Source of the DNA: Psammoneis japonica
Taxonomy: Eukaryota
Assembly (NCBI GenBank): GCA_008632985.1
Contig: QPGO01000007.1
Span: 558,001 to 622,000 of the forward strand
Direction of reading: 5' to 3'
DNA: 64,000 bases
Part shown: positions 1-64,000 of the stretch, one piece after another
Position numbering within the stretch: the stretch's first letter is position 1
Layout: every line of letters begins with the position of its first letter
Translations under genes and position numbers: made by a program
Notes under the pieces: generated by a model
Seen by the model: the letters and a program-made list of their open reading frames with translations, nothing else
What the model was told of the DNA's origin: nothing
Database searches by the model: none

Positions 1-1899
1 GCCAGATCTGTCAGTCCCTCCATTATCTCTTGTCGTAGTCCAATTCTTTTACTCTCGCAATTATCGACGAAAGTCTCAATTTCCTTGCCAAACTCCGATG
101 ATTCTATTCTTTCGAGCGTCAAAGTATGGTCTATGAGAGGTTTGATCCAGTCGGTTACAAAAGACGGTTCCAAATACGCCAGTCCAGCGTCAACAAAAAT
201 GTCGCCCCGGGCTTCAAGAAGTCCTATTGCATCGCCACACGTAGCGTCATCAGACAGGGGGCGAAACCGATTCCATCTTGACACAAGCTCTGCAACTGAA
301 CAGTAAGGTCTTTTTACAGATATATCCGTTTCGCCTTCTGTAGTCGTCTTCATATTCCCAATCTCACCTAATTGGATAGCATCATCCGAACTTGCTACGG
401 AGAAAAGCACTTCCTCATCGGCATCTGCACTGCACTGAAGAACAGCGCCAAAGAGTTTCCACAGCTCTTGCCATGTCTTTGGGATAAGAGTACCGACACT
501 TGACAACCTCGGCTCGACATGATCCTGTGTGTGCCAAAAGATGGTATTGCTCACCTCTTCCCTCGCGCGTGCAATGGCACTTTCACTGGTTACGGATGTT
601 CCCAGAACATTGGGTAGGATCCGGAGCAGCGGCGGTTTCTTTTTCTTCATCGAGTCCTCTGGAATGACACGACCGTAACGAGTAACTTCCTCTCTTTCTC
701 GATCAGCGGCGGCATCATGCCATGCTCGAAGCTGCCGTTGCACTCTCGTCTCGAGCCATTGCTTTCGCCCCCACTCGTCCGGCACAAGATCAACCTTAGA
801 CAGGACAAGTTGCACCATGGCACCCGGTGCCCTTGCCTGCAGTAGCACAAGAAAGCGTTGCACCACTTCTTCATAGTAGTCTTCGTGTGCCTTATCTGCC
901 GCCACGACAAGTAAAAAGAGTGACGACGCTGTCATGAATGGTGCCTGCCCGACAGCATAGTCCTGCTGACCGCCGCAGTCATAGACCATTAGCGTAATTG
1001 GACCATCGCTGTATCCTTCGGAATCATATATGGGCACATGTTCCACGTCGAGATAGATTGTCCGTTCCTCCTCACCCTGTGTGACTGCTGGGAAACGGCC
1101 GGCAATGGCATTCCGCAGGCTCGTCTTCCCTGCTTCCCCGCCCCCCACGAGAACTGTCTTGAGCTTCCTGGATGTGGTTGCTCCTTTATCCACGGCTTCA
1201 AGTAACGAGCAATCTCCTGGAGGCCTTGTTCGGCAATCTCGGACGGGGGTTCCAACAGTGGATTGCCACCCACATCTAATTTACACGTTCCTCTAGCTTG
1301 ACAAAGGAGCGTGGAAGTCTTGTAATGCCATTGTAGCTCACATCTAGGTAACGGAGATGATTCGCCATTGCATTTTTTTCTCTTGCTTTTCCAATGGCCG
1401 CGACACCCTCGTCTCCAATGGAATTGTCGTGGAGAATGAGAACCGTCAATGTTGTGTTTGTTTCCATCGATTTTCCAACAGCCTTGACACCCTCATCTCC
1501 AATGGAATTGCAACCGAGATGAAGCCCTTTCAGTGTTGTGTTCATTTCTAGTGCTCTTCCAATGGATTTGGCAGCCTCGCATCCAATGGAATTGTGGTAG
1601 AGAGAAAGCTCCGCCAACGCTTTGTTCATTTCTAGCGCTTTTCCAATGGCCACAGCACCCTCCTCTCCAATGGAGTTGAAGTCGAGAACAAGCTTCGTCA
1701 ATGTTGTATTTGTTTCTAGTACTTTTCCAATGGCCACGGCAGCCCCGTCTCCAATGTGCTTGCCGCCGAGATCAAGCTTCGTCAATGTTGGATCATTCTC
1801 TTGGAAGCGACGAATTTTCTCTTGCTCATCTTGTCGCAAAGTGCCGAAGCAAGCCGCTGACAGGTCGATGCTGCTGGAACAACTTGACGACTGCTCCAT
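1..1899 (-). CDS. Roco-type protein (RI-like LRRs + ROC GTPase + start of COR); runs off the left edge; two apparent 1-bp frameshifts
   Basis: ORF 1899-1276 has 28-aa LRRs (LxxNSIGDEG). It is followed by GGNPLLEPPSEIAEQGLQEIARY. A frame open to position 1 then reads KLKTVLVGGGEAGKTSL (P-loop), VYDCGGQQDY (G3), VLSKVD (G4) and IPKTW. Frame breaks at ~1280 and ~1200 are each fixed by adding one base to a short A/T run. Confidence 0.85.
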
Positions 1900-2447
1900 T
1901 TTTTTTTTTGAAAATGAGACTTGTTTTCATGCAATCTCATCTTAGGCAAGCAGCGCCAGTATCTTTTTTGTTTCACTCGATTTTGCGCAAGGATGAGAGT
2001 CGTCGTCCGCCACATTCGTTGGCTGCGTTGCCTCTCTGCGATGAAACTGCTCGAATGGAATGGAGCAAATAAAAATTATGTATATCAGCAACGAGAAGAG
2101 ACAGTGTCAATGATGGGAGTGTTATGAGGGTTGCAATGGTGCTGTAATTGCAAAATGGCACAACAGTGGCGCCATGGTGCTTCACAAGAACACTGCCGCA
2201 CGCACGCACGCACGATATACGATACGATCGATCGCGCGCGCTGCGCTCCGTTCCTTGCGTCCGTCCGTCCGTCCTTCTCGACTGTTCCCAGTCTGGCCGT
2301 CACACAAACAAGAACATGCTGGAACAGAAAAGAACAAGCCTTCGATGGAATTCCTCGCGCGAAAACTGCGCGCGAAGGATCGCTCTCACTCGCTCACAAA
2401 ATCCAAAAGCAGAAAAAAGAAAGAAAGAAAGCAGCAAGCACTTGACG

Positions 2448-4295
2448 ATGAACCAATACTACTCGACGCTTCTCCGCAACGCTCTCTTGTCTGTTCTCAG
2501 ACAGGAGAATATGGTGCAGCGTCTTCCGTCAACTTCGGGCGAGCAGCGAAAGTTGCTTGGAGACGTGTTGATCGCATCCAATCAAAACTGGAAACAAGAA
2601 ACGTTGAAGGCGATTGATGAGTTGTTCGAGGCCGAGAAGAAGACGAGTGAGGGCATTGTTTCTGTCAATGAACTAAAGAATGATTGCGTATATCAAGGAT
2701 CTAACATATCTATATGGCAAGGTGACATTACAAAGTTGCAAGTAGACGCGATTGTCAATGCCGCAAACGATCAGGGCTTGGGGTGCTTTCAACCAAGTCA
2801 TGTCTGTATCGACAATGTGATTCACCGCAAGAGCGGACCGCGACTTCGATTGGCATGCAAGGTTGCCATGGACAAGCGTGGCGTGCCTCTTGCTGCTGGA
2901 ACAGAGCCAATGTTGACTCCTGGATTTCATTTGCCCGCGAAAAATGTCATTCACGTGACTGCACCACAGATTTCTAGTAGTGGAGGACATCCGACAAGAG
3001 AGGATCGAGAAGCACTTGCAAGTGCGTATTACAAGTCCTTGGATCTAGCAGCTACAAGTGGTTTGAACAGTATAGTATTTCCTTGCATCTCGACTGGCTT
3101 GTTCGGCTTTCCGGCGGATGAGGCTTCTCGTATTGCGTTGTCAACCACAGAGAAGTGGTTGAGTGAGCACCCAAACCAGACACAGCACGTTGTATTTGAT
3201 GTGTTTTCAGACAAGGACTATAATCTGTACCATCAACATATTGGTGAGTACTTTGTAGATTGCAAAGAGGCCATGACGATGAAGCCTTCCATTCGTTCGC
3301 AAAAGATTCAGCTGGCCAAAAACTGGATTGAAGAAGCCGATGCTGTCTTGATTTGTGCCGGCGCGGGGATGAGCGTCAAGGAGGGTGAAATGGTATATAC
3401 GAATCCAGAGGACTTTGCAAAGGCCTATCCGTGGTTTATGCAGTGGGGCTATCACACAAGCTATGAAGTTATGGGTTTGGAGGGAGACATGTCCGTTCCG
3501 CGAACTGCCAAGTGGGCCCTGTACGCCAAGCATATGGATAACATGCGTTGGGCATTTGCACCCAACGACGGATACGATGCATTGCTCAAGTTGGTTCAAA
3601 AGAAAAATTACTTTGTGCTTACTTCAAATGTGGATGCATGGTTTGAACGTTCCGGATTCTCCAAAGACCGCATCTATACGCCGCAAGGGGAATGGACCTA
3701 TTTGCAGTGTCAAAAACCTTGTCGAAGCGACTCTGTCTTCGAATCTCGTCCATATCTCGACAGAATCTTACCACAAATCTCCGACGATGGCTTCATTCCA
3801 CGAGAATTGATTCCAAAGTGTCCTCGGTGCGGCTCGGACATGTTTGGCAACGTTAGAGCTGGAGAAAACTTTCTTCACTGTCAATATGAAAACAGAAACG
3901 TCGCGCTCCGCACTTGGATGCAATCCTTGGTGGTATCCAACGCCAAGGTGGCGGTGATTGAAATTGGAGCTGGCTTCAATACACCCACGGTCACACGCTT
4001 TCCGGTCGAGTCGTTTGTTCGAGAGCTTGGAAAAAACGGCTCGCTCATTCGCATCAATCCAACGGAAGCTCAGGTTCCTCACGATTTGAATGCAATTGCA
4101 CTGGCTGAGGGATGGCAGGTGCTGGGTGATATTTTGAGCTGTGGTTCAGAGCTATCCAAGTTTGTTTCACTGAAGCAAGTGAGGGAGGATATGGCCAAGG
4201 AAGGACTAATGCTGGACGGTCGCATGTATTCTAACTATTTCGGTCACTTTGACTGGAGGCGTTTTCTCCTTCAGCTAAAGGATCGTCATCGCTAG
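2448..4295 (+). CDS. Zn-macrodomain (ADP-ribosylhydrolase) fused to class M sirtuin (SirTM)
   Basis: Macrodomain motifs WQGDITKLQVDAIVNAAN, LGCFQPSHVCIDNVIH and FPCISTGLFGFP. Sirtuin motifs CAGAGMS, TSNVD, YTPQGE, Zn Cys pairs and EIGAGFNTP. Intronless; the ATG at 2448 is preferred over the low-complexity upstream extension. Confidence 0.92.
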   Translation: MNQYYSTLLRNALLSVLRQENMVQRLPSTSGEQRKLLGDVLIASNQNWKQETLKAIDELFEAEKKTSEGIVSVNELKNDCVYQGSNISIWQGDITKLQVDAIVNAANDQGLGCFQPSHVCIDNVIHRKSGPRLRLACKVAMDKRGVPLAAGTEPMLTPGFHLPAKNVIHVTAPQISSSGGHPTREDREALASAYYKSLDLAATSGLNSIVFPCISTGLFGFPADEASRIALSTTEKWLSEHPNQTQHVVFDVFSDKDYNLYHQHIGEYFVDCKEAMTMKPSIRSQKIQLAKNWIEEADAVLICAGAGMSVKEGEMVYTNPEDFAKAYPWFMQWGYHTSYEVMGLEGDMSVPRTAKWALYAKHMDNMRWAFAPNDGYDALLKLVQKKNYFVLTSNVDAWFERSGFSKDRIYTPQGEWTYLQCQKPCRSDSVFESRPYLDRILPQISDDGFIPRELIPKCPRCGSDMFGNVRAGENFLHCQYENRNVALRTWMQSLVVSNAKVAVIEIGAGFNTPTVTRFPVESFVRELGKNGSLIRINPTEAQVPHDLNAIALAEGWQVLGDILSCGSELSKFVSLKQVREDMAKEGLMLDGRMYSNYFGHFDWRRFLLQLKDRHR

Positions 4296-4981
4296 AGACA
4301 CTCTGGTGAATTGTTCGTGCTAAGTTCTATCACCGTAGAAATTTAACTTTAGGATCAATTTACTTATTACATATAACTCTTGTAATTCGTGATCTCAGTC
4401 GTATAGGCGTTTCGTACAGTAGTTACCCCAGTAGAATTCGATGCCTTGCATTTCAATGTCTTGTATATCTCATCAGTAAAAACACTGCCAGTGAAGAAAG
4501 GGGCCAATAAATAAGAGTAGCATATTCTATGGCTCTCGTAGAGAGCAAAGGCAGAACATCACTCCTCTCTCAATGGTCGATAGAACACTGAAGCGGCGCG
4601 TGAGGATTGATGTGCGTCACCCACCTCCTATTTGTGTCTTTACGTGTTTCTTATTGCACACACAAGTGGCAGGAAGCACATGATAGTGTTTCAGTATGTA
4701 CAGTAGTAGGGCTCGGCGCCTCTTCACACCTCAAAAATCAAGTCAATCGAGTCAACTCAGATTTTCATGGGAATGAAATCACTCCAAAATCAGTCGGGGA
4801 AACAATTTGGCGATCTCGTGAAAATCTCGTTCAAACCATTTCGACATTGGCCACCAACACGATCCCCTTCCCACTCTCTCACTTTCGCCACTTCTCGTGT
4901 CGCTTCTCACACAAATTATTCATTTGCTGATTCTTCACGACGCCAATCCTCTCAAGTGCCCCTTCCTCTCCGACTACAACC

Positions 4982-5446
4982 ATGAAGTTTGATACCAAGA
5001 AGACGACGCCCATCAAGGACTCTCCCGGATGCCAGCGAAACGAGAACCCCTTCATCCCGGCAAGCCGTGGCGGAGACGACGAGACCTACGATTCTCCCAC
5101 TCTTGGACGAGAGAAGCGTTACGACGCTCATGTGGTCTTCTCTCCCACCATGAAGAGCGCTAGGGTCCAGCAGCAGTCTTCCGACGAAACGAAGAAGCAG
5201 AGCCTTTTCTCTGTATCGGAAAGCGACCTTGACGACTTGTGCCTTGGACTCAACTCGATGACCATCAAGGTGGAGAAAACGAAGAAGAAGTCGCCCAAGA
5301 AGCCTTTGCCCAAGAAGAAGTCGGTTGTACCGGATACGGCTCAGGACGAGAACGAGACGCTTGGATCCATCACGAAGCAGGCTCGCCACCGTCGTACCGG
5401 AAAGGTTGTTCCGGTTCGTCGTAGCGCTCGCATCTCCAGCGAGTAG
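4982..5446 (+). CDS. Small basic, probably disordered hypothetical protein ending in VRRSARIS
   Basis: 154-aa ORF with ATG in 'aaccATG' context, GC3-rich codons, TP/SP sites and a Lys-rich segment. No recognisable domain. Confidence 0.6.
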   Translation: MKFDTKKTTPIKDSPGCQRNENPFIPASRGGDDETYDSPTLGREKRYDAHVVFSPTMKSARVQQQSSDETKKQSLFSVSESDLDDLCLGLNSMTIKVEKTKKKSPKKPLPKKKSVVPDTAQDENETLGSITKQARHRRTGKVVPVRRSARISSE

Positions 5447-6448
5447 TAGTCGTACGGGAATGCGCCGGTTTCGTGGATGTTTGAGAAAGCTTCTTGCCAG
5501 TAGGGATAACTTACGATTGTAGTTGAGGTGACTGTTACAACACTATTCCATCTCTTGTAGCTTGAGTATATCGTAGTTCTTTTTTGTTCATCTTGCGTTC
5601 ATGTTCCACGCCTTGCGGTGGCGACTTGCGGCACGTATTTCTGTGAAGAGAGCGTCATGGCCGACATCGGACAGCAACAGCTTTCGGAAGAGTTTGCAGG
5701 AACCGCCCCTGATCGTTGAAGATGTCCTTTTTCGAGGACTCATCTGTATAATAGTATATGTTCATTAATACGCTATAAATTATAGCTAAATGCAAAAAAT
5801 ACTTTCATATTCATAAAAATGGATATAATTTATGACATGAAAAAATATATTTTCATTAATAACGGCAAGTAAGAAAGCATACCCGCTCAGCCAGGGAGAG
5901 TTTGCTGGGTTCTTGTGGGAGGGGGTGGACAGACGATTTTGATTAATCCGACCGACATTTCAATTTGCGAGGTGTTGGCCGCGATGATGATGTTTTCCAA
6001 CTTTTTGACAATGTGGCGCACGGCGCAACGTCCCCCTTTACACAAAAACCAAACAGAGTCGCAAAAGGCGAGCAATGTAGCTACTATATTTGAACAGCAC
6101 TTCTCTAGAAAGTGTGTAACGTTGGAACTTAGCTTGCTCCTAGATTGAGCACACTGATCCACCATTGGCCTCAGAAGTTTGCGCCTGCGACACGTTTTGA
6201 GTTTCTTTGTGATAACAGATGTTCACATGTTATCGCATAGCCACGCATGTCATTTAGCAGTGTCAGGAATTCCTTGCGGTTGTTTGTGCTTGATCTTGCA
6301 GTCGTGGCTCAGTCGTGGAAATGACTGAATTCGCGATCTGCACCTGCGGGAGAGCTCGAGCTCACTCGCTTGCTTAGCTCGCAATGATCTGGGATCGATC
6401 TCATTTTCTGTCATTTTCAGCACAGCCACAAAAACGACATCATTCACC

Positions 6449-7627
6449 ATGGCTGAAGAACTTACGCTCGACATCGGCTCCAAGAAGATACTCTCAGAGA
6501 AGCGCACTATCTGCTTCAACTATGATGATTTTGAAAGCCTCTCGGAAAAGCGTGAGCAGGCTGTCCAGTGTCCGTCGTCACTTTTGTGCCATGGGCACAT
6601 GTGGAAGTTGGATTTGTACCCACGTGGATGCAGCAAGTCGAGCTCTGTTGGGGATTATGTTTCGATTATGCTGTTGCGTGTGGACGGAGAGATGCATCGC
6701 TCGGTCGATGTTGTTGAGGTGATTTTCTCAATGCGAATTGGTAATGACGGACATCCCACGGAAGAAGTCCGGCATGCTTTCGGAGCTGGTGGTGGGGGCT
6801 GGGCGAACTTAGTCACACGTTCTGATGTCCTTGATCCAGACAACGGATTTCTACAGAACGGCACACTGTCAATAAAGGTTGACATTCAGATTGTTCGAAG
6901 CAGACCGGCAACATGGAGTCCGCGGGGCACGCTAAAAAATGATTTGATGGATTTGTTCAAACGCTCCGACCTCGCGGATGTCACCTTTTCAGTCGGTGGT
7001 GAAAAAGTAAAAGCTCACAAATCTATTTTGGCTGTTCGAGCGCCAGGCCTTGCTACCCTTCTAGAGGACGTAACTCAATCCACGGAGGAGATCCAGATTG
7101 AAAATGTGGACGCGTCTGTCTTTTCCGCATTTCTTCACTTTTTGTACTCTGATGGGCTTCCAACGAAACCGGCTGATGCAAACGATTGTAAGGCTCTGCT
7201 CAATGTAGCAGACAGGTATGATTGCTCCACCTTGAAACTCCAAATGGAAGCCAAGATTGCCGAGTCCGACATTACCGTCGAAACGGCTGTCGAGTTGCTT
7301 CTTTACGCGGACGGTAAAAACTGCGCGCATTTGAGAGAGCTCGCTATTGACTTTATCGTCGCCAACACTGAGGCTGTTATGGCTTCAGAGGGATTTTCCT
7401 TGTTGAAACAGTCTCCCGAGTTACTTACAGAGTTGCTGGGAGCCACCGTTAATCCCAAGGTTTACAGTGAAGATGACGATATCAACAACGTGGATCGTAT
7501 GAGCGTTGCCTCGCTGCGCCGAAAGCTCGACGAGGCCGGGCTTGATATGGACGGAACTCGCGACATGCTTGTGAAGCGTCTCAAGCGGGCAATGGCGGCA
7601 GCGCGTAAACAGAGACGCGTTTGTTAG
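6449..7627 (+). CDS. MATH-BTB/POZ (SPOP-like) protein with C-terminal SAP-like helix pair
   Basis: GHMWKLDLYPRG (MATH), ADVTFSVGGEKVKAHKSILAVRAP (BTB), MSVASLRRKLDEAGLDMDGTRDMLVKRL (SAP-like). Confidence 0.92.
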   Translation: MAEELTLDIGSKKILSEKRTICFNYDDFESLSEKREQAVQCPSSLLCHGHMWKLDLYPRGCSKSSSVGDYVSIMLLRVDGEMHRSVDVVEVIFSMRIGNDGHPTEEVRHAFGAGGGGWANLVTRSDVLDPDNGFLQNGTLSIKVDIQIVRSRPATWSPRGTLKNDLMDLFKRSDLADVTFSVGGEKVKAHKSILAVRAPGLATLLEDVTQSTEEIQIENVDASVFSAFLHFLYSDGLPTKPADANDCKALLNVADRYDCSTLKLQMEAKIAESDITVETAVELLLYADGKNCAHLRELAIDFIVANTEAVMASEGFSLLKQSPELLTELLGATVNPKVYSEDDDINNVDRMSVASLRRKLDEAGLDMDGTRDMLVKRLKRAMAAARKQRRVC

Positions 7628-8378
7628 CGTTCGATGATCTGTCTCTTTTTGTGTAATGGGTGACTGTGTAATGTGATGGGTGGGAGGGCCGTATGGAACT
7701 AATGGAACTGCCTACCTCTGCGAGTTTCTGATACATATTTTGTTCTTTGTAGAGACGTGGAACCAAGAAACGTGTCTTCAGTAGATGGGGGCAACGTACT
7801 CATTATTCCCGATTCTGATATAGATTCTATATCTTGAGACTCGCGATCGAAACAATTGAATTGAATTCAAGCCCAAAAGCTCGGTCGTGGTCTACAGACT
7901 CGGTAGCAATCATTGATTTATCACTACAGCACAAGCAGTAGTAGTTGTTCACTATGCCAATTTGGTAGCATGTTGTCTCTGCCACGAATCGTGGTGTTCC
8001 GAGTTGCATAATTCGCCGGAATGGCAGGAGCAAAGCATCCCTCAACTAACCTCTCTATGCCATTCAACTAGCTTTCGTGAGCGGTACCGTCAAGCTTCCG
8101 ATCCTATCTCTACCGAGGTGGTTGGATGCATCACGCCCTGCCACAATGAAATGCTTTGCATTGAAATCAATGGATCGTTCAAAGTGTTGTACAGTGTAAG
8201 CACTTCCTTCGAAAACTTGTCGAGCAAAAGTTACAGAACGTCGGCGTGAGCTTTTCCAAAAAATGCTACACCCAGGCATGTTATTAGACACACTGTTGCC
8301 TACTTCGTACCATACATGTCGATAAATTTCAAGTCTTTCAAAACTAGTGGATTAAAAATCTACAAAACTGGCACCTTT

Positions 8379-9716
8379 CTACACAGTCATAACATCCTTG
8401 ACGTACTTCTTCAGAGCAAGGTCCACTTTTTTCTTTGGGTCACAGACCGGAGCCAAATCTCCCTTTTTGGCATCACTTGCAAAGTGGTTTACATCACGAT
8501 GCTCGGCTTCATCCGCCCGGATGGCATACATGAGATCTAGTACAGTGCCGTTTTCGCCGAGGTGCCAGTACGCCTTGCCAATCTCAGGGGCAAGTTCTGT
8601 TCGCCACGCTGCAAGCTCACTTCCCTCCGGTGCTTCCTCAATGGCCTTGATGATCTTTGTGTAGGTTGAGCACGCCTCTTCTTCAACATACCCAACAAAT
8701 GAGTGGCAGAACTTGGGGCTAATGATGTAGGCGAGCCCATAAAAGGTTCCGAAACCAAGCTGACCACCAAGAACGGCGCTTCGCATAATCAAACCAGGGT
8801 TCTTCATCTTAACAAAGGTAAGAAGATGCATTCTCTCGTTCAGAGCTTCTTCCAGAAACATATTCAACATGCCACCATCGCGTTCCATTGCCCGAAGACT
8901 CTTAAAGTGACGGAGGATACCAGCTACCATTCCAGGGACAGCAGCGATCGTCTCGAGGTAAATAACTCTGTTCATGATCTTGTTTATCGTGATTTCTCCA
9001 TTCCAACCTGTGCCAAGGTCAAACAGGAATCGAACTGCCTTGACGGCACGGAAGGAGAGATTGTTTGTGATTCCCTCCGGTGCCTTGTGAGTGAGCTGAA
9101 TGTCGAGTTCACTGTCCGTGTAGGCATGCGTTTTACTTCCAAGAATATACTCGGCGCCACAGACTCCAATGCCGAGCTTCTTTGCGACAGCATCCTTATC
9201 AGCGGTCTTGGAAGCCGCCGTGTCCAAAGCTTCTATAAAGCGGTCGAAGGACACAGCTCCACCGCCTTTTCCAGAGTAGAAGCACTCAGTCAGGTTGTCA
9301 ATCTCATGCTCGGTAAATGATGTTTTGTACATCTGAAGAAGCTTACGGAATTCTTCTGGCTGCATCAGACCGTCGCGGTTCTCGTCAATAATCTGAAAGT
9401 CCTTCCTGATCTTCCGGAGAACGGTTGCATCCAAATTCGCAAAGCTGGCATCTCTAGTTTCGACCGCAGCCGCAGGCATAGTTGAGAACTTTCGAACTTG
9501 CTGAGGTGGAGTGGACATCATCTCTTTCAAATAGCAATAGTAAGAATCGCACGAAGGAGTGGAGGTGGGTGCTCCGGTTGTCTTTGGTTTGCTGTTGAAG
9601 TTGATGCGGTGGCCGGTGAATCGGCATGCCTGCGACGCCAGAGCAGCACTTGGGCGAGAAGCGGTGCTGTATAAGGCTCGGGTAGAAAAGGCTCGAGCTG
9701 AAAGTTTGATGATCAT
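8379..9716 (-). CDS. AOX: Mitochondrial alternative oxidase with N-terminal EF-hand region
   Basis: Diiron motifs LETIAAVPGMV, EEALNERMHL, VGYVEEEA and IRADEAEHRDVNH. Arg/Ser-rich presequence. EF-hand loop DENRDGLMQPEE. Confidence 0.95.
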   Translation of the reverse strand: MIIKLSARAFSTRALYSTASRPSAALASQACRFTGHRINFNSKPKTTGAPTSTPSCDSYYCYLKEMMSTPPQQVRKFSTMPAAAVETRDASFANLDATVLRKIRKDFQIIDENRDGLMQPEEFRKLLQMYKTSFTEHEIDNLTECFYSGKGGGAVSFDRFIEALDTAASKTADKDAVAKKLGIGVCGAEYILGSKTHAYTDSELDIQLTHKAPEGITNNLSFRAVKAVRFLFDLGTGWNGEITINKIMNRVIYLETIAAVPGMVAGILRHFKSLRAMERDGGMLNMFLEEALNERMHLLTFVKMKNPGLIMRSAVLGGQLGFGTFYGLAYIISPKFCHSFVGYVEEEACSTYTKIIKAIEEAPEGSELAAWRTELAPEIGKAYWHLGENGTVLDLMYAIRADEAEHRDVNHFASDAKKGDLAPVCDPKKKVDLALKKYVKDVMTV

Positions 9717-9904
9717 GGTGGTGATGGTGTGTTGGTACTGTAGTTGTTGTTGTTATCTGCGATGCTGATTTTTTTGTGAGAGGAGAAGGGATCGATTTTG
9801 TGAGACTTTTTCGGTCGTCGGGCTTTGGCCTTTTCGGACAAAAAGCCTCTTTCCGTCCGGCGCGGCTGTCGCAAGCCCGGCGTACATAAATCCTGATAGT
9901 AAAA

Positions 9905-9970
9905 TGTCCGAAAAACATCCGAAAAACTCCGAGATCCACCGAAACACCGAATGGGACCAAAATCCGAACT
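9905..9970 (-). promoter_or_regulatory. Phased TCGG/CCGA motif cluster ~190-250 bp upstream of AOX
   Basis: CCGA at 9908, 9919, 9929, 9939, 9947 and 9964. Regulatory role is inferred only from position and spacing. Confidence 0.35.
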
Positions 9971-10026
9971 TATCGCTCGCCACGTCGACAAAACATGAAT
10001 CGCGTGGCTTTCTTGTCCACACGTTT

Positions 10027-10475
10027 GGATCCGAGTAAGGACTCTGCCACCCGCCGCTTCGGACTAGATCTCGGGTGATCCTAGTCAAGAACCACTAAGA
10101 AGTAACAAATCATTAGGACACTTAGGAGACTCACAGAGTAAAGCTTTCGGCACAAGCTCTGCTCCGTGCAAGGGGGGATGGGGAAAACCCATGCCCTCCA
10201 CAGGGTCCTGCAGCAACACAGGGGCTCTGCTGACAAACCGGAGCAGTGCGAGTGCCTCGGGCGTTTTCGAGTGCCAATCTCGCGAATTGTTCCCTTCGGC
10301 ATTGCGTGACGTTGGGCACAATTTTGAGAACAGAAGGTCAACTCGAACGAAGACACGCCAGGCCAAGTTTTCCCGTGCGAAAACCAAAGCCGTCGAAGGT
10401 CTTGTGCTGCTCGGTTGTCTTGAACCTCGTCTCATCGACTCCCGGGGCCGAATGAGACAGGTCGAGCTCCAATCC
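10027..10475 (-). repeat. Split direct repeat B2 (449 bp)
   Basis: Colinear with 10739-11187 from ggatccgag to aatcc. Confidence 0.95.
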
Positions 10476-10492
10476 AGGGTGAGGTGGGTGGG

Positions 10493-10739
10493 TAAAAAAG
10501 AACAATGCTTTTCCTGGCTTGTGTGATCCAGTCACGTTGATCAGGGTTCCTGCTCCAATCAAGCTGGAAAAGTGAGAAAAGAGAGAGCCGAAGTTTGGCC
10601 GGTCACAGTCGGAAGACTGGACTGGGCCATCTTGAGGCGGAAGTCCCATGCTTCCAAAATGGATCAGGCGAGAGGTCACAGTCACAGCGGGGGGTTGATT
10701 CGAGTCAGTCCGTCTCCATCTAAACTTGGGTGCGAGGAG
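10493..10739 (-). repeat. Split direct repeat A2 (~247 bp)
   Basis: Colinear with 18972-19219, with one G-run indel. Confidence 0.95.
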
Positions 10740-11187
10740 GATCCGAGCAAGGACTCTGCCACCCGCCGCTTCGGACTGGATCTCGGGTGATCCCAGTCAA
10801 GAACCACTGAGAAGCAACAAATCATTGGGATGCTTGGGAGACTCACAGAGCAAAGCTTTTGGTGCAAGCTCTGCTCCGCACAAGGGGGGATGGGGAAAAC
10901 CCATGCCCTCCGCAGGGTCCTGCAGCGACACAGGGGCTCTGCTGATGAACCGGAGCAGTGCGAGCACCTCGGGCGTTTTCGAGTGCCAATCTCGCGAATT
11001 GTTCCCTTTGGCATTACGCGACGTTGGGTGCAATTTTGAGAACAGAAGGTCAACTCGAACGAAGACACGCCAGGCCAAGTTTTCCCGCACGAAAACTGAA
11101 GCCGTCGAAGGTCTTGTGCCACTCGGTTGTCTTGAACCTCGTCTCATTGACTCCCGGGGCCGAATGAGACAGGTCGAGCTCTAATCC
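10739..11187 (-). repeat. Split direct repeat B1 (449 bp)
   Basis: Colinear with 10027-10475. Confidence 0.95.
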
Positions 11188-11301
11188 CCCCCGATGAGAA
11201 ACCTGGGCAGTGGCCACCATAAAAGCTGATCTCGGAGGCAGGAAGATGAAAGACTGCTTTCCGAGAGCCTGACGTCCCCAAGGGCTTGCGACCGTCCCGA
11301 A

Positions 11302-12924
11302 TCACATGGCCTTGGTGCAACGCAGGAAAGAGGGTAAGAGAAGAGTGACGTCGGCATGGTGTTGCCTCATTTTGTGAGCAGGTTGAGCCGCCCCCGCTCT
11401 CTCCTTCTTTTTCCAACGGTTGACGACGTCAATGTCGTCTTCAGATGCCTTTTGAGCAACAGCACGAGAATCGGAACCCCTCTGGAACGATCGGCTTGCA
11501 TCATGTTTGTCCTGTGTGTCAGCAATGGAAGTGATGTCAGCCGCGAATAAACTTGGATGGTCATCGTAGATGTCTCCCAGCACTTCATGGAGAAAAGCAC
11601 CAAGCTCTTTGGTGGATGAGGCTTTCCCGTCCACATCCAACATGGCTGGTCCGCGCGTTCGACGACGTGACCAGTGTAACGACACTGCCGTCTCCACCCA
11701 AAATCGAAGGTTAATCCCAGAACTGGTTGCATTCACACTTGGGAGGAGGTGCTGCCGCTCCCCGTGTTCTCCCTTCACTAGTCCCAAAAGTGGGATCACA
11801 ACGTAATCCGCATGTCTTGGCAGATGCTTTCCCAGAGCGCCCAGGTCCATGAGTGGACCCTCTGGGCCCCGGAGAGACAATGCGTAGCTGGCAGCGAAGT
11901 GCAACCTGCAGGAGAGGTGCACGAATCTGTCCGCCTCTCCTGGGGCCCAAAGGGCCTTCTCCTCGACCCCAGGCATGAGGTGTTGCATGACATCCACTGA
12001 CATCACCCTGTCAGGTCTCCAGTCTTGACCCATCCACCTCTTGCAGCCCGTCATGAAACGTTGAAACCAAAGCGAGGCACACGGGTCCTCACACATTCGG
12101 AGACACTGCTTTCCCTCCAAGTCTCCCAACGCCAAGGCACGTGAGTTGGCTTGGGCAGAGGCCCGCACCTGATTAGAACATGCAGTCCGCAGTTTCCGGA
12201 TCGCATCAAATTGGGTGCATGACTCCGAGTGTTTCCCCACAGTTGCAGACGCCAACACTGTCTGCACAGCCACCTCGCACCCACAGTGGTCATGGGGCGG
12301 GAGAGGACCTGGCTCAAGGCAAGGACCTGTCAGGCCCAAACGTTCAGATAAAGTCAGGCCCCGCCCAACCCTGGCCGCATTCGCTTCGACTGTTGACGAC
12401 TCCCGGCTCCAAAAAGCGTCCAGGATCACGCGGCGGATGCAAGCCAGGGCGACCTCGTCTCGAGGTGATGACGTTGCGGGTTCCCTCTGGTGTGACTTGT
12501 GAAAAACACATAAATCGCACTCAAACGCCACCACAAGATGGTCTCCAACCCGGGCCTGCACGAACTTGTTCTTGTCCTGCTGCTTCCGGAACCAAGGGCC
12601 ATCATCCAACCGTGGCCGGTCAGCCCCGAGAGTTGGGGCATCGTCGTTTTGAGGGTCGTCCGTCAGGGTTCCTCCCAGATGGAACGTCACGCTTTTTCTC
12701 AAAGCACAACACCCGGGACACCACACCTTCCGACATGCCAGCCAGACTCCTACACTGTGCACAAAATTTGCGCAGAATGTGCCCTTCGTCCACCGCAGAG
12801 TCCGCCCACACTCGTCGCAAGGACCGGTCCACAGCATGCATTTTTGGGGTTCCCCGCAGCTGCCAAGGGCTGCAAGAAACAAACGGAAAAAGGAGACCAA
12901 CCAGCAATGGCTCGAACATGTCAC
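11302..12924 (-). pseudogene. Tyrosine recombinase of the retroelement; catalytic Tyr apparently changed to His
   Basis: YALSLRGPEG (catalytic Arg), PLLGLVKGE, SRSFQRG, VNRWKKKE and MRQHHAD, where MRxxY is expected. Only 3 Tyr in 540 aa. Overlaps the end of pol. Confidence 0.85.
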
Positions 12925-15900
12925 CTGGCCAGAACGACCTCGCTCCAGCTGGGATGGTGAAAACTGGGTCCGCCGCCTTGTGCAACTGCTTCTGCCACTC
13001 TGGTGTCATCAACCATGGGCAGACAAACACATGGAAGGAAGTCTGTTGTTTAATCCTTGCGATCCGGAGCTCTTCCAGAGCAGCCCTCGCAGCGGCCGGG
13101 GGCGGGGCCCAAACCCAAGTGCCTGACTTAAAATGGGGCATCTCGATTGCCTCGTGACTCAAGCAATTCCAGCCAGCAATGTCATGTCCCTTCTGATGCC
13201 ACTCCAAAGGGGCCAGTAACTCCGGAGAGGGGGTGCCAGCCCAGGATTGGATCCACGCGAACAGAGTGGAAGAGCGAGCGGTAGCTGCAAGATGAAGAGG
13301 TACGAACGAGAGCATCTTGGCGCCGTTCATCACCCCTTCCGACAATGCTCCCCGAGAAACCCCGTCCGTACCCTGAGCTGTCATCCGACCTCCCGAGACA
13401 TGTGTGAGATGTGGTCTAATCCCATGCTTGGCCTCCAAAGCTTTCAGCCGAATAATTTGCTCGAGCAGCAGAGGGCTGGAAGAGGTGCCCTTATACCAGG
13501 CGAGTTCAGCCACCGAGTTGTCTGTGAAGAAGAATAGACACGCCCCAGTCAATTCCCCTTCCTCTCCGAGTTCCTGGATGGCGTCGACTGTATTGGACAG
13601 TTCCTTCCAATTCGAAGAATTTCCCAGCTCGTCGTCTCCCCACACACCGATCCGGAAGATAATGGTTCCGTCCGATGCTTCCAGAGACGTGCTGAGACCC
13701 TTTCCGGACGCATCACCGAACCCGTAAAGGACAGCGACGATTTTCGAAGACCGAATGATTACTGTAGTGGGGGTTGGTGGCTCCATAATTCGGGACATTG
13801 CCACCAGATCCGTGAACAGGCGAGGGACCCCCGTAACCTGCTGAGGTGGTGGACGGTCCCTTAACCCCTCGGCGACTGCAGCCGGTTCTAACCCCTGCTT
13901 CTCGGCAAGGTGATGAGTCCAGCTTGCGCACTCTTTTCCGGTCATGGCCCAACCGTCCTCCTTTTGATTTGGTCGCCACGAGTCAAGGGTCAAATGAACC
14001 CCTTTCAAAAAAGGGGTTAGAAAGGCACAAGTCATCGCGAGGTGAACCAGAAAACCCCGTTTCCGCTCTAGATCCTTAAAGTCGAACACAGGGAGGAAGC
14101 CTTCGGCCTGATCAGCATGGTGATCAAGTAAATCAGAAATGACAGCTTTGGCTTTATCCCACTTGGCCTGGGATGCCGACTGAGTGACGTCCCTGTCGAT
14201 GACCCTGAAGATGGCACCCGCCCAGGCTCCGGTTTCGACCTGAGAAGGAGGGCGCACTTTTCGGGCCGCGTTCTGTAGACCGAGGTGCTGCAAGCGAGAG
14301 GCCATTTGATGGGCCACTTGCCATGCTGCTTCCTCGCTCGCTCCCACACCTCGTAAGTCGTCCACAAACGTTTTAACATCCCCCGCAATTTCCTCCTGAT
14401 GTGAATTCCACTTCATGACGAACGGTTTGTCCATCTGAAAATTTGGGTTCCCCGGCAAGTTGAGGATCAGCTGGTCACATCCCACAATGTTGGAAGGACG
14501 TTGGGGGTCGCCTCGGGCAATCTCGTCGGCCCAACAGAAGGCTCGAACTGCTGAGCAAGGGCTGGGGCGCATCCCCATGAACAGGCGGTTCCATCGTTCG
14601 AACCAGAGTGCACCCCCCGCAGGTGGCCCAGCCGTCGGGAGATGCGACCTGAGTGGGGTTAGGTCGATCCCCGCATGTGGCCGGATGGCGGGATCCATGA
14701 AAAAATTTAAGAACATGTCCCCGAGATCGAGGTCCACCGAGAAGGTGGAGTGGGTCATGCAACCCAGAACCGAGGCGGGGGTGGGCAAGAAAAAGGAGGG
14801 TGCCCACAAGGCATCATTTGATCCGGAAGAGGTCCCATTGTAAACCATCCGGACATCCTCCACAATTTCCACCAAACGCCCATTCTGAGGCTCGACCCGA
14901 ACAGTCTTTGGGACCCAGAAATGGTCCGTTGAGCTAATCACCTTACCCTGGCAGACACATCCATGGTCTCGGACCTTTTGCATCTTGTCCACCATCCGGA
15001 GGATCTCATGCTCTGCACCCCGGATTCGCTGACGCCGACGATTGCGGGGAAGGGGGCCTTGGACAAAAATTTTAATTCCATCCCGGGCACAAACCCGCTG
15101 TTCCGGTGTGGGCCATCGCCAAAAAAGGAGGGCAGAGCCTCGGTCCCAGTTCCACCATGAACTGGCCAATGCTTGTGTCAACACGTCCGCTCCAAGGTGT
15201 GCGTCAAGTGGCAAAGGTGGGAGTGGAGGGTGATGGTAAACCCCCCCCCTGAAGACGCCCCCTAGCGTCCCCAAAACACCGACGTTGAATGGCCAACCTG
15301 CCGGTCCACGTCGGCCCACACTCCTGGTGGAGGTGGGAGAGGAAGGATCAAAGAGTCCTCCGTTGCCACCATTGGTGGGTTAGCTCCCGGAGTGCAGGTA
15401 GAGCCTTCTCAAAAGCTGGAAACAGAAGGGTGATCCGCTTGTCCCACAATCGAAGCGGAGGCGCCGCCGCATCACCCTTGGCGGCTTTCACCATTGTCAG
15501 AGACACGTCGATCCAAGCATGCAGCAAGTGCTGCTGGAGGTCAGGTAGCCACGTTCCTGCATCACGATGCGCAACGTCAACAATGGCATCCCGATCACCA
15601 ACGGTGTCCCGATTAGCCACACCCCCCGGCCCTGACAAGCATTGGGGAGCGCCGGCAATGTGAGCTTCCACGAACAACGTGAGGAGGTTCAGCGGGACAA
15701 GCCCAAAACCCAGCTCCAAGGCTTGACGCACCGGTGGCATCCGGAAGCACAGAGGGAAATCCCAGGCAGCCAACATTTCATCCACAGAAAGAGCACGGGA
15801 GACCCAACCTGTCGGAGACCGACAAGACGGGTGCACGACCGGCCGGTCCAGGAACTGCGGATCAAGATGGTCAGCTTCCGTGTAAAACTCCCCCCGGGGG

Positions 15901-16472
15901 TGTTGGGGCGATGCCGACCCGGGTGGCTTGCAATCAATGATGTGCCCAATGGATCGGTGCAGGCCATCATCAAAGACCGGAGAGGGCACCCCGTGCCAGA
16001 ACATGTTTGTGCGGAACGAAGTGACACCCCCCACCACCACATGAGTGGTCTCCCGCTGCTGGAACTGATGAAGCCCAAGGAGACTGCGCCCAAAAACTTG
16101 TCCCATGGGGATCATGACAAATGGTGAGGGTCGGATGACGTGCACCATGGATTCAAGGAATGACGGTGGACCCGACACAAAGGAGAGGTTAACCTGGGCA
16201 GCAAGATGCTCCACGCTCGACCAACCGACCTGGGCCATGGACGCTCCTAGCTGGCTTTGGAACACATCCACCAAGAGGGGACTCCAATGGGAACAGTCAG
16301 CGTTGTCTGAACAGAAGTGGAGTGTGGGCCATTCTTTTGGTCTGAGGGACAAAAGCCAAATTGGGGGACCGGAGGAAAGCACTGGACATGCTCCTTGAAA
16401 AGAGAAGGCTTTACGGCCTCGTGTGACATGCCTTAGATTGTCAGGCCTGTCAACCGAGACCAGACCCTCCAA
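12620..16472 (-). pseudogene. pol of the retroelement (N-terminal extension + RT + RNase H), interrupted by a TGA at ~15348 and a frameshift near a C-run at ~15245
   Basis: RMVYNGTSSG, DLDLGDMFLNF, MGMRPSP and FVDDLR (RT). YGFGDASGKG, SSNWKEL, FTDNSVAE and QGTDGVSRG (RNase H). Confidence 0.9.
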
Positions 16473-16496
16473 CGGTTCCTCCGCTCCCCATGGGCT

Positions 16497-18959
16497 TCAT
16501 TTCTTGTTCTCAAGAACCTTGAGGCGCCGCGTTAGTTCCTTCACTTCCATCCGCAATTTCCCAAGTTCCATGTGAGCCGAATCCCCCCGGGCCTGTGCTG
16601 ATTTTGCCTCAGAACTCGCGTTCTTGGCTTTCTCCGTCAATGTCTGGACCGAGGATTGCAAGTCTGTAACTGCTTCAAAACCTGAGTTGGTTGCGAGGAA
16701 CTTGATGCATTCGGACGCCATCGAGGGGTGATCAGCGAAACCCATGGAAGTGCACTCCACCACAATGTCCTGGGTTCTAAACACAGCCCACAAGATTTTG
16801 CTGCACACAGCGTCCGGGTCCGTGCCTGAAATAGAGGTAAAGACCCCCAAGCGCGCCTTGTGAATGTCCTCAAAGATCCGATGGGTCAATTTTGAGGTCA
16901 ACGACCACGCTTGCTTGTTCGAGAATTTGCTCAGATCAGTGAGGGAAGCGCAAGTGGAGTCGATGAATTGAATCAGAGCACAAAGGAAAGCCACCGATTT
17001 TGACAACGCGTCGCGCACCACCTGGCCCTCAAACGTGCCCGGTCTAATCCGTTGATTGATGTCCTCCACAACGTCATTTTCCGTAGAGGCGATTTTCCCC
17101 TCAATGAAATGCTTGGTTCCCACATTGCCAGACGACCAGTGTTCACAAGACTCGACCTCATCCAGGCAAGAAGGATGCAACCCCAAGGTCTGGGCCGACT
17201 TTGCCGATCCCGAGTCAAAAATCCGAGGCATTCAGCATTGGAAACCAGCCAACGTTCTCGCGTCTTCCTCGGTCGCGATGTTCATGCTCATTCGCTTGGC
17301 CCACTGCGACAAAAAGTGATGCAGAGCGGTGGGCTCGATTCCCTTGATCCGGTCCAAGAGCAACACGACATCGGTTGAGCACCCATGCGCCCTCGAGGGG
17401 AAATGCTGTGTCATCCAAGCTTGACACTCCTCGTAGGATGACACGCCAACCCCCGAGAACTCAATGGCGGACTTGTCCGATTTTGCTCGTAATTCACTCA
17501 CAGCACGGTCTAGACGAGTGAGGCGTGTGTCCACGGACCCTTGATCAAATGAAACACCTGGAGGTGCAAACCCCGAACCACACTGCGATTCGATCAACCT
17601 GACCTTGGAAGTGAGCTGCGTGCAAACCCGAAGCATGTTCTTCTTCATGTTCTCCAGATCCGTGCGGCCAGCAGCAGATCCCAACCGATCTTGCATGCAT
17701 TGGAACCTCTCGTTGAACGTCCTCACCAGATTGTTGGATTGAGTTCGCCACCCCGTCTCCACTTGCGTGACACGCTCGACCAGGTCCGGAACTTGGGTTC
17801 CGCTTTCCCTGGATGCCACGTTCGCCAGAGCACCCCAAAGAGCAGGGGCGAGCAGAGTCTCGTCGAACCCCTGGGTCGGCTCCCCCAGAGCCGCGTCTAG
17901 TTGATCCAGCTTCCGACTTAGAATCTCAACCATGGACTCCGCAGCGTGGAAGCACTTGCCAGCTTTGTTGCCGAAGTCGGCTGGTGCCTCCCCGGCTTGC
18001 CTCAACCCATCCTCGGTCGATTGCACCACACGGGCCAACGCGGACGGACTTTTATTAGCCGCCAGGAACTGCGCAGGGGCAGCGAGCATTTGTTTTTCGT
18101 ACGGCGTGAACCTGTCCAGGACGGTGTCTTCTTGAGGAGTCGACGGCTCCGGCCACTGTTTACGAGCCGGTGTCTTGAACTCGGCCGCTCTTTCATGCTC
18201 CCCAAGGGCAGGTTCGACCTCGTCCTCGGTGTAAAAGGGCTCACCATTGCTCAGGACCAAGAATTTTTGCCGCCAACCGGCTGGCGCATCCGACTCGGCT
18301 TCCCACTTGACCAAAACCTCACCGGACATGTTCGCGCCGTTCAGGATGGGTTGGCAAAATCCCGCATCCGGGGACTTGAGAATTGCCATCACACCCGACG
18401 CCGGAATGTGCATCTTGCCGCCCTTGTGCTTCACGTTACACTCGCTTGCCTTCTTGAGACAGAAGGTGGCTCCTCTGCCCTTGATCCCTGAGCACCGAGG
18501 TGCTCCAACAGTCTCCAGCCAGGTGATTCGATGACGAGGCACATGCGAGGACAAAGAGGACGTACCTTCCCCCTCCGACTCGACCGCACCTCCGACATCA
18601 CCTGCTAAATCCCGCCCAAAGAAACCAACCCAAGACAAGCGGGTTTCCCTCTGAACCGGGCGGGATGCGTCTCCTTCCAAAACGTGAGTTCCTGGAGGGT
18701 GGGAAATGACTTCCCCTGGCTCCGCTCTGTCAATGTCCGATTGGGGATGACCAAAACCCCCCGAAATGTCATCGCTTGTGCCCCGAGGATTTAAGCCCTC
18801 GTGACCCCCCCCCTGACGCGCAGCCCCAGAAGGGCGAGCCTGAGGAGAGGGAGCCGCCGGAGAGCTCAACGAGAAGGGCGAGACAACATCCAACTCGAGT
18901 TGATGAGCTAAATCAACGAACGCATCATCTGAGACACCCGAGGCAAAGAAATCCGACAT
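16497..18959 (-). pseudogene. gag-like ORF1 of the retroelement with one in-frame TGA at 17232-17234
   Basis: The 575-aa and 244-aa ORFs are in the same frame and abut. Cys/His cluster (CSG..FCLK..CNVKH) and C-terminal coiled coil. Starts just inside A1. Confidence 0.8.
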
Positions 18960-18971
18960 GACAAGAGAGAC

Positions 18972-19219
18972 TAAAAAAGAGTGATGCTTTTCCTGGCTTG
19001 TGTGATCCAGTCACGTTGATCAGGGTTCCTGTTCCAATCAAGCTGGAAAAGTGAGAAAAGAGAGAACCGAAGTTTGACCGGTCACAGTCGGAAGACTGGA
19101 CTGGGTCATCTTGAGGCGGAAGTCCCATGCTTCCAAAATGGATCAGGCGAGAGGTCATGGTCACAGCGGGGGGGTTGATTCGAGTCAGTCCGTCTCCATC
19201 TAAACTTGGGCATGAGGAG
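18972..19219 (-). repeat. Split direct repeat A1 (5' end of element)
   Basis: Colinear with 10493-10739. Confidence 0.95.
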
Positions 19220-20900
19220 CGACAGAAATTGCAGCGCGCCAGCTGCCGGCACTCCGCCGTTCGGCCTTTCTGGTCATTCCCCTTGCATTCCCACCCCTTG
19301 TCTTCTTGCTGTCTTCACATCATGAGATCTTTTGGCACCTTGTTGGTTCAAACTGCCATGCTCTCATCCTCAGTCAACACTGCTTGGATGATGCTGAAGA
19401 CCGTTTTATTTGCAGCAGCTCTGTCTTCCACCAGCAGGCCAGCCTCATCCTCTGCACTGGGGCCGCACCTTTTGCATTTTTGCCGCGCCATCAGTGGAGC
19501 TTTGACAGGCAAGGAGAGAGGGGGGGGTGGGGTCCAAACAGCCAGTTTGCACAAGACCAGGCATGCTTGTTCAATCAAATGACAAACCAAAGTGAGATTT
19601 GGCCTGGGAGGATGTGTTGGCAAACAACGGCTTTTCTGCACAGAATGTGGTCTTGTGCACAAGGCAAGCTTGTGCACGCTTTTTTGCACAAAGCTGCCTT
19701 GCTCCACTGACAGCTAAGATCTTCAACCCTGTGCCACAAACAGCAGCTCTTCCCTCTCACCCTTGGCATTTTTGCTGCTGGCTTCTTGCAATGCGAGTTG
19801 GGTCAAACCTGCTCTTTCCAGCTGCGAGCTCTTGGGAGAGAGAGGCGGCAGAAACAATGGCAGGGGCAGGGGAGCACAGCTCATTGCTGAAAAGTTCTTG
19901 ATTTCACTCACCTGCTTTGTTGGCTGAGAGATGGCCCTGCTCCAGGGGCTCTCTCCCGCTTCCCTTTTTTTCCAAAGTGCTCTGCCCTTTTGTGGGGCAT
20001 GTGTGCTCTCTTTTCAAAAAGCAAGCGGCCCTGCCAGAGAGAAGGGCTCCCAGCCTGTTTCAGCCCCAGGTGATGCACAATCCATCATGCACAGGCTCAA
20101 TTTTTGTCTCAGTTGGGCACAAGGAACTCTTTCAAATTTGAAAGTTTGGTCGTTTCAAAAGTCGAAAAGAAAGTGCACAAAAAAAAAACAAAAGTTTTGT
20201 GTGCACTTGCCCCTTGATTTGGGAAAGAATCAATTTTGAAGGAGCCCATTGTGCCAAATGCAAAAATGGCCCATTGATGGATTTTGCACACCTGCGCGCA
20301 TTGCCTGGAGTTGGAACACGCCCCCCCAAGAGGCGCAAGCCGACCTTGTTGTTTTTTGCATTTTTTTGAGCTTTGACAGCCTCTTCTTTTGTTGCCAGCA
20401 GTCTTTGCTTGAAGGGCTTCCTTTGTGCAGACTCTCCTCCTCCCCTCTGCCCTCTGGGGGCTTGGTGCCAAACACGCACAAATGGCAGCACACACACACT
20501 TTTCTTGCACCCCTGCGCCACACAACCAGCCGGCCGGCAGTGGCACGGGGGCGGACATCTGTGCCCTCTGCCGGAGGGGGCAGAAGTGCATTTCCTGTTG
20601 CTTTTGGCCAAGAATGCTGCAGGCTGCAGACAGAGAAAAAAAAGCGTCACTGTGAACGAACGAACGAACGAATGGACCAAGCCAAAGTCAAAGTGGTGGC
20701 GTTTTTGCATGCCGTGTGTGATGATGTGAGCGGCGGTGGAGGGGGGCGGGGAGACGCAGCCACACAGTCACGACTAAATTGGTCGCGGAAGCCTTCCGAC
20801 GCCGCAATCATCCAACGATCAACGCGTGTCCTCCAGTCCTGTGCTGTGTCCCACGGCATCCTTGCCTTGTGTGAGGTCAAGATGACAGCGGGCGAAGTGG
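19220..20900. other. Unidentified TpA-depleted relic sequence
   Basis: Only a few TA dinucleotides seen in 1.7 kb (e.g. ~19407, 19715, 20775). No recognisable domain. Short (CGAA)n at ~20657. Confidence 0.6.
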
Positions 20901-20917
20901 CAGACGTGCCGAGAAGC

Positions 20918-23393
20918 ATGAAGCTTTTCTATTTCTTGTTGTTTCAGTTGCTGTGGAGAGTCCGAGTCGTTCGTTGTCCCACCACCTTCTGGTCGAGGAG
21001 GGAGATTCGGCTTTGATGCAGATGCAATCGAAATTGTGAGGCCGATAATTCTCCCACAGACAACGTGGTAGCCTCAGAAAACAGTGTTGAAGACGATCTG
21101 GGATTTCTTGTGAAACGAGGGGATCGTCGTTTGTTTTTTGGATCTACTCTGGTTGCTGTCGGAACGTGTTGGGCGGTGTTAACGCGCGTGCCTATGAGGA
21201 GCAGACGGAGCAACCATTCCCCTGGGAAGCCAATCCCATAATAAGCGTTTCGGGACAACCGTGAAAGATGCCGAAACCAAAGGTGGATACAACAAGGCCT
21301 TTGTAACCTATCTCGCACGCTTCCTCTTGACTTTTGATTCACGTTGTCAAAGCTGGTGGTTTCGAACAACGTTTCCAACCGATAGCGACGCGGAAACCAT
21401 TGAGAAGATGCGAATTGACCAGTTTGCCTCTTTTGCTGCATCCGTAGAAGTTGGATTGTTGGAAGACTACAATGGAAAAGCAGATGTTTTGTTGAAGAAA
21501 CTTGTACAGCGTTATGGTCAGGAAGGAACCAGCCCACAGCAAGTTCGGCTCGCTAAATCTGCACGTCGACACATTGCCCTAATGTTTGGGTTGCTGGAAC
21601 GCATACAACCAGTAAAGGATCTCACGGAGCTGCTAGCTTCCGTCGACAATGGAAAAATCAAAAACGTTAAGATGATTGGTTCTAGAATACGGGGGTTTGC
21701 GTCGCCACCAGAGTTGATTTTTCCACAGCCGCCAAACGGCACTTCCGCAGAAGGCAGAGCGGTGATGAAACCTACTGGACGTCTACTTGACATTCAAGTG
21801 GTTGATCCTGGATCAGGATACTCGAAGCAGCCGATTATTTCCATTGAAAAGAGAGAGTCGTTTAATGGGACAGAGGCCAGATTTCAGGTTGTGATGAGGG
21901 ATGGAGGGATAAGCAAGGTCAAACTTCTCGATGAAGGCTCCGGCTACTTTGATCCTCCCACTATTCATATTTCAGAGCCTTCCGAAGGCGGTAATATTGC
22001 AGTGTTGCAGGCAAATCTTGACTTCCAGATAAGCGGTATTGAGATCACCAATGAAGGGTCGGGATATGCAGTGGAGAGACCCTTGGATATCAAGTTGGAA
22101 AAAGATGTGGTTGTAGCCACGACATCTCCTCAAGCCGACACGAGCAGTTTCACAGGCTTTCGTAGAGACACTGACAAAGAACAACTGACAAGTTTACAAA
22201 TTCAGTTCAACGAACGAAATCATATCAATGCCGCCATGGACGACAGTAGCCTCCCGCCTCTGCCCATTTGGAGTGGAACGTCGGTGTCGTCACAGCTGTT
22301 AAAGCTCTTGCCTGCAGGTGTGGGGCTAGAATATGACTCCAGTCTCAAACGATACGTCATTGCCGTGGATTCTACATTTACAAAGAAATATCCCTTTTAC
22401 TCCGGTAGTCGCCGTCCACTGGGGTTGGAGTTTGGCCCCAGGGGGCGAGCACCAATCGAACGAGACATGGAATTGTCGCTTTCCCAGTATATTAGGTTTG
22501 GTCTGTCAGGAGCGGTATGTGCATCTGGTGTGCATCTTACGCTCACACCTCTCGATGTTGCAAAGACGAAGCTGCAGGTTGACCCTGAGAAGTACAAAAA
22601 CGTTGCAACATCATTTTCCATCATTGGAAAAGAAGAGGGCGTATCTACGTTCTTCACTGGCTGGCTTCCCACCCTTCTGGGTAATTTTTTCAGTGGGGGT
22701 ATATTGTACGCCTTGACTGAAACCATCCGGCGTTCGTTGTCTGAAATGGCGGGTATGGACGCCGCAAACTTAGAAGTCCCTATAATTTTGACGGCTTCTG
22801 GAGTTGCGGCAGCCATTGGCGCTATTATCATTTGTCCGTTTGAAGCGGTTCGAATTCGAACTGTAGCTCAACCGGATTTTGCTGAAAATTCCGGTGCTGT
22901 ATTACGACGTATGCTAAAAGAGGAAGGCTCTCAGTCGCTATTCAATGCCGTTCCTGTTTTCCTAGTGCGCAACATTCCGTACGCCATGACAAAGTTCACA
23001 ATATTTGACCTATCAACGGAGCGTCTATTTGATATGTTCCCTTCGGCACAAGAGGAACTCAGGCTGTCTCTCCTGGTTTCACTGGCTGGTGGAATATTGG
23101 CGGGCTCAGCCGCGGCAATCGTGAGCAATCCCGCAGATGCTGTGATAAGTGAGCTGAAGAAGACAAAGTCAGACATCTCGCCTCAAGAGGCGATAACCAA
23201 CATGTTGGAAAGGGCTGGTCCTTCTTCATTTTTTGCGGGGTTGCCTCTGCGCATGCTATTCTATTCACTCGTTGGAAGCCTTACTTTTGGTGTGTATGAT
23301 AGTGTGAGGTTCGCCTTGGGTATTGGTCCGGACGACCTCAAGCTTTACCTGGACGTCCTCGGAGGGGCACTTCAGAACGCTGGACAATCATGA
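20918..23393 (+). CDS. Mitochondrial-carrier-family protein (phosphate-carrier-like) with long N-terminal extension; 5' part has small frame breaks
   Basis: Three carrier signatures PLDVAKTKLQ, PFEAVRIR and PADAVISEL in ORF 21261-23393. Upstream ATG 20918 gives a hydrophobic signal (MKLFYFLLFQLL), then an ES-FVVP segment. The duplicate at ~31155 carries the extra T that joins the upstream frame. Start position is uncertain. Confidence 0.85.
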
Positions 23394-23494
23394 CAAGAAA
23401 AATAGACTAGAAAACGATGAATAACGCTATTGTCAATGCTAAGTATTGTGACGTTGCGTAAATTTTCGATATGATCGGGCTCTACATGTTCCAT

Positions 23495-25329
23495 CTAGCT
23501 TGATTCGGCCACTTGAGAATCATGGTTTCCCGATGATTCCTCAACGTGCGAATCATTCGTGCCTGAACTGTCTGCACAACCTTCGGGCTCGCTTGTCCTC
23601 GATTCCTTTTCACGTCTCTTTTTGATTGGGTGCCACAACATGTCTGTCTTTGCAAGCTTATTCTCAAGGGTACGCCATCGATCAGGGAACCTGCCCGTGA
23701 TGATCTCTGTAAGCTTCACCAAAAAGTTTGCTAAGAATATGAATCCAATCAGTATCAAAAACCCAAACCAAATCGAGTCCCGCCTCAATAGAACTTGATG
23801 TTCAAGATAAAAGTCGCCTAGTCCCACCGTCGTTGTAGTAATGTAACTTCACGAAAAGGCGGCAGAAGCGGGAGGCAGTGTGAGCAAGTTGCTTCGGCGG
23901 CATAGCCGGCTCATTCAAAGACGGCAGCGTACCTAAACCAATATGCATCTCGGAATTCAAAGTCTTCACCTAGTCGGGACGTTTTCCAGTCTAGGGTGAC
24001 TGCAGCTAACACGACCATCCAGCCGTAGTAAACAGCGCCCCAGAATAGGCAAGCGGCCCATGTTCTATGCAGCAAAGGAAAGTTTACACGGTCAACCCAA
24101 TCATCGAAAATAGCAGTGATAATATGTCCACTGCTGGATAGAACACAGGCGAATGTCAATATGCTCAAAAAACCAATTGTATACACCATGGCTCGACCTC
24201 CAGTGGTAGTTGGCGCCGTGTTGCCATAACCTAGTAGAGAAAGTGAATTCAGAAGCATTAGTTTCGTCCATCATGTGAGTAGCGATGAAATGCCTCTAGA
24301 GACACACTTACCAATAGTCGTCATGATGGTAAACCAAAACCACGCGCCAGCGTCCGGGTTTGCTTCACAGCTTTCAAAGCCTGTTGCCTCCTCCAACGAT
24401 CTCGCGTGCGCCAACTTAAGTGCTTTAACGTCGCTCATCCCATCGTCCAAAAACTCTTTTTGATATTTCTCAAGTAATTCTTTCTGCTGGCGTGTCCATG
24501 CAGCCACAGCAATTGCCTCCTGTTCTGTAGGTCTCAAAGACGTAATGTTTGTGTGCGGTGGTCTCAGATAGTTTCCCATCAGTCGGCTAAAGGAGTTGCC
24601 TTGTCCACGCTCACCAGTGCAACGAACCCAGCTGAACGACATGTCCTCTAGGTTACTCGCAGCGGTCGATATATCCAGTGTTAAGTTATCGGCCCTATTC
24701 CAAACCGCTTCTACGCATTTGTCAGTGAAAGCAATCAAGTCCGACATGGTTCGATTTTCAGAAAAGTATTCAAACTCGTCTGTTGGAGTAGTGGTGTTGC
24801 GCACATTCTGCACAAACAAGTCTTCCACCGCCTTATTCACCGCCTTATCAAAACTAGCCCCAGTCGTTTGATTTCGGGCTGCAATCACAAGACAAATGCT
24901 GGGAGTCTGAGTTGACACTCGTCGGTGAAACGAAGTCACAAAGGACAAGTACGCTCGTGAAGCAATAACGTCATTGTTTGCTTCAATTTCCGACGGAGCT
25001 TCTAATTCGGCGAGGAAAAATCCAAACATGAGCGAAATGGCAATCAAAAGCACAATCGGTCCCGCGACACCAAAGAAGAAAGCAAAGGTTCGAGGAAAGT
25101 TAGAAGGCATTCGTGCCAACCACTTGCAACCAATCCTTGACATGAAATTGTAGCAGCGACCGTGTTTAGCACTTGCTTGCTCCTCGTTGTCCTCTTTGTC
25201 TACGGTTTCCTCGACAGCCTCATCGACGATATGATTCGCCTCGTCAAATTTATCGTCGTCCGACTTATTGTTTCTAATGTTTTCCGTTTCCTCAGCCACC
25301 ATGCCGCCGCCGCCGTTCTGATTCATCAT
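23495..25329 (-). CDS. Two-pore-domain (K2P/TPK-like) potassium channel, copy 1; exons 25329-24312, 24230-23933, 23846-23495
   Basis: Splicing two GT-AG introns (81 and 86 bp) restores pore loops WFTIMTTIGYGN and WFSYITTTTVGLGD. Confidence 0.92.
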
Positions 25330-26429
25330 TTTCAATTTTCTCGTGCAAAGCAAAATCTACGAGCTACTGTACATAGGGCCTACCGGTATAAAAAATGCGG
25401 GAACAGAAGCCAAGCAAGAGTGAAATGATCATATTTGATCATTAAGATTATTTATGATAGACCGTTTTCTGGCGGTTTTTGGTTGCTTCGGTTGAGTCGT
25501 GCATGGGGCGACCGATGATGGACTGACGCGGTGTCTCCGGAGCTCGCTCTACGGCCGGCACAAGCTGGCTGCTCTGCGCCGAACTACCGGTAACTTCGCA
25601 CTTGCGAGCACACTTGCACATTCTTCAACCTGCCACCTGCGCAAGCAAGGAAAGAGAGCATCAAAGAAACACTCTGCAACATTGTTGTGCCACACACGCA
25701 AAGAACCTCTCTCTGTGTGTGGTGTGGCGCTGGCACAGCATGTCGAGAGATCATCGCCTGGCCCCAGCAGCTGAGCCCCCACCTTGTTGTGATGTGGGTC
25801 GTTGCTGGAAGCAGTGCCCAGACCAAGGGAAATGCAAGAGACACTGATGCATTGAAGACAAGACATTGTGGATCCTGACATGGTGGACTTGGTGACTTTT
25901 TATGAGTGAAATGTCATCATCACTGATTTCACCTGCGTTTCAGCAGTTTTTGTCTCTTTCTTTGCAGCAAAGATTCATCTTGTGTTCACACATTTGCACT
26001 GTGGCACCACCAGGTGCCTGTTGCATTGCAAGTTTGAAATTTGTGTTGAGAACTGCCAGGCAACCTGCAGCCACCACAAAGCAACCAGGGAGAAAGTGCA
26101 GCGAGAGCAACACAGAAAGCCTTGCGGCGTTCCCTTTTGGTGATGTTGACTTGCCAATTGACGCTCACTGCACCAAAGAGTTGCTGGAACTGCATTTGGT
26201 GATGCTTGCAGATGCCAACCTCCAGCCACACAATCACCAAACATTGGAGCACTGCATTGTGAGCAGCAGAGGAGAAGGCAGATCAAGTGGTGTCGTGGAG
26301 GGCAAGGTCACAACTGGGGCAGCAGAGATTGCAAAGGTTGCAAGTCTTCCTGCAACAAGAGCAAGAAGACTGACTGGAAAAAGAGCTTTTAGCCTGAAAA
26401 AGACATCAAGGAAAAGATTGTCCATTGCA

Positions 26430-27620
26430 TGCAGAAGAAATGTGGCCAAGGCATTCATCTGGTGAGATCTCCAGAAGAAATGAAATGCAAGGATTGTGTC
26501 TCCAAAGAAAGGCCTGCATTGGGCACACCCAAGACACCAGCACCAACTGACACATTGGACAGAGATTGCCAAGCCAAGTTGGGCCAAAGATTGTGAGGGA
26601 AAAAAGGAGCCTGGGTGCAAGCACAAGGCACCAAGCCATGTGACTGCAACAAGAAAGTGAGGAAGCTCAAAGAAAACAAGACTGCTGTGTTTGCCACTGT
26701 CTCAGATGATTGCTGTGCCAAGCCAGTGAAGAAGAGAGTGCAGGCTGATCCCAGTTTCCAAAGTGACTGTTGGGGATCAGCCCCTTGTGCTTGACTCCAT
26801 GAGAGGTTGACATCTGTTCCATGCACTCACCAAGTGTCACTGAAGCACATGTTCTGGAAGTGAAGCAGCAAGAAAGTGAGTGCCAAAGTGTTTGCCACTG
26901 TCTCAGATGATTGCTGCGCCAAGCCAGCAAAGAAGAGAGTGCAGGCTGATCCCAGTTTCCAAAGTGACTGTTGGGGATCCAGCCCCTTGTGCTTGACTCC
27001 ATGAGAGGTTGACATCTGTTCCATGCACTCACCAAGTGTCACTGAAGCACATGTTCTGGAAGTGAAGCAGCAAGAAAATGAGTGCCAAATGACTGCCTGT
27101 CAAAATTTTGGGAGTCAGCAAGATGCAGCAAGTGATGGTCCAGGAAGCAGGATGCCAGACGGATTCATTCAGAACACCAAGGAGTGCAAGAACTGTGCTT
27201 CTGCAATGGACAGAGATGTGCCAAAGAAAGCAGCACTCAAGACATGGACTGTGCGTCTGTTCACAGAGAACAGCAGTGACTGTTTCTGCAAGAGCACAAA
27301 GAAGAGCTTTGTGAGAGATTGCAGCCTGGGTGAGGATGTGCACCCAAGGACCCCAAAGAGGAAAGCAACGGATGTGTTGCTGAATCATCCAAAGGACAGT
27401 GGCCCTTGCAAGCAACACAGCAAGAGGAACAGTGAGGGTTTGAACAACAAGAACAACAATGATGAAAGGTGCAAAGACAAGTCCAACAATCAGAAGGACC
27501 AGAGTTGCACCCAGAAAGGCAACCAAGATGACACAGTGGTGTGTCACTGCTGTGTTGAGCAAAACCAAAAGTCCCCAGACTGCAGACACAATCACAGGGA
27601 ATGGTGATTGCAACTTGCCA
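26430..27620 (+). mobile_element. Degenerate Copia (CoDi-like) gag fragment
   Basis: NKKVRKLKENKTAVFA resembles the gag at ~39850-39910 (NKVKKFKENKTAAFA). Also DCSLGEDVHPRT..ATDVLLNH and a decayed zinc knuckle CHCCVEQNQKSPDC. Confidence 0.7.
26687..27089 (+). repeat. Tandem duplication, 2 x ~201 bp, within the gag relic
   Basis: ttgccactgtctcagatgattgctg...gagtgccaaa occurs at 26691 and again at 26892. Confidence 0.9.
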
Positions 27621-28559
27621 AACCTGGGCCTCTCATTGCCACAATGTCTTTTTGCTCTTTTGGGGGGGAATGGCGGGACAAGGTGGACAGATCAATCTTG
27701 GTCTTTGCCAGTCGCGCATTGTGTGCTGGCCTCTGGCTTGCTGCACAGTGCTGGGAGCAGGGCCATTGTCAAGGATGATCTCATCTGACTCAATGCCCAC
27801 ATTTGCTTTGCTCACACTTTCAGAGACTGTCTTTGTCCAGAGTTGCAACCTGTGGTGCCATGCAGCTCTGTCCTTGCTCCAGCTGGAATGGCTTGGTTGG
27901 TTGGATCTGGCAGTGTTGACAGCTGCTCATGCCGCTGTTGCTGTCCACCGACTGACTGTCATCATCTCTTGTTTGTTGTGCGCGACTCTGTCCCCAGTGT
28001 CTGGCTTTGTTCCAGTGTTCCTGTGCCACTTCTTGGGTGGAATGTCATGGCTGAAAGGGCGCCAATGACAACAACCAGGCATGCTGTGGTCGTCACCCTT
28101 GGTGCTGGATGGCAAGGAGGACAGTCTGGAGAAGGTTGTTCCAGGCAAGCGATTCTCCACCCGGTGTCCCACCAATCATGGAATGGCAGCATTCAAGACA
28201 ATGAGAGGAACGTGCTTGTCTGGCCTTTCGTGTTGTTGTTGTTCCCTGTCATGTCAGAACATCCAAAAGACTGCCACCAGCAGAGTGGACGAGACTGTGG
28301 CACTCTCCCCTGCTGTCATTGAGAGCAGGCCCTCAGTCCCATGTGGTCCATCCTTCATCCTACATTGCCTCTCTCATTGCTCCACTCCTTGTCTTTGATT
28401 TGCTTGCACAGTTGGTGCGCAGCCAATCTGTCCACTGCAGTGTCAACAATGGAAGTTTCATGTCAATCCCCCACAAGAAGAGACACCAAGGCCAGTGGTG
28501 ATGAAGCGTCAAATCCCGCAGAGGGAAACCGACAAAACGGCACCAAGGAGAATGGCTAG

Positions 28560-28830
28560 AAATGCAAGTGCCCCAATGTCAGCGGACATGGGCAGCAATG
28601 GAGACTTAGATTTAATTGCTGGGATGAGCAGCAACCTAGATGTAGAAGTCCCAAGGCATTTTGAGAATGTTGGAACAAAGCAGGCCCCATCCTTCACACA
28701 CCGTTTCGGAGTGGACAATCCAATTCCTGACTTTGTCCTCTCTCCTCCTGTGATTGGCATCACCAAGGTGACCTCAGGAGATGTCGATGACGATGGTGAC
28801 ATCAATGTAATCACCAGCACAAGCAATTGC
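28560..28830 (+). pseudogene. FG-GAP/VCBS-repeat gene fragment
   Basis: ADMGSNGDLDLIAG...RHFENVGTKQAPSF...GDVDDDGDINVI. Confidence 0.6.
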
Positions 28831-30879
28831 CTCCTCTTGGAGATGCCAGTTCCCCTAATTTTGCATTTACAGATTGTGATTGTGATCCCTTGTGGGATCC
28901 TCTTTTGGCAACATTGACATGCCGGTGCAACAGACATGCCTTTGCAGGCTGCAAAAACCACCAGAGGGTGAACAAATGCTCCTGCAGCATCTCAAGTGTT
29001 CAGAGAAATGACTGTTCACCCACTGGCCATTTTTTGTTTTGTGTGTGATGTGCATGAAAGTCTCTAATTTTGCCAGCACACCACCATTGTGTGCACATTG
29101 TCTGTTGTGTGGCAAGAGGGAGCAGCCCCCCTCAAGGCTTGAGATGTCACGACTCTTTTGTGCACTCCTCCTTCTCTAGAAACCATTGCAAAGCACATTG
29201 AACAGATGAAAGTGGAATGAATCTGTGCAGAAACAGCTGCCTTTGAGGCACTTTCCTTGGGCGTCCAGAAGATCCTTTGTTGGCAAACCAACAGGCAAGG
29301 CAAAGCTGGCCCTCAACTCCAGCAACATCTGTGAGGACAATCCATGGACAAGGGACAAGCAGACCAAAGACAGGGTGCAATCTCTGCTGCCTCTGACCAT
29401 GGGGGCTGCAGCAGTGCATCCACTGTTGCTTTTGGTCAAGAACACTGCAGGCTGCAGATGGGCCAAAAAAGACATGTCTCTGTGAAAGCGGTGACACATT
29501 GATGGGCAGCGGCAGGGCAGATGCCAAGTTCATCATGGGACCCTGCAAATGCAGAGGGACATGCACCTCAGAAATGTTGTAATTTTGATTTTTTGATTTT
29601 TGCTTGATGAAAGATGCATGACCACAGATGCTGTTGCATCCGACAGAGAGTGCACAGTTGTTGTGCAGTTCAATCCTCTGCTCCACTCACTTGTCACACT
29701 CTGCAAGAAGACTGTTTGGTCCTGTGGAAGGCCACAATGTCATCAAAAAGGAAGGCTGTCTCCCCAGAAAGCTGTGGAAATGTGGTGTGTGAAGAAGCAC
29801 TGAAGAGCAAGACTTGAAGATGCACTTCACCAAGCATCCACATGGGTGCCATTTGTGCTGTCACTGCTTTGGAGAAATGCATGCACAGCAACTTTGTGAA
29901 GGGCCCATTTGTCTCAGCTGTGACAGCTGTGCTGACCACCACAAGTGTGTCACTTGCTGAGACATGCCAGCTTGAGAAAATGCTCCAAGATGGAGAATCC
30001 GATGGGTCAAGAGCAGTTGCATCACAAAGCAGAGAGTCTGGCACTGGAGTTGTGCAGCAAGAGTTGTCATGCTTGCATTTTGACATTGAAGGCTTTGAAG
30101 TTCTTGCTGATTTGTTGTGTCTTCCTTTGTGTGAACAAAAGAATGCAGTGGTTTTTGAAGTTGCAACAGGGGGGATGGAGTTGCCACTGGTGCACACGGA
30201 TGGTTGATCTTTGCAAACTTGTGAGCAGCTGAGTTGGGATGCTTTTCTGAGGGTGTGAAGACCAGTTTTTGTTTGCTTGCTTTGTTGCTTCATGCTTCAT
30301 GCTTTCTTGGTTCAGCCTGAAGTGGAATGCCAAGATCTGGCTCTCCATTGGAACTGCTCAACAGACAAGCTACAAGGATTTGCCAACAATGACAAAAGTC
30401 TCTTGAATGATTTTGTGGACCACCTGATGACAGACTCAAGAAAGCAAAATGGTGGAAAAGTGACAGATGCAACAAAGGGAAATTGCAACAAGGCATTTGT
30501 CTGTGCAGAGCTCATCAGAAATGTTGCAAGCAATGAACCAACGCCTTTCCAAAGGACTTCAGTAGAAGTCCTTTCCAAGTCATTGTCAAGAGCGCCAAGA
30601 GTTCACACTTCCATGATTGGGGGATCTCTCCCTCTCAAGAAGTTCCGTTTGATGCAAGGACATTGCTGAGGCAGATGATGAATTTGTGCGCCAACTTGAC
30701 ATTCAGAAAGGGGGTCAGTTGGGGATCAGTTTGGACAATCTTGACACAAAAGGCTTGTTGCAGATGGGTGCGCTGCCACACATCATTTCACAACCCAGCA
30801 GGTGACAGTGAACAAGGAGGAAGAAGCAAAGGAGATTGCAGCTGGACCATCTCACAAATGAGACAGTTGGGAATCAACA

Positions 30880-31561
30880 AGATCGTTCGTTGTCCTACCA
30901 CCTTCTGATCGAGGAGGGTGATTCGGCTTTGATGACAGATGCAATCGAAATTGTGAAGCCGACAATTCTCCCACAGACAACGTGGTAGCCTTAGACGACA
31001 GCGTTGAAGACAATCTGGGATTTCTTTTGAAACGAGGGGATCTTCGTTTGTTTGTCGGATCTACTCTGGTTGCTGTCGGGACGCTGCTTGGGAGTGTTGA
31101 CGCGCGTGCCTGTGAGGAACAGACGGAGCAGCCATTCCCCTGGAAAGCCAATCCCATTAACAAGCGTTTCGGAACAACCGTGAAAGATGCCGAAACCAAA
31201 GCTGGATGCATCAAGGCCTTTGTAACCTATCTCGCCCGCTTCCTCTTGACTTTTGACTCAAGTTGTCAAAGCTGGTGGTTTCGAACAACGTTTCCAACCG
31301 ACAGCGATGCAAAAACCATTGAAAAGATGTGAATTGACCAGTTTGCCTCCTTTGCTGCATCTAACCAACATGTTGGAAAGGACTGGTCCTTCTTCATTTT
31401 TTGCGGGGTTGCCTCTGCGCATGCTATTCTATTCACTCGTTGGAAGCCTTACCTTTGGTGTGTATTATAGTGTGAGGTTCGCCTTGGGCATTGGTCCGGA
31501 CGATCTTAAGCTTTACCTGGACGTCCTCGGAGGAGCACTTCAGAACGCTGGACAATCATGA
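30880..31561 (+). pseudogene. Truncated duplicate of the carrier gene (5' end lost, ~1.75-kb internal deletion, CGA->TGA stop)
   Basis: 30884-31361 matches ~20968-21442 and joins directly (tgctgcatc|taaccaacatg) to sequence matching 23194-23393. TGA at ~31330. Confidence 0.92.
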
Positions 31562-31664
31562 CAAGAATAATAGACCAGAAAACGATAAATGACGCCTACT
31601 GTCAATGCTTAAGTAGCGTGATTTTGCATTTATTTCCGAAATGATCGGGCTGTTCATGTTCCAT

Positions 31665-33502
31665 CTAGCTTGATTCGGCCACTTGAGAATCATGGTCTCC
31701 CGATGCTTCGTCTACGTGCGAATCATTCGTGTGTGAACTATCTGCGCAACTTTCGGGCTCGCTTGTCATCGATTCCTTTTCACGTCTCTTTTTGATTGGG
31801 TGCCACAACATGTCTGTCTTTGCAAGCTTATTCTCAAGGGTACGCCATCGATCAGGGAACCTGCTCGTTATGATCTCTGTAAGCTTCACCAAAAAGTTTG
31901 CTAAGAATATGAATCCAATCAGTATCAAAAGTCCAAACCAGATCGAGTCTCGTCTCAACAGGACTTGGTGTTCAAGATAGAAATCGCCTAGTCCTACCGT
32001 CGTTGTAGTAATGTAACTTCACGAAGAGGTGGCGGAAGGGTGGAAGGCAGTGTGAGCAAGTTGCTTCGGCGGCATAGCCGGCTCATTCGAAAACGGTAGC
32101 ATACCTAAACCAATACGCATCTCGGTATTCAAAGTCTTCACCTAGACGGGACGTTTTCCAGTCTTTGGTGACAGCGGCTAACACGGCCATCCAGCCGTAG
32201 TACACAGCACCCCAGAATAGGCAAGCGGCCCATGTTCTGTGCAGCAATGGAAAGTTTACACGGTCAACCCAATCATCAAAAATTGCAGAGACGATATGTC
32301 CACTGCTGGATAGAACACAGGCGAATGTCAATATGCTGAAAAAGCCAATTGTGTACACCATGGCTCGACCTCCAGTCGTAGATGGCGCCGTGTTACCATA
32401 ACCTAGAAAAAGACAAGTGAGAACTCTAGTTTCGTCCATCGTGTGAAATAGTGGCGATGAAACGCTTGTAGACACACTTACCAATAGTTGTCATGATGGT
32501 AAACCAAAACCACGCGCCAGCGTCCGGGTTTGCTTCACAGCTTTCAAAGCCTGTTGCCTCCTCCAACGATCTCGCGTGAGCCAAGGAAAGTGCTTTAACT
32601 TCGCTCATCCCATCGTCCAAAAACTCTTTTTGATATTTCTCAAATAATTCTTTCTGCTGGCGTGTCCATGCAACCACAGCAATAGCCTCCTGTTCCCTAG
32701 GTCTCAAGGACGTGAAGTTTGTGTGCGGTGGTCTCAAATAGTTTCCCATGACTCGACTAAAGGTGTTGCCTTTCCCACGATCACCCGTGCAACGAACCCA
32801 GCTGAACGACATGTCCTCTAGGTTACTCGCGGCGGTCGATATATCTTGTGTTAAGTTATCCGCCCTGACCCAAGCCGCTTCTCCACATGTTTCAGTGAAA
32901 GCAATCAAGTCCGCCATGGTTCGATTTTCTGAAAAGTAATCAAGCTGGTCTGTGGGAGTAGAGTTGCGCACATTCTGCATATACAAGTCTTCCACCGCCT
33001 TATTCACCGCCTTATCAAACCTAGTCCCAGTCGTTTGATTTCGGGCTGCGATTTCGAGACAAATGCTAGGAATCCTAGTTGACACACGTCGGTGAAACGA
33101 AGTTACAAAGGCCAAGTACGCTCGTGAAGCAATTACGTCATTGTTTGCTTCAATTTCTGACGGAGCTTCTAACTCAGCGAGGAAAAATCCAAAAAGGAGC
33201 GCAATGGCAATCAAAAGCACAATAGGTCCCGCGACACCAAACAAGAGAGCAAAGGATCGAGGAAAGTTGGAAGGCACTCGTGCCAACCACTCGCAACCAA
33301 TCCTTGTCATGAACTTGTAGCAGCGGCCATAATCAGCCTTTGCTTGCGGCTGCTGCTCCTCTTCGTCCTCTTTGTCTACGGTTTCCTTGACAGCCTCATC
33401 GATTGCATGATTAACTTCATCGAAGTTGTCGTCGTCCGACACATTGTTGTTTCTAATTTCTTCGGTGTCAGCCACCATGCTGCCGCCGTTCTGATTTGTC
33501 AT
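31665..33502 (-). CDS. Two-pore-domain potassium channel, copy 2; exons 33502-32482, 32402-32105, 32016-31665
   Basis: Same intron positions and pore motifs as copy 1, and open frames. Confidence 0.92.
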
Positions 33503-34188
33503 TTTGCCAAGGGATCAAAATCTGAACAGTTTGTTTTATGACAGCGAAAAAGAAGCAACGGCTAACGGCCTTCTATCTGACTTCAGATCACTATTTATGT
33601 GCTGAATGATGGACCGTTTTATAGCGGTTATATTTTCTCCGAGGTTGAGTCGTGCTGGGAATTAACCACGACCGACCGATGGTGGACTGACGTGTGTCTC
33701 ATGCAGAATTAGTCATCTTCTTTGCACTTTACACTGAGCACAGTGCGACCATTAATGCGACCATGAGGCTAAGTTAGTTGCTTCGCGGCGCTCATGCACC
33801 TTCTTCTCAATGACATGCCACCTGTGCAAGTTCAAAAGTAAAGCAAGAGAGCATCAAAGAAAGACCATTCTGCAACATTGCTGCAAGATGATCACCGCAG
33901 CAGCGGCGGCGGTGCTGGTGAAGTTTCTTGTTTCCTTTGCAGTGCGGTGTCTCTGTGCATTTTTTCACAGTGCACACATGACTGTGTGCAGCTCAGCAGA
34001 GAGAGCATGCATTGCTGGTGCAGACCTTGTTTTCCATTTTGTGAAGCAACCAAAAGCTTGGTCTGTGGCTGCTCCTTGCTGCTCCTCGATTTCTTTTTTC
34101 TTGCTTGCCACTTCACTGCAAACAACCACACACAGCAGCTCTTTTTTGCTCTGTGTGCACACATGTTGCTAAAGAACTGGCAAGTCAA

Positions 34189-34615
34189 TGTCTCCAAAAG
34201 GGAATTTCATGTGAGGTCTCCTCAGCAACTTGCTGCACTTGCCTTGGCAGTCTGGAAACTATGTTGGCTGTGGTTTGCCCAGGCATCAACGTAAATGCAA
34301 CAATCACCAACACAACAGGCATCCTCGACACTGCCCAACAATCATGTGAACCAAAAAATGATTCACTCCAAAGAGTGAGAATAAAGACACATGCAGGGAA
34401 TGTGATGATGGTTGTGATCTCCTCATCAAAGAATGCTGTCACACCAACAGCCGCCCCTGCTGCCAGTGCAAATGTCCTTCACTTCAAATGATCCGGGTGA
34501 TGCACAGTGACATCTGGGTCACTCATCCCCCTGCTGCCAGTGCAGATGTCCTTCACTTCAAATGATCCGGGTGATGCACAGTGACATCTGGGTCACTCAT
34601 CTTCACATTCCAACA
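34189..34615 (-). repeat. 3' LTR containing a 74-bp internal tandem duplication (34457/34531)
   Basis: Aligns by eye with 40431-40766. Confidence 0.8.
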
Positions 34616-37600
34616 CACTCCTGCTGCTCACATTGATGTTTGCTCATCATGCCAGTTGTTGCAGCCCATTGGGTGCATTGGCAGCCTTCATGCTTGCATC
34701 TTTTAATCCTGAACAATGGCGCATGTGGACATGTTGCCCATCATTGGAGAAGTTGATCACATCATTGAATGAAACAGTGATCCCCAAAACTGTCTCCACA
34801 CAGCATGCAAGACATGTTCATTGCACCTTTGCCAACAGTGCATTTGCACAGAGACCAGCTGACTGTTCCCCAATCCACTCAAGGCTTGCTTCTGGAGCCA
34901 GTTCAAATTGCTCCATCCTGTGGTGCAAGTCCATGTCAGCTTCATCTCATGACAGAAGAATGTTGCTAACTTCCATCCAATTCACACAATGCCATCACTG
35001 TCCCATGAAAGCCCATGTTGGCTCATCACTTCTTTTTGATCATCTCTGTTAAATTTCACAAGGGGACCAAAAATCCTGGACAGGTCCATGCCATGTGGTG
35101 CAGGACATCCGGTCCACATTTGATCACTCAAACTCTCAACATGATCTGCTCTGTCCAGGGTCAATTTCACATCATTGCCCTGGATCCAATGATGCGCTTG
35201 TCCTTGATTGAGTCGTCATTCTCATTTTGTTCCTCACAGTGGGAACAACAACCACACTCTTGCACGAACACTTGGCTGCCAATCACTTGCCAGCCTCTTT
35301 AGCCCTGTGTGATTCCCGCGTGTGCTTGTTGACTTCTCTCACTGCATCCACATTGTCATGCATGGAAAACATCAGTGCGGCAGTGGTCACATGCGCTGGA
35401 ACATGTCTCAGGAGTCCAGTCCTTGATGCACTCACCAACATGCAGCACAATTTTCTGTCTTTTGTTCCATGGGACATGCCATTTTGTTGCTGGGGTCAGC
35501 ATCTTGGTGTGCACAAGCACCCTCCTTCCCCCTGCACATCTTCTTCATCCAGGGCCAGTTGGTGCAGATCTGGTGCATCATGGTGGAGGTGTGGACTGGT
35601 GGACAAACTCTTCTTTCCTGCCAACAACCATCATTGTGGCTCACTGTGTGTGTCATTGAATGCTGCATCTTGACTCTTTCTCAAAAGACACCTTCCTTGT
35701 CCAATGGATGCAATGGTCCATCCATTGATTGCAGTCTTCCTTCTGCCACAAGGGTCTTGAACTTGCAGCAATGGTTCACACTGCCTTTTTGAGATCCTTG
35801 TAGACTCTCATCCTGACCAAACAATCCTTGGGCCATTGTTGCATTGCCGCATCATTGAATGCATCACTTGCATCATCAAACATGTTGTTGATGTCAGCAC
35901 TGACCTCTTCCATGGTCCATGCAACTTCTTTGGAGAACAAATCACCACAAATGCAAATTGTGTTTTCTCAGTGCTGAGACATCACCAGCCTCTTGTTTTT
36001 CACAGGGATCTTTCACCCCCACACACATCAGAATTCTTGTCTGACATCACAAATTGCCCGCGCATTGTTTGTGCTCACCTTCTTCTCTTTTGCAACCCAC
36101 AAAACAACTTGCTTGAAATTGCCAAACTTCTTGCCCTTCAACAGCTCAGTCATGAAGTCCCCCAACATGTTGTCTGTTGGACAGTGCTCCGCTCTTAAGT
36201 TGCCTTTCTCAATCTGGTCTGTTGCAAAAAATGTCAGATGTTGAGCACCCTGGACTGTTTTCCTGCACTTTTGCATCATCCATCAGTCTCCAGTGGAACA
36301 GAGCTCTTGTTGTTCCAATGTGGGACATTTGTGTTGACACTGTGTGTCCTTGGTGTTCCATGAAAAATTTGGTCCATGAAATCATTGGCACCAACCAGCT
36401 TGGCCACAGTGCTGCTTTGGGTGTTTGGCTTCTGGCACTTGGACATGGCTTGTGCTGCACCATTGGCCATGAGGTCATCTTGCCTCCAGCGTGGCTCTTG
36501 AAATCCAGGTGTGCCACAAATGATGCGTCCATGCACCACTTGATGACATGGTGGAGGAGGTCTTTTGTGCTTGTTGCGGCAACTTCCTTGTTTCTCGTCT
36601 GATTCAAACTCTTGATGCAATGGACTGACTTTCTCCAATCCTTGTCAGCAGGTTCTCCAACTCTTGAGCATGATGCTGCAATTGCAGGGTGTGCATGTCC
36701 ATGTGGCCTCTCTTGGATGGGAACAGTCCTTTGGCCACCCATGTGTGGAATGCCTGTGCATTGTTGTTGGCCTGTGATCCAGGGAGCTGCCTGATGCAAA
36801 CAGGTTCTCTTCTGCTGGTGCTGCAGCAGTGTGGTGGGTGCTCTTGATCTTGACCTTCTCTGGGAGCTGGTTGACCATCTTGTGCATGCAGTGTGTCATG
36901 TCAACCTTCACCTTGTCTTTCCTGCTAAAATCTGGGGTCATCCCCAGGCAGTTGCGCTTCTTTCTTCTGGCTCCCATGCATCTTGTTGAGCCAACTTGGG
37001 AATTTGTCATTGACCTTGGGTTTCTTGTAGCTCAAAAGCAGATCGTCCACATAAAATTGGATGGTGTGCTGTCTGCCATTTGCTGTGCAATTGGCAATGC
37101 ACAGATTGCATGGGTTGAACTTCAACCCAATGTTCTCCAAGTCTTTGTGGAATTGTTTGCACCACAGCTGGGCTGCTGCCAGCATCCCATGTGTTGCTCC
37201 AATGACTTGGACACAGAGGACTTTTTCCCTGTTTCCATGACCTTGTGTGATCTGCACAGGTTTGGATTGATGCTCACTGACATGTTGACCAACACTCTTG
37301 CAATCTCCATCATGATCTGGTCTTCTCCCTCCTGAGGTTCCAGCATCTGTGTCTGGATGAACGCATTTGGAGCATCTGCACCCACAATGTGATGCCCTTC
37401 TTTGGTGTTGACAATGGCCACCATCACAATTCCTTCAAGTGATGCCATTGGACTGGCTGACTTGTCTTTGTCTGGCTGTTCTCTGGTTGGCTTCCCTTTG
37501 CAAACCATTTGTCCTTTCATGTGACCATCTTGCTTCTCAGTTGGGAACATCAGGGCAACCATGGTGCCCTCTCCCTTTCTGTTGAAGTCATTTCTTTGGC

Positions 37601-40430
37601 TGATGCAGGTGCAAAGCACACTCTGTTGTGGAGCTGTCTAATCTCCTTTTCTGAGGCATCATGTCTTTGTTGGTCAAAAACCTTGAAGCCTTCATGCAGC
37701 AGGTGTTGCTGGGTGAATGAAATGGTGCCTGCCCTCTTGCAATCTTGCTTGGTCATTGATCTCACACATGAACTGTGCTGCCATCACCAATCCTGCTTCT
37801 ACATCACATTCCATGTCCTTCTTTGGGTCAGGACTCACATTGGTTCACAGAAGGTGGCAGCATTCAAACTTTTGGGCTGTTTCTGTCTGTCTTTTTCAGC
37901 ATCTGCCACTCCTGAAAATTGAGCTCTCAATTCTCTTTGAGTGGTTTTGAGTTTCTGGTGGTGTGCCAGCACCACTGTGCAGGATCTGGCACTTCCAGTC
38001 TGTTTCAGCTTGAATTGCTCTATTTGTTTGTTTCCATTTTTGATGCATTCTCATCTTCTTCTTGCTCTTTGTCTCATTCATTCTGGCCATTGCAATCTTT
38101 GTTCTTGTCTTTGTGATGCTGAGCTGGGCTTGACCTTTTGCCCACTGGGATGTTTTGAGCTTCTTCATGACTGTCGTTGGAGTCTTCTGCTTCTTCCTCT
38201 TCTTGTTCAAAATCTTTGTCATCTGTTGTCACATTTCCAGTTTTGTTTTCTCACTTTCTTTGCATTTGTCATTGCTTTTGTTGCTTTTGATGTTGCTTTG
38301 CTGTGGTCCACTCCCACAGTCCAACCAGCATTGCGCAGGTTGTCCCACCAGCATTTGCCTGCATGATTGAACTCTTTGTTGCTTTTGACAATGGCCATTT
38401 TCTCAACTGCACAGATGTGTGTGTTGGTCAGTGGCATCACGGTGCACCTGCAGGGGTTCAGTGGCTTGCCCGCATGCAACTTCATGGCAAGATGTCCATT
38501 GGTGAGTCACAGCAGGGTTGTGCAGGCAGATGCTGTCAATGCCATGTGTGTCCACAGTGTCAAGCAGGTTGGGCTTGGCTTGGGATGGGACAAACTCTGT
38601 AAAGGAGAACTCAAAATGTTTGTCACAGGTGAGGTTCTTTTGTTGCACAATGGCTTGTGGGCTGCAGGTGTCTGAAATTCCCTCCTTTTGTGGGTGCATG
38701 TTCAACATGACTGTTTTTTTTTTGTCTTGCATGGCAAATGGTGCAGAGTTGCCTGAGTTTGCTCTTTAACAGCCTGGGTGCTCCTCTCAACTTTGGGAAC
38801 ATTGTGATCATTGGCATTTGTTGACATTGGCGCTGCTGTGGGCCCATGCCATCTGCAATGGCTGCCAGACAGCATGTCCTTGGTGAACTCCAGGTAACAT
38901 TCAATGAAATCAACAGTTTGTGTTGTGTTGCTGCAGCAAAATCACATCCAATGCCTTGTGTGCATTGGCACAATGGTTCTTGGACTTCAGCTTCACACTT
39001 GATCTGCACTTGCTTGATCATCTTGTCCATTGCATGCAGCATCTTGACTCTGCACACTTCCACAATGTCAGTGCAAATCATCATGCCTTCTTTCTGCTTC
39101 TTGTGTGTTTCAGGTGGTAAAGCTGCAATGTCGTTCCTCTCATGGGAATGGTGCGTGAGTTTTGTCTTTCCTTTTAGTGTGTCTGTTGGTGGTCCCCATC
39201 ATGTGTCCACCATTCTGTCCACATCTTCAGGCACAATGGTCAGATTCTTCACCTGCTTTGATTGTAAAAACAATTTGGTGTCCTTCAAACTTGGGGCTCC
39301 AGCTTGATGATGCAGTCTGAGTGCTTTCTTGGCATTTGCTGCCTCTCTCTTGGAGTGGCGGCCCTTGGCATTTTGTTCCACTGCAGGAACAGCAACTCTG
39401 AACAATGCACCTGTGCACTCCTTTTTGGCAGCTCTCTTCAACAGCATGTTCACATGCTTCTCTTGCTCTTTTGCAGCTTTTCAACACAGTCAAAGAATCT
39501 CTGACTTAGGGCAAATGTGTGCAGTCCAATGTTGTCAGCTTTGAACACCACAACTCTGCTCCCAGTCTTCTTGTCAAGCAGTCAGAACTTGTCCACTGCT
39601 CTGCAATCACAAGTCATGCAGTGCTTGTTCTTCACATCCTTTAAACCAAGGACATTTGCCACTGCATTTTGCTGTCTTACATCAAGGATGTTCTTCAGGG
39701 CCTTTGTGAGTGCATGGAATGGGTGTTGACCTCTCACAGAGTTGGGTGCAAGGGTCTGCATTAACTTCAGCAATGCAATTGGATTGTCTCTCATGGACTC
39801 AAAATCAGGAGTGCCTTGTGATCTCTGCTTCATCTGTTTCAAGCAGCAGTTGTTTAAAACCTTGGCAAATGCAGCAGTCTTGTTCTCTTTGAACTTCTTG
39901 ACCTTGTTGTGTCAATCATTGCAGTCTTGTTTGTGCTGCATCTCCACACCTTTGTCTTTGTTGGTCTCTTTGATGAGTTGGTCTTGATGTGTGGGTCTGA
40001 TGCACTGGGCAGAATTGTCTTGGATCCTTCAGATGCTGCTGGCATCTCATTTGTGAAGTCCTTGCACTTCATGTTCTCAATGGATCTCACCAGATGCACC
40101 CCTCAATCACACTCCTTCTCTGCATGTCAGATGATCTTCTCTTTGGCTTCCTCAGGAATTGCTGTTCAGCAATGAAGCAGGGCAAAACTTCATTTCAGAC
40201 TGAAAGTGTTTCTTGTCACTGGTCTTTGTCTTCTTGTTTGACATCCTGTGACTTCCGTCACCTTTGCCGCAACCACATCCTTGGCCTTGACAGTTGGATC
40301 CACCTCTCCCTGTCTGCCACTCATTGTGCAAGCATTTTGATGTCTCAGTGTTGGCAACAGTCTTCCAGCAAATGAGTGCCAAACTCAGCACTCATGACTC
40401 TTTAGAGTGAATCTTAAGCTTCAAAGCCAA

Positions 40431-40766
40431 TGTCTCCAAAAGAGAGTCCCATGAGGTCTCCTGAGCAACTTGTTGCACTTGCTTGGCAGTCTGTGTTGGC
40501 TGTGGTCTGCCTGGGTGTCAATGTAAATGCAACAATCACCAAAATGACAGGTGTCCTTGACACCACTCAATGGTGATCATGTGAACCAAATGCTTCACTC
40601 CAAAAAGTGCTGAGGATAAAAACACATGTGCAGGGAATGTGGTGATGGTCATGATCTCATCAAAGAATGTCTCATCAGCTGCTCACATCAGGGTCAATGT
40701 CCTTCTCTTCAAATCATCCGGGTTGCAGGCAATCACATCTGGGTCACTTGTCTTCTCAGCTCAACA
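40431..40766 (-). repeat. 5' LTR
   Basis: Aligns with 34189-34615 and is adjacent to the PBS-like motif. Confidence 0.8.
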
Positions 40767-41463
40767 GCTGCACCACATGCAGTTTTGCCCCCCCCCCCCC
40801 CCAGAAAGCAGCTTTTTGCAGTCTGCAGCAATGCTTTCTGTGGCAAAATTGCTTGTAAAAAAATGTGGTTGGCGCTCTGCTGAGCTGCTGCACACACACA
40901 CACAAACACACACAACAATGATGACTTTTTAATTTTTAAACTTCTGACAGCTGCAACAAAGAGTGCTTGGCACACAAGCAAATTTTTTTTTTTGCTGTTG
41001 GGTGCAACTGGGAGCCACAAATGGAGAGAGAAAAGAGAGAGAAAGGCCCCATGATGTGACAGTGCTGCTGCGGCATCATGTTGAATCCAGCATCACAAAG
41101 AAATTACCTCACCTTTCTCTCAATGTTGTTTTTTTTCTCTCTTGTTGCATTGCACTGCCACAGAGCAGCACAAAGAGTGACTGGTGGGGCCAACAAGGAA
41201 GTGAGAATGGCTTTTTTGTCAACAGATTGTCGCAAGGAGCATGTGGTGCTGCCGCGCAACTTGAGCTTGCTGCTGCTCTTGTTGACTGTGCACACTTCCT
41301 CTACAAAAACTCTTGGGAGGGGTTGGCAACCTCCTCTGATGCTGCAAAACCCCAGCAGAGGGCAAGTGGTGGATGCTGCTGTAGCATCTCTCCCCAACCT
41401 TCGAAGAAGTCACGTTCAGATTGGTGTGGGTGTGTGCTTTGTGTGGCCTTTGCTTGCTTGTGG

Positions 41464-41750
41464 TGTTGAACCACCAAAAGGAAATCCCATTGGGATTTCT
41501 GTGTTGCTTGTCACACTTGCCTTGTTGTCTGTGTTGGCTGTGGGTTGCCTGCAGTGTCAATGTGCGGCCTTCAAACCAAACCAAAACACGACAAGTGTGT
41601 CTCTTGAGAACGAATGACAAATCATGCAAACCAAATGATTCACTCCAAAGAGTGAGAACAAAACATGACAATTTCCAGTGAGAGATTGACAATGTCAGAG
41701 ATTGCTTCAAGTGGAGTCATGCTGCAGGCCACGTTGGAGGTCAAACATTT
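41464..41750 (-). repeat. Diverged solo LTR related to the Copia LTRs
   Basis: Shares cacttgccttg, tgttggctgtgg and atgattcactccaaagagtgagaa with the LTRs. Boundaries approximate. Confidence 0.6.
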
Positions 41751-42226
41751 GTCGAGTGTCTTTCCCTCGATTGACCCTGGGTTCTCTTCTTGTGCACCCC
41801 AGTGCTCCAACATGTGGTGTGCGATGACATGCATGGGGCTCACCTGGAATACATTGCAATGCACATAGAAACACACAGAAGATGACAGTAGAATCTATGC
41901 AAAGCTGGCTGCGTTTGAGGCACTTCCCTCTTTCCTTTGGGGTGTCTAGACCTAAAAGAGGCAACCCACTGGGACAACCAGACAAAAAACCCTCATAACC
42001 TCGATCTAATGGGCCGTTGCCGGTCGCCAGCATACCGTACGTACCGATCTTGATGCCGACCACCTATCAGACATCACATCATCTGTGTTGTCACACTTCC
42101 ATTGATCCTATTAGAGTCTCACCAAGTGCATTCTTTTGCTGTGCAAGGTAACAGCAAAGGACTGCAGAGTGGAAAAATTGAAGAGTGTCGACTCCTTGTC
42201 GAAAATACTAGTCTGGAAAATCAACC

Positions 42227-43495
42227 ATGTTGACGAAACTCGCCATGATTTTTGCCATGGAACTCGTGTTTGTCAGTGATGCGTTCCTCACAAAGTTTCC
42301 AATTCAAGAAAGAATATTTCTGTTTGATAAGTTACCCACATTGATGGCAAAGGCTAAAAAGAAAAAGGGACGTGCTGGTGGTGGCGGCGGTGGCGGTGGA
42401 ATTAAAGGTTTTGGGTCGTCGGCGCCCACTGCCAAAAAGAAGCAAGCTTTTGCAGGAACGATGGACCGGTCCAAGGAAGCCATGGCGTTTTATGACTATA
42501 CGGAACAAAATGGTGCTGGTGATAATCTCAAAAGAGTCGCTCTGGGGCAGTTCCCATTGCCAGGTACCAACTTTGACATTCGGGGAGTTATTGCTCTCAA
42601 GGATATCAAGAAGGGTGATGTCATTATTCGTATCCCTTATGAAATAGCAGTCAATCTTGGTGCCGAGGGCGAGGATCCGACGCTTCCTGGAATGAATCTA
42701 CTCGAAATGTATTGCAGTACGCTCCTTGATGGTAATACTGACGGAGGCCTTGACCAGACCACGTATTTCAAAATGCTTCCAAAGTACATGGGTAGCGACT
42801 GTTTGGGAAGCACCGATTTCTTTTCAGACAAGGCATTAGATACTCTTCAGTCGCATCTTGTAAAGGAAGAAACCCTGCAACGGCGAGAGCGTGTCAAGAA
42901 GCGTTTTGAAAACACTGTGGCAACCAATGATTCGTTTCCTACTTGGATTGACTCCACTCCAATTACGGAAGAACACTTACGATGGGCTGTGTGGCTAATC
43001 ACGTCTCGTGTCTTGACTGTCCAGGGCGACGCATCTACAGGGAAATCCTATCGATTACTTATTCCATTCATGGACATGTGCAATCATGATAGATCCAGTC
43101 CACATGTTCTTTCCGGTAGAGCAGTTCCCGGTGGAGAACTCAAGGTTGTTGCCGGTGCTCCGGTTCAAGCCGGAGAGCAAGTGAACATTTGTTATGGAGG
43201 TGGTGTCGCTGGAAATGATCGTTTCTTGCAAGACTATGGCTTCTTAGATAGCGGCACTGCTGCCTACGACATTGTTGCGCAGCAAATACTTGGAAAGCGC
43301 CGGCTTGTGGAGGGCAGTAACAAGGGTAGGAACATTAGTGAGGCTGATATGGAACGGACCCTGGAAGAGCTGCGATCGACCTCTATTGCTCAAGATGAGG
43401 AGCTGCTATCGCAAGAAAAGGAGTCAGATGTTCGAGCCGCTATGGAATACCGCCTCGGAGTTAAAAAGGCTCTTGCTGGCTATATCATAATGTAA
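42227..43495 (+). CDS. SET-domain protein lysine methyltransferase (Rubisco LSMT-like), probably plastid-targeted
   Basis: RGVIALKDIKKGD, LIPFMDMCNHD, GEQVNICYG and LQDYGF. Signal peptide ending SDA-F. Confidence 0.92.
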   Translation: MLTKLAMIFAMELVFVSDAFLTKFPIQERIFLFDKLPTLMAKAKKKKGRAGGGGGGGGIKGFGSSAPTAKKKQAFAGTMDRSKEAMAFYDYTEQNGAGDNLKRVALGQFPLPGTNFDIRGVIALKDIKKGDVIIRIPYEIAVNLGAEGEDPTLPGMNLLEMYCSTLLDGNTDGGLDQTTYFKMLPKYMGSDCLGSTDFFSDKALDTLQSHLVKEETLQRRERVKKRFENTVATNDSFPTWIDSTPITEEHLRWAVWLITSRVLTVQGDASTGKSYRLLIPFMDMCNHDRSSPHVLSGRAVPGGELKVVAGAPVQAGEQVNICYGGGVAGNDRFLQDYGFLDSGTAAYDIVAQQILGKRRLVEGSNKGRNISEADMERTLEELRSTSIAQDEELLSQEKESDVRAAMEYRLGVKKALAGYIIM

Positions 43496-43713
43496 AAGCA
43501 CCGTTTCATAATATCTAAAAGCTGTTTGGCCGCTGGTCACCCACAAATTCCATACAATCAATGCCAAGTTTGCCAAAGCGTTGACGCTCTAATAAAGCTG
43601 CACAATGCGGTTTGCACAAGTTACGTATTTAGAAATAAACAAAGACATCCTGCAGTGGTACAGAACACGACACTTTGTCCCCACATGTCAAAAATGATTG
43701 CATTAATTGTCAG

Positions 43714-44627
43714 CTAGCTACTCCCTGTATTTGCCCGGAATTCCTTTACAACTTTCTCCTTCATATAATTTTCCACCAAGCGTCGAAAAGCGGGATTTGA
43801 TTTTGTTTCTTGAAGCATTTCGTTAAACTCATCAGGTTCCAGTCCAATTCGATTCACAATTTCTTCAGCCTGAAGCGGAAAAGCTTCGACCACTGCCCTA
43901 ACCTTTGGGCGAAGAAAGGACTTGAGTGACGACTCGTCGATAACCTTGAGACTTGCTGGAATGTAATCGACTTACCTTTGGGTTGAGAAAGGGCTTGAGT
44001 GACTCGTCACTAATCTTGAGACTCTCTGGAATATCATCAACATTGAGAGACTTTTTGAGTCGCCTCCTCTGGTTGGCGCGTAGTCTTTCAATTTCCACCA
44101 TGCTTTCACAAAACATAACCAGACGAGTCTGAAGTTGATCCGGAATCTTGGTCTTGGACGACGTGACATCATCAGGATCTCGCTGAAACTGTGCTGCCAT
44201 TCTGTACAACGAAGCCTGTTCTGTTACCTACAGCACGAGACAACAGTACAATTCCCAAACGGCATATCGCGATCATTAGTGAAAACATTTCAAAGTGTGA
44301 ACAAAACATCATATCGACATGAATTGTGCTATGGTAGGGTGATGTACACACCTTGTTCTTTAACTTCGTGTTTTGGTTTATTTGCTTTCCGAGAGCATTG
44401 AAGTCATTGAGCTGCATGCCAGAGGCCGCCAAGCAGGCGGCAAACCTCTCATATTCTACCTCTGTAGGTCCAGAGCGACTGGATGTAGTAGGTACATCTT
44501 CTGGTACTGGGTGAAGCTGTGGTGGGAGCCATTTTGACACGCCCTCCCCAGACCGCGACGATTCTGCGTTGGTGCGCAAGGACAGCAGAGCGACGAAAAG
44601 CAAGAGGAGCTCAATGGCGTTAATCAT
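43714..44627 (-). CDS. Signal-peptide protein, DUF4168-like; exons 44627-44352, 44227-43976, 43902-43714
   Basis: Two GT-AG introns give a continuous frame with repeated GMQLNDFNAL / GLEPDEFNEM..NPAFR helical motifs. Confidence 0.7.
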
Positions 44628-44882
44628 GTTTGTTTTCGACCAGATCTTTAACCAGTCGGTAGTGGAACGTCTCAACGGCCGCCTGAATTGTTCGTCATCG
44701 CTGTCGAGAAAAAGTGTGCTTGATCCCTCTGATGGATGAAACACGCGAGCCGGCGAGAAGAGTGACGTCATTGATTCTCGCTTGAACTCAAAGTATTAGA
44801 GGCTGAATAATGAATATACTTGCGATCTTCTCTCTTGACACCTTCGAGCGAACCCTCATTTTTTGGATCAAATCTTATCACG

Positions 44883-45900
44883 ATGACGAAGCTCACGGCA
44901 AAGCTCTCAGTCGTTGCATTGGCTCTCCTTGGCACTGGTGGCCAAGTTGAAGCCTTGAAGGTTCCAGGTGCTTTTGTCCCAAAGGAGAAGCACGTTGTTG
45001 CCTCGGCAGCCCTTGACATACCTCGCGGTGGAAATAATGTCGCTGATGCCAGCAAGAACGTTTATTGTGCAATGCTTGGGATTCACGGTTTGATTTCGGT
45101 GTTGGCTCCTGAGGAAACGCCAAAGCTTTTGTACAATGATTCTTTCGAGATTGAGAAAGACAGTCTGGTAAGAAACAAACAGTGTCGTGAAGTTTTGCAT
45201 GAGATGGTTAGTCCTTGTTTTTCACGATCGTTAACGATACGCTCTCGCTCTCTCTCAGGGAAGCGTGTGGCTCGAGCTTGTCGGGTCGACCTTCATCGGG
45301 TGCGTTTATATGGCGCTTCTAGCCTTCAGCTCTGATATGGACGCCGCCACAATCATCGCCCATGGAACATATCCTTGTGCCCTCCTGAACTTACGGAATC
45401 TCCTCAAAGACAATTACGCCGAAAAAGGATTCACCAAGGGACTGGGCCTCTTCATGACTCTTGGCACATTTGGTATCCCTGCAGCCATCCGCTCTGGTCG
45501 GTTTGACTCTGACTTGCTGGCAAAGGTCAACCTCATCGTTCCACTTGGAGTAGGCCTTCTGGGCAACATCGACCTTGCGAGCGGAAAGAAAGTACTGGGA
45601 CTTGGCGAGGCTGACGGGGTCACCGATGCAATGGCCCGATGGAGCTTCTGCGCTCTCGCTCAGTGGGGGATTATTGGTTTAGCTTTGCTCATGGGACAAG
45701 GAGCTGCCAAGGCGATCGGATACTCTACACTCTTCTTCCTTGCCATGGTGCTTGATTCGAACTACATCCGCAAAAGCAACGAACCGCTGAATATCAAGCC
45801 TGCTGTCTCTGTTGTTTTTGCAATTGTGTTGTCTACCATGAGTTATGGCTTTCTCGTTGGAAGTGGCATGGATCAATCTGTACCTAGCCCTACGGATTAA
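44883..45900 (+). CDS. Multi-pass membrane protein with signal peptide and 'RGG' motif; intron 45168-45258
   Basis: GTAAG...CAG intron joins ORFs 44820-45335 and 45265-45900 in frame. Several hydrophobic helices. Confidence 0.8.
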
Positions 45901-46323
45901 GTACAGGATCAGAGCCGTGCTCGTTGTCAGAAATTTACCAACATTTATGTATCCTTGGCTCGAATTTATAGCGCTCCTGCTGCAGAAGAATCAATCCATG
46001 TCGTATAGGGACGGCATTTGGGAGCTAGAAAACACTGTATTAAGCCGTATTGCTTTTACTCGGTCATCGTATTCCGTGTGTTTCCAATCTACTATAAAAA
46101 TTGCTCACACAGCACGACATCAATGTCAACGAAGTTTGCTACTAGAGTGGTATTTGTGTTTCGCCACATTTACACAGACTAGTACCTTCGTTTCCCTTCC
46201 CGAAAACGAAACCGATTTTTCTTCTTTTTTCTTCAGAGACTGGTGAAGGAGAAAAGGCATCGATGCTGCGTCTGGGGTTGGTTTGAGAAAAAGTGTCCTG
46301 AAACATGGTTGTGAATGGTAGCT

Positions 46324-47354
46324 TTAGCCAAAGACTTCGGGAAAATCAGCCTGGATTTTGTCTAGCATTTTCTGCAGAGTTTCAGCACGACATCTCAAAT
46401 ATGTACTGACTAGATCATCGTCAGCGGCATTTTCAGCTCCTTCCTTGGCTTCATCGATGCTCTCTTCCATGAATCCAGCTAGCAACGCATATGCATCTTC
46501 CTCGTTGTCCTGTGATAGAAAGGGCGTCAAAGGGCCAGGAGCGCCTTGTAGCTCTTCTTCAGTTGCAACGCATCTTCGAAGGCTCCCGAGACCTAAAGGA
46601 TCTACAGATTTTTCTCCAATCTGCACGACTATGGGTGGCTTGCCAAACACGTTGACCGTTACAAACTCATGATTTACAGGATTGCTTTCCGCCACGAAAC
46701 CGTAGTTACGCAGTGTTTGCAAATTCGTCAAGTTGTCGTAACTGATACAAACTTCTCGTTCTTGTTCAAACATTCCCAAAAATTTCGATTCCACCGGAGG
46801 TATGGATTTCTCCGCAACATTCAAAAATAGCACGTCATTTTCAATTTTGCACTTGTCTGAACATTTCCATCGTGGTTGATCATATCAAGAAGCGGGGGCA
46901 TGGCCCTCGTCCCGTCGGGCAAGGCGATTGCCCGTGAATCGGCGCAAGCTAGAGCCCAAGCATCCTTGACTGATTCAACTCGCTCCTGATCTTCAGCGAC
47001 AACTTGCTCAAGAAAGCCGCCATCTGTCACTAAATCAAAGCGTTCCTGTTCCCAAAATCTAGGGAGATTGTCAAAATTCGTCGGCAGTACGCTAATGTAT
47101 GGAAAAAACTTGGATTCTTCGCCAAGGGATTTCTCGTGTGACAGTCGATTTGCCAGTTCCTCGTTATCTTGTGCAGTAATACAAGCAGCGAGGGGACATT
47201 GAATCAAGTTGACAGTGCCATCGTCGGAAGCAGTAGCAGCGCTCTCCTCGGGAAGAACCGTGTATCTGTAGCCATCGGATTCTCGAACTCGCACTTGTAA
47301 CGGACTGGCAATGCCTTGTGCCGTACACCAAGACAAAAAGGGCTTGAGATTCAT
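46324..47354 (-). CDS. SET-domain protein (LSMT-like); apparent 1-bp frameshift at ~46845; true start may lie upstream
   Basis: FFPYISVLP and PLLDMINHD, then EVCISYD..LRNYGFV in the next frame. One extra A in an A-run joins them. Confidence 0.82.
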
Positions 47355-47911
47355 GACTGATGGCGCCTCTGTAAGTAAGTTTAACATCTGAGCTCATGGC
47401 TTTGGCCACACATCTCCACCACCTTGAACCTTGCTTCCAACCGACACGCACTTGATTGGTCTGTTGGTGGTGGCGAATTCATTCGTGGCTCTTTCAGTCA
47501 CGTTTTCCAGTTTGACGAGGACGAGACAGACCTCCGCCATGTCGGGGCGTGCGTGGGTGAGAAAGGGGGGTACAGTAACTCCAAGTTATTCAACGAATCG
47601 ACGCAGTTTCACCAGTATCTTTCTTATTTACAATTAACCTTCTTTTATGGTATTCTTGGCTTTAGGTTTTGTTGCTGCCGATTTAGGAAGTTCAAAACAT
47701 TCAGTTATTTTAAAACATCCCAGATGCTGGTTCGCTAAGCCGAGCCTGCATCATACATGCATCTGCTCTGATGCTACCAGAAGATAAAGATTTCATAACA
47801 AGATCTATTTCTAATAATGGTCATACTAGTGGTCGTTGTTCGATTTTCGCTTCCATCCCCTCCAAAATACCTGGTCTAGGATTCAACGGCATCGATTCTT
47901 CTTCACCATCA

Positions 47912-48491
47912 TTAAAGGGGGTCATCAAACGGGACACTTAAATCAAGGTCATCATCCATGTCCAAATCTTCATCATCGAACTTGCCCAAACTTCTCCTCT
48001 TTTCATCCACATCGATGCCAGCCATTCTCGCAACCGCCAGCAATTCTTCCTTTTCTTCATTCTTCATCCGTTGCTGCTCCTCCCGAACTTGACGAGCAAA
48101 GTCGGCGGGGTCGGACAATTGAAATGGTTCAAAGGCGCGGCGCTCCCTGCGTCCATACTCTCCATCCGTCAATTCGCGACTATAAAAAAGATAAAGAAAT
48201 GACCAGATACAACAGTTTAGCCGAAAGAAGAAAAATGAAGTGCCCGTAGACGAGAGACAGAGACCGCTGAAATAAGGAGCCCAACAGACAGTCCCAAGTA
48301 TGGACGACTTTGTAAAGGTTCTTCTTTGGCAATGAAAAATTGACGCACCTGTTAGTATTTCCCCAGCCCCCAACGTTGTACAACCTCGTGGAGCTGCTGG
48401 CAGCATGAGGAGTCGACGGTGCTGTAAAGGCAACAGTGCTCGACACTAAAAGACAAGCAACGAGCACATTGGCATAATAATAAGAAGGCAT
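47912..48491 (-). CDS. Small plastid-targeted protein with acidic C-terminus; intron 48348-48180
   Basis: Signal peptide + VA-FTAP motif. The splice joins to SRELTDGEYG...DDDLDLSVPFDDPL. Confidence 0.75.
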
Positions 48492-49004
48492 TGTTGTGCT
48501 TGGAATGAAAGAGAACAATGTCGATAATACAAGGAGAGTTGTCGATGTGTTGCAGAACAACAGCTTGTATGTTGCAGAGCAAGTTCGAAGTTGGTCGGTG
48601 GTGCGAGGAGAGAAAAAGCGCGGGAATTCGACGTGGTGTGTGCGTGGTTTGACGGACGACGTGCAAGCGGGCGAGCTTCAATGATGACGTCAGACCGACA
48701 TTGTCAGCTCGCTCTCCGCTTCCAGCGCCAGCCAAGGGATTACTAAGGGCCCTTCCGTTACCCTTGCGAATCCTGCGAAACCTGCGAACTTCGAGGCCGG
48801 ATATTTTGATAAAAACGTCAAGGGACATTTAGTGACTTTTCTCGCATTTCCCTCGCAGAACTTCGCCCATAATTGTTGCGAACTTGCCAGTCGATTCATT
48901 CTACGTGCGAATTTGTGGTATGTTCAATCCGACTGTATGCCTCCTGAGAGGTGCATCACGAGACGCGCTCTAGAAAACAATCAACACAAAAAATCGATCG
49001 CACC

Positions 49005-50870
49005 ATGTCGTCTTCAAGCGACGGCACTGATAACACAAATGGCACCAACCAAGTGCCACCAATGCAAGACAGCAATAATGGTGGTATGCCTTATGATAAG
49101 GACATGGGGCTTGTGCCAACCCCTCACCTCTTTGATCAAAAGCTGTTCATGTCCTTGCATGTTTGTGACGGCGAAGAACTGTCTGCAGAAGAAAAGACGC
49201 TTGCGGACGCGAGCATCATGTCAATGAAAGTGGCCAGTCTCAGATCTCTTTGCCATAAGTGTAAGTGTGTTCGTGATGACAATCCCACACCAAAAAACGT
49301 TTCCACCACAGGCAATTCTGGCCACTTGAAGAAGCGTCTGATGACGTGGTTCTGCGTCTTCCGGCAGGAAGAAGCATGCATCGACAAGTGCCCCTTCAGC
49401 GCTTCCAAGAACTGGAGCCAGGCAGAAGATTCTCGCATCATTGAGATTTTAAGTGACCCGACCTTCCAGAAACCCCTCCAGCACCTTCACCAAAAGGCTC
49501 CACGTGTTGTGCTTGACGAAGGCGACCCGCCCCTCATGTCTGTGTGCCGACAATTCGTTGCTGTTTTGTGCAACAATTTTGACAAGTACAAACCAACCCA
49601 TCGGTTTCCAGATGACCCACTTCTCAAAGCCTTCAATCCCAATGACAAGACCATTTCTTCCCGTGCTCCAGATGTGTTGAAATTGAGGGTTGGACAGCTT
49701 CGCAGCAGGTTGACAGTGGCGCACAAGGTCGGCACGAAGAGCGGCTCGGATCCGGAAGGTTTTGAGAATGCTCTTGATCTGACTGACCCACTGGACCAAT
49801 CCATTCTCTGTTGGTGGAAGGTAATTGACCGAAATGGTGATTCATCTGTTCTCAACAAGTTTGCACGCCTCCTCCCAGGTGGCTGTGGCGTTGACTCGTC
49901 GGATCCCAGCACCATTCAACGCAGCCTGGACGCCGCCAACTCCATCTTGCGCAGCAGGGGAAAGGGTGACAGCTCCTCCAGCAAGTCACAGAGCATGTCT
50001 GAAAGAATCTTGAATGCAGTCAGTGAGATGAAAAGCGACATGATGAATGAGGAAAACAAGGAGAACATGTTTTTCTTGCAGCAGAACAGAGACCGCGCAC
50101 AGAACAAGTCGGAGCGACTGGCCGACGAGATTTGGGCCATGAGGTGTGGAAAGGCTGGTGACTTGAGCAAGCGTGAGAGAAAGATCAAGCAGCACAAAAG
50201 AGCCCGGAGTGAGTGCGAAGAGCTTGAGAAAGAGGTGGCGAAAGCGCGAAAAGTTGAGTTGGACAGCGACATTGAGCACGACGACGCTTCTTTTCTTCTG
50301 TCTGTGCCATCCAGCAGCGGCGACGATGAGGTGAGTGCCTTGTGTGTTCTTTGTGCTGTTTGTGATGTCAATGATTTGCACCAACTCAACCTTTGCTGCA
50401 AACACAAGAGCCGCCAATGCTGCGCAAGGAACAAATCCAGGGAAGTCTCTGCGGGGAACTGCTCCGATGGCCACGACCGAGGGAATGAGTCTACAGAGCT
50501 GGAAGAAGATGTCCAATCTGACAGCAAGAGCGATTCACGCAATGAACCAGTGCACTGCGGCTACATAGAATGCAACAAGCGGAATGAGCCGGTTGGAACA
50601 AAAGACGAGGCGGAACACCACGATTTCAACTGCTCGGATTTGGGTTCCTGGTCTTCAAACATGTGCTCCAACTTTGAACATTGTGGGCATCACTTGCATC
50701 GTGTTGGTTGCAAAGCTCACCTTGACGAAGATGACCCTACTTCCCTGACTTGTGGGCACCCTGATTGCACTGGCGGGTCGGAAGTTTGTGCATTTGCATC
50801 GTGTGCCAATGTGGACAACAACACCACGGATGGTGATTTTCCGTCTTCAGACAGCAGTGAGTGGAATGTA
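49005..50870 (+). pseudogene. Harbinger accessory Myb/SANT-like DNA-binding protein; probable intron from 50331; 3' end uncertain
   Basis: NWSQAEDSRIIEIL trihelix-like motif and coiled coil. GTGAGT donor at 50331 is read through in the ORF track. Tyr-poor and Cys/His-rich. Confidence 0.7.
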
Positions 50871-50899
50871 ATGCATTTAACACCATTTACAGAATCACA

Positions 50900-52430
50900 G
50901 CTTTCTTATGGTACAACTTTTACTTCTACAACCCTCCAGCCAGCAGATCCGAATCGGCATTTATGCATCGCAACGATCCCGCAGGTGCGCGCCAAAATCT
51001 TGTGGTGCGTCTTGCTCAAGTGGGCGTTGCTTTAGAAGAAATAGGAATTATGGCACAGTCAATGGCAATGACATCATCTATAGAATAAGAGCTTTCTAAT
51101 GATGTTAATTTTATTTCCATGCCCTCAGCAGATCCGAATCGGCATTCAGATGTCCTGCCGACCCCGGTTGCGCGCCAAAATCCCAGTGCATTTTGCTCAA
51201 GCAGGTGTTGCTTTATAAGAAATTGGAATTGTGGCACAATCAAAGGCAAAAACATCATCTATAGATCAAGAGCTTTCTGATGATGTTAGATCTGCTTCCA
51301 CACCCCGAGCAGATCGGAATCTGCATTCAGACATCCTACCGACCGGCACTTGCGCACCCGGGTCACATTGCGTTTTGCTTGAGCAGGTGTTGCTTTAGAA
51401 GAAATTGGAATTATGACACAATCTATAACAATAACATCATCTAAAGAGCGAGAGCTTTCTAATGATGATACTTTTATTTGGATACCTCTAGCAGAACCGA
51501 ATCGGCATTCAGACATCTTACCGATCGCGTAGTTGCGCTCAAAAATCCCAATGCGTTTTGCTCAAGTAGGCGTTGCTTTATAAGAAATTGGAATTATGGC
51601 ACAATCAATGGCAATAACATCATCTATGGATTAAGAGCTTTCTAATGATGTTAATTTTATTTCCATACCCTGAGCAGATCCGAATCGGCATTCAGATGTC
51701 CTACCGACCCCGGTTGCGCGCCAAAATCCCGTCAAAACGCCTCTCGCGCAATGCGTTTGCTTAACTAGCCGTTGCTTTAAAATAACTAGGAATTATGGGA
51801 CAATCAATGGCAATTACATTATCTACAGAACAAGAACGAGGGCTTTCTAATGGCACTACTTTCATTTCCATACCCCAAGCGGATCCGAATGATCAACAAT
51901 CGGCAACCCGTAGAGTTGCGCGCCAAAATCCTACTGCGCTTGCTTAACTAGCAGTTACTTTAGAAGAACTCGGATTTATGGGACAATCAACGGTAACTAC
52001 ATTATCTATAGAACAAGAACAAGAGCTTTCTAACAGTGCTACTTTCATTTCCATACCCCAAGCAGATCCGAATCATCAACAATCGGCATTCTGACAACCA
52101 AACAACCCCTGTTTTTGGCGCCAAAATCCAATTGCGTTTTGCTTAACTAGCTGTTGCTTTAGAAGTACTTGAGCTTAGGCAATGAAAAATGGCAATAAAA
52201 TCATCTACAGGACGAGAGCTTTCTAATGGTATTACTTTCATTTCCATGCCACAAGCAAATCCGAATCTGTGTTCAATTATCCAAATAACCCGTAGTTGCA
52301 CGCCAAAACCCTGCTCTACGTGCTTAACTAGCCGTTGCTTTAGAAGAACTAGGAATTATGGGACAATCAATGGCAATTACATTATCTGCAGAACAAGAGC
52401 TATCTAATGGTTCTACTGTTATTTCCACAC
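50900..52430. repeat. Tandem array of ~8 units of 181-199 bp inside the Harbinger element
   Basis: gcttta(g/t)aagaa anchor recurs at ~51029, 51210, 51392, 51576, 51775, 51957, 52156 and 52338. gcagatccgaat and agagctttcta recur in register. Confidence 0.92.
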
Positions 52431-52488
52431 ACACATCAGATCGGTTCTCTAGTTGTGATTCGATGCCATCGATGCCGACACCGCATTT

Positions 52489-53848
52489 CTGCCTGCGAGG
52501 TGGGCGAACAATGTTGGCAGTTCTCAATGAATCTGTGATCTGTTCCCGAATTGGACACTGCCCATGATGCACCCGTGGGATGGCTCTGTCTTCAAGCCAG
52601 CATTGGTCCATGGGATGCAGGTTGTGGTCGTACCCCATGGGCTCGTCTGAGGAAAGGAATGGCTCACCCTGTCGATGCTGACCCGGTCCGGTGTTGACTG
52701 AAGGAACGTACAATTCATCATCATCAACACCAAGGTCTTTCAGGAAATTGTGCAGACGAAAAATGGATTGAATTGCCACCGGACACCTGCGCAATGGAAA
52801 AAGCAAAGGACGCCAAAAAATCCCAAACTTCTGGCAGACATTGCCCCACATGCGCTCAATGCAATTGTGGTGGCCTTTGTTCAGACAAACAGTTGAAGGC
52901 ATCCTTGTGTGGCTCACGCTCTGCAAGCCCAGTGCCTGGCCATGGACCAACCCGATTTGCACCACAGCCATGAGCCTCATCCAAAGAGATGCAGCAGTGC
53001 CTCTCGGTGCCTCGACACTTGATTCGTGTTTCATTCTCCCATCTTGTGGCTGTGGTGCACAATTCCCAAGCTGTCCTGTCATGAGCATTTCCTGTGGCAT
53101 GGACGTCCAACACTCGACACTTTAAGACTGCATCTGCAATCGCTTGAACACTGATGGCTGGAAAACCCTTCCGATTGACATGCGCCATTGGATTCTCGCA
53201 TTCATCGCTGCCTGGCATGCGAATTCTCACAGCACATCCATCTCCTGCTCCCACATGACCAATGTGCAATTCCGGAAGGTTGTTCTTGTTTTGTAAAAAT
53301 TGATTTGCCAAGTGTCGCAGCTCTGGCTCTGTCGTGGGAAAATGTGCAGTGCCAACACCGGCTTCAACAATGGCTTTGAAAAAATCAAACAACGCACCCT
53401 CCACACTCGTGTGACCCAAGCCAAAAGCAAAAATGAGACCATCCAAAGAACAACCTCCAGACCCCATGCAGCCGAGATGCACCTTTTCATCGACCGCAAG
53501 TGGCCTCCGGTCGCAATCCTGTCGGCCGGCCATGTTGGCATCCGACAACTTCGGCTTCAAGTGCGGACACAATTTGTTTCGGAGGCACTCCATGGTGTGT
53601 GGAGGCATTCTGAAAACAGTTGCAAATTCTCCGGTGAGCAAGGAGGCACAGCGTGAATCGAGCAAGTCCCGAAGCATGCATCTCGCATGAGAATGCTCGT
53701 GTGATGATTCTCGTCGTTCAATGGCATCAGCGTGCAGACACAACACAGCAATGAGTTCTGCCAATGGAGCCATCCTCTTTTTCTTTTTCCTTGGTCTCAT
53801 TGCCACCAATGCATTGAGATCTGGTGCATCTTGATCAAACGAAGACAT
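52489..53848 (-). pseudogene. Harbinger DDE transposase (DDE_Tnp_4/HARBI1-like); frameshift at ~52885
   Basis: VGAGDG, NRKGFPAISVQAIADA, GNAHD, LDEAHG, IERMWG..KFGIFWRPL and RLHNFL. Zero Tyr in the 330-aa ORF. The original stop is possibly the CAG at 52491-52489. Confidence 0.88.
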
Positions 53849-54089
53849 TGCGAGTTCGCACGAGCGTGATCGATTTGCTTTTTCTGCATCAATGGCACTG
53901 ATGCTGGTGCTTCATCACAGCGCGGTGGAAGCAAACCCCGCGCACCTCGCAGCTCTCGCCGTTGCAAATGCGAGATCAGTGACAGCATCAGAGACATCAA
54001 CATTCAGAAAGTGACATCATTTCAGATGTTTTTGAAAAATGTCATTTCGCAGGTTTCGCAGGGGTTTGCAAGGGCAATGGAACGGGTCC

Positions 54090-56270
54090 AACTGCATGCG
54101 GGGCTGCGCTGACCGCCCCCCTCAACAGCAGCGCAGCCAGATGGAGACATTCAACATCTGTCTGGATGCCGTGTTTTTGTGTGGTCCAAGAGACAAGTCC
54201 TGGGTTGAAAGATGGAACGGGGGGTCATGTCAGCAGGAGCAGCAGCAGCACCTTGCTGCCCACTCTGCTGCCAGTGTCCCTTCTGCACCACACCAAAAAC
54301 CTGTGTGAGATTGTCAGAAGTGGCACCCTCAATGTCCTGACTGCACTGGTGCCAGCTGCACTCCTCCATCAACACCAGGGCCGCATGGCAACTTCACACA
54401 TTGCTGGTGCATTTGGCACCATGTCCTCCTGCTCACAAAATCATCTTCCAATTTTGGCACCATCCTGCCCATCCACTCATCTGCCAACAGGGCAGACATC
54501 ATGCACCCAATCACAAATCTGGCTGTGCTCCATGATCCTCAGCTTCATGATCGTCAGCCCCACAAGGGTGCCACCATTGTGCAGGGCCCCTCACAAATCC
54601 ACTCCACAACTTGGTCCTCCTTCAAGACTTTCTCTGCGCAACAAAACAGAAGACATGACTGCTGGGTTTTCTGGGCTGTGCTCCCATGCAACAACAGATT
54701 GTGTTGCTTGCCCAAACTCCAGCTCGTCTGACACAGCCCCGTCAGTGTCGTCCCACAACACAGTCAGTGTGCTGACCTGGAGCTGCAGTTGGCTGCTCTT
54801 GTTGTGGCTGGAACAAGGAGATGTTGTCACTCACACCTCTTTAGAAGCCATGCATTTTGTTCAAACACTTGTTGAGTGCCCCACCACCCAAGTCATCTGC
54901 GCCAACCCACACTGTGGACCAGCCTGGCTCACCAAAACTGACATTGTGGATGGATTTTGTTAAGTCAGGGACAGAAAACTGCACCAATGTGTCAAAGTTG
55001 GGCACTGCATTTCCAATTTTGGGTGTCCAAAAGAGCCACTCACAGCTTTCATCCAGTGCTCCCCATGTGGGCTGGCCCCAAATCTCTGCTGCATTTTTGC
55101 TCAGTTGCTGAAATGACAACAGACATGGCAAGCCACCTGCTTTGTCAAGTGGCGCCAGAAACCCAGGTGCTCAGTTGAAGCTTGAGCTTCTTCCACCAAG
55201 TCAGCTGCTCAGTCATTCACACCAGCTCTCACCACCAACTCCACTGGTGCCACTGCAGAAGACTGGGCAGACCGCTGAGTGAGTGTGCACCTGCTCCAAC
55301 CACATGTGACTGTTCGCTTCTCACTCCACAGGGGGGAACATGCATGCTGGCAACCAGCCATTGATGTTTTCATCAACAACTTTCTGGCAGCCACCCAAGA
55401 CAGCAGCACACAGCACATGACACCTCAGCCAAGCAGCTCACTGAATTTTGCTCCATGCCGTGCACAATGTCCTCTCACCTTTGGTTGGCCTTGCAGGACC
55501 CTGACTGCTGCCAGGATCCAATCTCACCTGAAAAACTCTTGAAAGGTGATGCATGCTGGAGCACATGCAAAAACATCTTGTGGATCATCAACCACATTGT
55601 GCGTTGATGACTGCACTTTTTCACCATGCTGCTTCCATTGCCCAGCCAAACTGTTGTTGACCATGCTGACCATGCAAAGTGCCTGGTCATCTGCAAACGG
55701 CACAGCCTCATTGGTGAACTGTGCTTCATGATGCTTGCCACACTCAGAGCCTGTGGACTCTTCAACCATCTGCATGAAGCACTGTGACACCAGAGGCAGA
55801 ACCCCCTCCAACTTGCCAGCAAGGAACTCTGCCAGACACCAGATGATTTCTGCTGGTTGCAGCACAACCTGGCCAGTTGCGCAACATGCCTCTGCTGGCT
55901 TGTCCCATTGCCTCAGCAGGTCACAGCTGGACCACATGATGCTTTGGGCAAAAAAGTGCCAGGGGACTCTGGTTCTCAGATCTGGCAGCCACCTCCCCAG
56001 CCGGGCTGTTCCAAACATTGCACCATGGTGATGTGGTCCCACTGGTCCCCAACAAATTGGTCCTCATTCATTGTGCCACCAATTCCCACCGGCCATCTTC
56101 AATCTGCTGCATTCCTGTCAGTCAATGCACCCCCCGTGGAAAGATTGCAAACTCGGACCTTGAGTTTGTCAGTGGGCTCCTGCCACTCTAGGGTCCTAAA
56201 AGCACCTGCTCCTTTTCTCTCTCTGCATGCTTCTTCTTTTGTCACAGAAATGGCTGTTTCTGCTCTCCCC
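54090..56270. other. Unidentified relic depleted of both TpA and CpG
   Basis: Saturated with TG/CA. No domain recognised. Confidence 0.6.
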
Positions 56271-56642
56271 CTCTAGAGAGAGAAATAGAGCAGACCTCCC
56301 AGTTGGGAGTGGAAATAGAGATCGGATGATAGATTCCTTCCTCGTGTAGAATGCAGAATAAAATGGTGTTCAGCGAGGGCGATTCATGATCGGAGATTTT
56401 TATGGAGAACGCGAGCTAAGTTGTGATGCATGACAACTTAGCCATTCTTGAAGGAATGGTCAGTGTTTTGTCTACAGGTTTACTCGTAGAATCAAAGTGT
56501 GCTTTGTTGAAATTAGCTTTTCGATCATCTAAATTATCCTTTCATAGTATTCCTTAGGTAGCAAAGTGGTAAAGTATTCGAAACCAGCAAACAGCCCACT
56601 GTAAATACATGCAATCTAACGCCAAATAAACTGCATTGCAGT

Positions 56643-57729
56643 TTACCAGTCGTGCTCTGGATGACGCTCGGATTCTTCGCGAACGGCTTTTTCCACACGG
56701 TGATCGGCTTCCACTTGAGCCTTGTCTTCGTGAGCGGCTGCGCTGTCAATGATTTTGTTGACTTCTTCCATTTCCTCCTGTTCTCGTGAGAACCCGAAAC
56801 AACATTTTTGTCAGTAAAACGTCAAATGAAACCACATTAGTTCTTTTCTAATTGAAAGGAGTCGTACCTGGAGATGTCCATCCGTTTCGCCATCGGGAGC
56901 ATCCACTGCAACGGTCTTGTTGAATTCGGCCTGCATCTTTTTGAATTCTTCTGAATTCTCGATCCTTGCCGTCTCGTCAATCGTGTGGTTGGCTTCCAAG
57001 CGTTCCTCCTGTTGAAAAGAAAGACAATCGAACAATCAAGTGTTGGTGGGGATCCAACGAAATCGCTAAACACAACAAAGAGATTTTTCATCGAGTACCC
57101 GTCTTACCTCAAAATGAGCGTCCGGTTCACCGTCCGGTCCGTCGACAGCAAATGTCTTTCGCATATCTGCCTGTGTCTTTTGGAACTCTGGTGAGTTCTC
57201 AATCCTGGCCGTCTCTGAGATAGTCTTGTTGACCTCTTCCATCTCCTCCTATGGGTCAAAAGTGGAATGAAATGTGAGAAGATTGATAGACCAGGGATTT
57301 TGTATGATATGATACACCTCCTTTCCAACAAGGACATGACTGTTCATGGCACATGATAGTTTCAGAAATGATCAGAACAGCCTCTTACCTTCAAGTGGGC
57401 GTCGGTTTCACCGTCCGGGGCGTCAACCGCAAACGCTTCTTTCCTGAGATCAGGTTCGGGCCTATTGACTTCTTCAACAATCTCCTGTCGGTAGAGTGCG
57501 TAGAAAATTTCGACGGGATTATTTTCCTATTATGAGTAAGGAAATACCAAAGGTGACGAAATTACACAGATTGCAGAGCGAGGAGATCCATACAAAAACT
57601 CACCACGTTTGACGAGTAGCGGCTTTTGGTACTCATGGCTTTCAAGAAGGTGCTGCAATGTGGTGCCGCCCTCCTCGAACTGACCATGCCGATGCGGCGA
57701 ATAGCGGTTAGAGCATAAGAGGACCTCAT
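56643..57729 (-). CDS. Five-exon, probably mitochondrial protein with (F/V)AVDAPDGE repeats
   Basis: Exons 57729-57604, 57526-57389, 57248-57108, 57008-56868 and 56777-56643, all with phase-0 GT-AG introns. Arg/Ser-rich presequence. Ends HPEHDW*. Confidence 0.82.
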
Positions 57730-58081
57730 GGTGACAATGTGTTGGATGTAAGTTTCAGAGAGTATCTTTCAATCGACGCGTCTTCGTTTTGTGACACAGT
57801 TTGACGTCAAAGAACAGGCGAAGAATGCCTCGATGCGAACCCGGGGGAAGAGAAGCTGAAGATGGCGGGAAGGTGATATGAATAACTATTATGACCTGAA
57901 AATATAGGTAATATTCTTCAGTCGTGTTTCATGAAACCAGGCAAGAACAAAATTGCCACCGACGTCTGTCCAGCGCGCGCAAGGCGAAACACTGGCGACC
58001 GGGGAAAAACGTTACTTCTCTCTCTCTGGGCCTATGGCTACCGTAGTAGAGCTCTAGTAGCAGAGAGTCTTCTCACAGACG

Positions 58082-59104
58082 CTACGTGCTGTCTTCCCTT
58101 TCACTGTTAAAGCCGTTTGTGCTAGTCCAGTTGTCGATTGGACATTCAAAAGATCGATGGCCTTTCTGTCCACATTTGAAACAGATGACGTCGTCCTCGG
58201 GGCAAGAAGCAGCCAGGTGGCCACGTTGTCCGCACCGATAGCATCGTGGTCCAGGAAGGTGTTCGATCTCAGGATTGGATATAAACAAGGCTCTCCTGAC
58301 CGAGTCTCTGTCTTGACTCTTGAATGCTCCGCCAGTAGTAACTTGTTTTGTTGGAGGCGACGCCGACATCTGTTGGGTTGGCTGCTCAGTCGAGGCCGGT
58401 GGAAGTGCGTTAGTCAGTGTTTTTCTAACCGAGGCATAACCTAACTCATTATAATGACCCATAAAGCCAACCAGTGCATCCAGATCTTTCATTGTGTACT
58501 TTCTGGCTAAAACAAACATGGCTCCTCGGACATTGTTGACTCCGTACTTTAGCATGAGTTGGGCCGTGACCTGAGATTCCATTCCCAACACGTACAATCG
58601 TGGAATCCGTCTGTATTCCTTGAGGATTCGAATCGGTTTATACTTCCTCGTCCAGACGCTTCCTCCCGACTGGCGTTGGTGTTGTCGCCAGCGCTGTTTT
58701 CTATGGGACGTCGATCCCACATAATACTTGCCGTCCTCGCATTCCAAAACGTAGACAGTGTATCGCTCTGTGATGCTTCTCCAAAACTTTTTCCATTGGT
58801 ACCATTTTTGACCTAGCCATTTGTAAAGCCGTCGAAAAATCTGATGTGATGCATATTCAGACTTTTTTCTATTGTTTCGCGTTGTCGAGCCTGGATCTGC
58901 GGACCAGCCAAACAAACCGGCTCGTTGCCTCCAAGATTTTCTCGCATGTTTCGGATAGTCAAAGCGGCGACTGTCAATCTTTGAATTTGAGGGTATGTGA
59001 TGATTCGAAATACAACGATGGGGACGCACAGAAAGGCTCCATACGTCCGCTAGCATGAAGAAAAATAGAGCGAAAGTGGCGAGTGTTCTGCTTGCAAGCG
59101 TCAT
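58082..59104 (-). CDS. GIY-YIG nuclease-domain protein with two C-terminal CCHC zinc knuckles and N-terminal targeting peptide
   Basis: VYVLECEDGKYYVGST..R..H, WTRKYKP and YGVNNVRG. CYRCGQRGHLAASC and CFKCGQKGHRSFEC. Signal-like MTLASRTLATFALFFFMLADVWS. Confidence 0.88.
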   Translation of the reverse strand: MTLASRTLATFALFFFMLADVWSLSVRPHRCISNHHIPSNSKIDSRRFDYPKHARKSWRQRAGLFGWSADPGSTTRNNRKKSEYASHQIFRRLYKWLGQKWYQWKKFWRSITERYTVYVLECEDGKYYVGSTSHRKQRWRQHQRQSGGSVWTRKYKPIRILKEYRRIPRLYVLGMESQVTAQLMLKYGVNNVRGAMFVLARKYTMKDLDALVGFMGHYNELGYASVRKTLTNALPPASTEQPTQQMSASPPTKQVTTGGAFKSQDRDSVRRALFISNPEIEHLPGPRCYRCGQRGHLAASCPEDDVICFKCGQKGHRSFECPIDNWTSTNGFNSEREDST

Positions 59105-59724
59105 GCTCGATGTTTCGAACTGTCGCACAACTTCTTGAACTTTTTGAAGGCGTTTCTGTTGCTTTGAGCAAAATGGTTTCTCTCCTCTACACCTGTGCAC
59201 CTACAATCGAATCTTGATCTCTCTAGAGCAGCACATCACCATCGTACTGCTGAAGGCTAGCTGCGTCTGCTGCGTGTTTGGCCATCATGAAAACAATGAA
59301 CCTGTAAAATGTAAAATTCGGAAATCTTCAAATACACTGAATACTGTATTTTGAAATTTTGCAGAATTTGCTCAATCGAACGTTTGCGTTCCAGTTCTAT
59401 TTTAATATGTAGTTTAACTGTAGCGTTAACATACTTAGGAAGAACTAGATGTTCTGTAACGGATCTTTTCATAATTACTTCTTAGAGTATGAATACATGG
59501 GATTATGAAGAGGCAATTCGACTACAGTACAGTACCGCCCACGCGAGGCGCGCAAGCTCAGAAAAAGCATGAAAAAATGAGGGAATGGATACGGTGCACA
59601 AAAAACAAAAAGAAAACACGGTGACACCTCCTCGAACTAACTGTCGATGTTAGAAGTAGCTGTTGCAAGCGCTATCCTACCAGATTAAGCGCCAGATATA
59701 TCTTCAGTATCTCTATTCGTGAAA

Positions 59725-61455
59725 ATGGCACCCAATCAGCCAACGATCAAGCAAGAGGTGGTGGAGCAGTTTCAAAGCTCCACAACTGTACGGGAGAATG
59801 ATCCGGTCTGGGTCACGATAGGAAAGTCAGAACACATGGCGATTGTGTTAAGTATCCAAGACGAAGACGTCGAGGTCAAGTGGTCAACATGCGGCAAAAA
59901 GGAGTGGGTGCTGCTTTCTCAATGTCGTGCATTCATTGACCTTTCTACGGACGAAAACAAAGAAAGCAGGCCACGCAGAAGTTCACGAGCGCGAACGAAA
60001 ACGAATCTTTTCGTTAATGAAAAACAGAGCAAACCGAAAAAGAGACGTCCGTCCGCAAGGAAGCTTCCCCTTTCTCGGAAACCAGCATTGTCAATGGCCA
60101 CACATGCAAATGGTCGGCGCAAAGCTGACTACATTGCTCACATGGTAGCCGAGGCAGATGCGAAAGCCCGAGCTGTGAAACGAGAAGAGGACGCGGCAAA
60201 ACGGAGAAAGGCAAAGCGCGCAAAGAAAGAAATTTTACAAAAGGATGTGGAAGATGAGGAGTCTCAGGAAGCGCAAGGTGAAGAAGAAATCAGAGAAGAT
60301 GAGGAGAGTGAGCAAGATGAAACGATGGCAAGACTTCCCAACGAGGCACGCGCCGTGAACAACTCTTCTGAGACTCTGACTCAGGAAGCGCAATGTAAGA
60401 AAGAAGTCAAAGAGGATGAGGAAATTGAGCAAAATGAAATGATAGCGAGAGTTCTTAGCAAGGGTGACGATGTTTGGGTGAAAGACGGCATGGCCAATAA
60501 TCTCCATGCTGCCAAGGTGTTGGAAGTAGAGGACGACGAAGTGCTCATCCAGTGGTCGACCTACCTGAAGAAAGAGTGGGTGTCCCGTGGTAGAGTTCTG
60601 TTGCAAGAAGCCTACGTTGATCTCACGAGTGCTGAACAAGATGAGACTGGCGCTACAAGAAGATCAAGGAGATCCCGAGCAAAACCTGCTTTCTATCGTC
60701 CTCCAACAGAGGAGCCGAAGAAGAGAGCAAAGACTTCTAGAAAACGGAACGGACCGAATAATGCAACGCTAGCGCCGCACCAGGTCACGCAAGGTGAGAC
60801 GAAAAAGAGGATCAAGAGAGTGGCAAGAAAGCAAACTGATGCTTCAAGAGCAGATGATTGGGAAGGTCGGAGGCAGTCCTTCTATTCAACGAAAAGCACG
60901 GGTGAAAAACGTGTTGCGAGGAAGAGTGTGTTTGACAAGCGTCATACAAAGAAGAGCACATTATATGAAAAGCGCGTTGCAAGGAAGAGCACTTTTCAAA
61001 GGCAGTTTGCAAAGAAGAGCACGTTTGAACAGCGTTTTGACTTCAGCGGTGTTGGACCTCAGATGTTGACGGGTACTCAAAACGAATCATCATCGTCATC
61101 AGAATCGGCAACGTCGGAAACACCTGACACAGTAGCATTTCCGCCGGCGCGATCCAGGACGCGTGGCTCGGAAGAAATGGAAAGTTTCGCCTTTTCGCCT
61201 TCATCTCCCTCTGATCAATCCGAAGCGTCGACAATTCCGCCGGCGATTAGGCATTCTGATCACTCAGACAGCGATGAAAGAAGGGAAAGCTCAGAAAGCA
61301 ATGGCACCGCAAATGCCTTGGACGTATCGAGGATTCTATGTGATCTGCCCGAAGAGGACAATTCTCATTCGTCCAAACGGGCACGTCGCGAGACTGCTGA
61401 CAGCCACGAATTGGCTGGTATATTTCAAGATGACGACTCTGAAGCCTCAGCTTGA
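59725..61455 (+). CDS. Putative chromatin protein: two Tudor/chromo-barrel-like domains plus repeated ARKS(T) motifs
   Basis: Duplicated domain D.VWV...H.A.VL....D.V.V.WST..KKEWV. KRVARKQT, KRVARKSV and KRVARKST. Confidence 0.75.
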   Translation: MAPNQPTIKQEVVEQFQSSTTVRENDPVWVTIGKSEHMAIVLSIQDEDVEVKWSTCGKKEWVLLSQCRAFIDLSTDENKESRPRRSSRARTKTNLFVNEKQSKPKKRRPSARKLPLSRKPALSMATHANGRRKADYIAHMVAEADAKARAVKREEDAAKRRKAKRAKKEILQKDVEDEESQEAQGEEEIREDEESEQDETMARLPNEARAVNNSSETLTQEAQCKKEVKEDEEIEQNEMIARVLSKGDDVWVKDGMANNLHAAKVLEVEDDEVLIQWSTYLKKEWVSRGRVLLQEAYVDLTSAEQDETGATRRSRRSRAKPAFYRPPTEEPKKRAKTSRKRNGPNNATLAPHQVTQGETKKRIKRVARKQTDASRADDWEGRRQSFYSTKSTGEKRVARKSVFDKRHTKKSTLYEKRVARKSTFQRQFAKKSTFEQRFDFSGVGPQMLTGTQNESSSSSESATSETPDTVAFPPARSRTRGSEEMESFAFSPSSPSDQSEASTIPPAIRHSDHSDSDERRESSESNGTANALDVSRILCDLPEEDNSHSSKRARRETADSHELAGIFQDDDSEASA

Positions 61456-61740
61456 CTAGTGCTTCATATTTTCGCTCCGAGCGAATTGGCTTTCGATGCT
61501 GGCAAATGTTCATTCTCATTGCTGTATGGTGTACCTTACTCAGGAATTGTTTAGCGAAGTCAAAAGCTATGCCTGTTATTCTAATACGAATACTGTACAC
61601 TGATTGTTTTCGTTCGATTTCTCGCTCCCTCCACATCTCCGCCAGTGTATTCTCCGGCGAGGATAAACACCCACCATCCTTCGCAGCAAAAAACGTATAA
61701 ACAGTATAAGGTAGACAAATTGGTCAACTATGATCATTGT

Positions 61741-64000
61741 TTACCTCCTCATGCGCTTTCGAAACATAGGATGGCGCTTGTTTGAAGCCGACGAGATTTC
61801 ACGGTATCGCATGCCGCTTCCGCCACTCAATTGAGACATGGCAACACCGGCTGTTCGTTTTACACCAGCATCTGCCAACGCAGCGCCGTCGGGGTTGTTC
61901 TTTCGAATCACAGCGTCTTCTGAACGCTGTTCCTTTTCCAGTTCCGTATCACTCGTCAACACGGTCCTTAGCAGCTTTCGATCGTCCTCCGGAGTGGCGT
62001 ATGAATACTTTTCAGTGACAGCCTCTTTGTCAGCGCGCTCACACAAATTCGTGACAATCTTGAAGGTATATCCCTGGTCAATCAAGTACTGCTGTCGCTT
62101 TGCAGAGTAGAACATCTCTTGAGTGTCGCTGCTCACAAGGGTGTAAAAGAAAGCATTGAAGGATGATCGATTTGACCCATCCTGCTGCGTAAACGACTTG
62201 GGACGGAGGATTCGGCCGAGACGCTGTGCTTCCTGACGACGCGAACCAAAATGTGAAGACACTTGAATGATCACATTGGCTTCGGGGAGATCAATCGAGG
62301 TATCTCCAACCTTACTGATACAAATGGTTCTCAGTACACTGCGCCACAGAAGAGACAGAAGAAGGAGAGACAGGACGAGGGTGAGACACTCGGCGACCGT
62401 GACTTTGACTCGATCGTACACAAAACAACGTACTCGCTGGATCGAAAGATTCCTAGAACCGTCTGGCGCTCCTTCTCTGGAGTTTCTCCGCAAATTAGCG
62501 GTCGTTGAAGCATGATAGCGTAAAGCTTGAGACTGTATACTAGATCCGAAAAGACAATAATCTTGTCTCCACGATCTTCATGGAAACGAACAAGAAACTC
62601 GACCGCTCGGAGCTTGCTTGGATTCATCACATACAAGAGCTGCCTAAGCCTGGCATTTGACGTCATGAGGTATTCCTTCATGAAGGGGCCAGTCATGGGA
62701 CACCACACTTCGACACACTGGACATTGGCCAAGTAACCTTGAGTCGTAAGATCCATCCAATTGGCCTCGTAGAGCTTGGGTCCAATCAAAAAGTTCAAAT
62801 CGGAAATCAAATCGTCCTCGCGGACCAGAGTGGCGGTCAATCCCAAACGGCAGTGAGCCTTGACATTTCCTACTACCTTTCGAAACATCTTTGCCGGTAC
62901 AACATGGACTTCGTCCATAAGCATGAGGCCTGTATCAATAGCAATGTAGCAACTCGTGTGAGAACAATGTGACCGCTGCAAGCTTGAACACCACCTACAT
63001 TCAAAGAATATGCGGTATGTACCTACCCCATTCACGAGACTGGATCGCCTCCATAATTTCCTTGCTTTTATCGCTTCGTTTTCCAGAATAGGCAATCATT
63101 GTGTAGGTTGTGACTAGCACACACGCATCGGCATGGATAGTGTCTTTACGGTCGCTTGTAAATACCGCAATGCGTTCATCCGGAATATTGGTCCACAGTT
63201 GGAACTGAAATTTCCACTGCAGGACACTGACAGCGTTGGTGCAGAGACACACCACCGATTTCTTTATGGTTTGTGCGGCCGTCACGCCTGTTAAGGTCTT
63301 ACCGGCACCGCAGGGCAAGACAATAATGCCGGATCGGGCACGTCCGTTTCCAAACATTTTTGCCAAGGACCGTTCTTGATAGCGACGAATCCTGGTGTGT
63401 GGTTTCAAGTCAAACATTGGAATGTTGGGATTAGCCGTGTCGTTTCTAAAATCGTATTCTTCCATAAGTGGGTAATCCAAGTCAATAGCTTGTCGTTTGA
63501 CATTCTCAACGGATTCTCCCTTGATTTGAAAGCTCACAACCGTGGCTGGTTTTTGTGCCCCTTCACCATCCTCCTCTTCATCCGACTCCTCTTCATCTTT
63601 AAGGATTTTTAAATTCTCTTCCATTTCTTCCGCACGTTTCTGAACCGTAAATCCGTGTTCATCCACCAACCCGTCCGAAACGACATCCTCAACAACACGG
63701 GATTGCGCAATGGTTGGATCACGCAAGAGCTCTCTCAGGACCGCCGGGAACTCACTCTCGACATAAAACTTGTTGTGTTTGAGCACCAGTTTCGCCTTTC
63801 CGTACTTTTGTGTACAGTCCCGCACAAATTTAGACACTTGTCCCGGCAGTTTGTTTTTGGACAGCCGCTCCAAGACCTGAATGATGGACTCGGTATCAAT
63901 GTTGGTGGCAACAGCAGCGTACAAACTGTACGGAGTCAGTTTGTACTGATGAATAAATTCGGGTCTCGCAACGGGCTCTGCAATAGCCACTAGAAAATCA
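61741..64000 (-). CDS. XPB: TFIIH helicase XPB; 5' end outside the window; introns 63026-62930 and 62433-62339
   Basis: [28 protein letters not shown] and [18 protein letters not shown]. Confidence 0.97.

Follow-up and report, generated by a model that had tools for sequence, protein, structure and literature searches.

The sequence analyzed here was a 64,000-nt stretch of the Psammoneis japonica genome (assembly GCA_008632985.1, contig QPGO01000007.1, positions 558,001-622,000 of the forward strand), hereafter called the window. It held five TpA-poor blocks, 30 kb together, beside genes with a normal TA content (Table 1). The observed/expected ratio of TA was 0.55 in the window's genes and 0.04-0.17 in these islands; TG was raised to 1.31-1.87 (1.14 in genes) and CA to 1.23-1.97 (1.16 in genes). 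Apart from these three dinucleotides and CG, the dinucleotide composition of the islands was little altered, and their G+C content was unchanged or raised. TG and CA counts were about equal in all islands, so both strands had been hit. Within the 64-kb window, erasure was limited to mobile-element DNA. The initial annotation had described islands almost devoid of TA next to TA-normal genes, with a satellite as the exception; the dinucleotide ratios bore this out, the edges resolved from TA positions matched its coordinates to ~100 nt, and the satellite array was indeed TA-normal.

Table 1. Features of the window, with observed/expected ratios of TA and CG and, for the islands, TA counts against the expectation at the genic ratio. 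Island edges were taken from TA positions; those at 20930 and 31230 are approximate.
Feature	Position	Strand	TA	CG	TA count/expected	Remarks
Repeat copies A/A'	10027-10475, 10739-11187					449 nt, gap-free alignment
First 113 nt of copy A	10027-10139					Not erased, 8 TAs kept; TA-normal zone upstream of AOX start
Island I1	10140-20930		0.17	0.72	89/290	G+C 55-58%
Repeat copies B/B'	10493-10739, 18972-19219					With A/A', flank the nested retroelement in I1
Nested retroelement	11188-18971	-				Intermediate erasure; 10.3 TA/kb vs 43.5 TA/kb in 80 intact relatives
RT/RNase H-like ORF P0121	12623-15379	-				Inside nested retroelement
Gene duplication	20967-25332, 30883-33505					2.6 kb; not erased, ordinary spectrum
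Island I2	25600-31230		0.06	0.24	23/201	
Decayed fragments common to I2 and I3	26400-27090, 39650-40150					Inverted
Island I3	33840-41850		0.08	0.13	37/299	
LTR-like direct repeats of I3	34182-34523, 40424-40748					BLAST-bounded pair
Weak RVT_2 match in I3	36928-37434	-				E 0.005, below cut-off
ORF P0243	48948-51035	+				First ~100 nt outside erased zone
Island I4a	49100-50870	+	0.11	0.70	10/58	Within ORF P0243
Satellite, 183-nt unit	50878-52450		~0.5-0.75	normal		Not erased
Island I4b	52450-56270		0.04	0.39	9/122	
DDE_Tnp_4 transposase ORF	52859-53911	-				Inside I4b; 0 Tyr

Mobile elements and open reading frames in the islands

The interior of I1 is a retroelement. Its ORF P0121 had 733 homologues, and the centre of the element (13250-14250) retained 4-7 TA per 250 nt. 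Island I3 is probably an old Copia-type LTR element; its likeness to Copia is weak, and an Atlas search with an I3 ORF led to RVT_2 clusters only. Island I4b is a PIF/Harbinger DDE transposon. The family of P0243, the ORF that spans I4a, had no Pfam match. A Pfam scan of 150 ORFs from the islands, each 90 aa or longer, yielded four matches, all weak and below their cut-offs (RVT_2, DDE_Tnp_4 with Endonuclease_7, PHD_NSD, and CFEM). When the islands were compared with the window by tblastx, only noise was returned except for the known repeats. In the initial annotation, retrotransposons, a DNA transposon, and a host pseudogene had been listed as affected. The retroelement of I1 and the DNA transposon of I4b were recovered and I3 was weakly Copia-like; the "host pseudogene" could be P0243, whose family could be of host or mobile origin.

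Substitutions in the repeat pair and in conserved tyrosine codons

Copies A and A' differed at 34 positions, all of them at TA or CG steps. The mismatches comprised 10 single TA|TG or TA|CA differences, nine TG|CA doubles (18 positions), and six CG|TG or CG|CA differences, with no transversions and no transitions in other contexts; the six CpG-type C-to-T changes among these 25 events were assigned to a process of their own. The control gene duplication had 192 mismatched positions, of which 56 fell into the TA/CG-type classes and 83 were transversions, a spectrum distinct from that of A/A' (Fisher p 3e-16). All eight TAs in the unerased beginning of copy A were TG or CA at the corresponding positions of copy A' (10739-10851). 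Over alignment columns 114-449, the two copies had no TA in common, shared 22 CGs, and showed six CG-type differences. Eight doubles, eight unseen concordant hits, and two singles implied ~18 ancestral TAs in these columns, a density in agreement with that of the unerased 113 nt. The loss per copy came to ~94% for TpA and ~11% for CpG, against no changes at ~540 other site-copies.

A matching pattern was found in the proteins. At the 15 columns of P0121 with Tyr in 50% or more of 60 homologues, the island ORF had Cys or His at seven, Tyr at three, Phe at three, and other residues at two; at the same columns, the pooled homologues had Cys or His in 40 of 986 cases (p 1.6e-6 against P0121). P0243 kept Tyr at one of eight conserved columns and had Cys or His at five, and the I4b transposase had Cys or His at all seven of its conserved Tyr columns; Tyr was absent from its 351 aa but occurs 17-18 times in homologues. 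When an erased stop codon of P0243 was sought, no Gln or Trp codon was found at the end point of its homologues.

These comparisons bear on whether the islands could be TA-poor by origin, through selection against UpA/TA, or through GC-biased gene conversion among repeats. TA is the dinucleotide furthest below expectation in many genomes, and even the genes here reach a ratio of only 0.55, which would suit such a reading. Against it, the 80 relatives of the P0121 family, which are metagenome loci of other diatoms and a set biased towards intact copies, all had TA observed/expected ratios of 0.40-0.79. Their 1609 1-kb windows were all at 0.31 or above, and TpA erasure was thus absent from the whole of this intact-biased set. 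The TAs kept in copy A and lost in copy A' and the conversion of invariant Tyr codons also speak against a native composition. Biased gene conversion would extend beyond TpA and is already contradicted by the lack of non-YpR changes in A/A'. We consider these compositional explanations extremely improbable. Among the outcomes that the initial annotation had itself set against its proposal were natively TA-poor element consensuses and A-to-G rates independent of the 5' T; the relatives proved TA-normal, and the way in which A and A' were compared gives all TA-type changes a 5' T. We therefore read the loss of TpA as mutation and not as native composition, specifically as an A:T-to-G:C change at TpA on either strand after integration. 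Its earlier reading as A-to-G on either strand, with TG and CA as products, agreed with the near-equal counts and with the repeat-pair and Tyr-codon comparisons.

Edges, sequence context, and read support

One erasure edge fell within repeat copy A, next to the upstream region of the AOX gene, whose initiating ATG is at 9716 on the minus strand. Since this edge lies within one integrated copy and the twin was fully erased, it argues for a positional, post-integration effect. The suggestion that mutation is directed to chromatin domains was thus supported in part: the sharp edges, including the one inside a repeat copy, fit a positional cue, but the satellite, bounded sharply on both sides by erased I4a and I4b, was untouched. 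Because this array was spared between two erased blocks, a single contiguous domain is too simple a description of the target; either the targeting is more complex than that or the array arrived later.

The same edge weighs on a route through RNA, in which ADAR-like A-to-I hyperediting of element transcripts would be fixed by reverse transcription. ADAR-type enzymes do prefer a 5' U, as is established and also noted by Mettrop et al. (bioRxiv 10.64898/2026.01.13.699255), and retroelements make up two of the islands. However, the most completely erased island was the cut-and-paste DNA transposon of I4b, the strands were hit equally rather than in the sense direction only, and one edge falls inside an integrated repeat copy with a wholly erased twin. 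These results already contradict the RNA route, to which we assign almost no probability.

Erasure appeared to be progressive, with the outer, older sequence fully erased and the younger nested element erased to about three quarters. In the older islands, CpG decay to TpG/CpA forms a separate and slower second layer, seen in I2, I3, and I4b (CG observed/expected 0.13-0.39), with cytosine methylation presumably as its source. From one repeat pair and the gradients, we estimate that change at TpA was hundreds of times as fast as background and ~20 times as fast as the CpG decay of these same sequences.

Survival of TA in the interior of I1 relative to the intact relatives depended on the flanking bases, being 0 for ATAT, 0.05 for ATAC/ATAG, 0.44 for TTAA, and 0.51 for GTAA, and the trend was the same against the window's genes. 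These data, from 80 and 166 surviving TAs, suggest a 3'-neighbour preference of TAT > TAC >= TAG > TAA; the GTAA value fitted an additive per-strand model poorly. A product-side tetranucleotide analysis of strand choice was blurred by CpG decay and was therefore used as a trend only.

Logan contigs of sequencing run X1 matched the islands in stretches 876-2511 nt long that showed 0-2 differences and a word depth of 34-72. The islands were covered by this run only; run X2 covered genic bins only and run X3 none, and uncovered parts were given no weight. Run X1 comes from the same sample as the assembly, is possibly its source, and has no library type on record, so that a systematic read-level artefact is unlikely but keeps a small probability. 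Under a sequencing or base-calling artefact, a true TA, perhaps with a modified base, would be misread as TG or CA, and random strand resolution of the miscall would also yield TG|CA doubles and Tyr-to-Cys/His replacements; that the only run holding the islands is from the assembly's own sample likewise leaves room for it. Nevertheless, raw-read k-mer contigs that match over kilobases at such depth are unlike error-prone reads, erasure was graded and context-dependent within one element, and the same signature is real mutation in Illumina-sequenced lines of Bigelowiella natans, according to the preprint of Mettrop et al. Overall, an artefact seems very improbable.

A candidate TpA-directed process and its relation to known systems

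It is likely, in our assessment, that the diatom host has a process that converts TpA to TpG/CpA in integrated, probably silenced, mobile-element DNA. The changes arose after integration, hit each strand independently, went near to saturation, and ended at sharp edges, and they left genes, the gene duplication, and the satellite untouched. As the leading but tentative candidate for the chemistry, we propose that adenine in DNA at 5'-TA-3' is deaminated enzymatically to hypoxanthine, which would be read as G at the following replication, by an enzyme that may be recruited through the silent-chromatin or small-RNA state of the transposons. No deaminase family was detected by Pfam in the window's ORFs of at least 200 aa, genic parts included. 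A TpA-to-TpG/CpA change never creates an in-frame stop and eliminates TAA and TAG, so elements are disabled by missense (Tyr to Cys/His and others); TA-containing signals would presumably be lost too, and abnormally long ORFs remain. In annotation, erased transposons that lack TAA and TAG look like long ORFs without family, and gene callers may take them as genes.

Thymine could be attacked instead, by TET/JBP-type oxidation at TpA to 5-hydroxymethyl- or 5-formyluracil, the product pairing with G and giving T-to-C on either strand. The sequence data are symmetric in this respect, TA to CA on one strand being TA to TG on the other, and fit both chemistries equally. Base J occurs on the T of TpA on both strands of trypanosome telomere repeats, 5-hydroxymethyluracil is enriched at TpA in dinoflagellates, and 5-formyluracil is mutagenic towards T-to-C. 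On the other hand, 5-hydroxymethyluracil itself pairs faithfully with A, the excision of closely opposed modified thymines would give breaks and not clean transitions, and 5-formyluracil also yields some transversions, of which A/A' had none. We regard the thymine route as unlikely.

Clustered transitions with a nearest-neighbour preference inactivate mobile elements in animals through APOBEC3 on DNA and ADAR on RNA. APOBEC changes are C-to-T/G-to-A, unlike the A:T-to-G:C change seen here, and ADAR acts on RNA, on one strand, and reaches retro-copies only, whereas here a DNA transposon was affected on both strands after integration. RIP in ascomycete fungi resembles the proposed adenine- or thymine-directed process in that both are hypermutation by transitions at specific dinucleotides, which decays transposons where they sit and produces islands of altered composition next to normal genes. 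The direction is the opposite, as had been recognized in the initial annotation: RIP makes TpA from CpA, lowers G+C, and creates stop codons, whereas the diatom process destroys TpA, with G+C unchanged or raised, and removes stop codons. RIP is also triggered by duplication; here the gene duplication and the tandem satellite were both spared, so duplication does not appear to be the trigger. Decay of methylated CpG likewise yields TpG and CpA; it cannot remove TpA, and the young repeat pair lost far less CpG than TpA.

We know of no cellular process removing TpA from DNA that was known before a preprint of 2026. That preprint describes how integrated DNA of giant viruses and virophages is hypermutated from TpA to TpG/CpA in the chlorarachniophyte B. 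natans (Mettrop et al., bioRxiv 10.64898/2026.01.13.699255). The absence of any described system of this kind, as asserted in the initial annotation, no longer holds. In our literature searches, the preprint was the sole match for TpA-directed hypermutation, and a diatom counterpart was not found. De novo mutations were observed there in mutation-accumulation lines at ~1000 times background, episodically between lines, and TpA-depleted clusters enriched in CpA and TpG were also enriched in reverse-transcriptase and DDE domains; the study, as presented in the preprint, concerns one organism and gives no mechanism. The two cases are alike in the restriction to TpA-to-TpG/CpA on either strand, in the confinement to foreign or mobile DNA (here, within the window), and in a rate that exceeds that of the remaining genome by orders of magnitude, which here is deduced from the footprint. 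They differ in that mutations were seen de novo in B. natans and the diatom process is known from its sequence footprint; in the host, a rhizarian there and a diatom (stramenopile) here; and in the target, giant-virus and virophage inserts there and transposons here. TA observed/expected was 0.45 in the NCLDV region of B. natans, compared with 0.04-0.17 in the present islands, a much stronger footprint. The CpG-decay layer is found here, and CpG is absent from the preprint's main text; relative to the preprint, sharp edges, a spared satellite, and a 3'-neighbour preference are described here only.

A near-saturated footprint in a second, distant lineage would mean that the process is not peculiar to one alga, and its reach would extend from viral inserts to ordinary transposons. 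The locus offers several handles: the sharp edges can be set against chromatin marks, the partly erased element can be followed for ongoing mutation, the flanking-base preference can be held against candidate enzymes, and a comparative route leads towards the gene. Base-editing research would also have an interest in an enzyme able to convert A:T to G:C at one particular dinucleotide of duplex DNA. More speculatively, TpA editing may be an old genome defence that Rhizaria and diatoms, and hence two or more SAR lineages, have in common, and a main and fast route of transposon inactivation in diatoms. It would be carried out by a purine or pyrimidine modifier that acts on DNA with the above context preference and is drawn to elements by their silent state. 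If this is true, the enzyme would be findable by comparing diatoms with B. natans.

TpA-depleted blocks and the accuracy of their sequence

The window is nuclear diatom DNA. Its compact genes have long open frames (Macro, MATH-BTB, EF-hand alternative oxidase or AOX, mitochondrial carrier, SET, GIY-YIG/CCHC, and XPB), and the best named relatives of the AOX, at ~51-59% identity, are found in Fistulifera, Epithemia, Cylindrotheca, Cyclotella, and other diatoms. The GIY-YIG nuclease domain shares its ORF, which sits in TA-normal sequence, with two CCHC zinc knuckles; another ORF contains 4.5 copies, ~71% alike, of an 84-nt (28-codon) tandem unit.

Per-kilobase and per-island dinucleotide tables revealed five TpA-depleted blocks (30,025 nt in total), whose sharp boundaries were resolved to tens of bases. 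The TpA observed/expected ratio (o/e) was 0.04-0.17 in the blocks compared to 0.55 across 31 kb of genic DNA, and 168 TAs were present where ~970 would be expected at the genic ratio. TpG (1.31-1.87) and CpA (1.23-1.97) both rose in parallel with the TpA loss, with similar TG and CA counts in each block, and the remaining dinucleotides were nearly constant except for CpG. These tables and the TA positions confirmed the TA-poor islands as the initial annotation had placed and described them.

The stretch was covered by runs of one study. Logan contigs (k-mer contigs built from raw reads, word depth 34-72) of run X1, which comes from the same sample as the assembly, is perhaps its source, and is not an independent replicate, reproduced the islands in pieces 876-2511 nt long that carried 0-2 differences. 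Assembly or polishing error as the source of the islands was thus ruled out, and a noisy-read artifact is unlikely. Related X1 contigs from elsewhere differed from the window at 306 listed places, 230 of them transitions. The sample's second run, X2, gave contigs over genic bins only and none over islands in 24001-43000, much as a transcript library would.

Features of the window (strand in parentheses)
Feature	Position	Details
AOX start codon	9716 (-)	ATG
Repeat A	10027-10475	
Repeat A'	10739-11187	twin of A, deeper in I1
Block I1	10140-20930	CpG o/e 0.72
Nested retroelement of I1	11188-18971	919-codon frame
P0121, RT/RNase H-like ORF	12623-15379 (-)	733 homologues
Gene duplication, copy A	20967-21442 and 23194-25332	
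Segment absent from copy B	21443-23193	most of the mitochondrial-carrier ORF
Gene duplication, copy B	30883-33505	
Block I2	25600-31230	CpG o/e 0.24
Block I3	33840-41850	CpG o/e 0.13
Block I4a	49100-50870	CpG o/e 0.70
Long ORF of I4a	48948-51035 (+)	695 codons
Satellite	50878-52450	~8 units of 183 nt, 66-94% alike
Block I4b	52450-56270	CpG o/e 0.39
PIF/Harbinger transposase ORF	52859-53911 (-)	12 homologues
GIY-YIG/CCHC ORF	58082-59200 (-)	
Tandem repeat	1368-1797 (-)	within ORF 1276-1926

Substitution spectrum and conserved tyrosines

Repeats A and A' aligned without gaps, with 34 mismatched positions: TA faced TG or CA at 10 single sites, TG faced CA at 9 double sites, and CG faced TG or CA at 6. 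No transversion and no transition outside these YpR classes occurred in the alignment. In contrast, the larger part of the 2.6-kb gene duplication used as a control had 192 mismatched positions, with 83 transversions and only 56 in the YpR classes (p = 3e-16 versus A/A'). This segmental duplication (20967-25332 with 30883-33505) is ~90% identical, with an ordinary substitution spectrum rich in transversions; a transposon island adjoins the end of each copy, and the 480 nt of copy B beside I2 lost slightly more TAs than copy A (6 versus 1-2).

The first 113 nt of A retain 8 TAs, at all of which A' has TG or CA. Past column 113, no TA is common to both copies; 8 TG|CA doubles, an equal expected number of concordant unseen hits, and 2 singles imply ~18 ancestral TAs, as dense as in the 113 nt that escaped erasure. 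By this estimate, TA loss was ~94% per copy, compared to ~11% of CpGs changed and none of ~540 other site-copies. The TpA mutation rate would then be several hundred times background and ~20 times the CpG rate.

Both Tyr codons contain TA. At 15 columns with Tyr in at least half of 60 homologues, P0121 had Cys/His at 7, Tyr at 3, Phe at 3, and other residues at 2, compared to Cys/His in 40 of 986 homologue cells (p = 1.6e-6); at two columns with Tyr in 58/58 and 60/60 homologues, it had Cys. The PIF/Harbinger transposase (DDE_Tnp_4 in all homologues, the best 68% identical) had all 7 conserved Tyr columns replaced, 4 by His and 3 by Cys, and no Tyr in 351 residues versus 17-18 in homologues. 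The I4a ORF kept Tyr at 1 of 8 conserved columns, with Cys/His at 5. Its first 450 residues match a ~450-aa protein family (43 representatives, best 56% identical) in which no Pfam domain was found; it may represent either a host gene overtaken by the erasure or the second ORF of the adjacent Harbinger-type element.

When the P0121 family was examined for native TA poverty, 80 loci from metagenome contigs gave TA o/e 0.40-0.79, and none of 1609 1-kb windows, in a sample biased to intact copies, fell below 0.31. The family therefore did not start out TA-poor; on whether other diatoms have the process, the set is silent. The family is large (267 confirmed metagenome stretches) and Pfam is nearly blind to it (PF00078 in 1 of 120 listed homologues, no match in the window copy); it appears to be a diatom-type clade of retroelements that present models represent poorly.

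Three lines of evidence, the mismatches between A and A', the conserved Tyr columns, and the TA content of the relatives, exclude a natively TA-poor composition, selection, or bias in gene conversion; the mutational reading proposed initially is largely borne out. The best reading is TpA-directed A:T to G:C hypermutation of integrated mobile DNA, plus a slower second layer of ordinary methyl-CpG decay. TA to TG or CA changes never create an in-frame stop, TAA and TAG becoming CAA, CAG, TGG, or TGA. Per 1000 trinucleotides, TAA was 2.4 in islands versus 8.3 in genes and TAG 1.5 versus 8.8, with TGA unchanged; of the 33 ORFs in the window that reach 200 codons, 17 are in islands, and the I4a ORF extends ~230 codons beyond its homologues' ends.

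Edges, targets, and flanking-base preference

Erasure in I1 starts at 10140, within repeat A and 424 nt upstream of the AOX start codon. Because this edge cuts A while A' is completely erased, the cue is position and not sequence identity. At the other islands, erasure ends ~250-420 nt before the nearest gene's ORF, and active promoter chromatin may protect DNA from erasure. RNA editing followed by reverse transcription was excluded as the main cause by the positional edge, the strand symmetry, and the erased DNA transposon.

Erasure appears to be progressive. In I1, 0-1 TA per 250 nt is left in the older, outer parts; the nested retroelement, whose frame can still be aligned with homologues along 92% of its length, has 10.3 TA per kb versus 43.5 in intact relatives, with 4-7 per 250 nt at its centre. 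Duplication is not the trigger, since neither the duplicated gene segment nor the tandem satellite was erased. The satellite, between two fully erased blocks, has normal TpA and undepleted CpG; it may be immune, may be unmarked and so escape the silent state, or may have arrived later.

Relative to intact P0121-family relatives, the surviving TA fraction in the I1 interior ran from 0 (ATAT) through 0.05 (ATAC, ATAG), 0.20 (ATAA, GTAC), 0.23 (CTAC), 0.32 (CTAG), 0.38 (CTAA), and 0.44 (TTAA) to 0.51 (GTAA), on small counts (80 and 166 surviving TAs). The order was unchanged with the window's genes as reference, and an additive per-strand hazard, TAT > TAC >= TAG > TAA, fits every context but GTAA.

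Candidate chemistry and known systems

Adenine at TpA could be deaminated to hypoxanthine and read as G; this yields clean A to G changes, and TadA/ADAT enzymes give a 5'-T precedent. Thymine oxidation at TpA matches the symmetric data equally well, although the mutagen is less clean; base J and dinoflagellate 5hmU are precedents for thymine modification at TpA. A Pfam scan of window ORFs of at least 200 aa found no deaminase.

Fungal RIP generates TpA and stop codons, depletes G+C, and requires duplication. The diatom process runs in the opposite direction, removing TpA, and neither feature tested (TpA creation from CpA with AT-rich islands, a duplication trigger) was found. The initial annotation knew of no described system, but a close match exists in Bigelowiella natans, where mutation-accumulation lines gained 231 mutations in the inserted DNA of a giant virus and a virophage, 230 of them A to G or T to C changes. 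Each of these 230 fell at a TpA, and the rate was ~1000 times the genomic one; that genome also has TpA-depleted, CpA- and TpG-enriched clusters enriched in RT and DDE domains, and an ADAT2-like deaminase was proposed (bioRxiv 10.64898/2026.01.13.699255). The main text of that preprint makes no mention of diatoms, stramenopiles, or CpG, and full-text searches of the accessible literature returned no report of TpA erasure in diatoms.

Compared with the process as that main text describes it, the closest match among known systems, the diatom islands share its three sequence-level features but differ in host lineage, in having transposons as targets, and in much deeper erasure; the edge, satellite, and flanking-base details are known only from the diatom window. 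Judged from sequence, the diatom case would belong to a kind of process described only very recently.

Follow-up and report, generated by a model that had tools for sequence, protein, structure and literature searches.

Transitions confined to pyrimidine-purine dinucleotides separate the repeats of a dead retrotransposon in a diatom genome and suggest loss of TA after insertion

Two copies of a 449-nt repeat, here called B, lie close to each other in the window (the whole stretch of DNA that was analysed, 64,000 nucleotides of the Psammoneis japonica nuclear genome), and the initial annotation of that window had claimed that they differ almost only at TA, TG, CA and CG dinucleotides. This raises the question of what kind of mutation acted on them, in which direction it ran, and whether it took place after the element carrying the repeats had been inserted.

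The B repeats differ only by transitions in pyrimidine-purine dinucleotides

The terminal copy, B2 (10027..10475, minus strand), which forms the element's 3′ end when read along the coding strand, was aligned with the internal copy, B1 (10739..11187, minus strand), over 449 columns without a gap and with 92.4% identity. All 34 differing bases, falling into 25 sites, were transitions within pyrimidine-purine (YR) dinucleotides, and the 449 columns contained no transversion, no non-YR transition, no indel and, at CpC or CpT, no change from C to T, so that the claim was borne out at 25 of 25 sites. Single differences involving TA comprised 5 CA/TA and 5 TA/TG sites, with TA present in B2 at 8 and in B1 at 2. 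The annotation had also counted about nine reciprocal CA versus TG sites and had put the remaining differences down to CG versus TG or CA; we obtained 9 adjacent CA/TG double differences and six sites with CG (4 CG/TG and 2 CA/CG). Since only 42% of B bases are in YR context, the probability that all 16 single changes fall into this context is ~1e-6.

TA occurs in the 449 nt of B2 at positions 10036, 10065, 10082, 10096, 10103, 10114, 10123 and 10139 and nowhere else, and B1 reads CA at four of these sites and TG at the other four, exactly as annotated. Likewise, B1 retains TA only at 11015 and 11182, where B2 was correctly described as having TG or CA. All 8 TA sites of B2 lie in its outer 114 bp (10027..10140), a segment of normal TA density that begins 275 bp away from where the AOX ORF (8379-9752, minus strand) starts. 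At informative sites, the outer segment kept TA in 8 of 9 cases and the inner 335 bp in 0 of 10 (Fisher 1e-4). Such clustering of TA in B2 (8 outer, 0 inner) calls for an extra assumption: the edge was protected, or the segment is younger or chimeric.

As a control, we used a segmental duplication of genic DNA elsewhere in the window (21019-21442/30936-31361 and 23194-25400/31362-33580, 89-92% identity). Its mutation spectrum was ordinary: of 263 events, 71 were YR events and the remaining 192 consisted of 84 non-YR transitions and 108 transversions, with 3 doubles in 2600 bp, and its observed/expected ratio (o/e) of TA was 0.56-0.60. The B pair departs from it both in YR versus non-YR events (Fisher 1e-13) and in doubles (4e-6). 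A 181-bp tandem array at 51.0-52.5 kb had TA o/e values of 0.75 (bin 51-52 kb) and 0.48 (bin 52-53 kb). Both the genic duplication and the tandem array were spared, and duplication is not the trigger of TA loss.

The second repeat pair of the element, whose alignment the initial annotation had likewise proposed, agreed with this pattern in part. A1 (10493..10739, minus strand), separated from B2 by a 17-bp spacer (10476..10492) that is not repeated elsewhere, is 94.8% identical to A2 (18972..19219, minus strand), which is the element's 5′ end as read along its coding strand. The pair showed 3 CA/TG doubles, 1 CG/TG difference and no transversion, as in B, but also 5 non-YR transitions and a one-base indel. 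The 5 non-YR transitions are left unexplained by a model of TA loss.

The element is a dead copy of a tyrosine-recombinase retrotransposon

The element spans 10027-19219, and its minus-strand order of A2, ORFs, B1, A1 and B2 corresponds to A1-B1-A2-B2 split direct repeats. ORF1 (16497..19010, minus strand), gag-like by position only, is in two pieces, matched by a profile of 35 relatives' ORF1 at 16497-17231 (E 1e-55) and 17232-19010 (E 1e-45). ORF2 (12623..16496, minus strand; ~1220 aa) is RT/RNase H-like and is split by a frameshift near 15351-15379. The consensus of its homologues contains the motifs FVDD, GDAS and TDN, which we take to be RT/RNase H motifs; RVT_1 matched one homologue with E 1.9e-5 and 24.9 bits, under the Pfam cut-off of 29.6 bits, and the ORF2 profile had 0 matches in PDB. 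ORF3 (11302..13005, minus strand), a dead tyrosine recombinase, was matched by a profile of 53 relatives' ORF3 (E 1e-166). Searches of ORF3 by sequence, against Pfam and with a PDB profile search, gave no meaningful match, and its identification came from a fold search alone, in which an AlphaFold model of the ORF3 of one relative, L002 (pLDDT 84.9, pTM 0.74), matched Cre, XerH, Tn1549 Int and lambda Int in Foldseek (E 1e-5, probability 1.0).

Ngaro/PAT-type elements of the order DIRS are described as carrying A1-B1-A2-B2 split direct repeats whose internal pair lies downstream of the recombinase, and a methyltransferase-like domain is reported there for PAT and DIRS and as absent from Ngaro (PMC4157794). 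The present element resembles them, as far as that description goes, in having A, ORF1, a putative RT/RNase H ORF and a recombinase ORF followed by B-A-B, and its ORF3 fold, through the relative's model, matches Cre and XerH like that of a tyrosine-recombinase retrotransposon. Unlike Ngaro/PAT elements as known, its RT ORF is barely recognised by Pfam (the five long ORFs of the element matched 0 Pfam families), and the family is unannotated in the databases save for one 'hypothetical protein' of Fragilaria crotonensis. The element is a dead member of a multi-copy family of Ngaro/PAT-like tyrosine-recombinase retrotransposons in the nuclear genome of a diatom, an assignment that covers Ngaro and PAT alike.

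No further copy is present in the 64-kb window, where the ORF2-family profile matches 12623-16496 only and sensitive blastn of B-A-B found only itself and A2. One relative, L018, has the same split-repeat layout; the exact 127-nt repeats at its contig ends may be assembly k-mer overlaps. In other metagenome relatives, 5 repeat pairs (2274 bp) were 95-100% identical and differed by 23 transversions, 12 transitions outside YR context, 13 YR singles and 0 doubles, a spectrum that is weak evidence because the assemblies derive from mixed populations.

Direction of change

In order to decide between loss and gain of TA, the ORFs are informative, since a TAY codon of Tyr loses its TA on becoming CAY (His) or TGY (Cys). 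Codon-level polarisation with paralogues is impossible because no close paralogue exists in the protein database (the best match of ORF2 is 50% identical), and homologue columns were used. At 29 columns with consensus Tyr in the three ORFs, the window copy has His or Cys at 19 (9 His and 10 Cys) and Tyr at 4, and it has Tyr at only 1 of 41 columns with consensus His or Cys. For ORF2 alone, Tyr was replaced by His or Cys at 11 of 19 columns, a share that reaches at most 19% (mean 8%) among 120 homologues, and its Tyr content is 0.39%, compared to 1.44-3.44% in those homologues. In ORF3, a Tyr invariant in 45 of 45 relatives is Cys (TGT, 12706-12708), and a C-terminal Tyr that 44 of 45 relatives share has become His (CAT, 11356-11358); the latter is a candidate for the catalytic Tyr of the recombinase. 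Within the ORFs, comparison at the protein level establishes TA loss as the direction of change. Element-wide, TA o/e is 0.22, versus 0.36-0.78 (median 0.61) in 80 metagenome relatives, none of which is as low.

For the B repeats, the state of CG was compared with the number of doubles. With 27 CG shared by both copies and 6 half-lost, 0.17 CG-derived doubles are expected and 9 were seen (P 2e-13). A model of TA origin fits the doubles with a per-copy TA loss of 0.78; under it, ~29 ancestral TA sites are implied, where base composition would give 21, and 1.4 TA/TA pairs are predicted against 0 seen. The corresponding loss of CpG is 0.10 per copy, a ~14-fold difference when expressed as rates. 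TA loss at the B sites is therefore supported indirectly by the Tyr columns of the ORFs, the TA o/e of relatives and the CG model. The initial annotation had read these sites as a palindromic YR dinucleotide hit on either strand after insertion and changing away from TA; this reading gains support, with polarity at the B sites reached along these indirect lines.

Other copies of the family were covered by contig pieces of run X1 aligned on 10476-18960 (804 pieces, 2349 variant places), where 1656 of 2349 places were transitions and 693 transversions; runs X2 and X3 contributed no pieces. Among 40 of the 2349 rows that were listed, none of them in B, 7 have TA in the window and CA or TG in all other copies, and the reverse, a window without TA, occurs at only 4. 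Taken naively, the 7 rows indicate change toward TA and are a point against TA loss. Only one of them (13302) can be polarised by protein outgroups, and there TA is favoured as ancestral.

TA-poor blocks elsewhere in the window

Four other blocks, at 19.2-21, 25.6-30.9, 33.8-41.8 and 52.8-56.1 kb, have a TA o/e of 0.02-0.08, together with a CG o/e of 0.12-0.49 and a CA/TG o/e of 1.4-2.0. Including the element, the transposable element (TE) blocks range from 0.02 to 0.22 in TA o/e, versus 0.52-0.60 in the genic DNA of the window, which is itself moderately TA-poor. In three of the blocks, the TA+CG deficit nearly equals the CA+TG excess (889 vs 865, 587 vs 518 and 325 vs 335); the agreement is less close in the 19.2-21 kb block (158 vs 110), and in the whole element the excess of 240 is smaller than the deficit of 512, which counts against the TA-loss model. 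Block edges are sharp to ~200 bp, and TA is uniformly low in the element from 10141 to 19219. The blocks contain a copia-like retroelement (weak RVT_2 match, YVDD motif) and a DDE_Tnp_4-like DNA transposon remnant. Since the DNA-transposon-like block is equally TA-free, the process is not tied to reverse transcription.

Proposed mechanism

We consider it probable, judging from the sequence patterns, that dinucleotide-specific transitions at TpA and CpG, arising in place on the DNA of the dead element after its insertion, produced the differences between B1 and B2. It is reasonable to assume that the B repeats, as split direct repeats of such a retrotransposon, were identical at insertion; among relatives, support for this comes only from the 127-nt repeats of L018. 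A fast process would turn TpA into CpA or TpG, one A-to-G change seen from either strand, with a loss of ~0.8 per copy in B. A slower one would be ordinary CpG decay to TpG or CpA, at ~0.1 per copy, presumably via cytosine methylation of silenced mobile DNA. An ancestral TA lost in both B copies on opposite strands would give an adjacent CA/TG double, and one lost in a single copy would give a TA versus CA/TG single. The symmetry of the products (5 CA/TA versus 5 TA/TG; 9 His versus 10 Cys) points to a change of double-stranded DNA rather than editing of a sense RNA. The outer 114 bp of B2, beside the AOX promoter region, would have escaped, and its sparing suggests that the process follows a sharp-edged domain of chromatin or of targeting and not the element as a sequence unit; we infer such a protected edge there, just as we infer that the changes at the B sites arose in place. 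As to the chemistry, enzymatic adenine deamination at TpA in DNA, by analogy with the proposal for Bigelowiella natans, would be preferred, and mispairing of oxidised thymine may be an alternative.

Alternative explanations

The strongest competitor, which we regard as unlikely, is that the differences are older than the insertion or reflect a mosaic assembly, with B1 and B2, or B2's outer 114 bp, coming from different, already mutated members of the family through template switching in reverse transcription, gene conversion or chimeric assembly of a ~30-80-copy family. Such a mosaic would keep the dinucleotide signature real without showing change at this locus after insertion. The family is indeed highly multi-copy (summed word depth 200-2000, versus ~25 for the record matching the window exactly), transitions dominate between the 804 aligned pieces (1656 of 2349), the switch from TA-rich to TA-free inside B2 is abrupt, and A1/A2 has 5 non-YR transitions when B has none. 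However, B lacks any transversion or indel, which fits poorly with the 693 transversion places among 2349 between copies; edges are equally sharp in other TE blocks; and uniformly low TA over 10141-19219, with the switch adjoining an unmutated flank, is what the edge of a domain mutated in place would predict.

A second possibility, which we judge improbable, reverses the direction: a process like RIP would have made TA in the outer 114 bp of B2 by C-to-T change at CpA/TpG, with the doubles coming from decay of CpG on opposite strands. RIP is a C-to-T process and in Neurospora converts CpA to TpA. In its favour are the 7 of 40 listed rows with TA in the window and CA or TG in all other copies, and the grouping of diatom DNMT4 enzymes with fungal RID that is reported in PMC9998398. 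Like fungal RIP, the process seen here appears to destroy mobile elements by dinucleotide-specific transitions in place and leaves sharp-edged compositional blocks. Unlike RIP, which enriches TA, it has erased TA in every TE block (o/e 0.02-0.22); consensus His or Cys became Tyr at 1 of 41 columns only, CpG decay predicts 0.17 doubles against 9, and neither CpC nor CpT shows a C-to-T change in B. RIP is also triggered by duplication, yet the 2.6-kb genic duplication and the tandem array are untouched.

Still less probable is RNA editing of the retroelement transcript by an ADAR- or ADAT-like activity at UpA, fixed by reverse transcription. A-to-G change after U is a known preference of RNA adenosine deaminases, as stated in bioRxiv 10.64898/2026.01.13.699255, and the element is a retrotransposon, but editing of this kind accounts neither for the equal use of strands nor for the differences between B1 and B2 of a single insertion, the DNA-transposon-like block is just as TA-free, and the ends of the mutated domain are unrelated to a transcript. 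Chance, or selection on the sequence through codon usage or stop-codon avoidance, has a negligible claim in spite of the TA-poor genic DNA, being rejected by the genic controls and by P ~1e-6 to 1e-13 when measured against the spectrum of the window itself, with no coding function identified for B and with a loss of invariant Tyr that is incompatible with selection on a coding element.

Comparison with known systems

The preferred reading, transitions at TpA and CpG in place, has a close counterpart in Bigelowiella natans, for which a mutation-accumulation study reports that 230 of the 231 mutations newly arisen in two viral regions of its genome were TpA to TpG/CpA, and that clusters poor in TpA and rich in CpA+TpG show an enrichment of RT and DDE domains (Mettrop et al., bioRxiv 10.64898/2026.01.13.699255). 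In hypermutation of the B. natans type, new mutations arise at ~1e-7 to 1e-6 per site per generation, and do so episodically among lines. Shared with that account are the near-exclusive change of TpA to TpG/CpA on both strands, here from comparative evidence, its restriction to mobile or foreign DNA with an ordinary spectrum in host genes, and the TpA-poor, CpA+TpG-rich clusters with RT and DDE domains. Unlike the chlorarachniophyte B. natans (Rhizaria), the host is a diatom (Stramenopila), and the targets are transposable elements in place of the giant-virus and virophage inserts described in the preprint. Depletion is also near completion here (TA o/e 0.02-0.08, versus 0.45 given for a B. 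natans viral region), and CpG loss coincides with TA loss, unlike in B. natans as the preprint presents it. Our literature search on diatoms and stramenopiles turned up no account of diatom transposons losing TA, and the supplementary tables of the preprint may list other taxa.

CpG decay as in methylated, silenced transposons fits both the 6 B sites with CG versus TG/CA and the blocks' CG o/e of 0.12-0.49, and TE methylation in diatoms is reported to depend on DNMT5a (PMC9998398). Methylation-driven decay is nevertheless unable to remove TA, or to yield 9 CA/TG doubles with 27 CG intact in both copies.

We hold the chances to be evenly balanced that, as these sequence comparisons would suggest, diatoms defend their genome by directed DNA editing in which TpA becomes CpA or TpG on both strands of mobile DNA that is silenced, exceeding CpG decay in speed by an order of magnitude, in chromatin-like domains and without being triggered by duplication, and that together with Bigelowiella this represents a shared, possibly ancient SAR defence. 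If so, domain edges would be sharp to ~100-200 bp and need not match element ends, and a putative DNA adenine deaminase or thymine-modifying enzyme would be at the core of SAR TpA editing. The single report of TpA hypermutation to date concerns a rhizarian alga; a near-saturated scar in several classes of diatom transposons would add a second major lineage, and transposons as targets, with the TpA process outrunning CpG decay. To our knowledge, AT-to-GC hypermutation of a single dinucleotide opposes both the usual GC-to-AT bias and every classical genome-defence mutator, such as RIP and APOBEC. Pairs such as B1/B2, A1/A2 and LTRs may serve as simple internal clocks for the process.

Replacement of Tyr by His or Cys, loss of TAA and TAG stops and the resulting long spurious ORFs may cause TE remnants of diatoms to be missed by domain searches. 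In the TE blocks of the window, 55 ORFs gave only two weak Pfam matches, RVT_2 (E 0.005) and DDE_Tnp_4 (E 3e-4). Low TA together with low CG, and CA/TG near twice expectation, may thus provide a compositional marker for dead mobile DNA.

Spectrum of differences between the repeats

On the minus strand, the dead retrotransposon at 10027-19219 is ordered A2, three ORFs, B1, A1, a 17-bp spacer and B2. Its B2 (10027-10475) and B1 (10739-11187) form a 449-nt direct repeat, which was aligned without gaps. All 34 differing bases (34/34) were transitions, and they made up 25 dinucleotide sites: 5 CA/TA, 5 TA/TG, 9 doubles (adjacent CA versus TG differences), 4 CG/TG, and 2 CA/CG. Over the 449 nt there were no transversions, no indels, and no transitions outside pyrimidine-purine (YR) dinucleotides. 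The initial annotation, according to which the B repeats differ almost only at TA, TG, CA and CG, was well matched by this alignment, with 25 of 25 sites within YR dinucleotides; its estimate of about 9 reciprocal CA versus TG sites agreed with the 9 doubles counted, and the remainder, 6 sites, was CG versus TG or CA as described. The TA positions were also reproduced: B2 had the eight TA sites listed and no others, every one inside 10027-10140, and B1 had TA only at 11015 and 11182. Sites common to both copies were 27 CG, 25 CA, 18 TG, and 0 TA. YR context covers 42% of B bases, giving P ~1e-6 for all 16 single changes falling within it.

In comparison, the genic segmental duplication of the window, used as an internal control (21019-21442/30936-31361 and 23194-25400/31362-33580), showed an ordinary spectrum at 89-92% identity, with 108 transversions and 84 transitions outside YR, besides 68 singles and 3 doubles within it. 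YR versus other events were 71 versus 192 there and 25 versus 0 in B (Fisher 1e-13), and doubles numbered 3 in 2600 bp of the duplication versus 9 in 449 bp of B (4e-6). The duplication (21019-25272 and 30936-33448) is a mitochondrial-carrier ORF region, 89-95% identical over this span, whose second copy is without ~1.75 kb, and a TA/CG-free mobile-DNA block at 25.6-30.9 kb separates the two copies.

For the A repeats, A1 (10493-10739) and A2 (18972-19219), the expected pattern held only in part, as 3 CA/TG doubles and 1 CG/TG site fitted it, while 5 transitions outside YR and a 1-bp indel did not. Such transitions were thus 5 in A1/A2 versus none in 449 bp of B; four of the five had A or T in A2 and G or C in A1, in GC[C/T]-type contexts.

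Among the informative sites of B2, TA survives at 8 of 9 within the outer 114 bp and at 0 of 10 within the inner 335 bp; in the outer part of B1 it survives at 0 of 9 (Fisher 1e-4 and 4e-4). We infer that the mutated domain starts ~114 bp inside the element. The B2 edge is 275 bp from the start of the alternative oxidase (AOX) ORF, and exclusion of the neighboring promoter region from the process would have spared the outer 114 bp; alternatively, outer B2 could be a younger or mis-assembled segment. The AOX ORF, 8379-9752(-), is intronless and has an N-terminal EF-hand pair, with best matches 75-83% identical.

Direction of change

Three indirect lines agree and point to TA having been lost rather than gained. 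Since both Tyr codons contain TA, alignment columns with consensus Tyr in homologues inform on TA. The window had H6, C5, Y4, F3, and W1 at 19 such columns of ORF2, C3 and H3 at 6 columns of ORF3, and C2, A1, and V1 at 4 columns of ORF1, so that 19 of 29 were His or Cys, with TGT/TGC and CAT/CAC at the changed columns. In 120 ORF2 homologues, His plus Cys at Tyr columns reached a maximum of 19% (mean 8%), and the reverse, a consensus His/Cys column read as Tyr in the window, was found at 1 of 41. The C-terminal Tyr that is near-invariant among recombinases of the relatives (44/45) was CAT in the window, and Tyr content of ORF2 was 0.39% versus 1.44-3.44% in homologues. At two consensus-Trp columns of ORF2 (12623-16496), the window's codon is CAG (Gln) instead of TGG, a TG to CA double whose intermediate is necessarily TA or CG. 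TA observed/expected (o/e) in 80 metagenome relatives was 0.36-0.78 (median 0.61).

A CG origin of the B doubles was rejected, with 0.17 predicted versus 9 observed (P 2e-13); 27 CG pairs were intact and 6 half-lost, a per-copy loss of 0.10. The TA-origin model gave a per-copy loss of 0.78 and ~29 ancestral TA, versus 21 expected from composition, and predicted 1.4 surviving TA/TA pairs where 0 were observed.

Counting against TA loss, among the 40 variant rows listed of 2349 between copies, all outside B, 7 had TA in the window and CA or TG in all other contigs; 4 were the reverse, 7 were window-specific CG losses, 4 made up 2 doubles, and 18 were other. The window-TA rows listed were mostly synonymous, their direction being unreadable. 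At 13302, however, the window has GTA (Val) and other copies GCA (Ala) in a homologue column of I/V/L, and at 11729 GCA in the window stands against GTA in the other copies, Val being the commonest residue; residue identity favours an ancestral TA at both sites. Unanimity of the other copies might be explained by subfamily descent from an already mutated master copy.

Identity of the element and its host

The element shares the A1-B1-A2-B2 layout of split direct repeats given as defining PAT, Ngaro, and VIPER tyrosine-recombinase retrotransposons (PMC4157794). ORF3 (13005-11302, minus) matched the ORF3 profile of 53 relatives (E 1e-166), and the AlphaFold model of one relative's ORF3 (45-sequence alignment, pLDDT 84.9) resembled Cre, XerH, Tn1549 Int, and lambda Int (Foldseek E 1e-5, probability 1.0); ORF3 is thus a predicted tyrosine recombinase. 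At least 733 proteins make up the family of ORF2 (16496-12623, minus, frameshift near 15351-15379). They are 42-50% identical, Pfam domains are missing from nearly all of them (PF00078 is present in one), and the sole named member is a Fragilaria crotonensis hypothetical protein. The family consensus contains FVDD, GDAS, and TDN, which we take to be RT/RNase H motifs; RVT_1 matched one member, weakly and under the Pfam cut-off, and a profile search of PDB gave no match. The three ORFs and the A...B-A-B order recur in relative L018. There, the A and the B repeats match exactly over 127 nt, but since these stretches take in the two ends of the contig they may represent assembly k-mer overlap. 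In one sequencing run, possibly of the source sample, 804 contig pieces matched this multi-copy family, with a summed word depth of 200-2000 versus ~25 for the window-identical record.

The XPB fragment of the window was 77-85% identical to named diatoms (top Nitzschia inconspicua, Fistulifera solaris, and Cylindrotheca closterium) and the EF-hand AOX 51-59%; judged from these matches, the host is a diatom.

Mobile-DNA blocks across the window

A per-kb scan showed transposable element (TE) blocks at ~19.2-21, 25.6-30.9, 33.8-41.8, and 52.8-56.1 kb, with edges sharp to ~200 bp. Their o/e values were 0.02-0.08 for TA, 0.12-0.49 for CG, and 1.4-2.0 for CA/TG, versus 0.52-0.60 (TA) and ~1.0 (CG) in genic DNA. 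TA+CG deficit roughly balanced CA+TG excess in three blocks (889 vs 865, 587 vs 518, 325 vs 335), more loosely at 19.2-21 kb (158 vs 110). The element studied was intermediate (TA 0.22, CG 0.77); TA loss precedes CG loss.

A degraded copia-like element makes up one block; it has a weak RVT_2 match, a remaining YVDD patch, and LTR-like ends that differ by 9 CA/TG doubles. The patch, FYVDDLLLSY (37020-37060, minus), retains Tyr codons and one CG in surroundings nearly devoid of TA and CG, from patchy hypermutation or conversion from an intact copy. Since another block carries a weak DDE_Tnp_4 match, DNA transposons are also affected; the ORF at 52856-53911(-), within a TA-free block, has weak DDE_Tnp_4 and Endonuclease_7 matches. 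A separate ORF in DNA of normal composition, 58082-59200(-), has GIY-YIG and two CCHC zinc knuckles.

TAA and TAG stops are nearly gone from these blocks, and long ORFs occur in every frame; with stops lost, such ORFs are therefore spurious and real TE proteins are missed by Pfam, which gave 2 weak matches for 55 TE-block ORFs. This is an annotation hazard. Surviving TA (counted in 10141-21000, 25800-30900, 33900-41900, 48900-51000, and 52900-56000) was enriched over genic DNA in TTAA (3.4-fold) and CTAA/TTAG (2.2-fold), and ATAT was 0 of 178 versus 100 of 1212 (8.3%), which hints that the process prefers certain flanking bases. A tandem array of ~181-bp units (51006-52492), 66-94% identical and with ordinary TA in its main bin (51-52 kb), lies beside a 695-aa ORF that is moderately TA-poor and has no Pfam match (48948-51035).

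Possible mechanism and comparison with Bigelowiella natans

Products were symmetric, both in B (5 CA/TA versus 5 TA/TG) and at Tyr columns (9 His versus 10 Cys), which favours change on the double-stranded DNA of the chromosome over editing of sense RNA. Unlike RIP, which is triggered by duplication, the process spared the genic duplication and the 181-bp array (TA o/e 0.75 in the 51-52 kb bin); duplication is therefore no trigger. Because TA loss co-extends with CG loss, silenced, methylated mobile DNA is suggested as the target. Oxidised-thymine mispairing is an alternative chemistry. DNA adenine deamination at TpA would also make these changes and, by analogy with Bigelowiella natans, is the most likely chemistry in the window. 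Methylation of diatom TEs is described as dependent on DNMT5a (PMC9998398). In the Bigelowiella natans mutation accumulation described, this spectrum was observed directly, 230 of 231 mutations in two integrated viral regions being TpA-to-TpG/CpA, and the authors proposed an ADAT2-like DNA adenine deaminase (bioRxiv 10.64898/2026.01.13.699255).

Because our literature searches found no report of a TA-loss signature in diatoms, the signature is therefore of a kind described once before, in another lineage, and new here in a diatom; the window adds a second major lineage. The process in the window targets transposons, whereas that described for Bigelowiella natans concerns integrated viral regions (bioRxiv 10.64898/2026.01.13.699255). 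Also unlike that case, TA loss here is near saturation and goes together with CpG decay, and the loss per copy is estimated to be far larger for TA (0.78) than for CpG (0.10).

Follow-up and report, generated by a model that had tools for sequence, protein, structure and literature searches.

Elements and features of the window

The window analysed in the present study is a stretch of 64,000 nucleotides from the diatom Psammoneis japonica, and it holds a putative DIRS-like retroelement, a Harbinger/PIF-type transposase gene with a neighbouring ORF, and several islands devoid of TA and CG (Table 1). The span from 11302 to 53848, to which the initial annotation assigned a loss of tyrosine, is not one feature, and unmutated host genes lie inside it.

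Table 1. Coordinates and strands of the features, with the evidence by which each was delimited
Feature	Position	Strand	Evidence
Repeat pair of the DIRS-like element	10027-10326 and 10739-11038 (span 10027..11038)	none	pairwise mismatches
Tyrosine-recombinase-like ORF of the DIRS-like retroelement	11302..13005	-	homologue columns, fold model
RT/RNase H ORF of the DIRS-like element	12620..15379	-	homologue columns
Three upstream ORFs in one frame, single TGA codons between them	15348..19010	-	ORF listing, long homologues
TA- and CG-free relic island with the DCSLGEDVHP frame	25476..31000	none	dinucleotide scan, family searches
TA- and CG-free LTR-retroelement relic	33751..41950	-	weak RVT_2 match, decayed LTR pair
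ORF2 of the same TA-depleted block as the transposase	49026..50330	+	comparison with one homologue
Open tail of ORF2	50331..51035	+	234 codons past the end of the homologue; 14.5% His+Cys
Read-on of the transposase frame	52324..52467	-	codon listing and homologue ends
Harbinger/PIF-type DDE transposase gene, TA-depleted	52468..53797	-	tblastn of 12 homologues in two frames, column count
TA- and CG-free island adjoining the transposase	54000..56300	none	no family found

The DIRS-like element is bracketed by the repeats 10027/10739 and 10493/18972; no DDE integrase was found in it, and its upstream ORFs match no family. The third of these ORFs (15348-16496) is fused to the RT in long homologues, and the pol is split over two frames, 85 of the 120 listed homologues being long enough for the fusion. 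The RT ORF has 733 homologues and its translation contains the motifs FVDD and DAS; PF00078 was present on 1 of the 120 listed. For the recombinase, sequence alone gave no Pfam family and no relevant PDB match. In addition, a homologue that is 45% identical to the window ORF (P0133) was modelled with AlphaFold2 (pLDDT 89.3, pTM 0.81), and the top Foldseek matches of this model were XerH, Cre and lambda Int (probability 1.00, E from 6.8e-5), which predicts the two-domain Cre/Xer/lambda-integrase fold.

The transposase has 12 public homologues, the best at 68% identity, and tblastn in two frames places a frame break near 52886. The catalytic domain of PIF/Harbinger transposases, DDE_Tnp_4 (PF13359), is precomputed on all 12 homologues and scored 39-54 bits in the four that were rescanned; the window transposase scored 20.9 bits, below the cutoff of 24.8. 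Beyond the C-termini of the homologues the frame reads on for 46 codons, to a TAA (52324-52326) within TA-normal tandem repeats. The 181-bp tandem array at 51006-52492 is without TA depletion. At the settings used, the repeat search gave no long inverted repeat around 48.9-54 kb. A Myb gene with a read-through intron had been proposed here and is unsupported: neither ORF 48948-51035(+) nor its only homologue (P0285) has a Pfam family at E<=0.01, and for this ORF no relevant match, Myb/SANT-like second ORFs included, appeared even at E<=5.

Among the relics, the string DCSLGEDVHP is present as annotated, in ORF 27005-27604(+), but its assignment to a Copia gag is unsupported, with no Pfam family at E<=5 and no usable Atlas match. 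The LTR relic has its weak RVT_2 match at 36928-37434 and its decayed LTR pair at 34259-34338 and 40491-40570.

Conserved tyrosines and the residues that replace them

The proposed Tyr-free transposase was confirmed: the 351 aa of ORF 52856-53911(-) include 19 His and 18 Cys and not a single Tyr. Half or more of the 12 homologues have Tyr at 12 columns, and at these the window's transposase gene reads His at 7, Cys at 3 and Tyr at 2, each His or Cys codon being CAY or TGY. The two motifs singled out in the initial annotation, AHVNRKG and HCCISLDEAHG, both have His at such columns, the former where 9/12 homologues have Tyr and the latter, in DEAHG, where 12/12 do, adjoining the conserved D-x-A.

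The description of the recombinase as Tyr-poor, with MRQHHA at the catalytic position, also stood, as ORF 11302-13005(-) has 3 Tyr in 567 aa. In its family alignment R, K, R-x-x-R-R, W and Y follow one another as nearly invariant residues, and from order and position this C-terminal Tyr is likely the nucleophile. In the window copy the column is occupied by the second His of MRQHHA (CAT, codon 11358-11356), with Tyr in 86/88 homologues, and an Arg conserved in 91/96 homologues is Gln (CAG, 11482-11484). The presumed nucleophilic C-terminal Tyr, which follows Arg/Lys/R-x-x-R/Trp in tyrosine recombinases, is missing from this copy. Another genomic copy, in contigs of the sequencing run X1, has TGT (Cys) where the window has CAT. 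Over the six Tyr-majority columns of the recombinase we counted His 3, Cys 2 and Tyr 1, and over the 13 of the RT/RNase H ORF Cys 4, His 3, Phe 3, Trp 1 and Tyr 2; RT column 13996 proves little, because His is a frequent natural alternative there (53/116 homologues). The 15 Tyr of the one homologue read for ORF2 correspond to His 4, Cys 4, Phe 4, Tyr 1, Val 1 and Ala 1. The replacement of Tyr by His or Cys was borne out in four transposon ORFs against public homologues.

When the columns of the transposase, the RT/RNase H and the recombinase were pooled, Tyr was kept at 5/31 Tyr-majority columns, against 723/927 other majority columns keeping their residue (Fisher p 1.3e-12). Change to His or Cys was found at 22/31 Tyr columns versus 22/927 others (p 1.3e-25), encoded at all 22 as CAY or TGY, and Phe or Trp stood at 4/31. 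Reverting TpA changes accounts for 38 of the 230 changed conserved columns, and the same base changes outside the TpA context for 10/230, though more sites were available; the remaining 192 have no TpA-loss explanation, ordinary divergence being large. Since 22 of the 38 attributable changes are at Tyr, the loss of tyrosine is the most legible effect and not the whole effect. These comparisons support the direction from TAY to CAY/TGY and not the reverse, as judged from protein homologues of 25-68% identity and from repeats inside the window.

Functional damage to the recombinase and the transposase through lost conserved Tyr is plausible from the sequence, and we infer that this loss would have abolished the activity of the elements. 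Conversely, the His/Cys forms might be active, selected enzyme variants. In favour of this, the reading frames run on for long distances uninterrupted, natural homologues often have His at the one RT column, and P0147, a publicly available predicted member of the recombinase family, likewise has His at the near-invariant Tyr. However, that Tyr is kept in nearly all recombinase homologues, and P0147 itself is Tyr-poor (3 in 459 aa) and Cys/His-rich, as expected of a mutated copy. Furthermore, the transposase frame is broken and the TA loss is common to non-coding DNA and all six frames, so we regard selected variants as extremely unlikely.

Mutation of TpA on both strands and its coding effects

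Inside sharply bounded domains TA observed/expected (o/e) is 0.00-0.25, against 0.4-0.85 in host genes, and CA and TG are raised about 1.5- to 2.3-fold where TA is depleted. The young elements have TA o/e of 0.1-0.25 while CpG o/e is still 0.6-0.9; in the older islands TA and CpG are lost together. The non-coding flanks of the elements are TA-free too. A host-gene duplication of 2-4 kb, 91-95% identical, is without TA depletion. The repeat pair 10027/10739 differs at 26 bases, all of the classes TA/CA, TA/TG, CA/TG, CG/TG or CG/CA; 21 are TA-derived, including 6 sites with CA in one copy and TG in the other, and the only others are 5 derived from CpG. Host-gene duplicate pairs, for comparison, have 2-14 transversions each. 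The ratio of His to Cys at lost Tyr was 17:13 (binomial p 0.58), which indicates that the coding and the template strands were hit alike, in the DNA transposon and the retroelement. The repeat pair and this ratio together show a TpA-restricted change on both strands.

A passive context bias could be imagined, in which silenced methylated chromatin favours TpA and CpG transitions with no dedicated mutator and Tyr loss is incidental to age. The coincidence of TA and CpG loss in older islands and the presence of both classes in the repeat pair would fit it, and no responsible enzyme was identified in this analysis. Against it, TA is nearly gone from young elements in which CpG and intact long ORFs remain, so the process must be fast and far ahead of CpG decay, and the repeat pair, 21/26 TA-derived, has no transition or transversion outside TA and CpG. 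In Bigelowiella natans, moreover, the rate of TpA mutation is given as about 1000-fold above background, and in some lines only (Mettrop et al., bioRxiv 10.64898/2026.01.13.699255, 2026 preprint). On balance we think a passive bias unlikely.

Several affected elements are retroelements and the change is A to G, as would follow if transcripts were edited by an ADAR-like A-to-I activity, reverse-transcribed and inserted pre-mutated. Such editing would give a single class of change from a single transcript and not the two classes seen on both strands, and strand-exclusive changes in retroelements only were not seen. The DNA transposon with the DDE transposase and the ORF beside it are affected to the same degree, non-coding flanks are also TA-free, and within one inserted element the mismatches between repeats are limited to TA and CG sites, which makes RNA editing very improbable.

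The domains probably carry modified DNA, at which errors of base calling or assembly could turn TA into CA/TG and CG into TG/CA. Contigs of run X1 match TA-free stretches of 594, 700 and 1083 bases with 0 differences; as this run, the only public one with the stretch, may be the source sample of the window, the match is not independent with respect to a sample-level artefact. Nevertheless, each site is definitely fixed for either CA or TG, and the choice varies between copies. P0147, which belongs to another record, has the same Tyr loss, and the B. natans signature was obtained with Illumina data (10.64898/2026.01.13.699255). We accordingly leave a technical origin only a very slight chance.

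The claim that TAA and TAG are erased holds as a strong reduction. In a six-frame census, TAA+TAG amounted to 3.2 per 1000 codons in relic islands and 5.4 in TA-only elements, versus 18.1 elsewhere, that is, 3 to 6 times rarer in TA-poor domains; not all stops are erased, and TGA persists (23.4, 18.5 and 19.1, respectively). By the genetic code, a change from TpA to CpA or TpG cannot create a stop from a sense codon; TAG is lost through it in every case and TAA in half of them. The view that elements are killed by missense and not nonsense was partly upheld for the young ones, as their four ORFs (transposase 443 codons, ORF2 435, RT/RNase H 919 and recombinase about 470) have 0 in-frame stops in about 2,270 codons; however, the transposase frame break and the split pol could each alone have killed their elements. 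It fails for the older islands, where relics are full of TGA and the LTR relic has 71-94 stops per frame over 7.7 kb. The predicted risk of mis-annotation does exist: open frames of 150 aa or longer number 1.76 per kb in the dead relic islands versus 0.95 per kb elsewhere and are translated with 0.10% Tyr and 11.2% His+Cys, and P0147 is already a public predicted protein.

The best joint explanation of the pattern, direction, two-strand nature, in-place timing and coding effects observed in this analysis is a mutation of TpA that is confined to transposons and acts after insertion, with its codon effects and later CpG decay, and we consider it probable. Transposon DNA would undergo a local, near-saturating change of TpA to CpA or TpG (A:T to G:C at TpA) on both strands, after the elements are already in place and ending at their borders. 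Tyr codons (TAY) would become His (CAY) or Cys (TGY); TAG would always be lost and TAA half the time, its change to TGA still being a stop, and no sense codon could become a stop. Because of this, young elements, their frames still open, would be disabled mainly by missense at conserved Tyr, the putative recombinase nucleophile included. As the elements age, CpG decay (CGA to TGA; Arg to Cys, His, Gln or Trp) and indels would bring in stops, and old relics would still have many long Cys/His-rich, Tyr-free frames on both strands. By analogy with the proposal for B. natans, an adenine-deaminating DNA enzyme aimed at silenced or foreign DNA may be responsible.

Relation to known systems and implications

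Repeat-induced point mutation (RIP) of Neurospora and other ascomycetes is a genome-defence-like process in which dense transitions in a dinucleotide context disable repeats and transposons; by converting CpA to TpA it increases the TA and AT content and makes stops (CAA, CAG and TGG to TAA, TAG and TGA). The changes reported here are likewise dense, context-bound and confined to repeats or transposons. Their polarity is the opposite, as the initial annotation had rightly recognised: TA is depleted, CA and TG are raised, GC goes up, and TAA and TAG are reduced with no stop creatable. In addition, no dependence on duplication was seen, the 91-95% identical host duplication being unaffected. The CpG decay of methylated transposons, which arises by deamination of 5-methylcytosine and leaves TA untouched, resembles the older islands in the change of CG to TG/CA, with the same Arg replacements and CGA to TGA stops, but in the window TA was lost first and CpG loss lags in young elements.

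The closest likeness is to the TpA hypermutation described in B. natans, a chlorarachniophyte, in its integrated giant-virus and virophage DNA, where mutation-accumulation lines showed de novo A-to-G/T-to-C changes at TpA only (10.64898/2026.01.13.699255). According to this preprint, the changes there are also confined to TpA, give TpG or CpA on either strand, and affect foreign or repeat DNA only, leaving TpA depleted and CpA and TpG in excess; among its coding sequences poor in TpA, domains of DDE endonucleases and reverse transcriptases are over-represented, as is a zinc-finger motif. In contrast, the present case lies in a diatom, of the stramenopile lineage, the targets are transposons and not viral inserts, TA o/e of 0.00-0.25 is near saturation against 0.45 in the B. 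natans viral region, and TpA loss is coupled with CpG loss in older islands. The coding read-out is absent from the main text of the preprint, as the words "tyrosine" and "stop codon" do not occur there. In the literature consulted, we found no description of TpA to CpA/TpG mutation of transposon DNA in diatoms.

The protein-level fingerprint, Tyr replaced by His or Cys as CAY or TGY with TAA and TAG missing, gives the direction of mutation without ancestral DNA for a process that is barely described, and the His:Cys ratio is a ready gauge of strand symmetry. The process acts on both DNA strands and on a DNA transposon, beyond retroelements or viral inserts. Because of its coding effect, dead elements keep long ORFs and fall under domain-detection thresholds, which matters for annotating genes and masking repeats in algal genomes. 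A screen of proteomes for Tyr-poor, Cys/His-rich proteins, as suggested in the initial annotation, is cheap, and a small trial found 2 Tyr-poor proteins among 282 public homologues.

More broadly, and with considerable doubt, it is suggested that the TpA mutator serves as a genome defence that deletes tyrosine without creating stops and fills algal genomes with long open Cys/His-rich frames. If this is true, the mutator would disable recombinases, reverse transcriptases and transposases at conserved Tyr and remove stop codons at the same time. Such frames would systematically give rise to false gene models and to zinc-finger-like domain calls that are spurious, and it is possible that they lie behind the zinc-finger enrichment that the preprint reports for B. 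natans (10.64898/2026.01.13.699255). They could also be raw material for new Cys/His-rich genes, and screening proteomes for Tyr under about 0.5% and His+Cys over about 9%, with a TA o/e of the gene <0.25, would chart the process across eukaryotes.

TA-poor domains and the elements within them

The window is eukaryotic DNA with host genes for an EF-hand alternative oxidase, a mitochondrial carrier, a SET-domain protein and a MATH-BTB protein, and the nearest cluster of the alternative oxidase in the protein-cluster database Atlas is mostly from Bacillariophyta. In 500-base bins, the observed/expected ratio (o/e) of TA was 0.00-0.25 within domains with sharp borders, against 0.4-0.85 in the host genes. 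By our threshold, the TA-poor segments amount to 31,950 of 64,000 bases, a total that counts three short host-gene stretches possibly due to chance. Two kinds of domain were found, and these are listed below with the elements.

TA-poor domains and mobile-element features of the window
Feature	Position	Strand	Remarks
TA lost, CG largely kept	10.1-19.3, 49.1-50.9, 52.4-54.0 kb		CG o/e ~0.6-0.9
TA and CG nearly gone	19.3-20.9, 25.5-31.0, 33.8-41.9, 54.0-56.3 kb		CA/TG up 1.5- to 2.3-fold
DIRS-like retroelement	10.0-19.2 kb	-	Upstream ORFs, RT/RNase H, recombinase, bracketing repeats
Decayed LTR element	33.8-41.9 kb	-	Weak RVT_2 match; 71-94 stops per frame
ORF2	48948-51035	+	Single homologue (P0285), 55% identity over 433 residues
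DDE transposase	52468-53797	-	12 public homologues, best 68% identity, DDE_Tnp_4 in all

Two copies of a host-gene segment, which comprises the mitochondrial carrier gene and a 361-aa ORF, occupy 21019-25272 and 30936-33448 and are 91-95% identical. They flank the TA/CG-free island of 25.5-31 kb on both sides, and TA depletion was absent from both. Seven pairs from this duplication carry 2-14 transversions each, with an ordinary spectrum; duplication alone does not seem sufficient to trigger the loss of TA. In addition, an ORF at 58082-59200(-) that encodes a GIY-YIG nuclease domain together with two CCHC zinc knuckles lies in surroundings of normal TA content and may be a mobile-element gene spared by mutation. 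Over the alternative oxidase gene (8401-9724), a contig of X1, a public sequencing run matching the window, differs at 17 of 1324 positions, so X1 probably includes a second haplotype or strain.

In the DIRS-like element, three upstream ORFs share one frame, interrupted by two single TGA codons that may or may not be native. The RT/RNase H ORF has 733 homologues, one named Fragilaria crotonensis, and is overlapped by the recombinase ORF, which has 2,423 homologues at E<=0.001. Together with the oxidase cluster, the Fragilaria homologue leads us to regard the genome as diatom-like. The pol region is divided between two frames; 85 of the 120 listed homologues (of 733) are long enough to carry both parts within a single protein. 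A 1-base length difference at 15241 in other copies was rejected as the sole cause of this split because it lies outside the frame overlap (15348-15379). Furthermore, an X1 contig (depth 30) connects 10027 to 19226 and omits 9198 bases, the entire element. Five other letters stand where the two sides meet, and the shorter side has just 44 letters; the contig may represent the other haplotype with an unoccupied site, or a join mediated by repeats.

Near 52886 the transposase frame is broken, and the gene is read in two frames. Its mutated sequence scored 20.9 bits in Pfam, below the cutoff of 24.8, and all four homologues scanned scored 39-54 bits. An array of 181-base tandem repeats (51006-52492, TA o/e 0.64-0.87) separates it from ORF2, the second ORF of this TA-poor block, and codons containing TA return at ~52452, where the transposase gene ends. 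The initial annotation had called ORF2 a Myb gene; Pfam gave no family for either ORF2 or P0285, which leaves this label unsupported and the example of a stop erased in a Myb intron unconfirmed.

In a Pfam scan of 138 stop-to-stop ORFs (>=75 aa) from the TA-poor islands, two weak sub-threshold matches were obtained, RVT_2 (36928-37434, E 0.0049) and PHD_NSD (19596-19898(+), E 0.0029, 18.3 bits), the latter in a TA-poor frame. A sub-threshold Endonuclease_7 match (53624-53791(-), 19.5 bits) also lies in a TA-poor frame. These last two domains are Cys/His-based, and the matches may be side effects of Cys/His enrichment. The Copia-like relic carries the RT motif FYVDDLLLSY (37027-37056(-)) with both Tyr codons retained, as 2 of the 37 TA dinucleotides remaining in 34000-41500. 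The DCSLGEDVHP frame, previously taken as a Copia gag, had neither a Pfam family nor an Atlas match, so that identity could not be confirmed.

Loss of conserved tyrosines

The initial annotation proposed that tyrosines of the mobile-element proteins had become His or Cys. Homologues were placed on the window by tblastn, and columns were used where one residue reached at least 50%, given a minimum coverage of 6 homologues for the transposase, 30 for RT and 40 for the recombinase; the remaining columns were excluded.

Residues of the window in columns with a Tyr majority among homologues
ORF	Columns	His	Cys	Tyr kept	Other
Transposase	12	7	3	2	0
RT/RNase H	13	3	4	2	Phe 3, Trp 1
Recombinase	6	3	2	1	0

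In the three ORFs together, 5 of the 31 Tyr columns retained Tyr, whereas the majority residue was kept in 723 of 927 columns of other residues (Fisher p 1.3e-12), and His or Cys stood in 22 of the 31 Tyr columns against 22 of 927 others (p 1.3e-25). Every His or Cys codon in these Tyr columns was CAY or TGY, in the direction proposed; RT column 13996 is weak evidence, as His is also frequent in the homologues (53/116). The 15 Tyr of P0285, the one homologue of ORF2, correspond to His 4, Cys 4, Phe 4, Tyr 1, Val 1 and Ala 1. Whole-ORF counts agree, with no Tyr in 351 aa of the transposase and 3 in 567 aa of the recombinase; the median Tyr content is 2.1% in the 120 listed RT homologues (of 733) and 2.7% in 150 recombinase representatives. 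The loss of conserved Tyr is real and far above chance.

When CA or TG was reverted to TA, the majority residue was regained in 38 of 230 changed conserved columns, and 22 of these 38 were Tyr; among the legible effects of TpA erasure, the loss of Tyr thus predominates. The other changes explained in this way were Thr>Ala, Val>Ala, Ile>Val/Met/Thr/Ala, Leu>Ser and Asn>Asp. Identical base changes outside TpA contexts explained 10 of the 230 columns, even though they had more sites available (214 vs 140), and CpG reversal explained 16. Ordinary divergence accounts for most differences from these distant homologues.

The recombinase illustrates the effect at a putative active site. Pfam did not detect this family, intact members included. 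Since a search of PDB sequences with a profile of 51 recombinase sequences returned only an irrelevant 118-aa protein (E 0.012), a fold search was used: the AlphaFold2 model of the public family member P0133 (pLDDT 89.3) matched XerH, Cre and lambda integrase at the top in Foldseek, each with probability 1.00. The family alignment shows R, K, R-x-x-R-R, W and Y in order and nearly invariant. From this motif order and the position of the Tyr in a C-terminal helix of the Cre-like fold, we infer that it is probably the nucleophile. Tyr is present in 86 of 88 homologues, and the window reads CAT (His) at 11358-11356, as had been proposed for the catalytic position. In addition, the window has CAG (Gln), a CpG-type change, where 91 of 96 homologues have Arg.

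Direction, strands and timing

An A to G change on the coding strand turns Tyr into Cys, and the same change on the template strand turns Tyr into His. The His:Cys ratio across four ORFs was 17:13 (binomial p 0.58); therefore both strands were affected alike, in the DNA transposon as well as in the retroelement. This equal impact counts against editing of one RNA strand as the source of the changes. In the old LTR relic, the strong AT skew (-0.26 to -0.32 over 36001-40000) and the excess of CA over TG at 38-40 kb (o/e 2.3 vs 1.65) point to some strand asymmetry.

Two repeats inside the DIRS-like element (10027-10326 and 10739-11038) were compared on ungapped homologous cores and gave 26 mismatched bases: TA/CA 4, TA/TG 5, CA/TG 6 sites (12 bases), CG/TG 3 and CG/CA 2, with no other transitions and no transversions in this pair. 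The CA/TG sites are best read as a single ancestral TA resolved differently in each copy, and on this reading mutation would have occurred in place, after the repeat had formed. Contigs of X1 match TA-free stretches with 0 differences over 594, 700 and 1083 bases, support which is not independent because X1 may be the source sample of the window. Another genomic copy in these contigs carries C at 11357 and A at 11358, giving TGT (Cys) where the window has CAT (His).

The only description of TpA-specific hypermutation that we found in the literature is a 2026 preprint on Bigelowiella natans (10.64898/2026.01.13.699255). Its main text reports de novo A-to-G/T-to-C changes confined to TpA in viral inserts, proposes an ADAT2-like deaminase and lists a zinc-finger motif among the domains enriched in TpA-poor coding sequences; tyrosine, stop codons and diatoms are not mentioned in that main text. 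Full-text searches of the literature, in part swamped by the unrelated abbreviation TPA, gave no account of diatom transposons that lose TpA or tyrosines. The erasure described here is a functional analogue of RIP with reversed polarity.

Stop codons, open frames and annotation

By the genetic code, a change of TpA to CpA or TpG cannot create a stop; TAG becomes CAG or TGG, and TAA becomes CAA or TGA.

Stop codons, open frames and residue content by region
Measure	Relic islands	TA-only elements	Rest of window
TAA+TAG per 1000 six-frame codons	3.2	5.4	18.1
TGA per 1000 six-frame codons	23.4	18.5	19.1
ORFs >=150 aa per kb	1.76	1.43	0.95
Tyr %, translated ORFs >=100 aa	0.10	0.34	2.24
His+Cys %, translated ORFs >=100 aa	11.2	7.2	5.5

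TAA and TAG are depleted, in line with the erasure that had been proposed, but TGA persists and accounts for each of the five stops within the DIRS-like element. The excess of long ORFs in the islands is understated because the long ORFs of the rest of the window count real genes. The transposase frame overshoots the ends of its homologues by 46 codons, up to a TAA within TA-normal repeats; because the C-terminal tail is too diverged, the native stop can be placed only tentatively, with the CAA at 52453-52455 as a candidate. ORF2 extends 234 codons past the end of P0285 with a tail of 14.5% His+Cys.

The proposal that missense rather than nonsense changes disable the elements was borne out in part: the four young ORFs are free of in-frame stops, but the transposase frame is broken, pol is split, and TGA codons and frame breaks saturate the older islands. 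Overall, the direction of the initial interpretation stood and its consequence largely so, while the absence of other lesions was overstated. Among the public homologues examined, 2 of 282 (12 + 120 + 150) were Tyr-poor (<0.8%). One of these two, the recombinase-family protein P0147, is a full-length prediction of 459 aa; it contains 3 Tyr and 9.4% His+Cys and carries His in place of the near-invariant Tyr. Its existence as a predicted protein indicates that gene callers take up such frames, so that the anticipated risk of mis-annotation is real.
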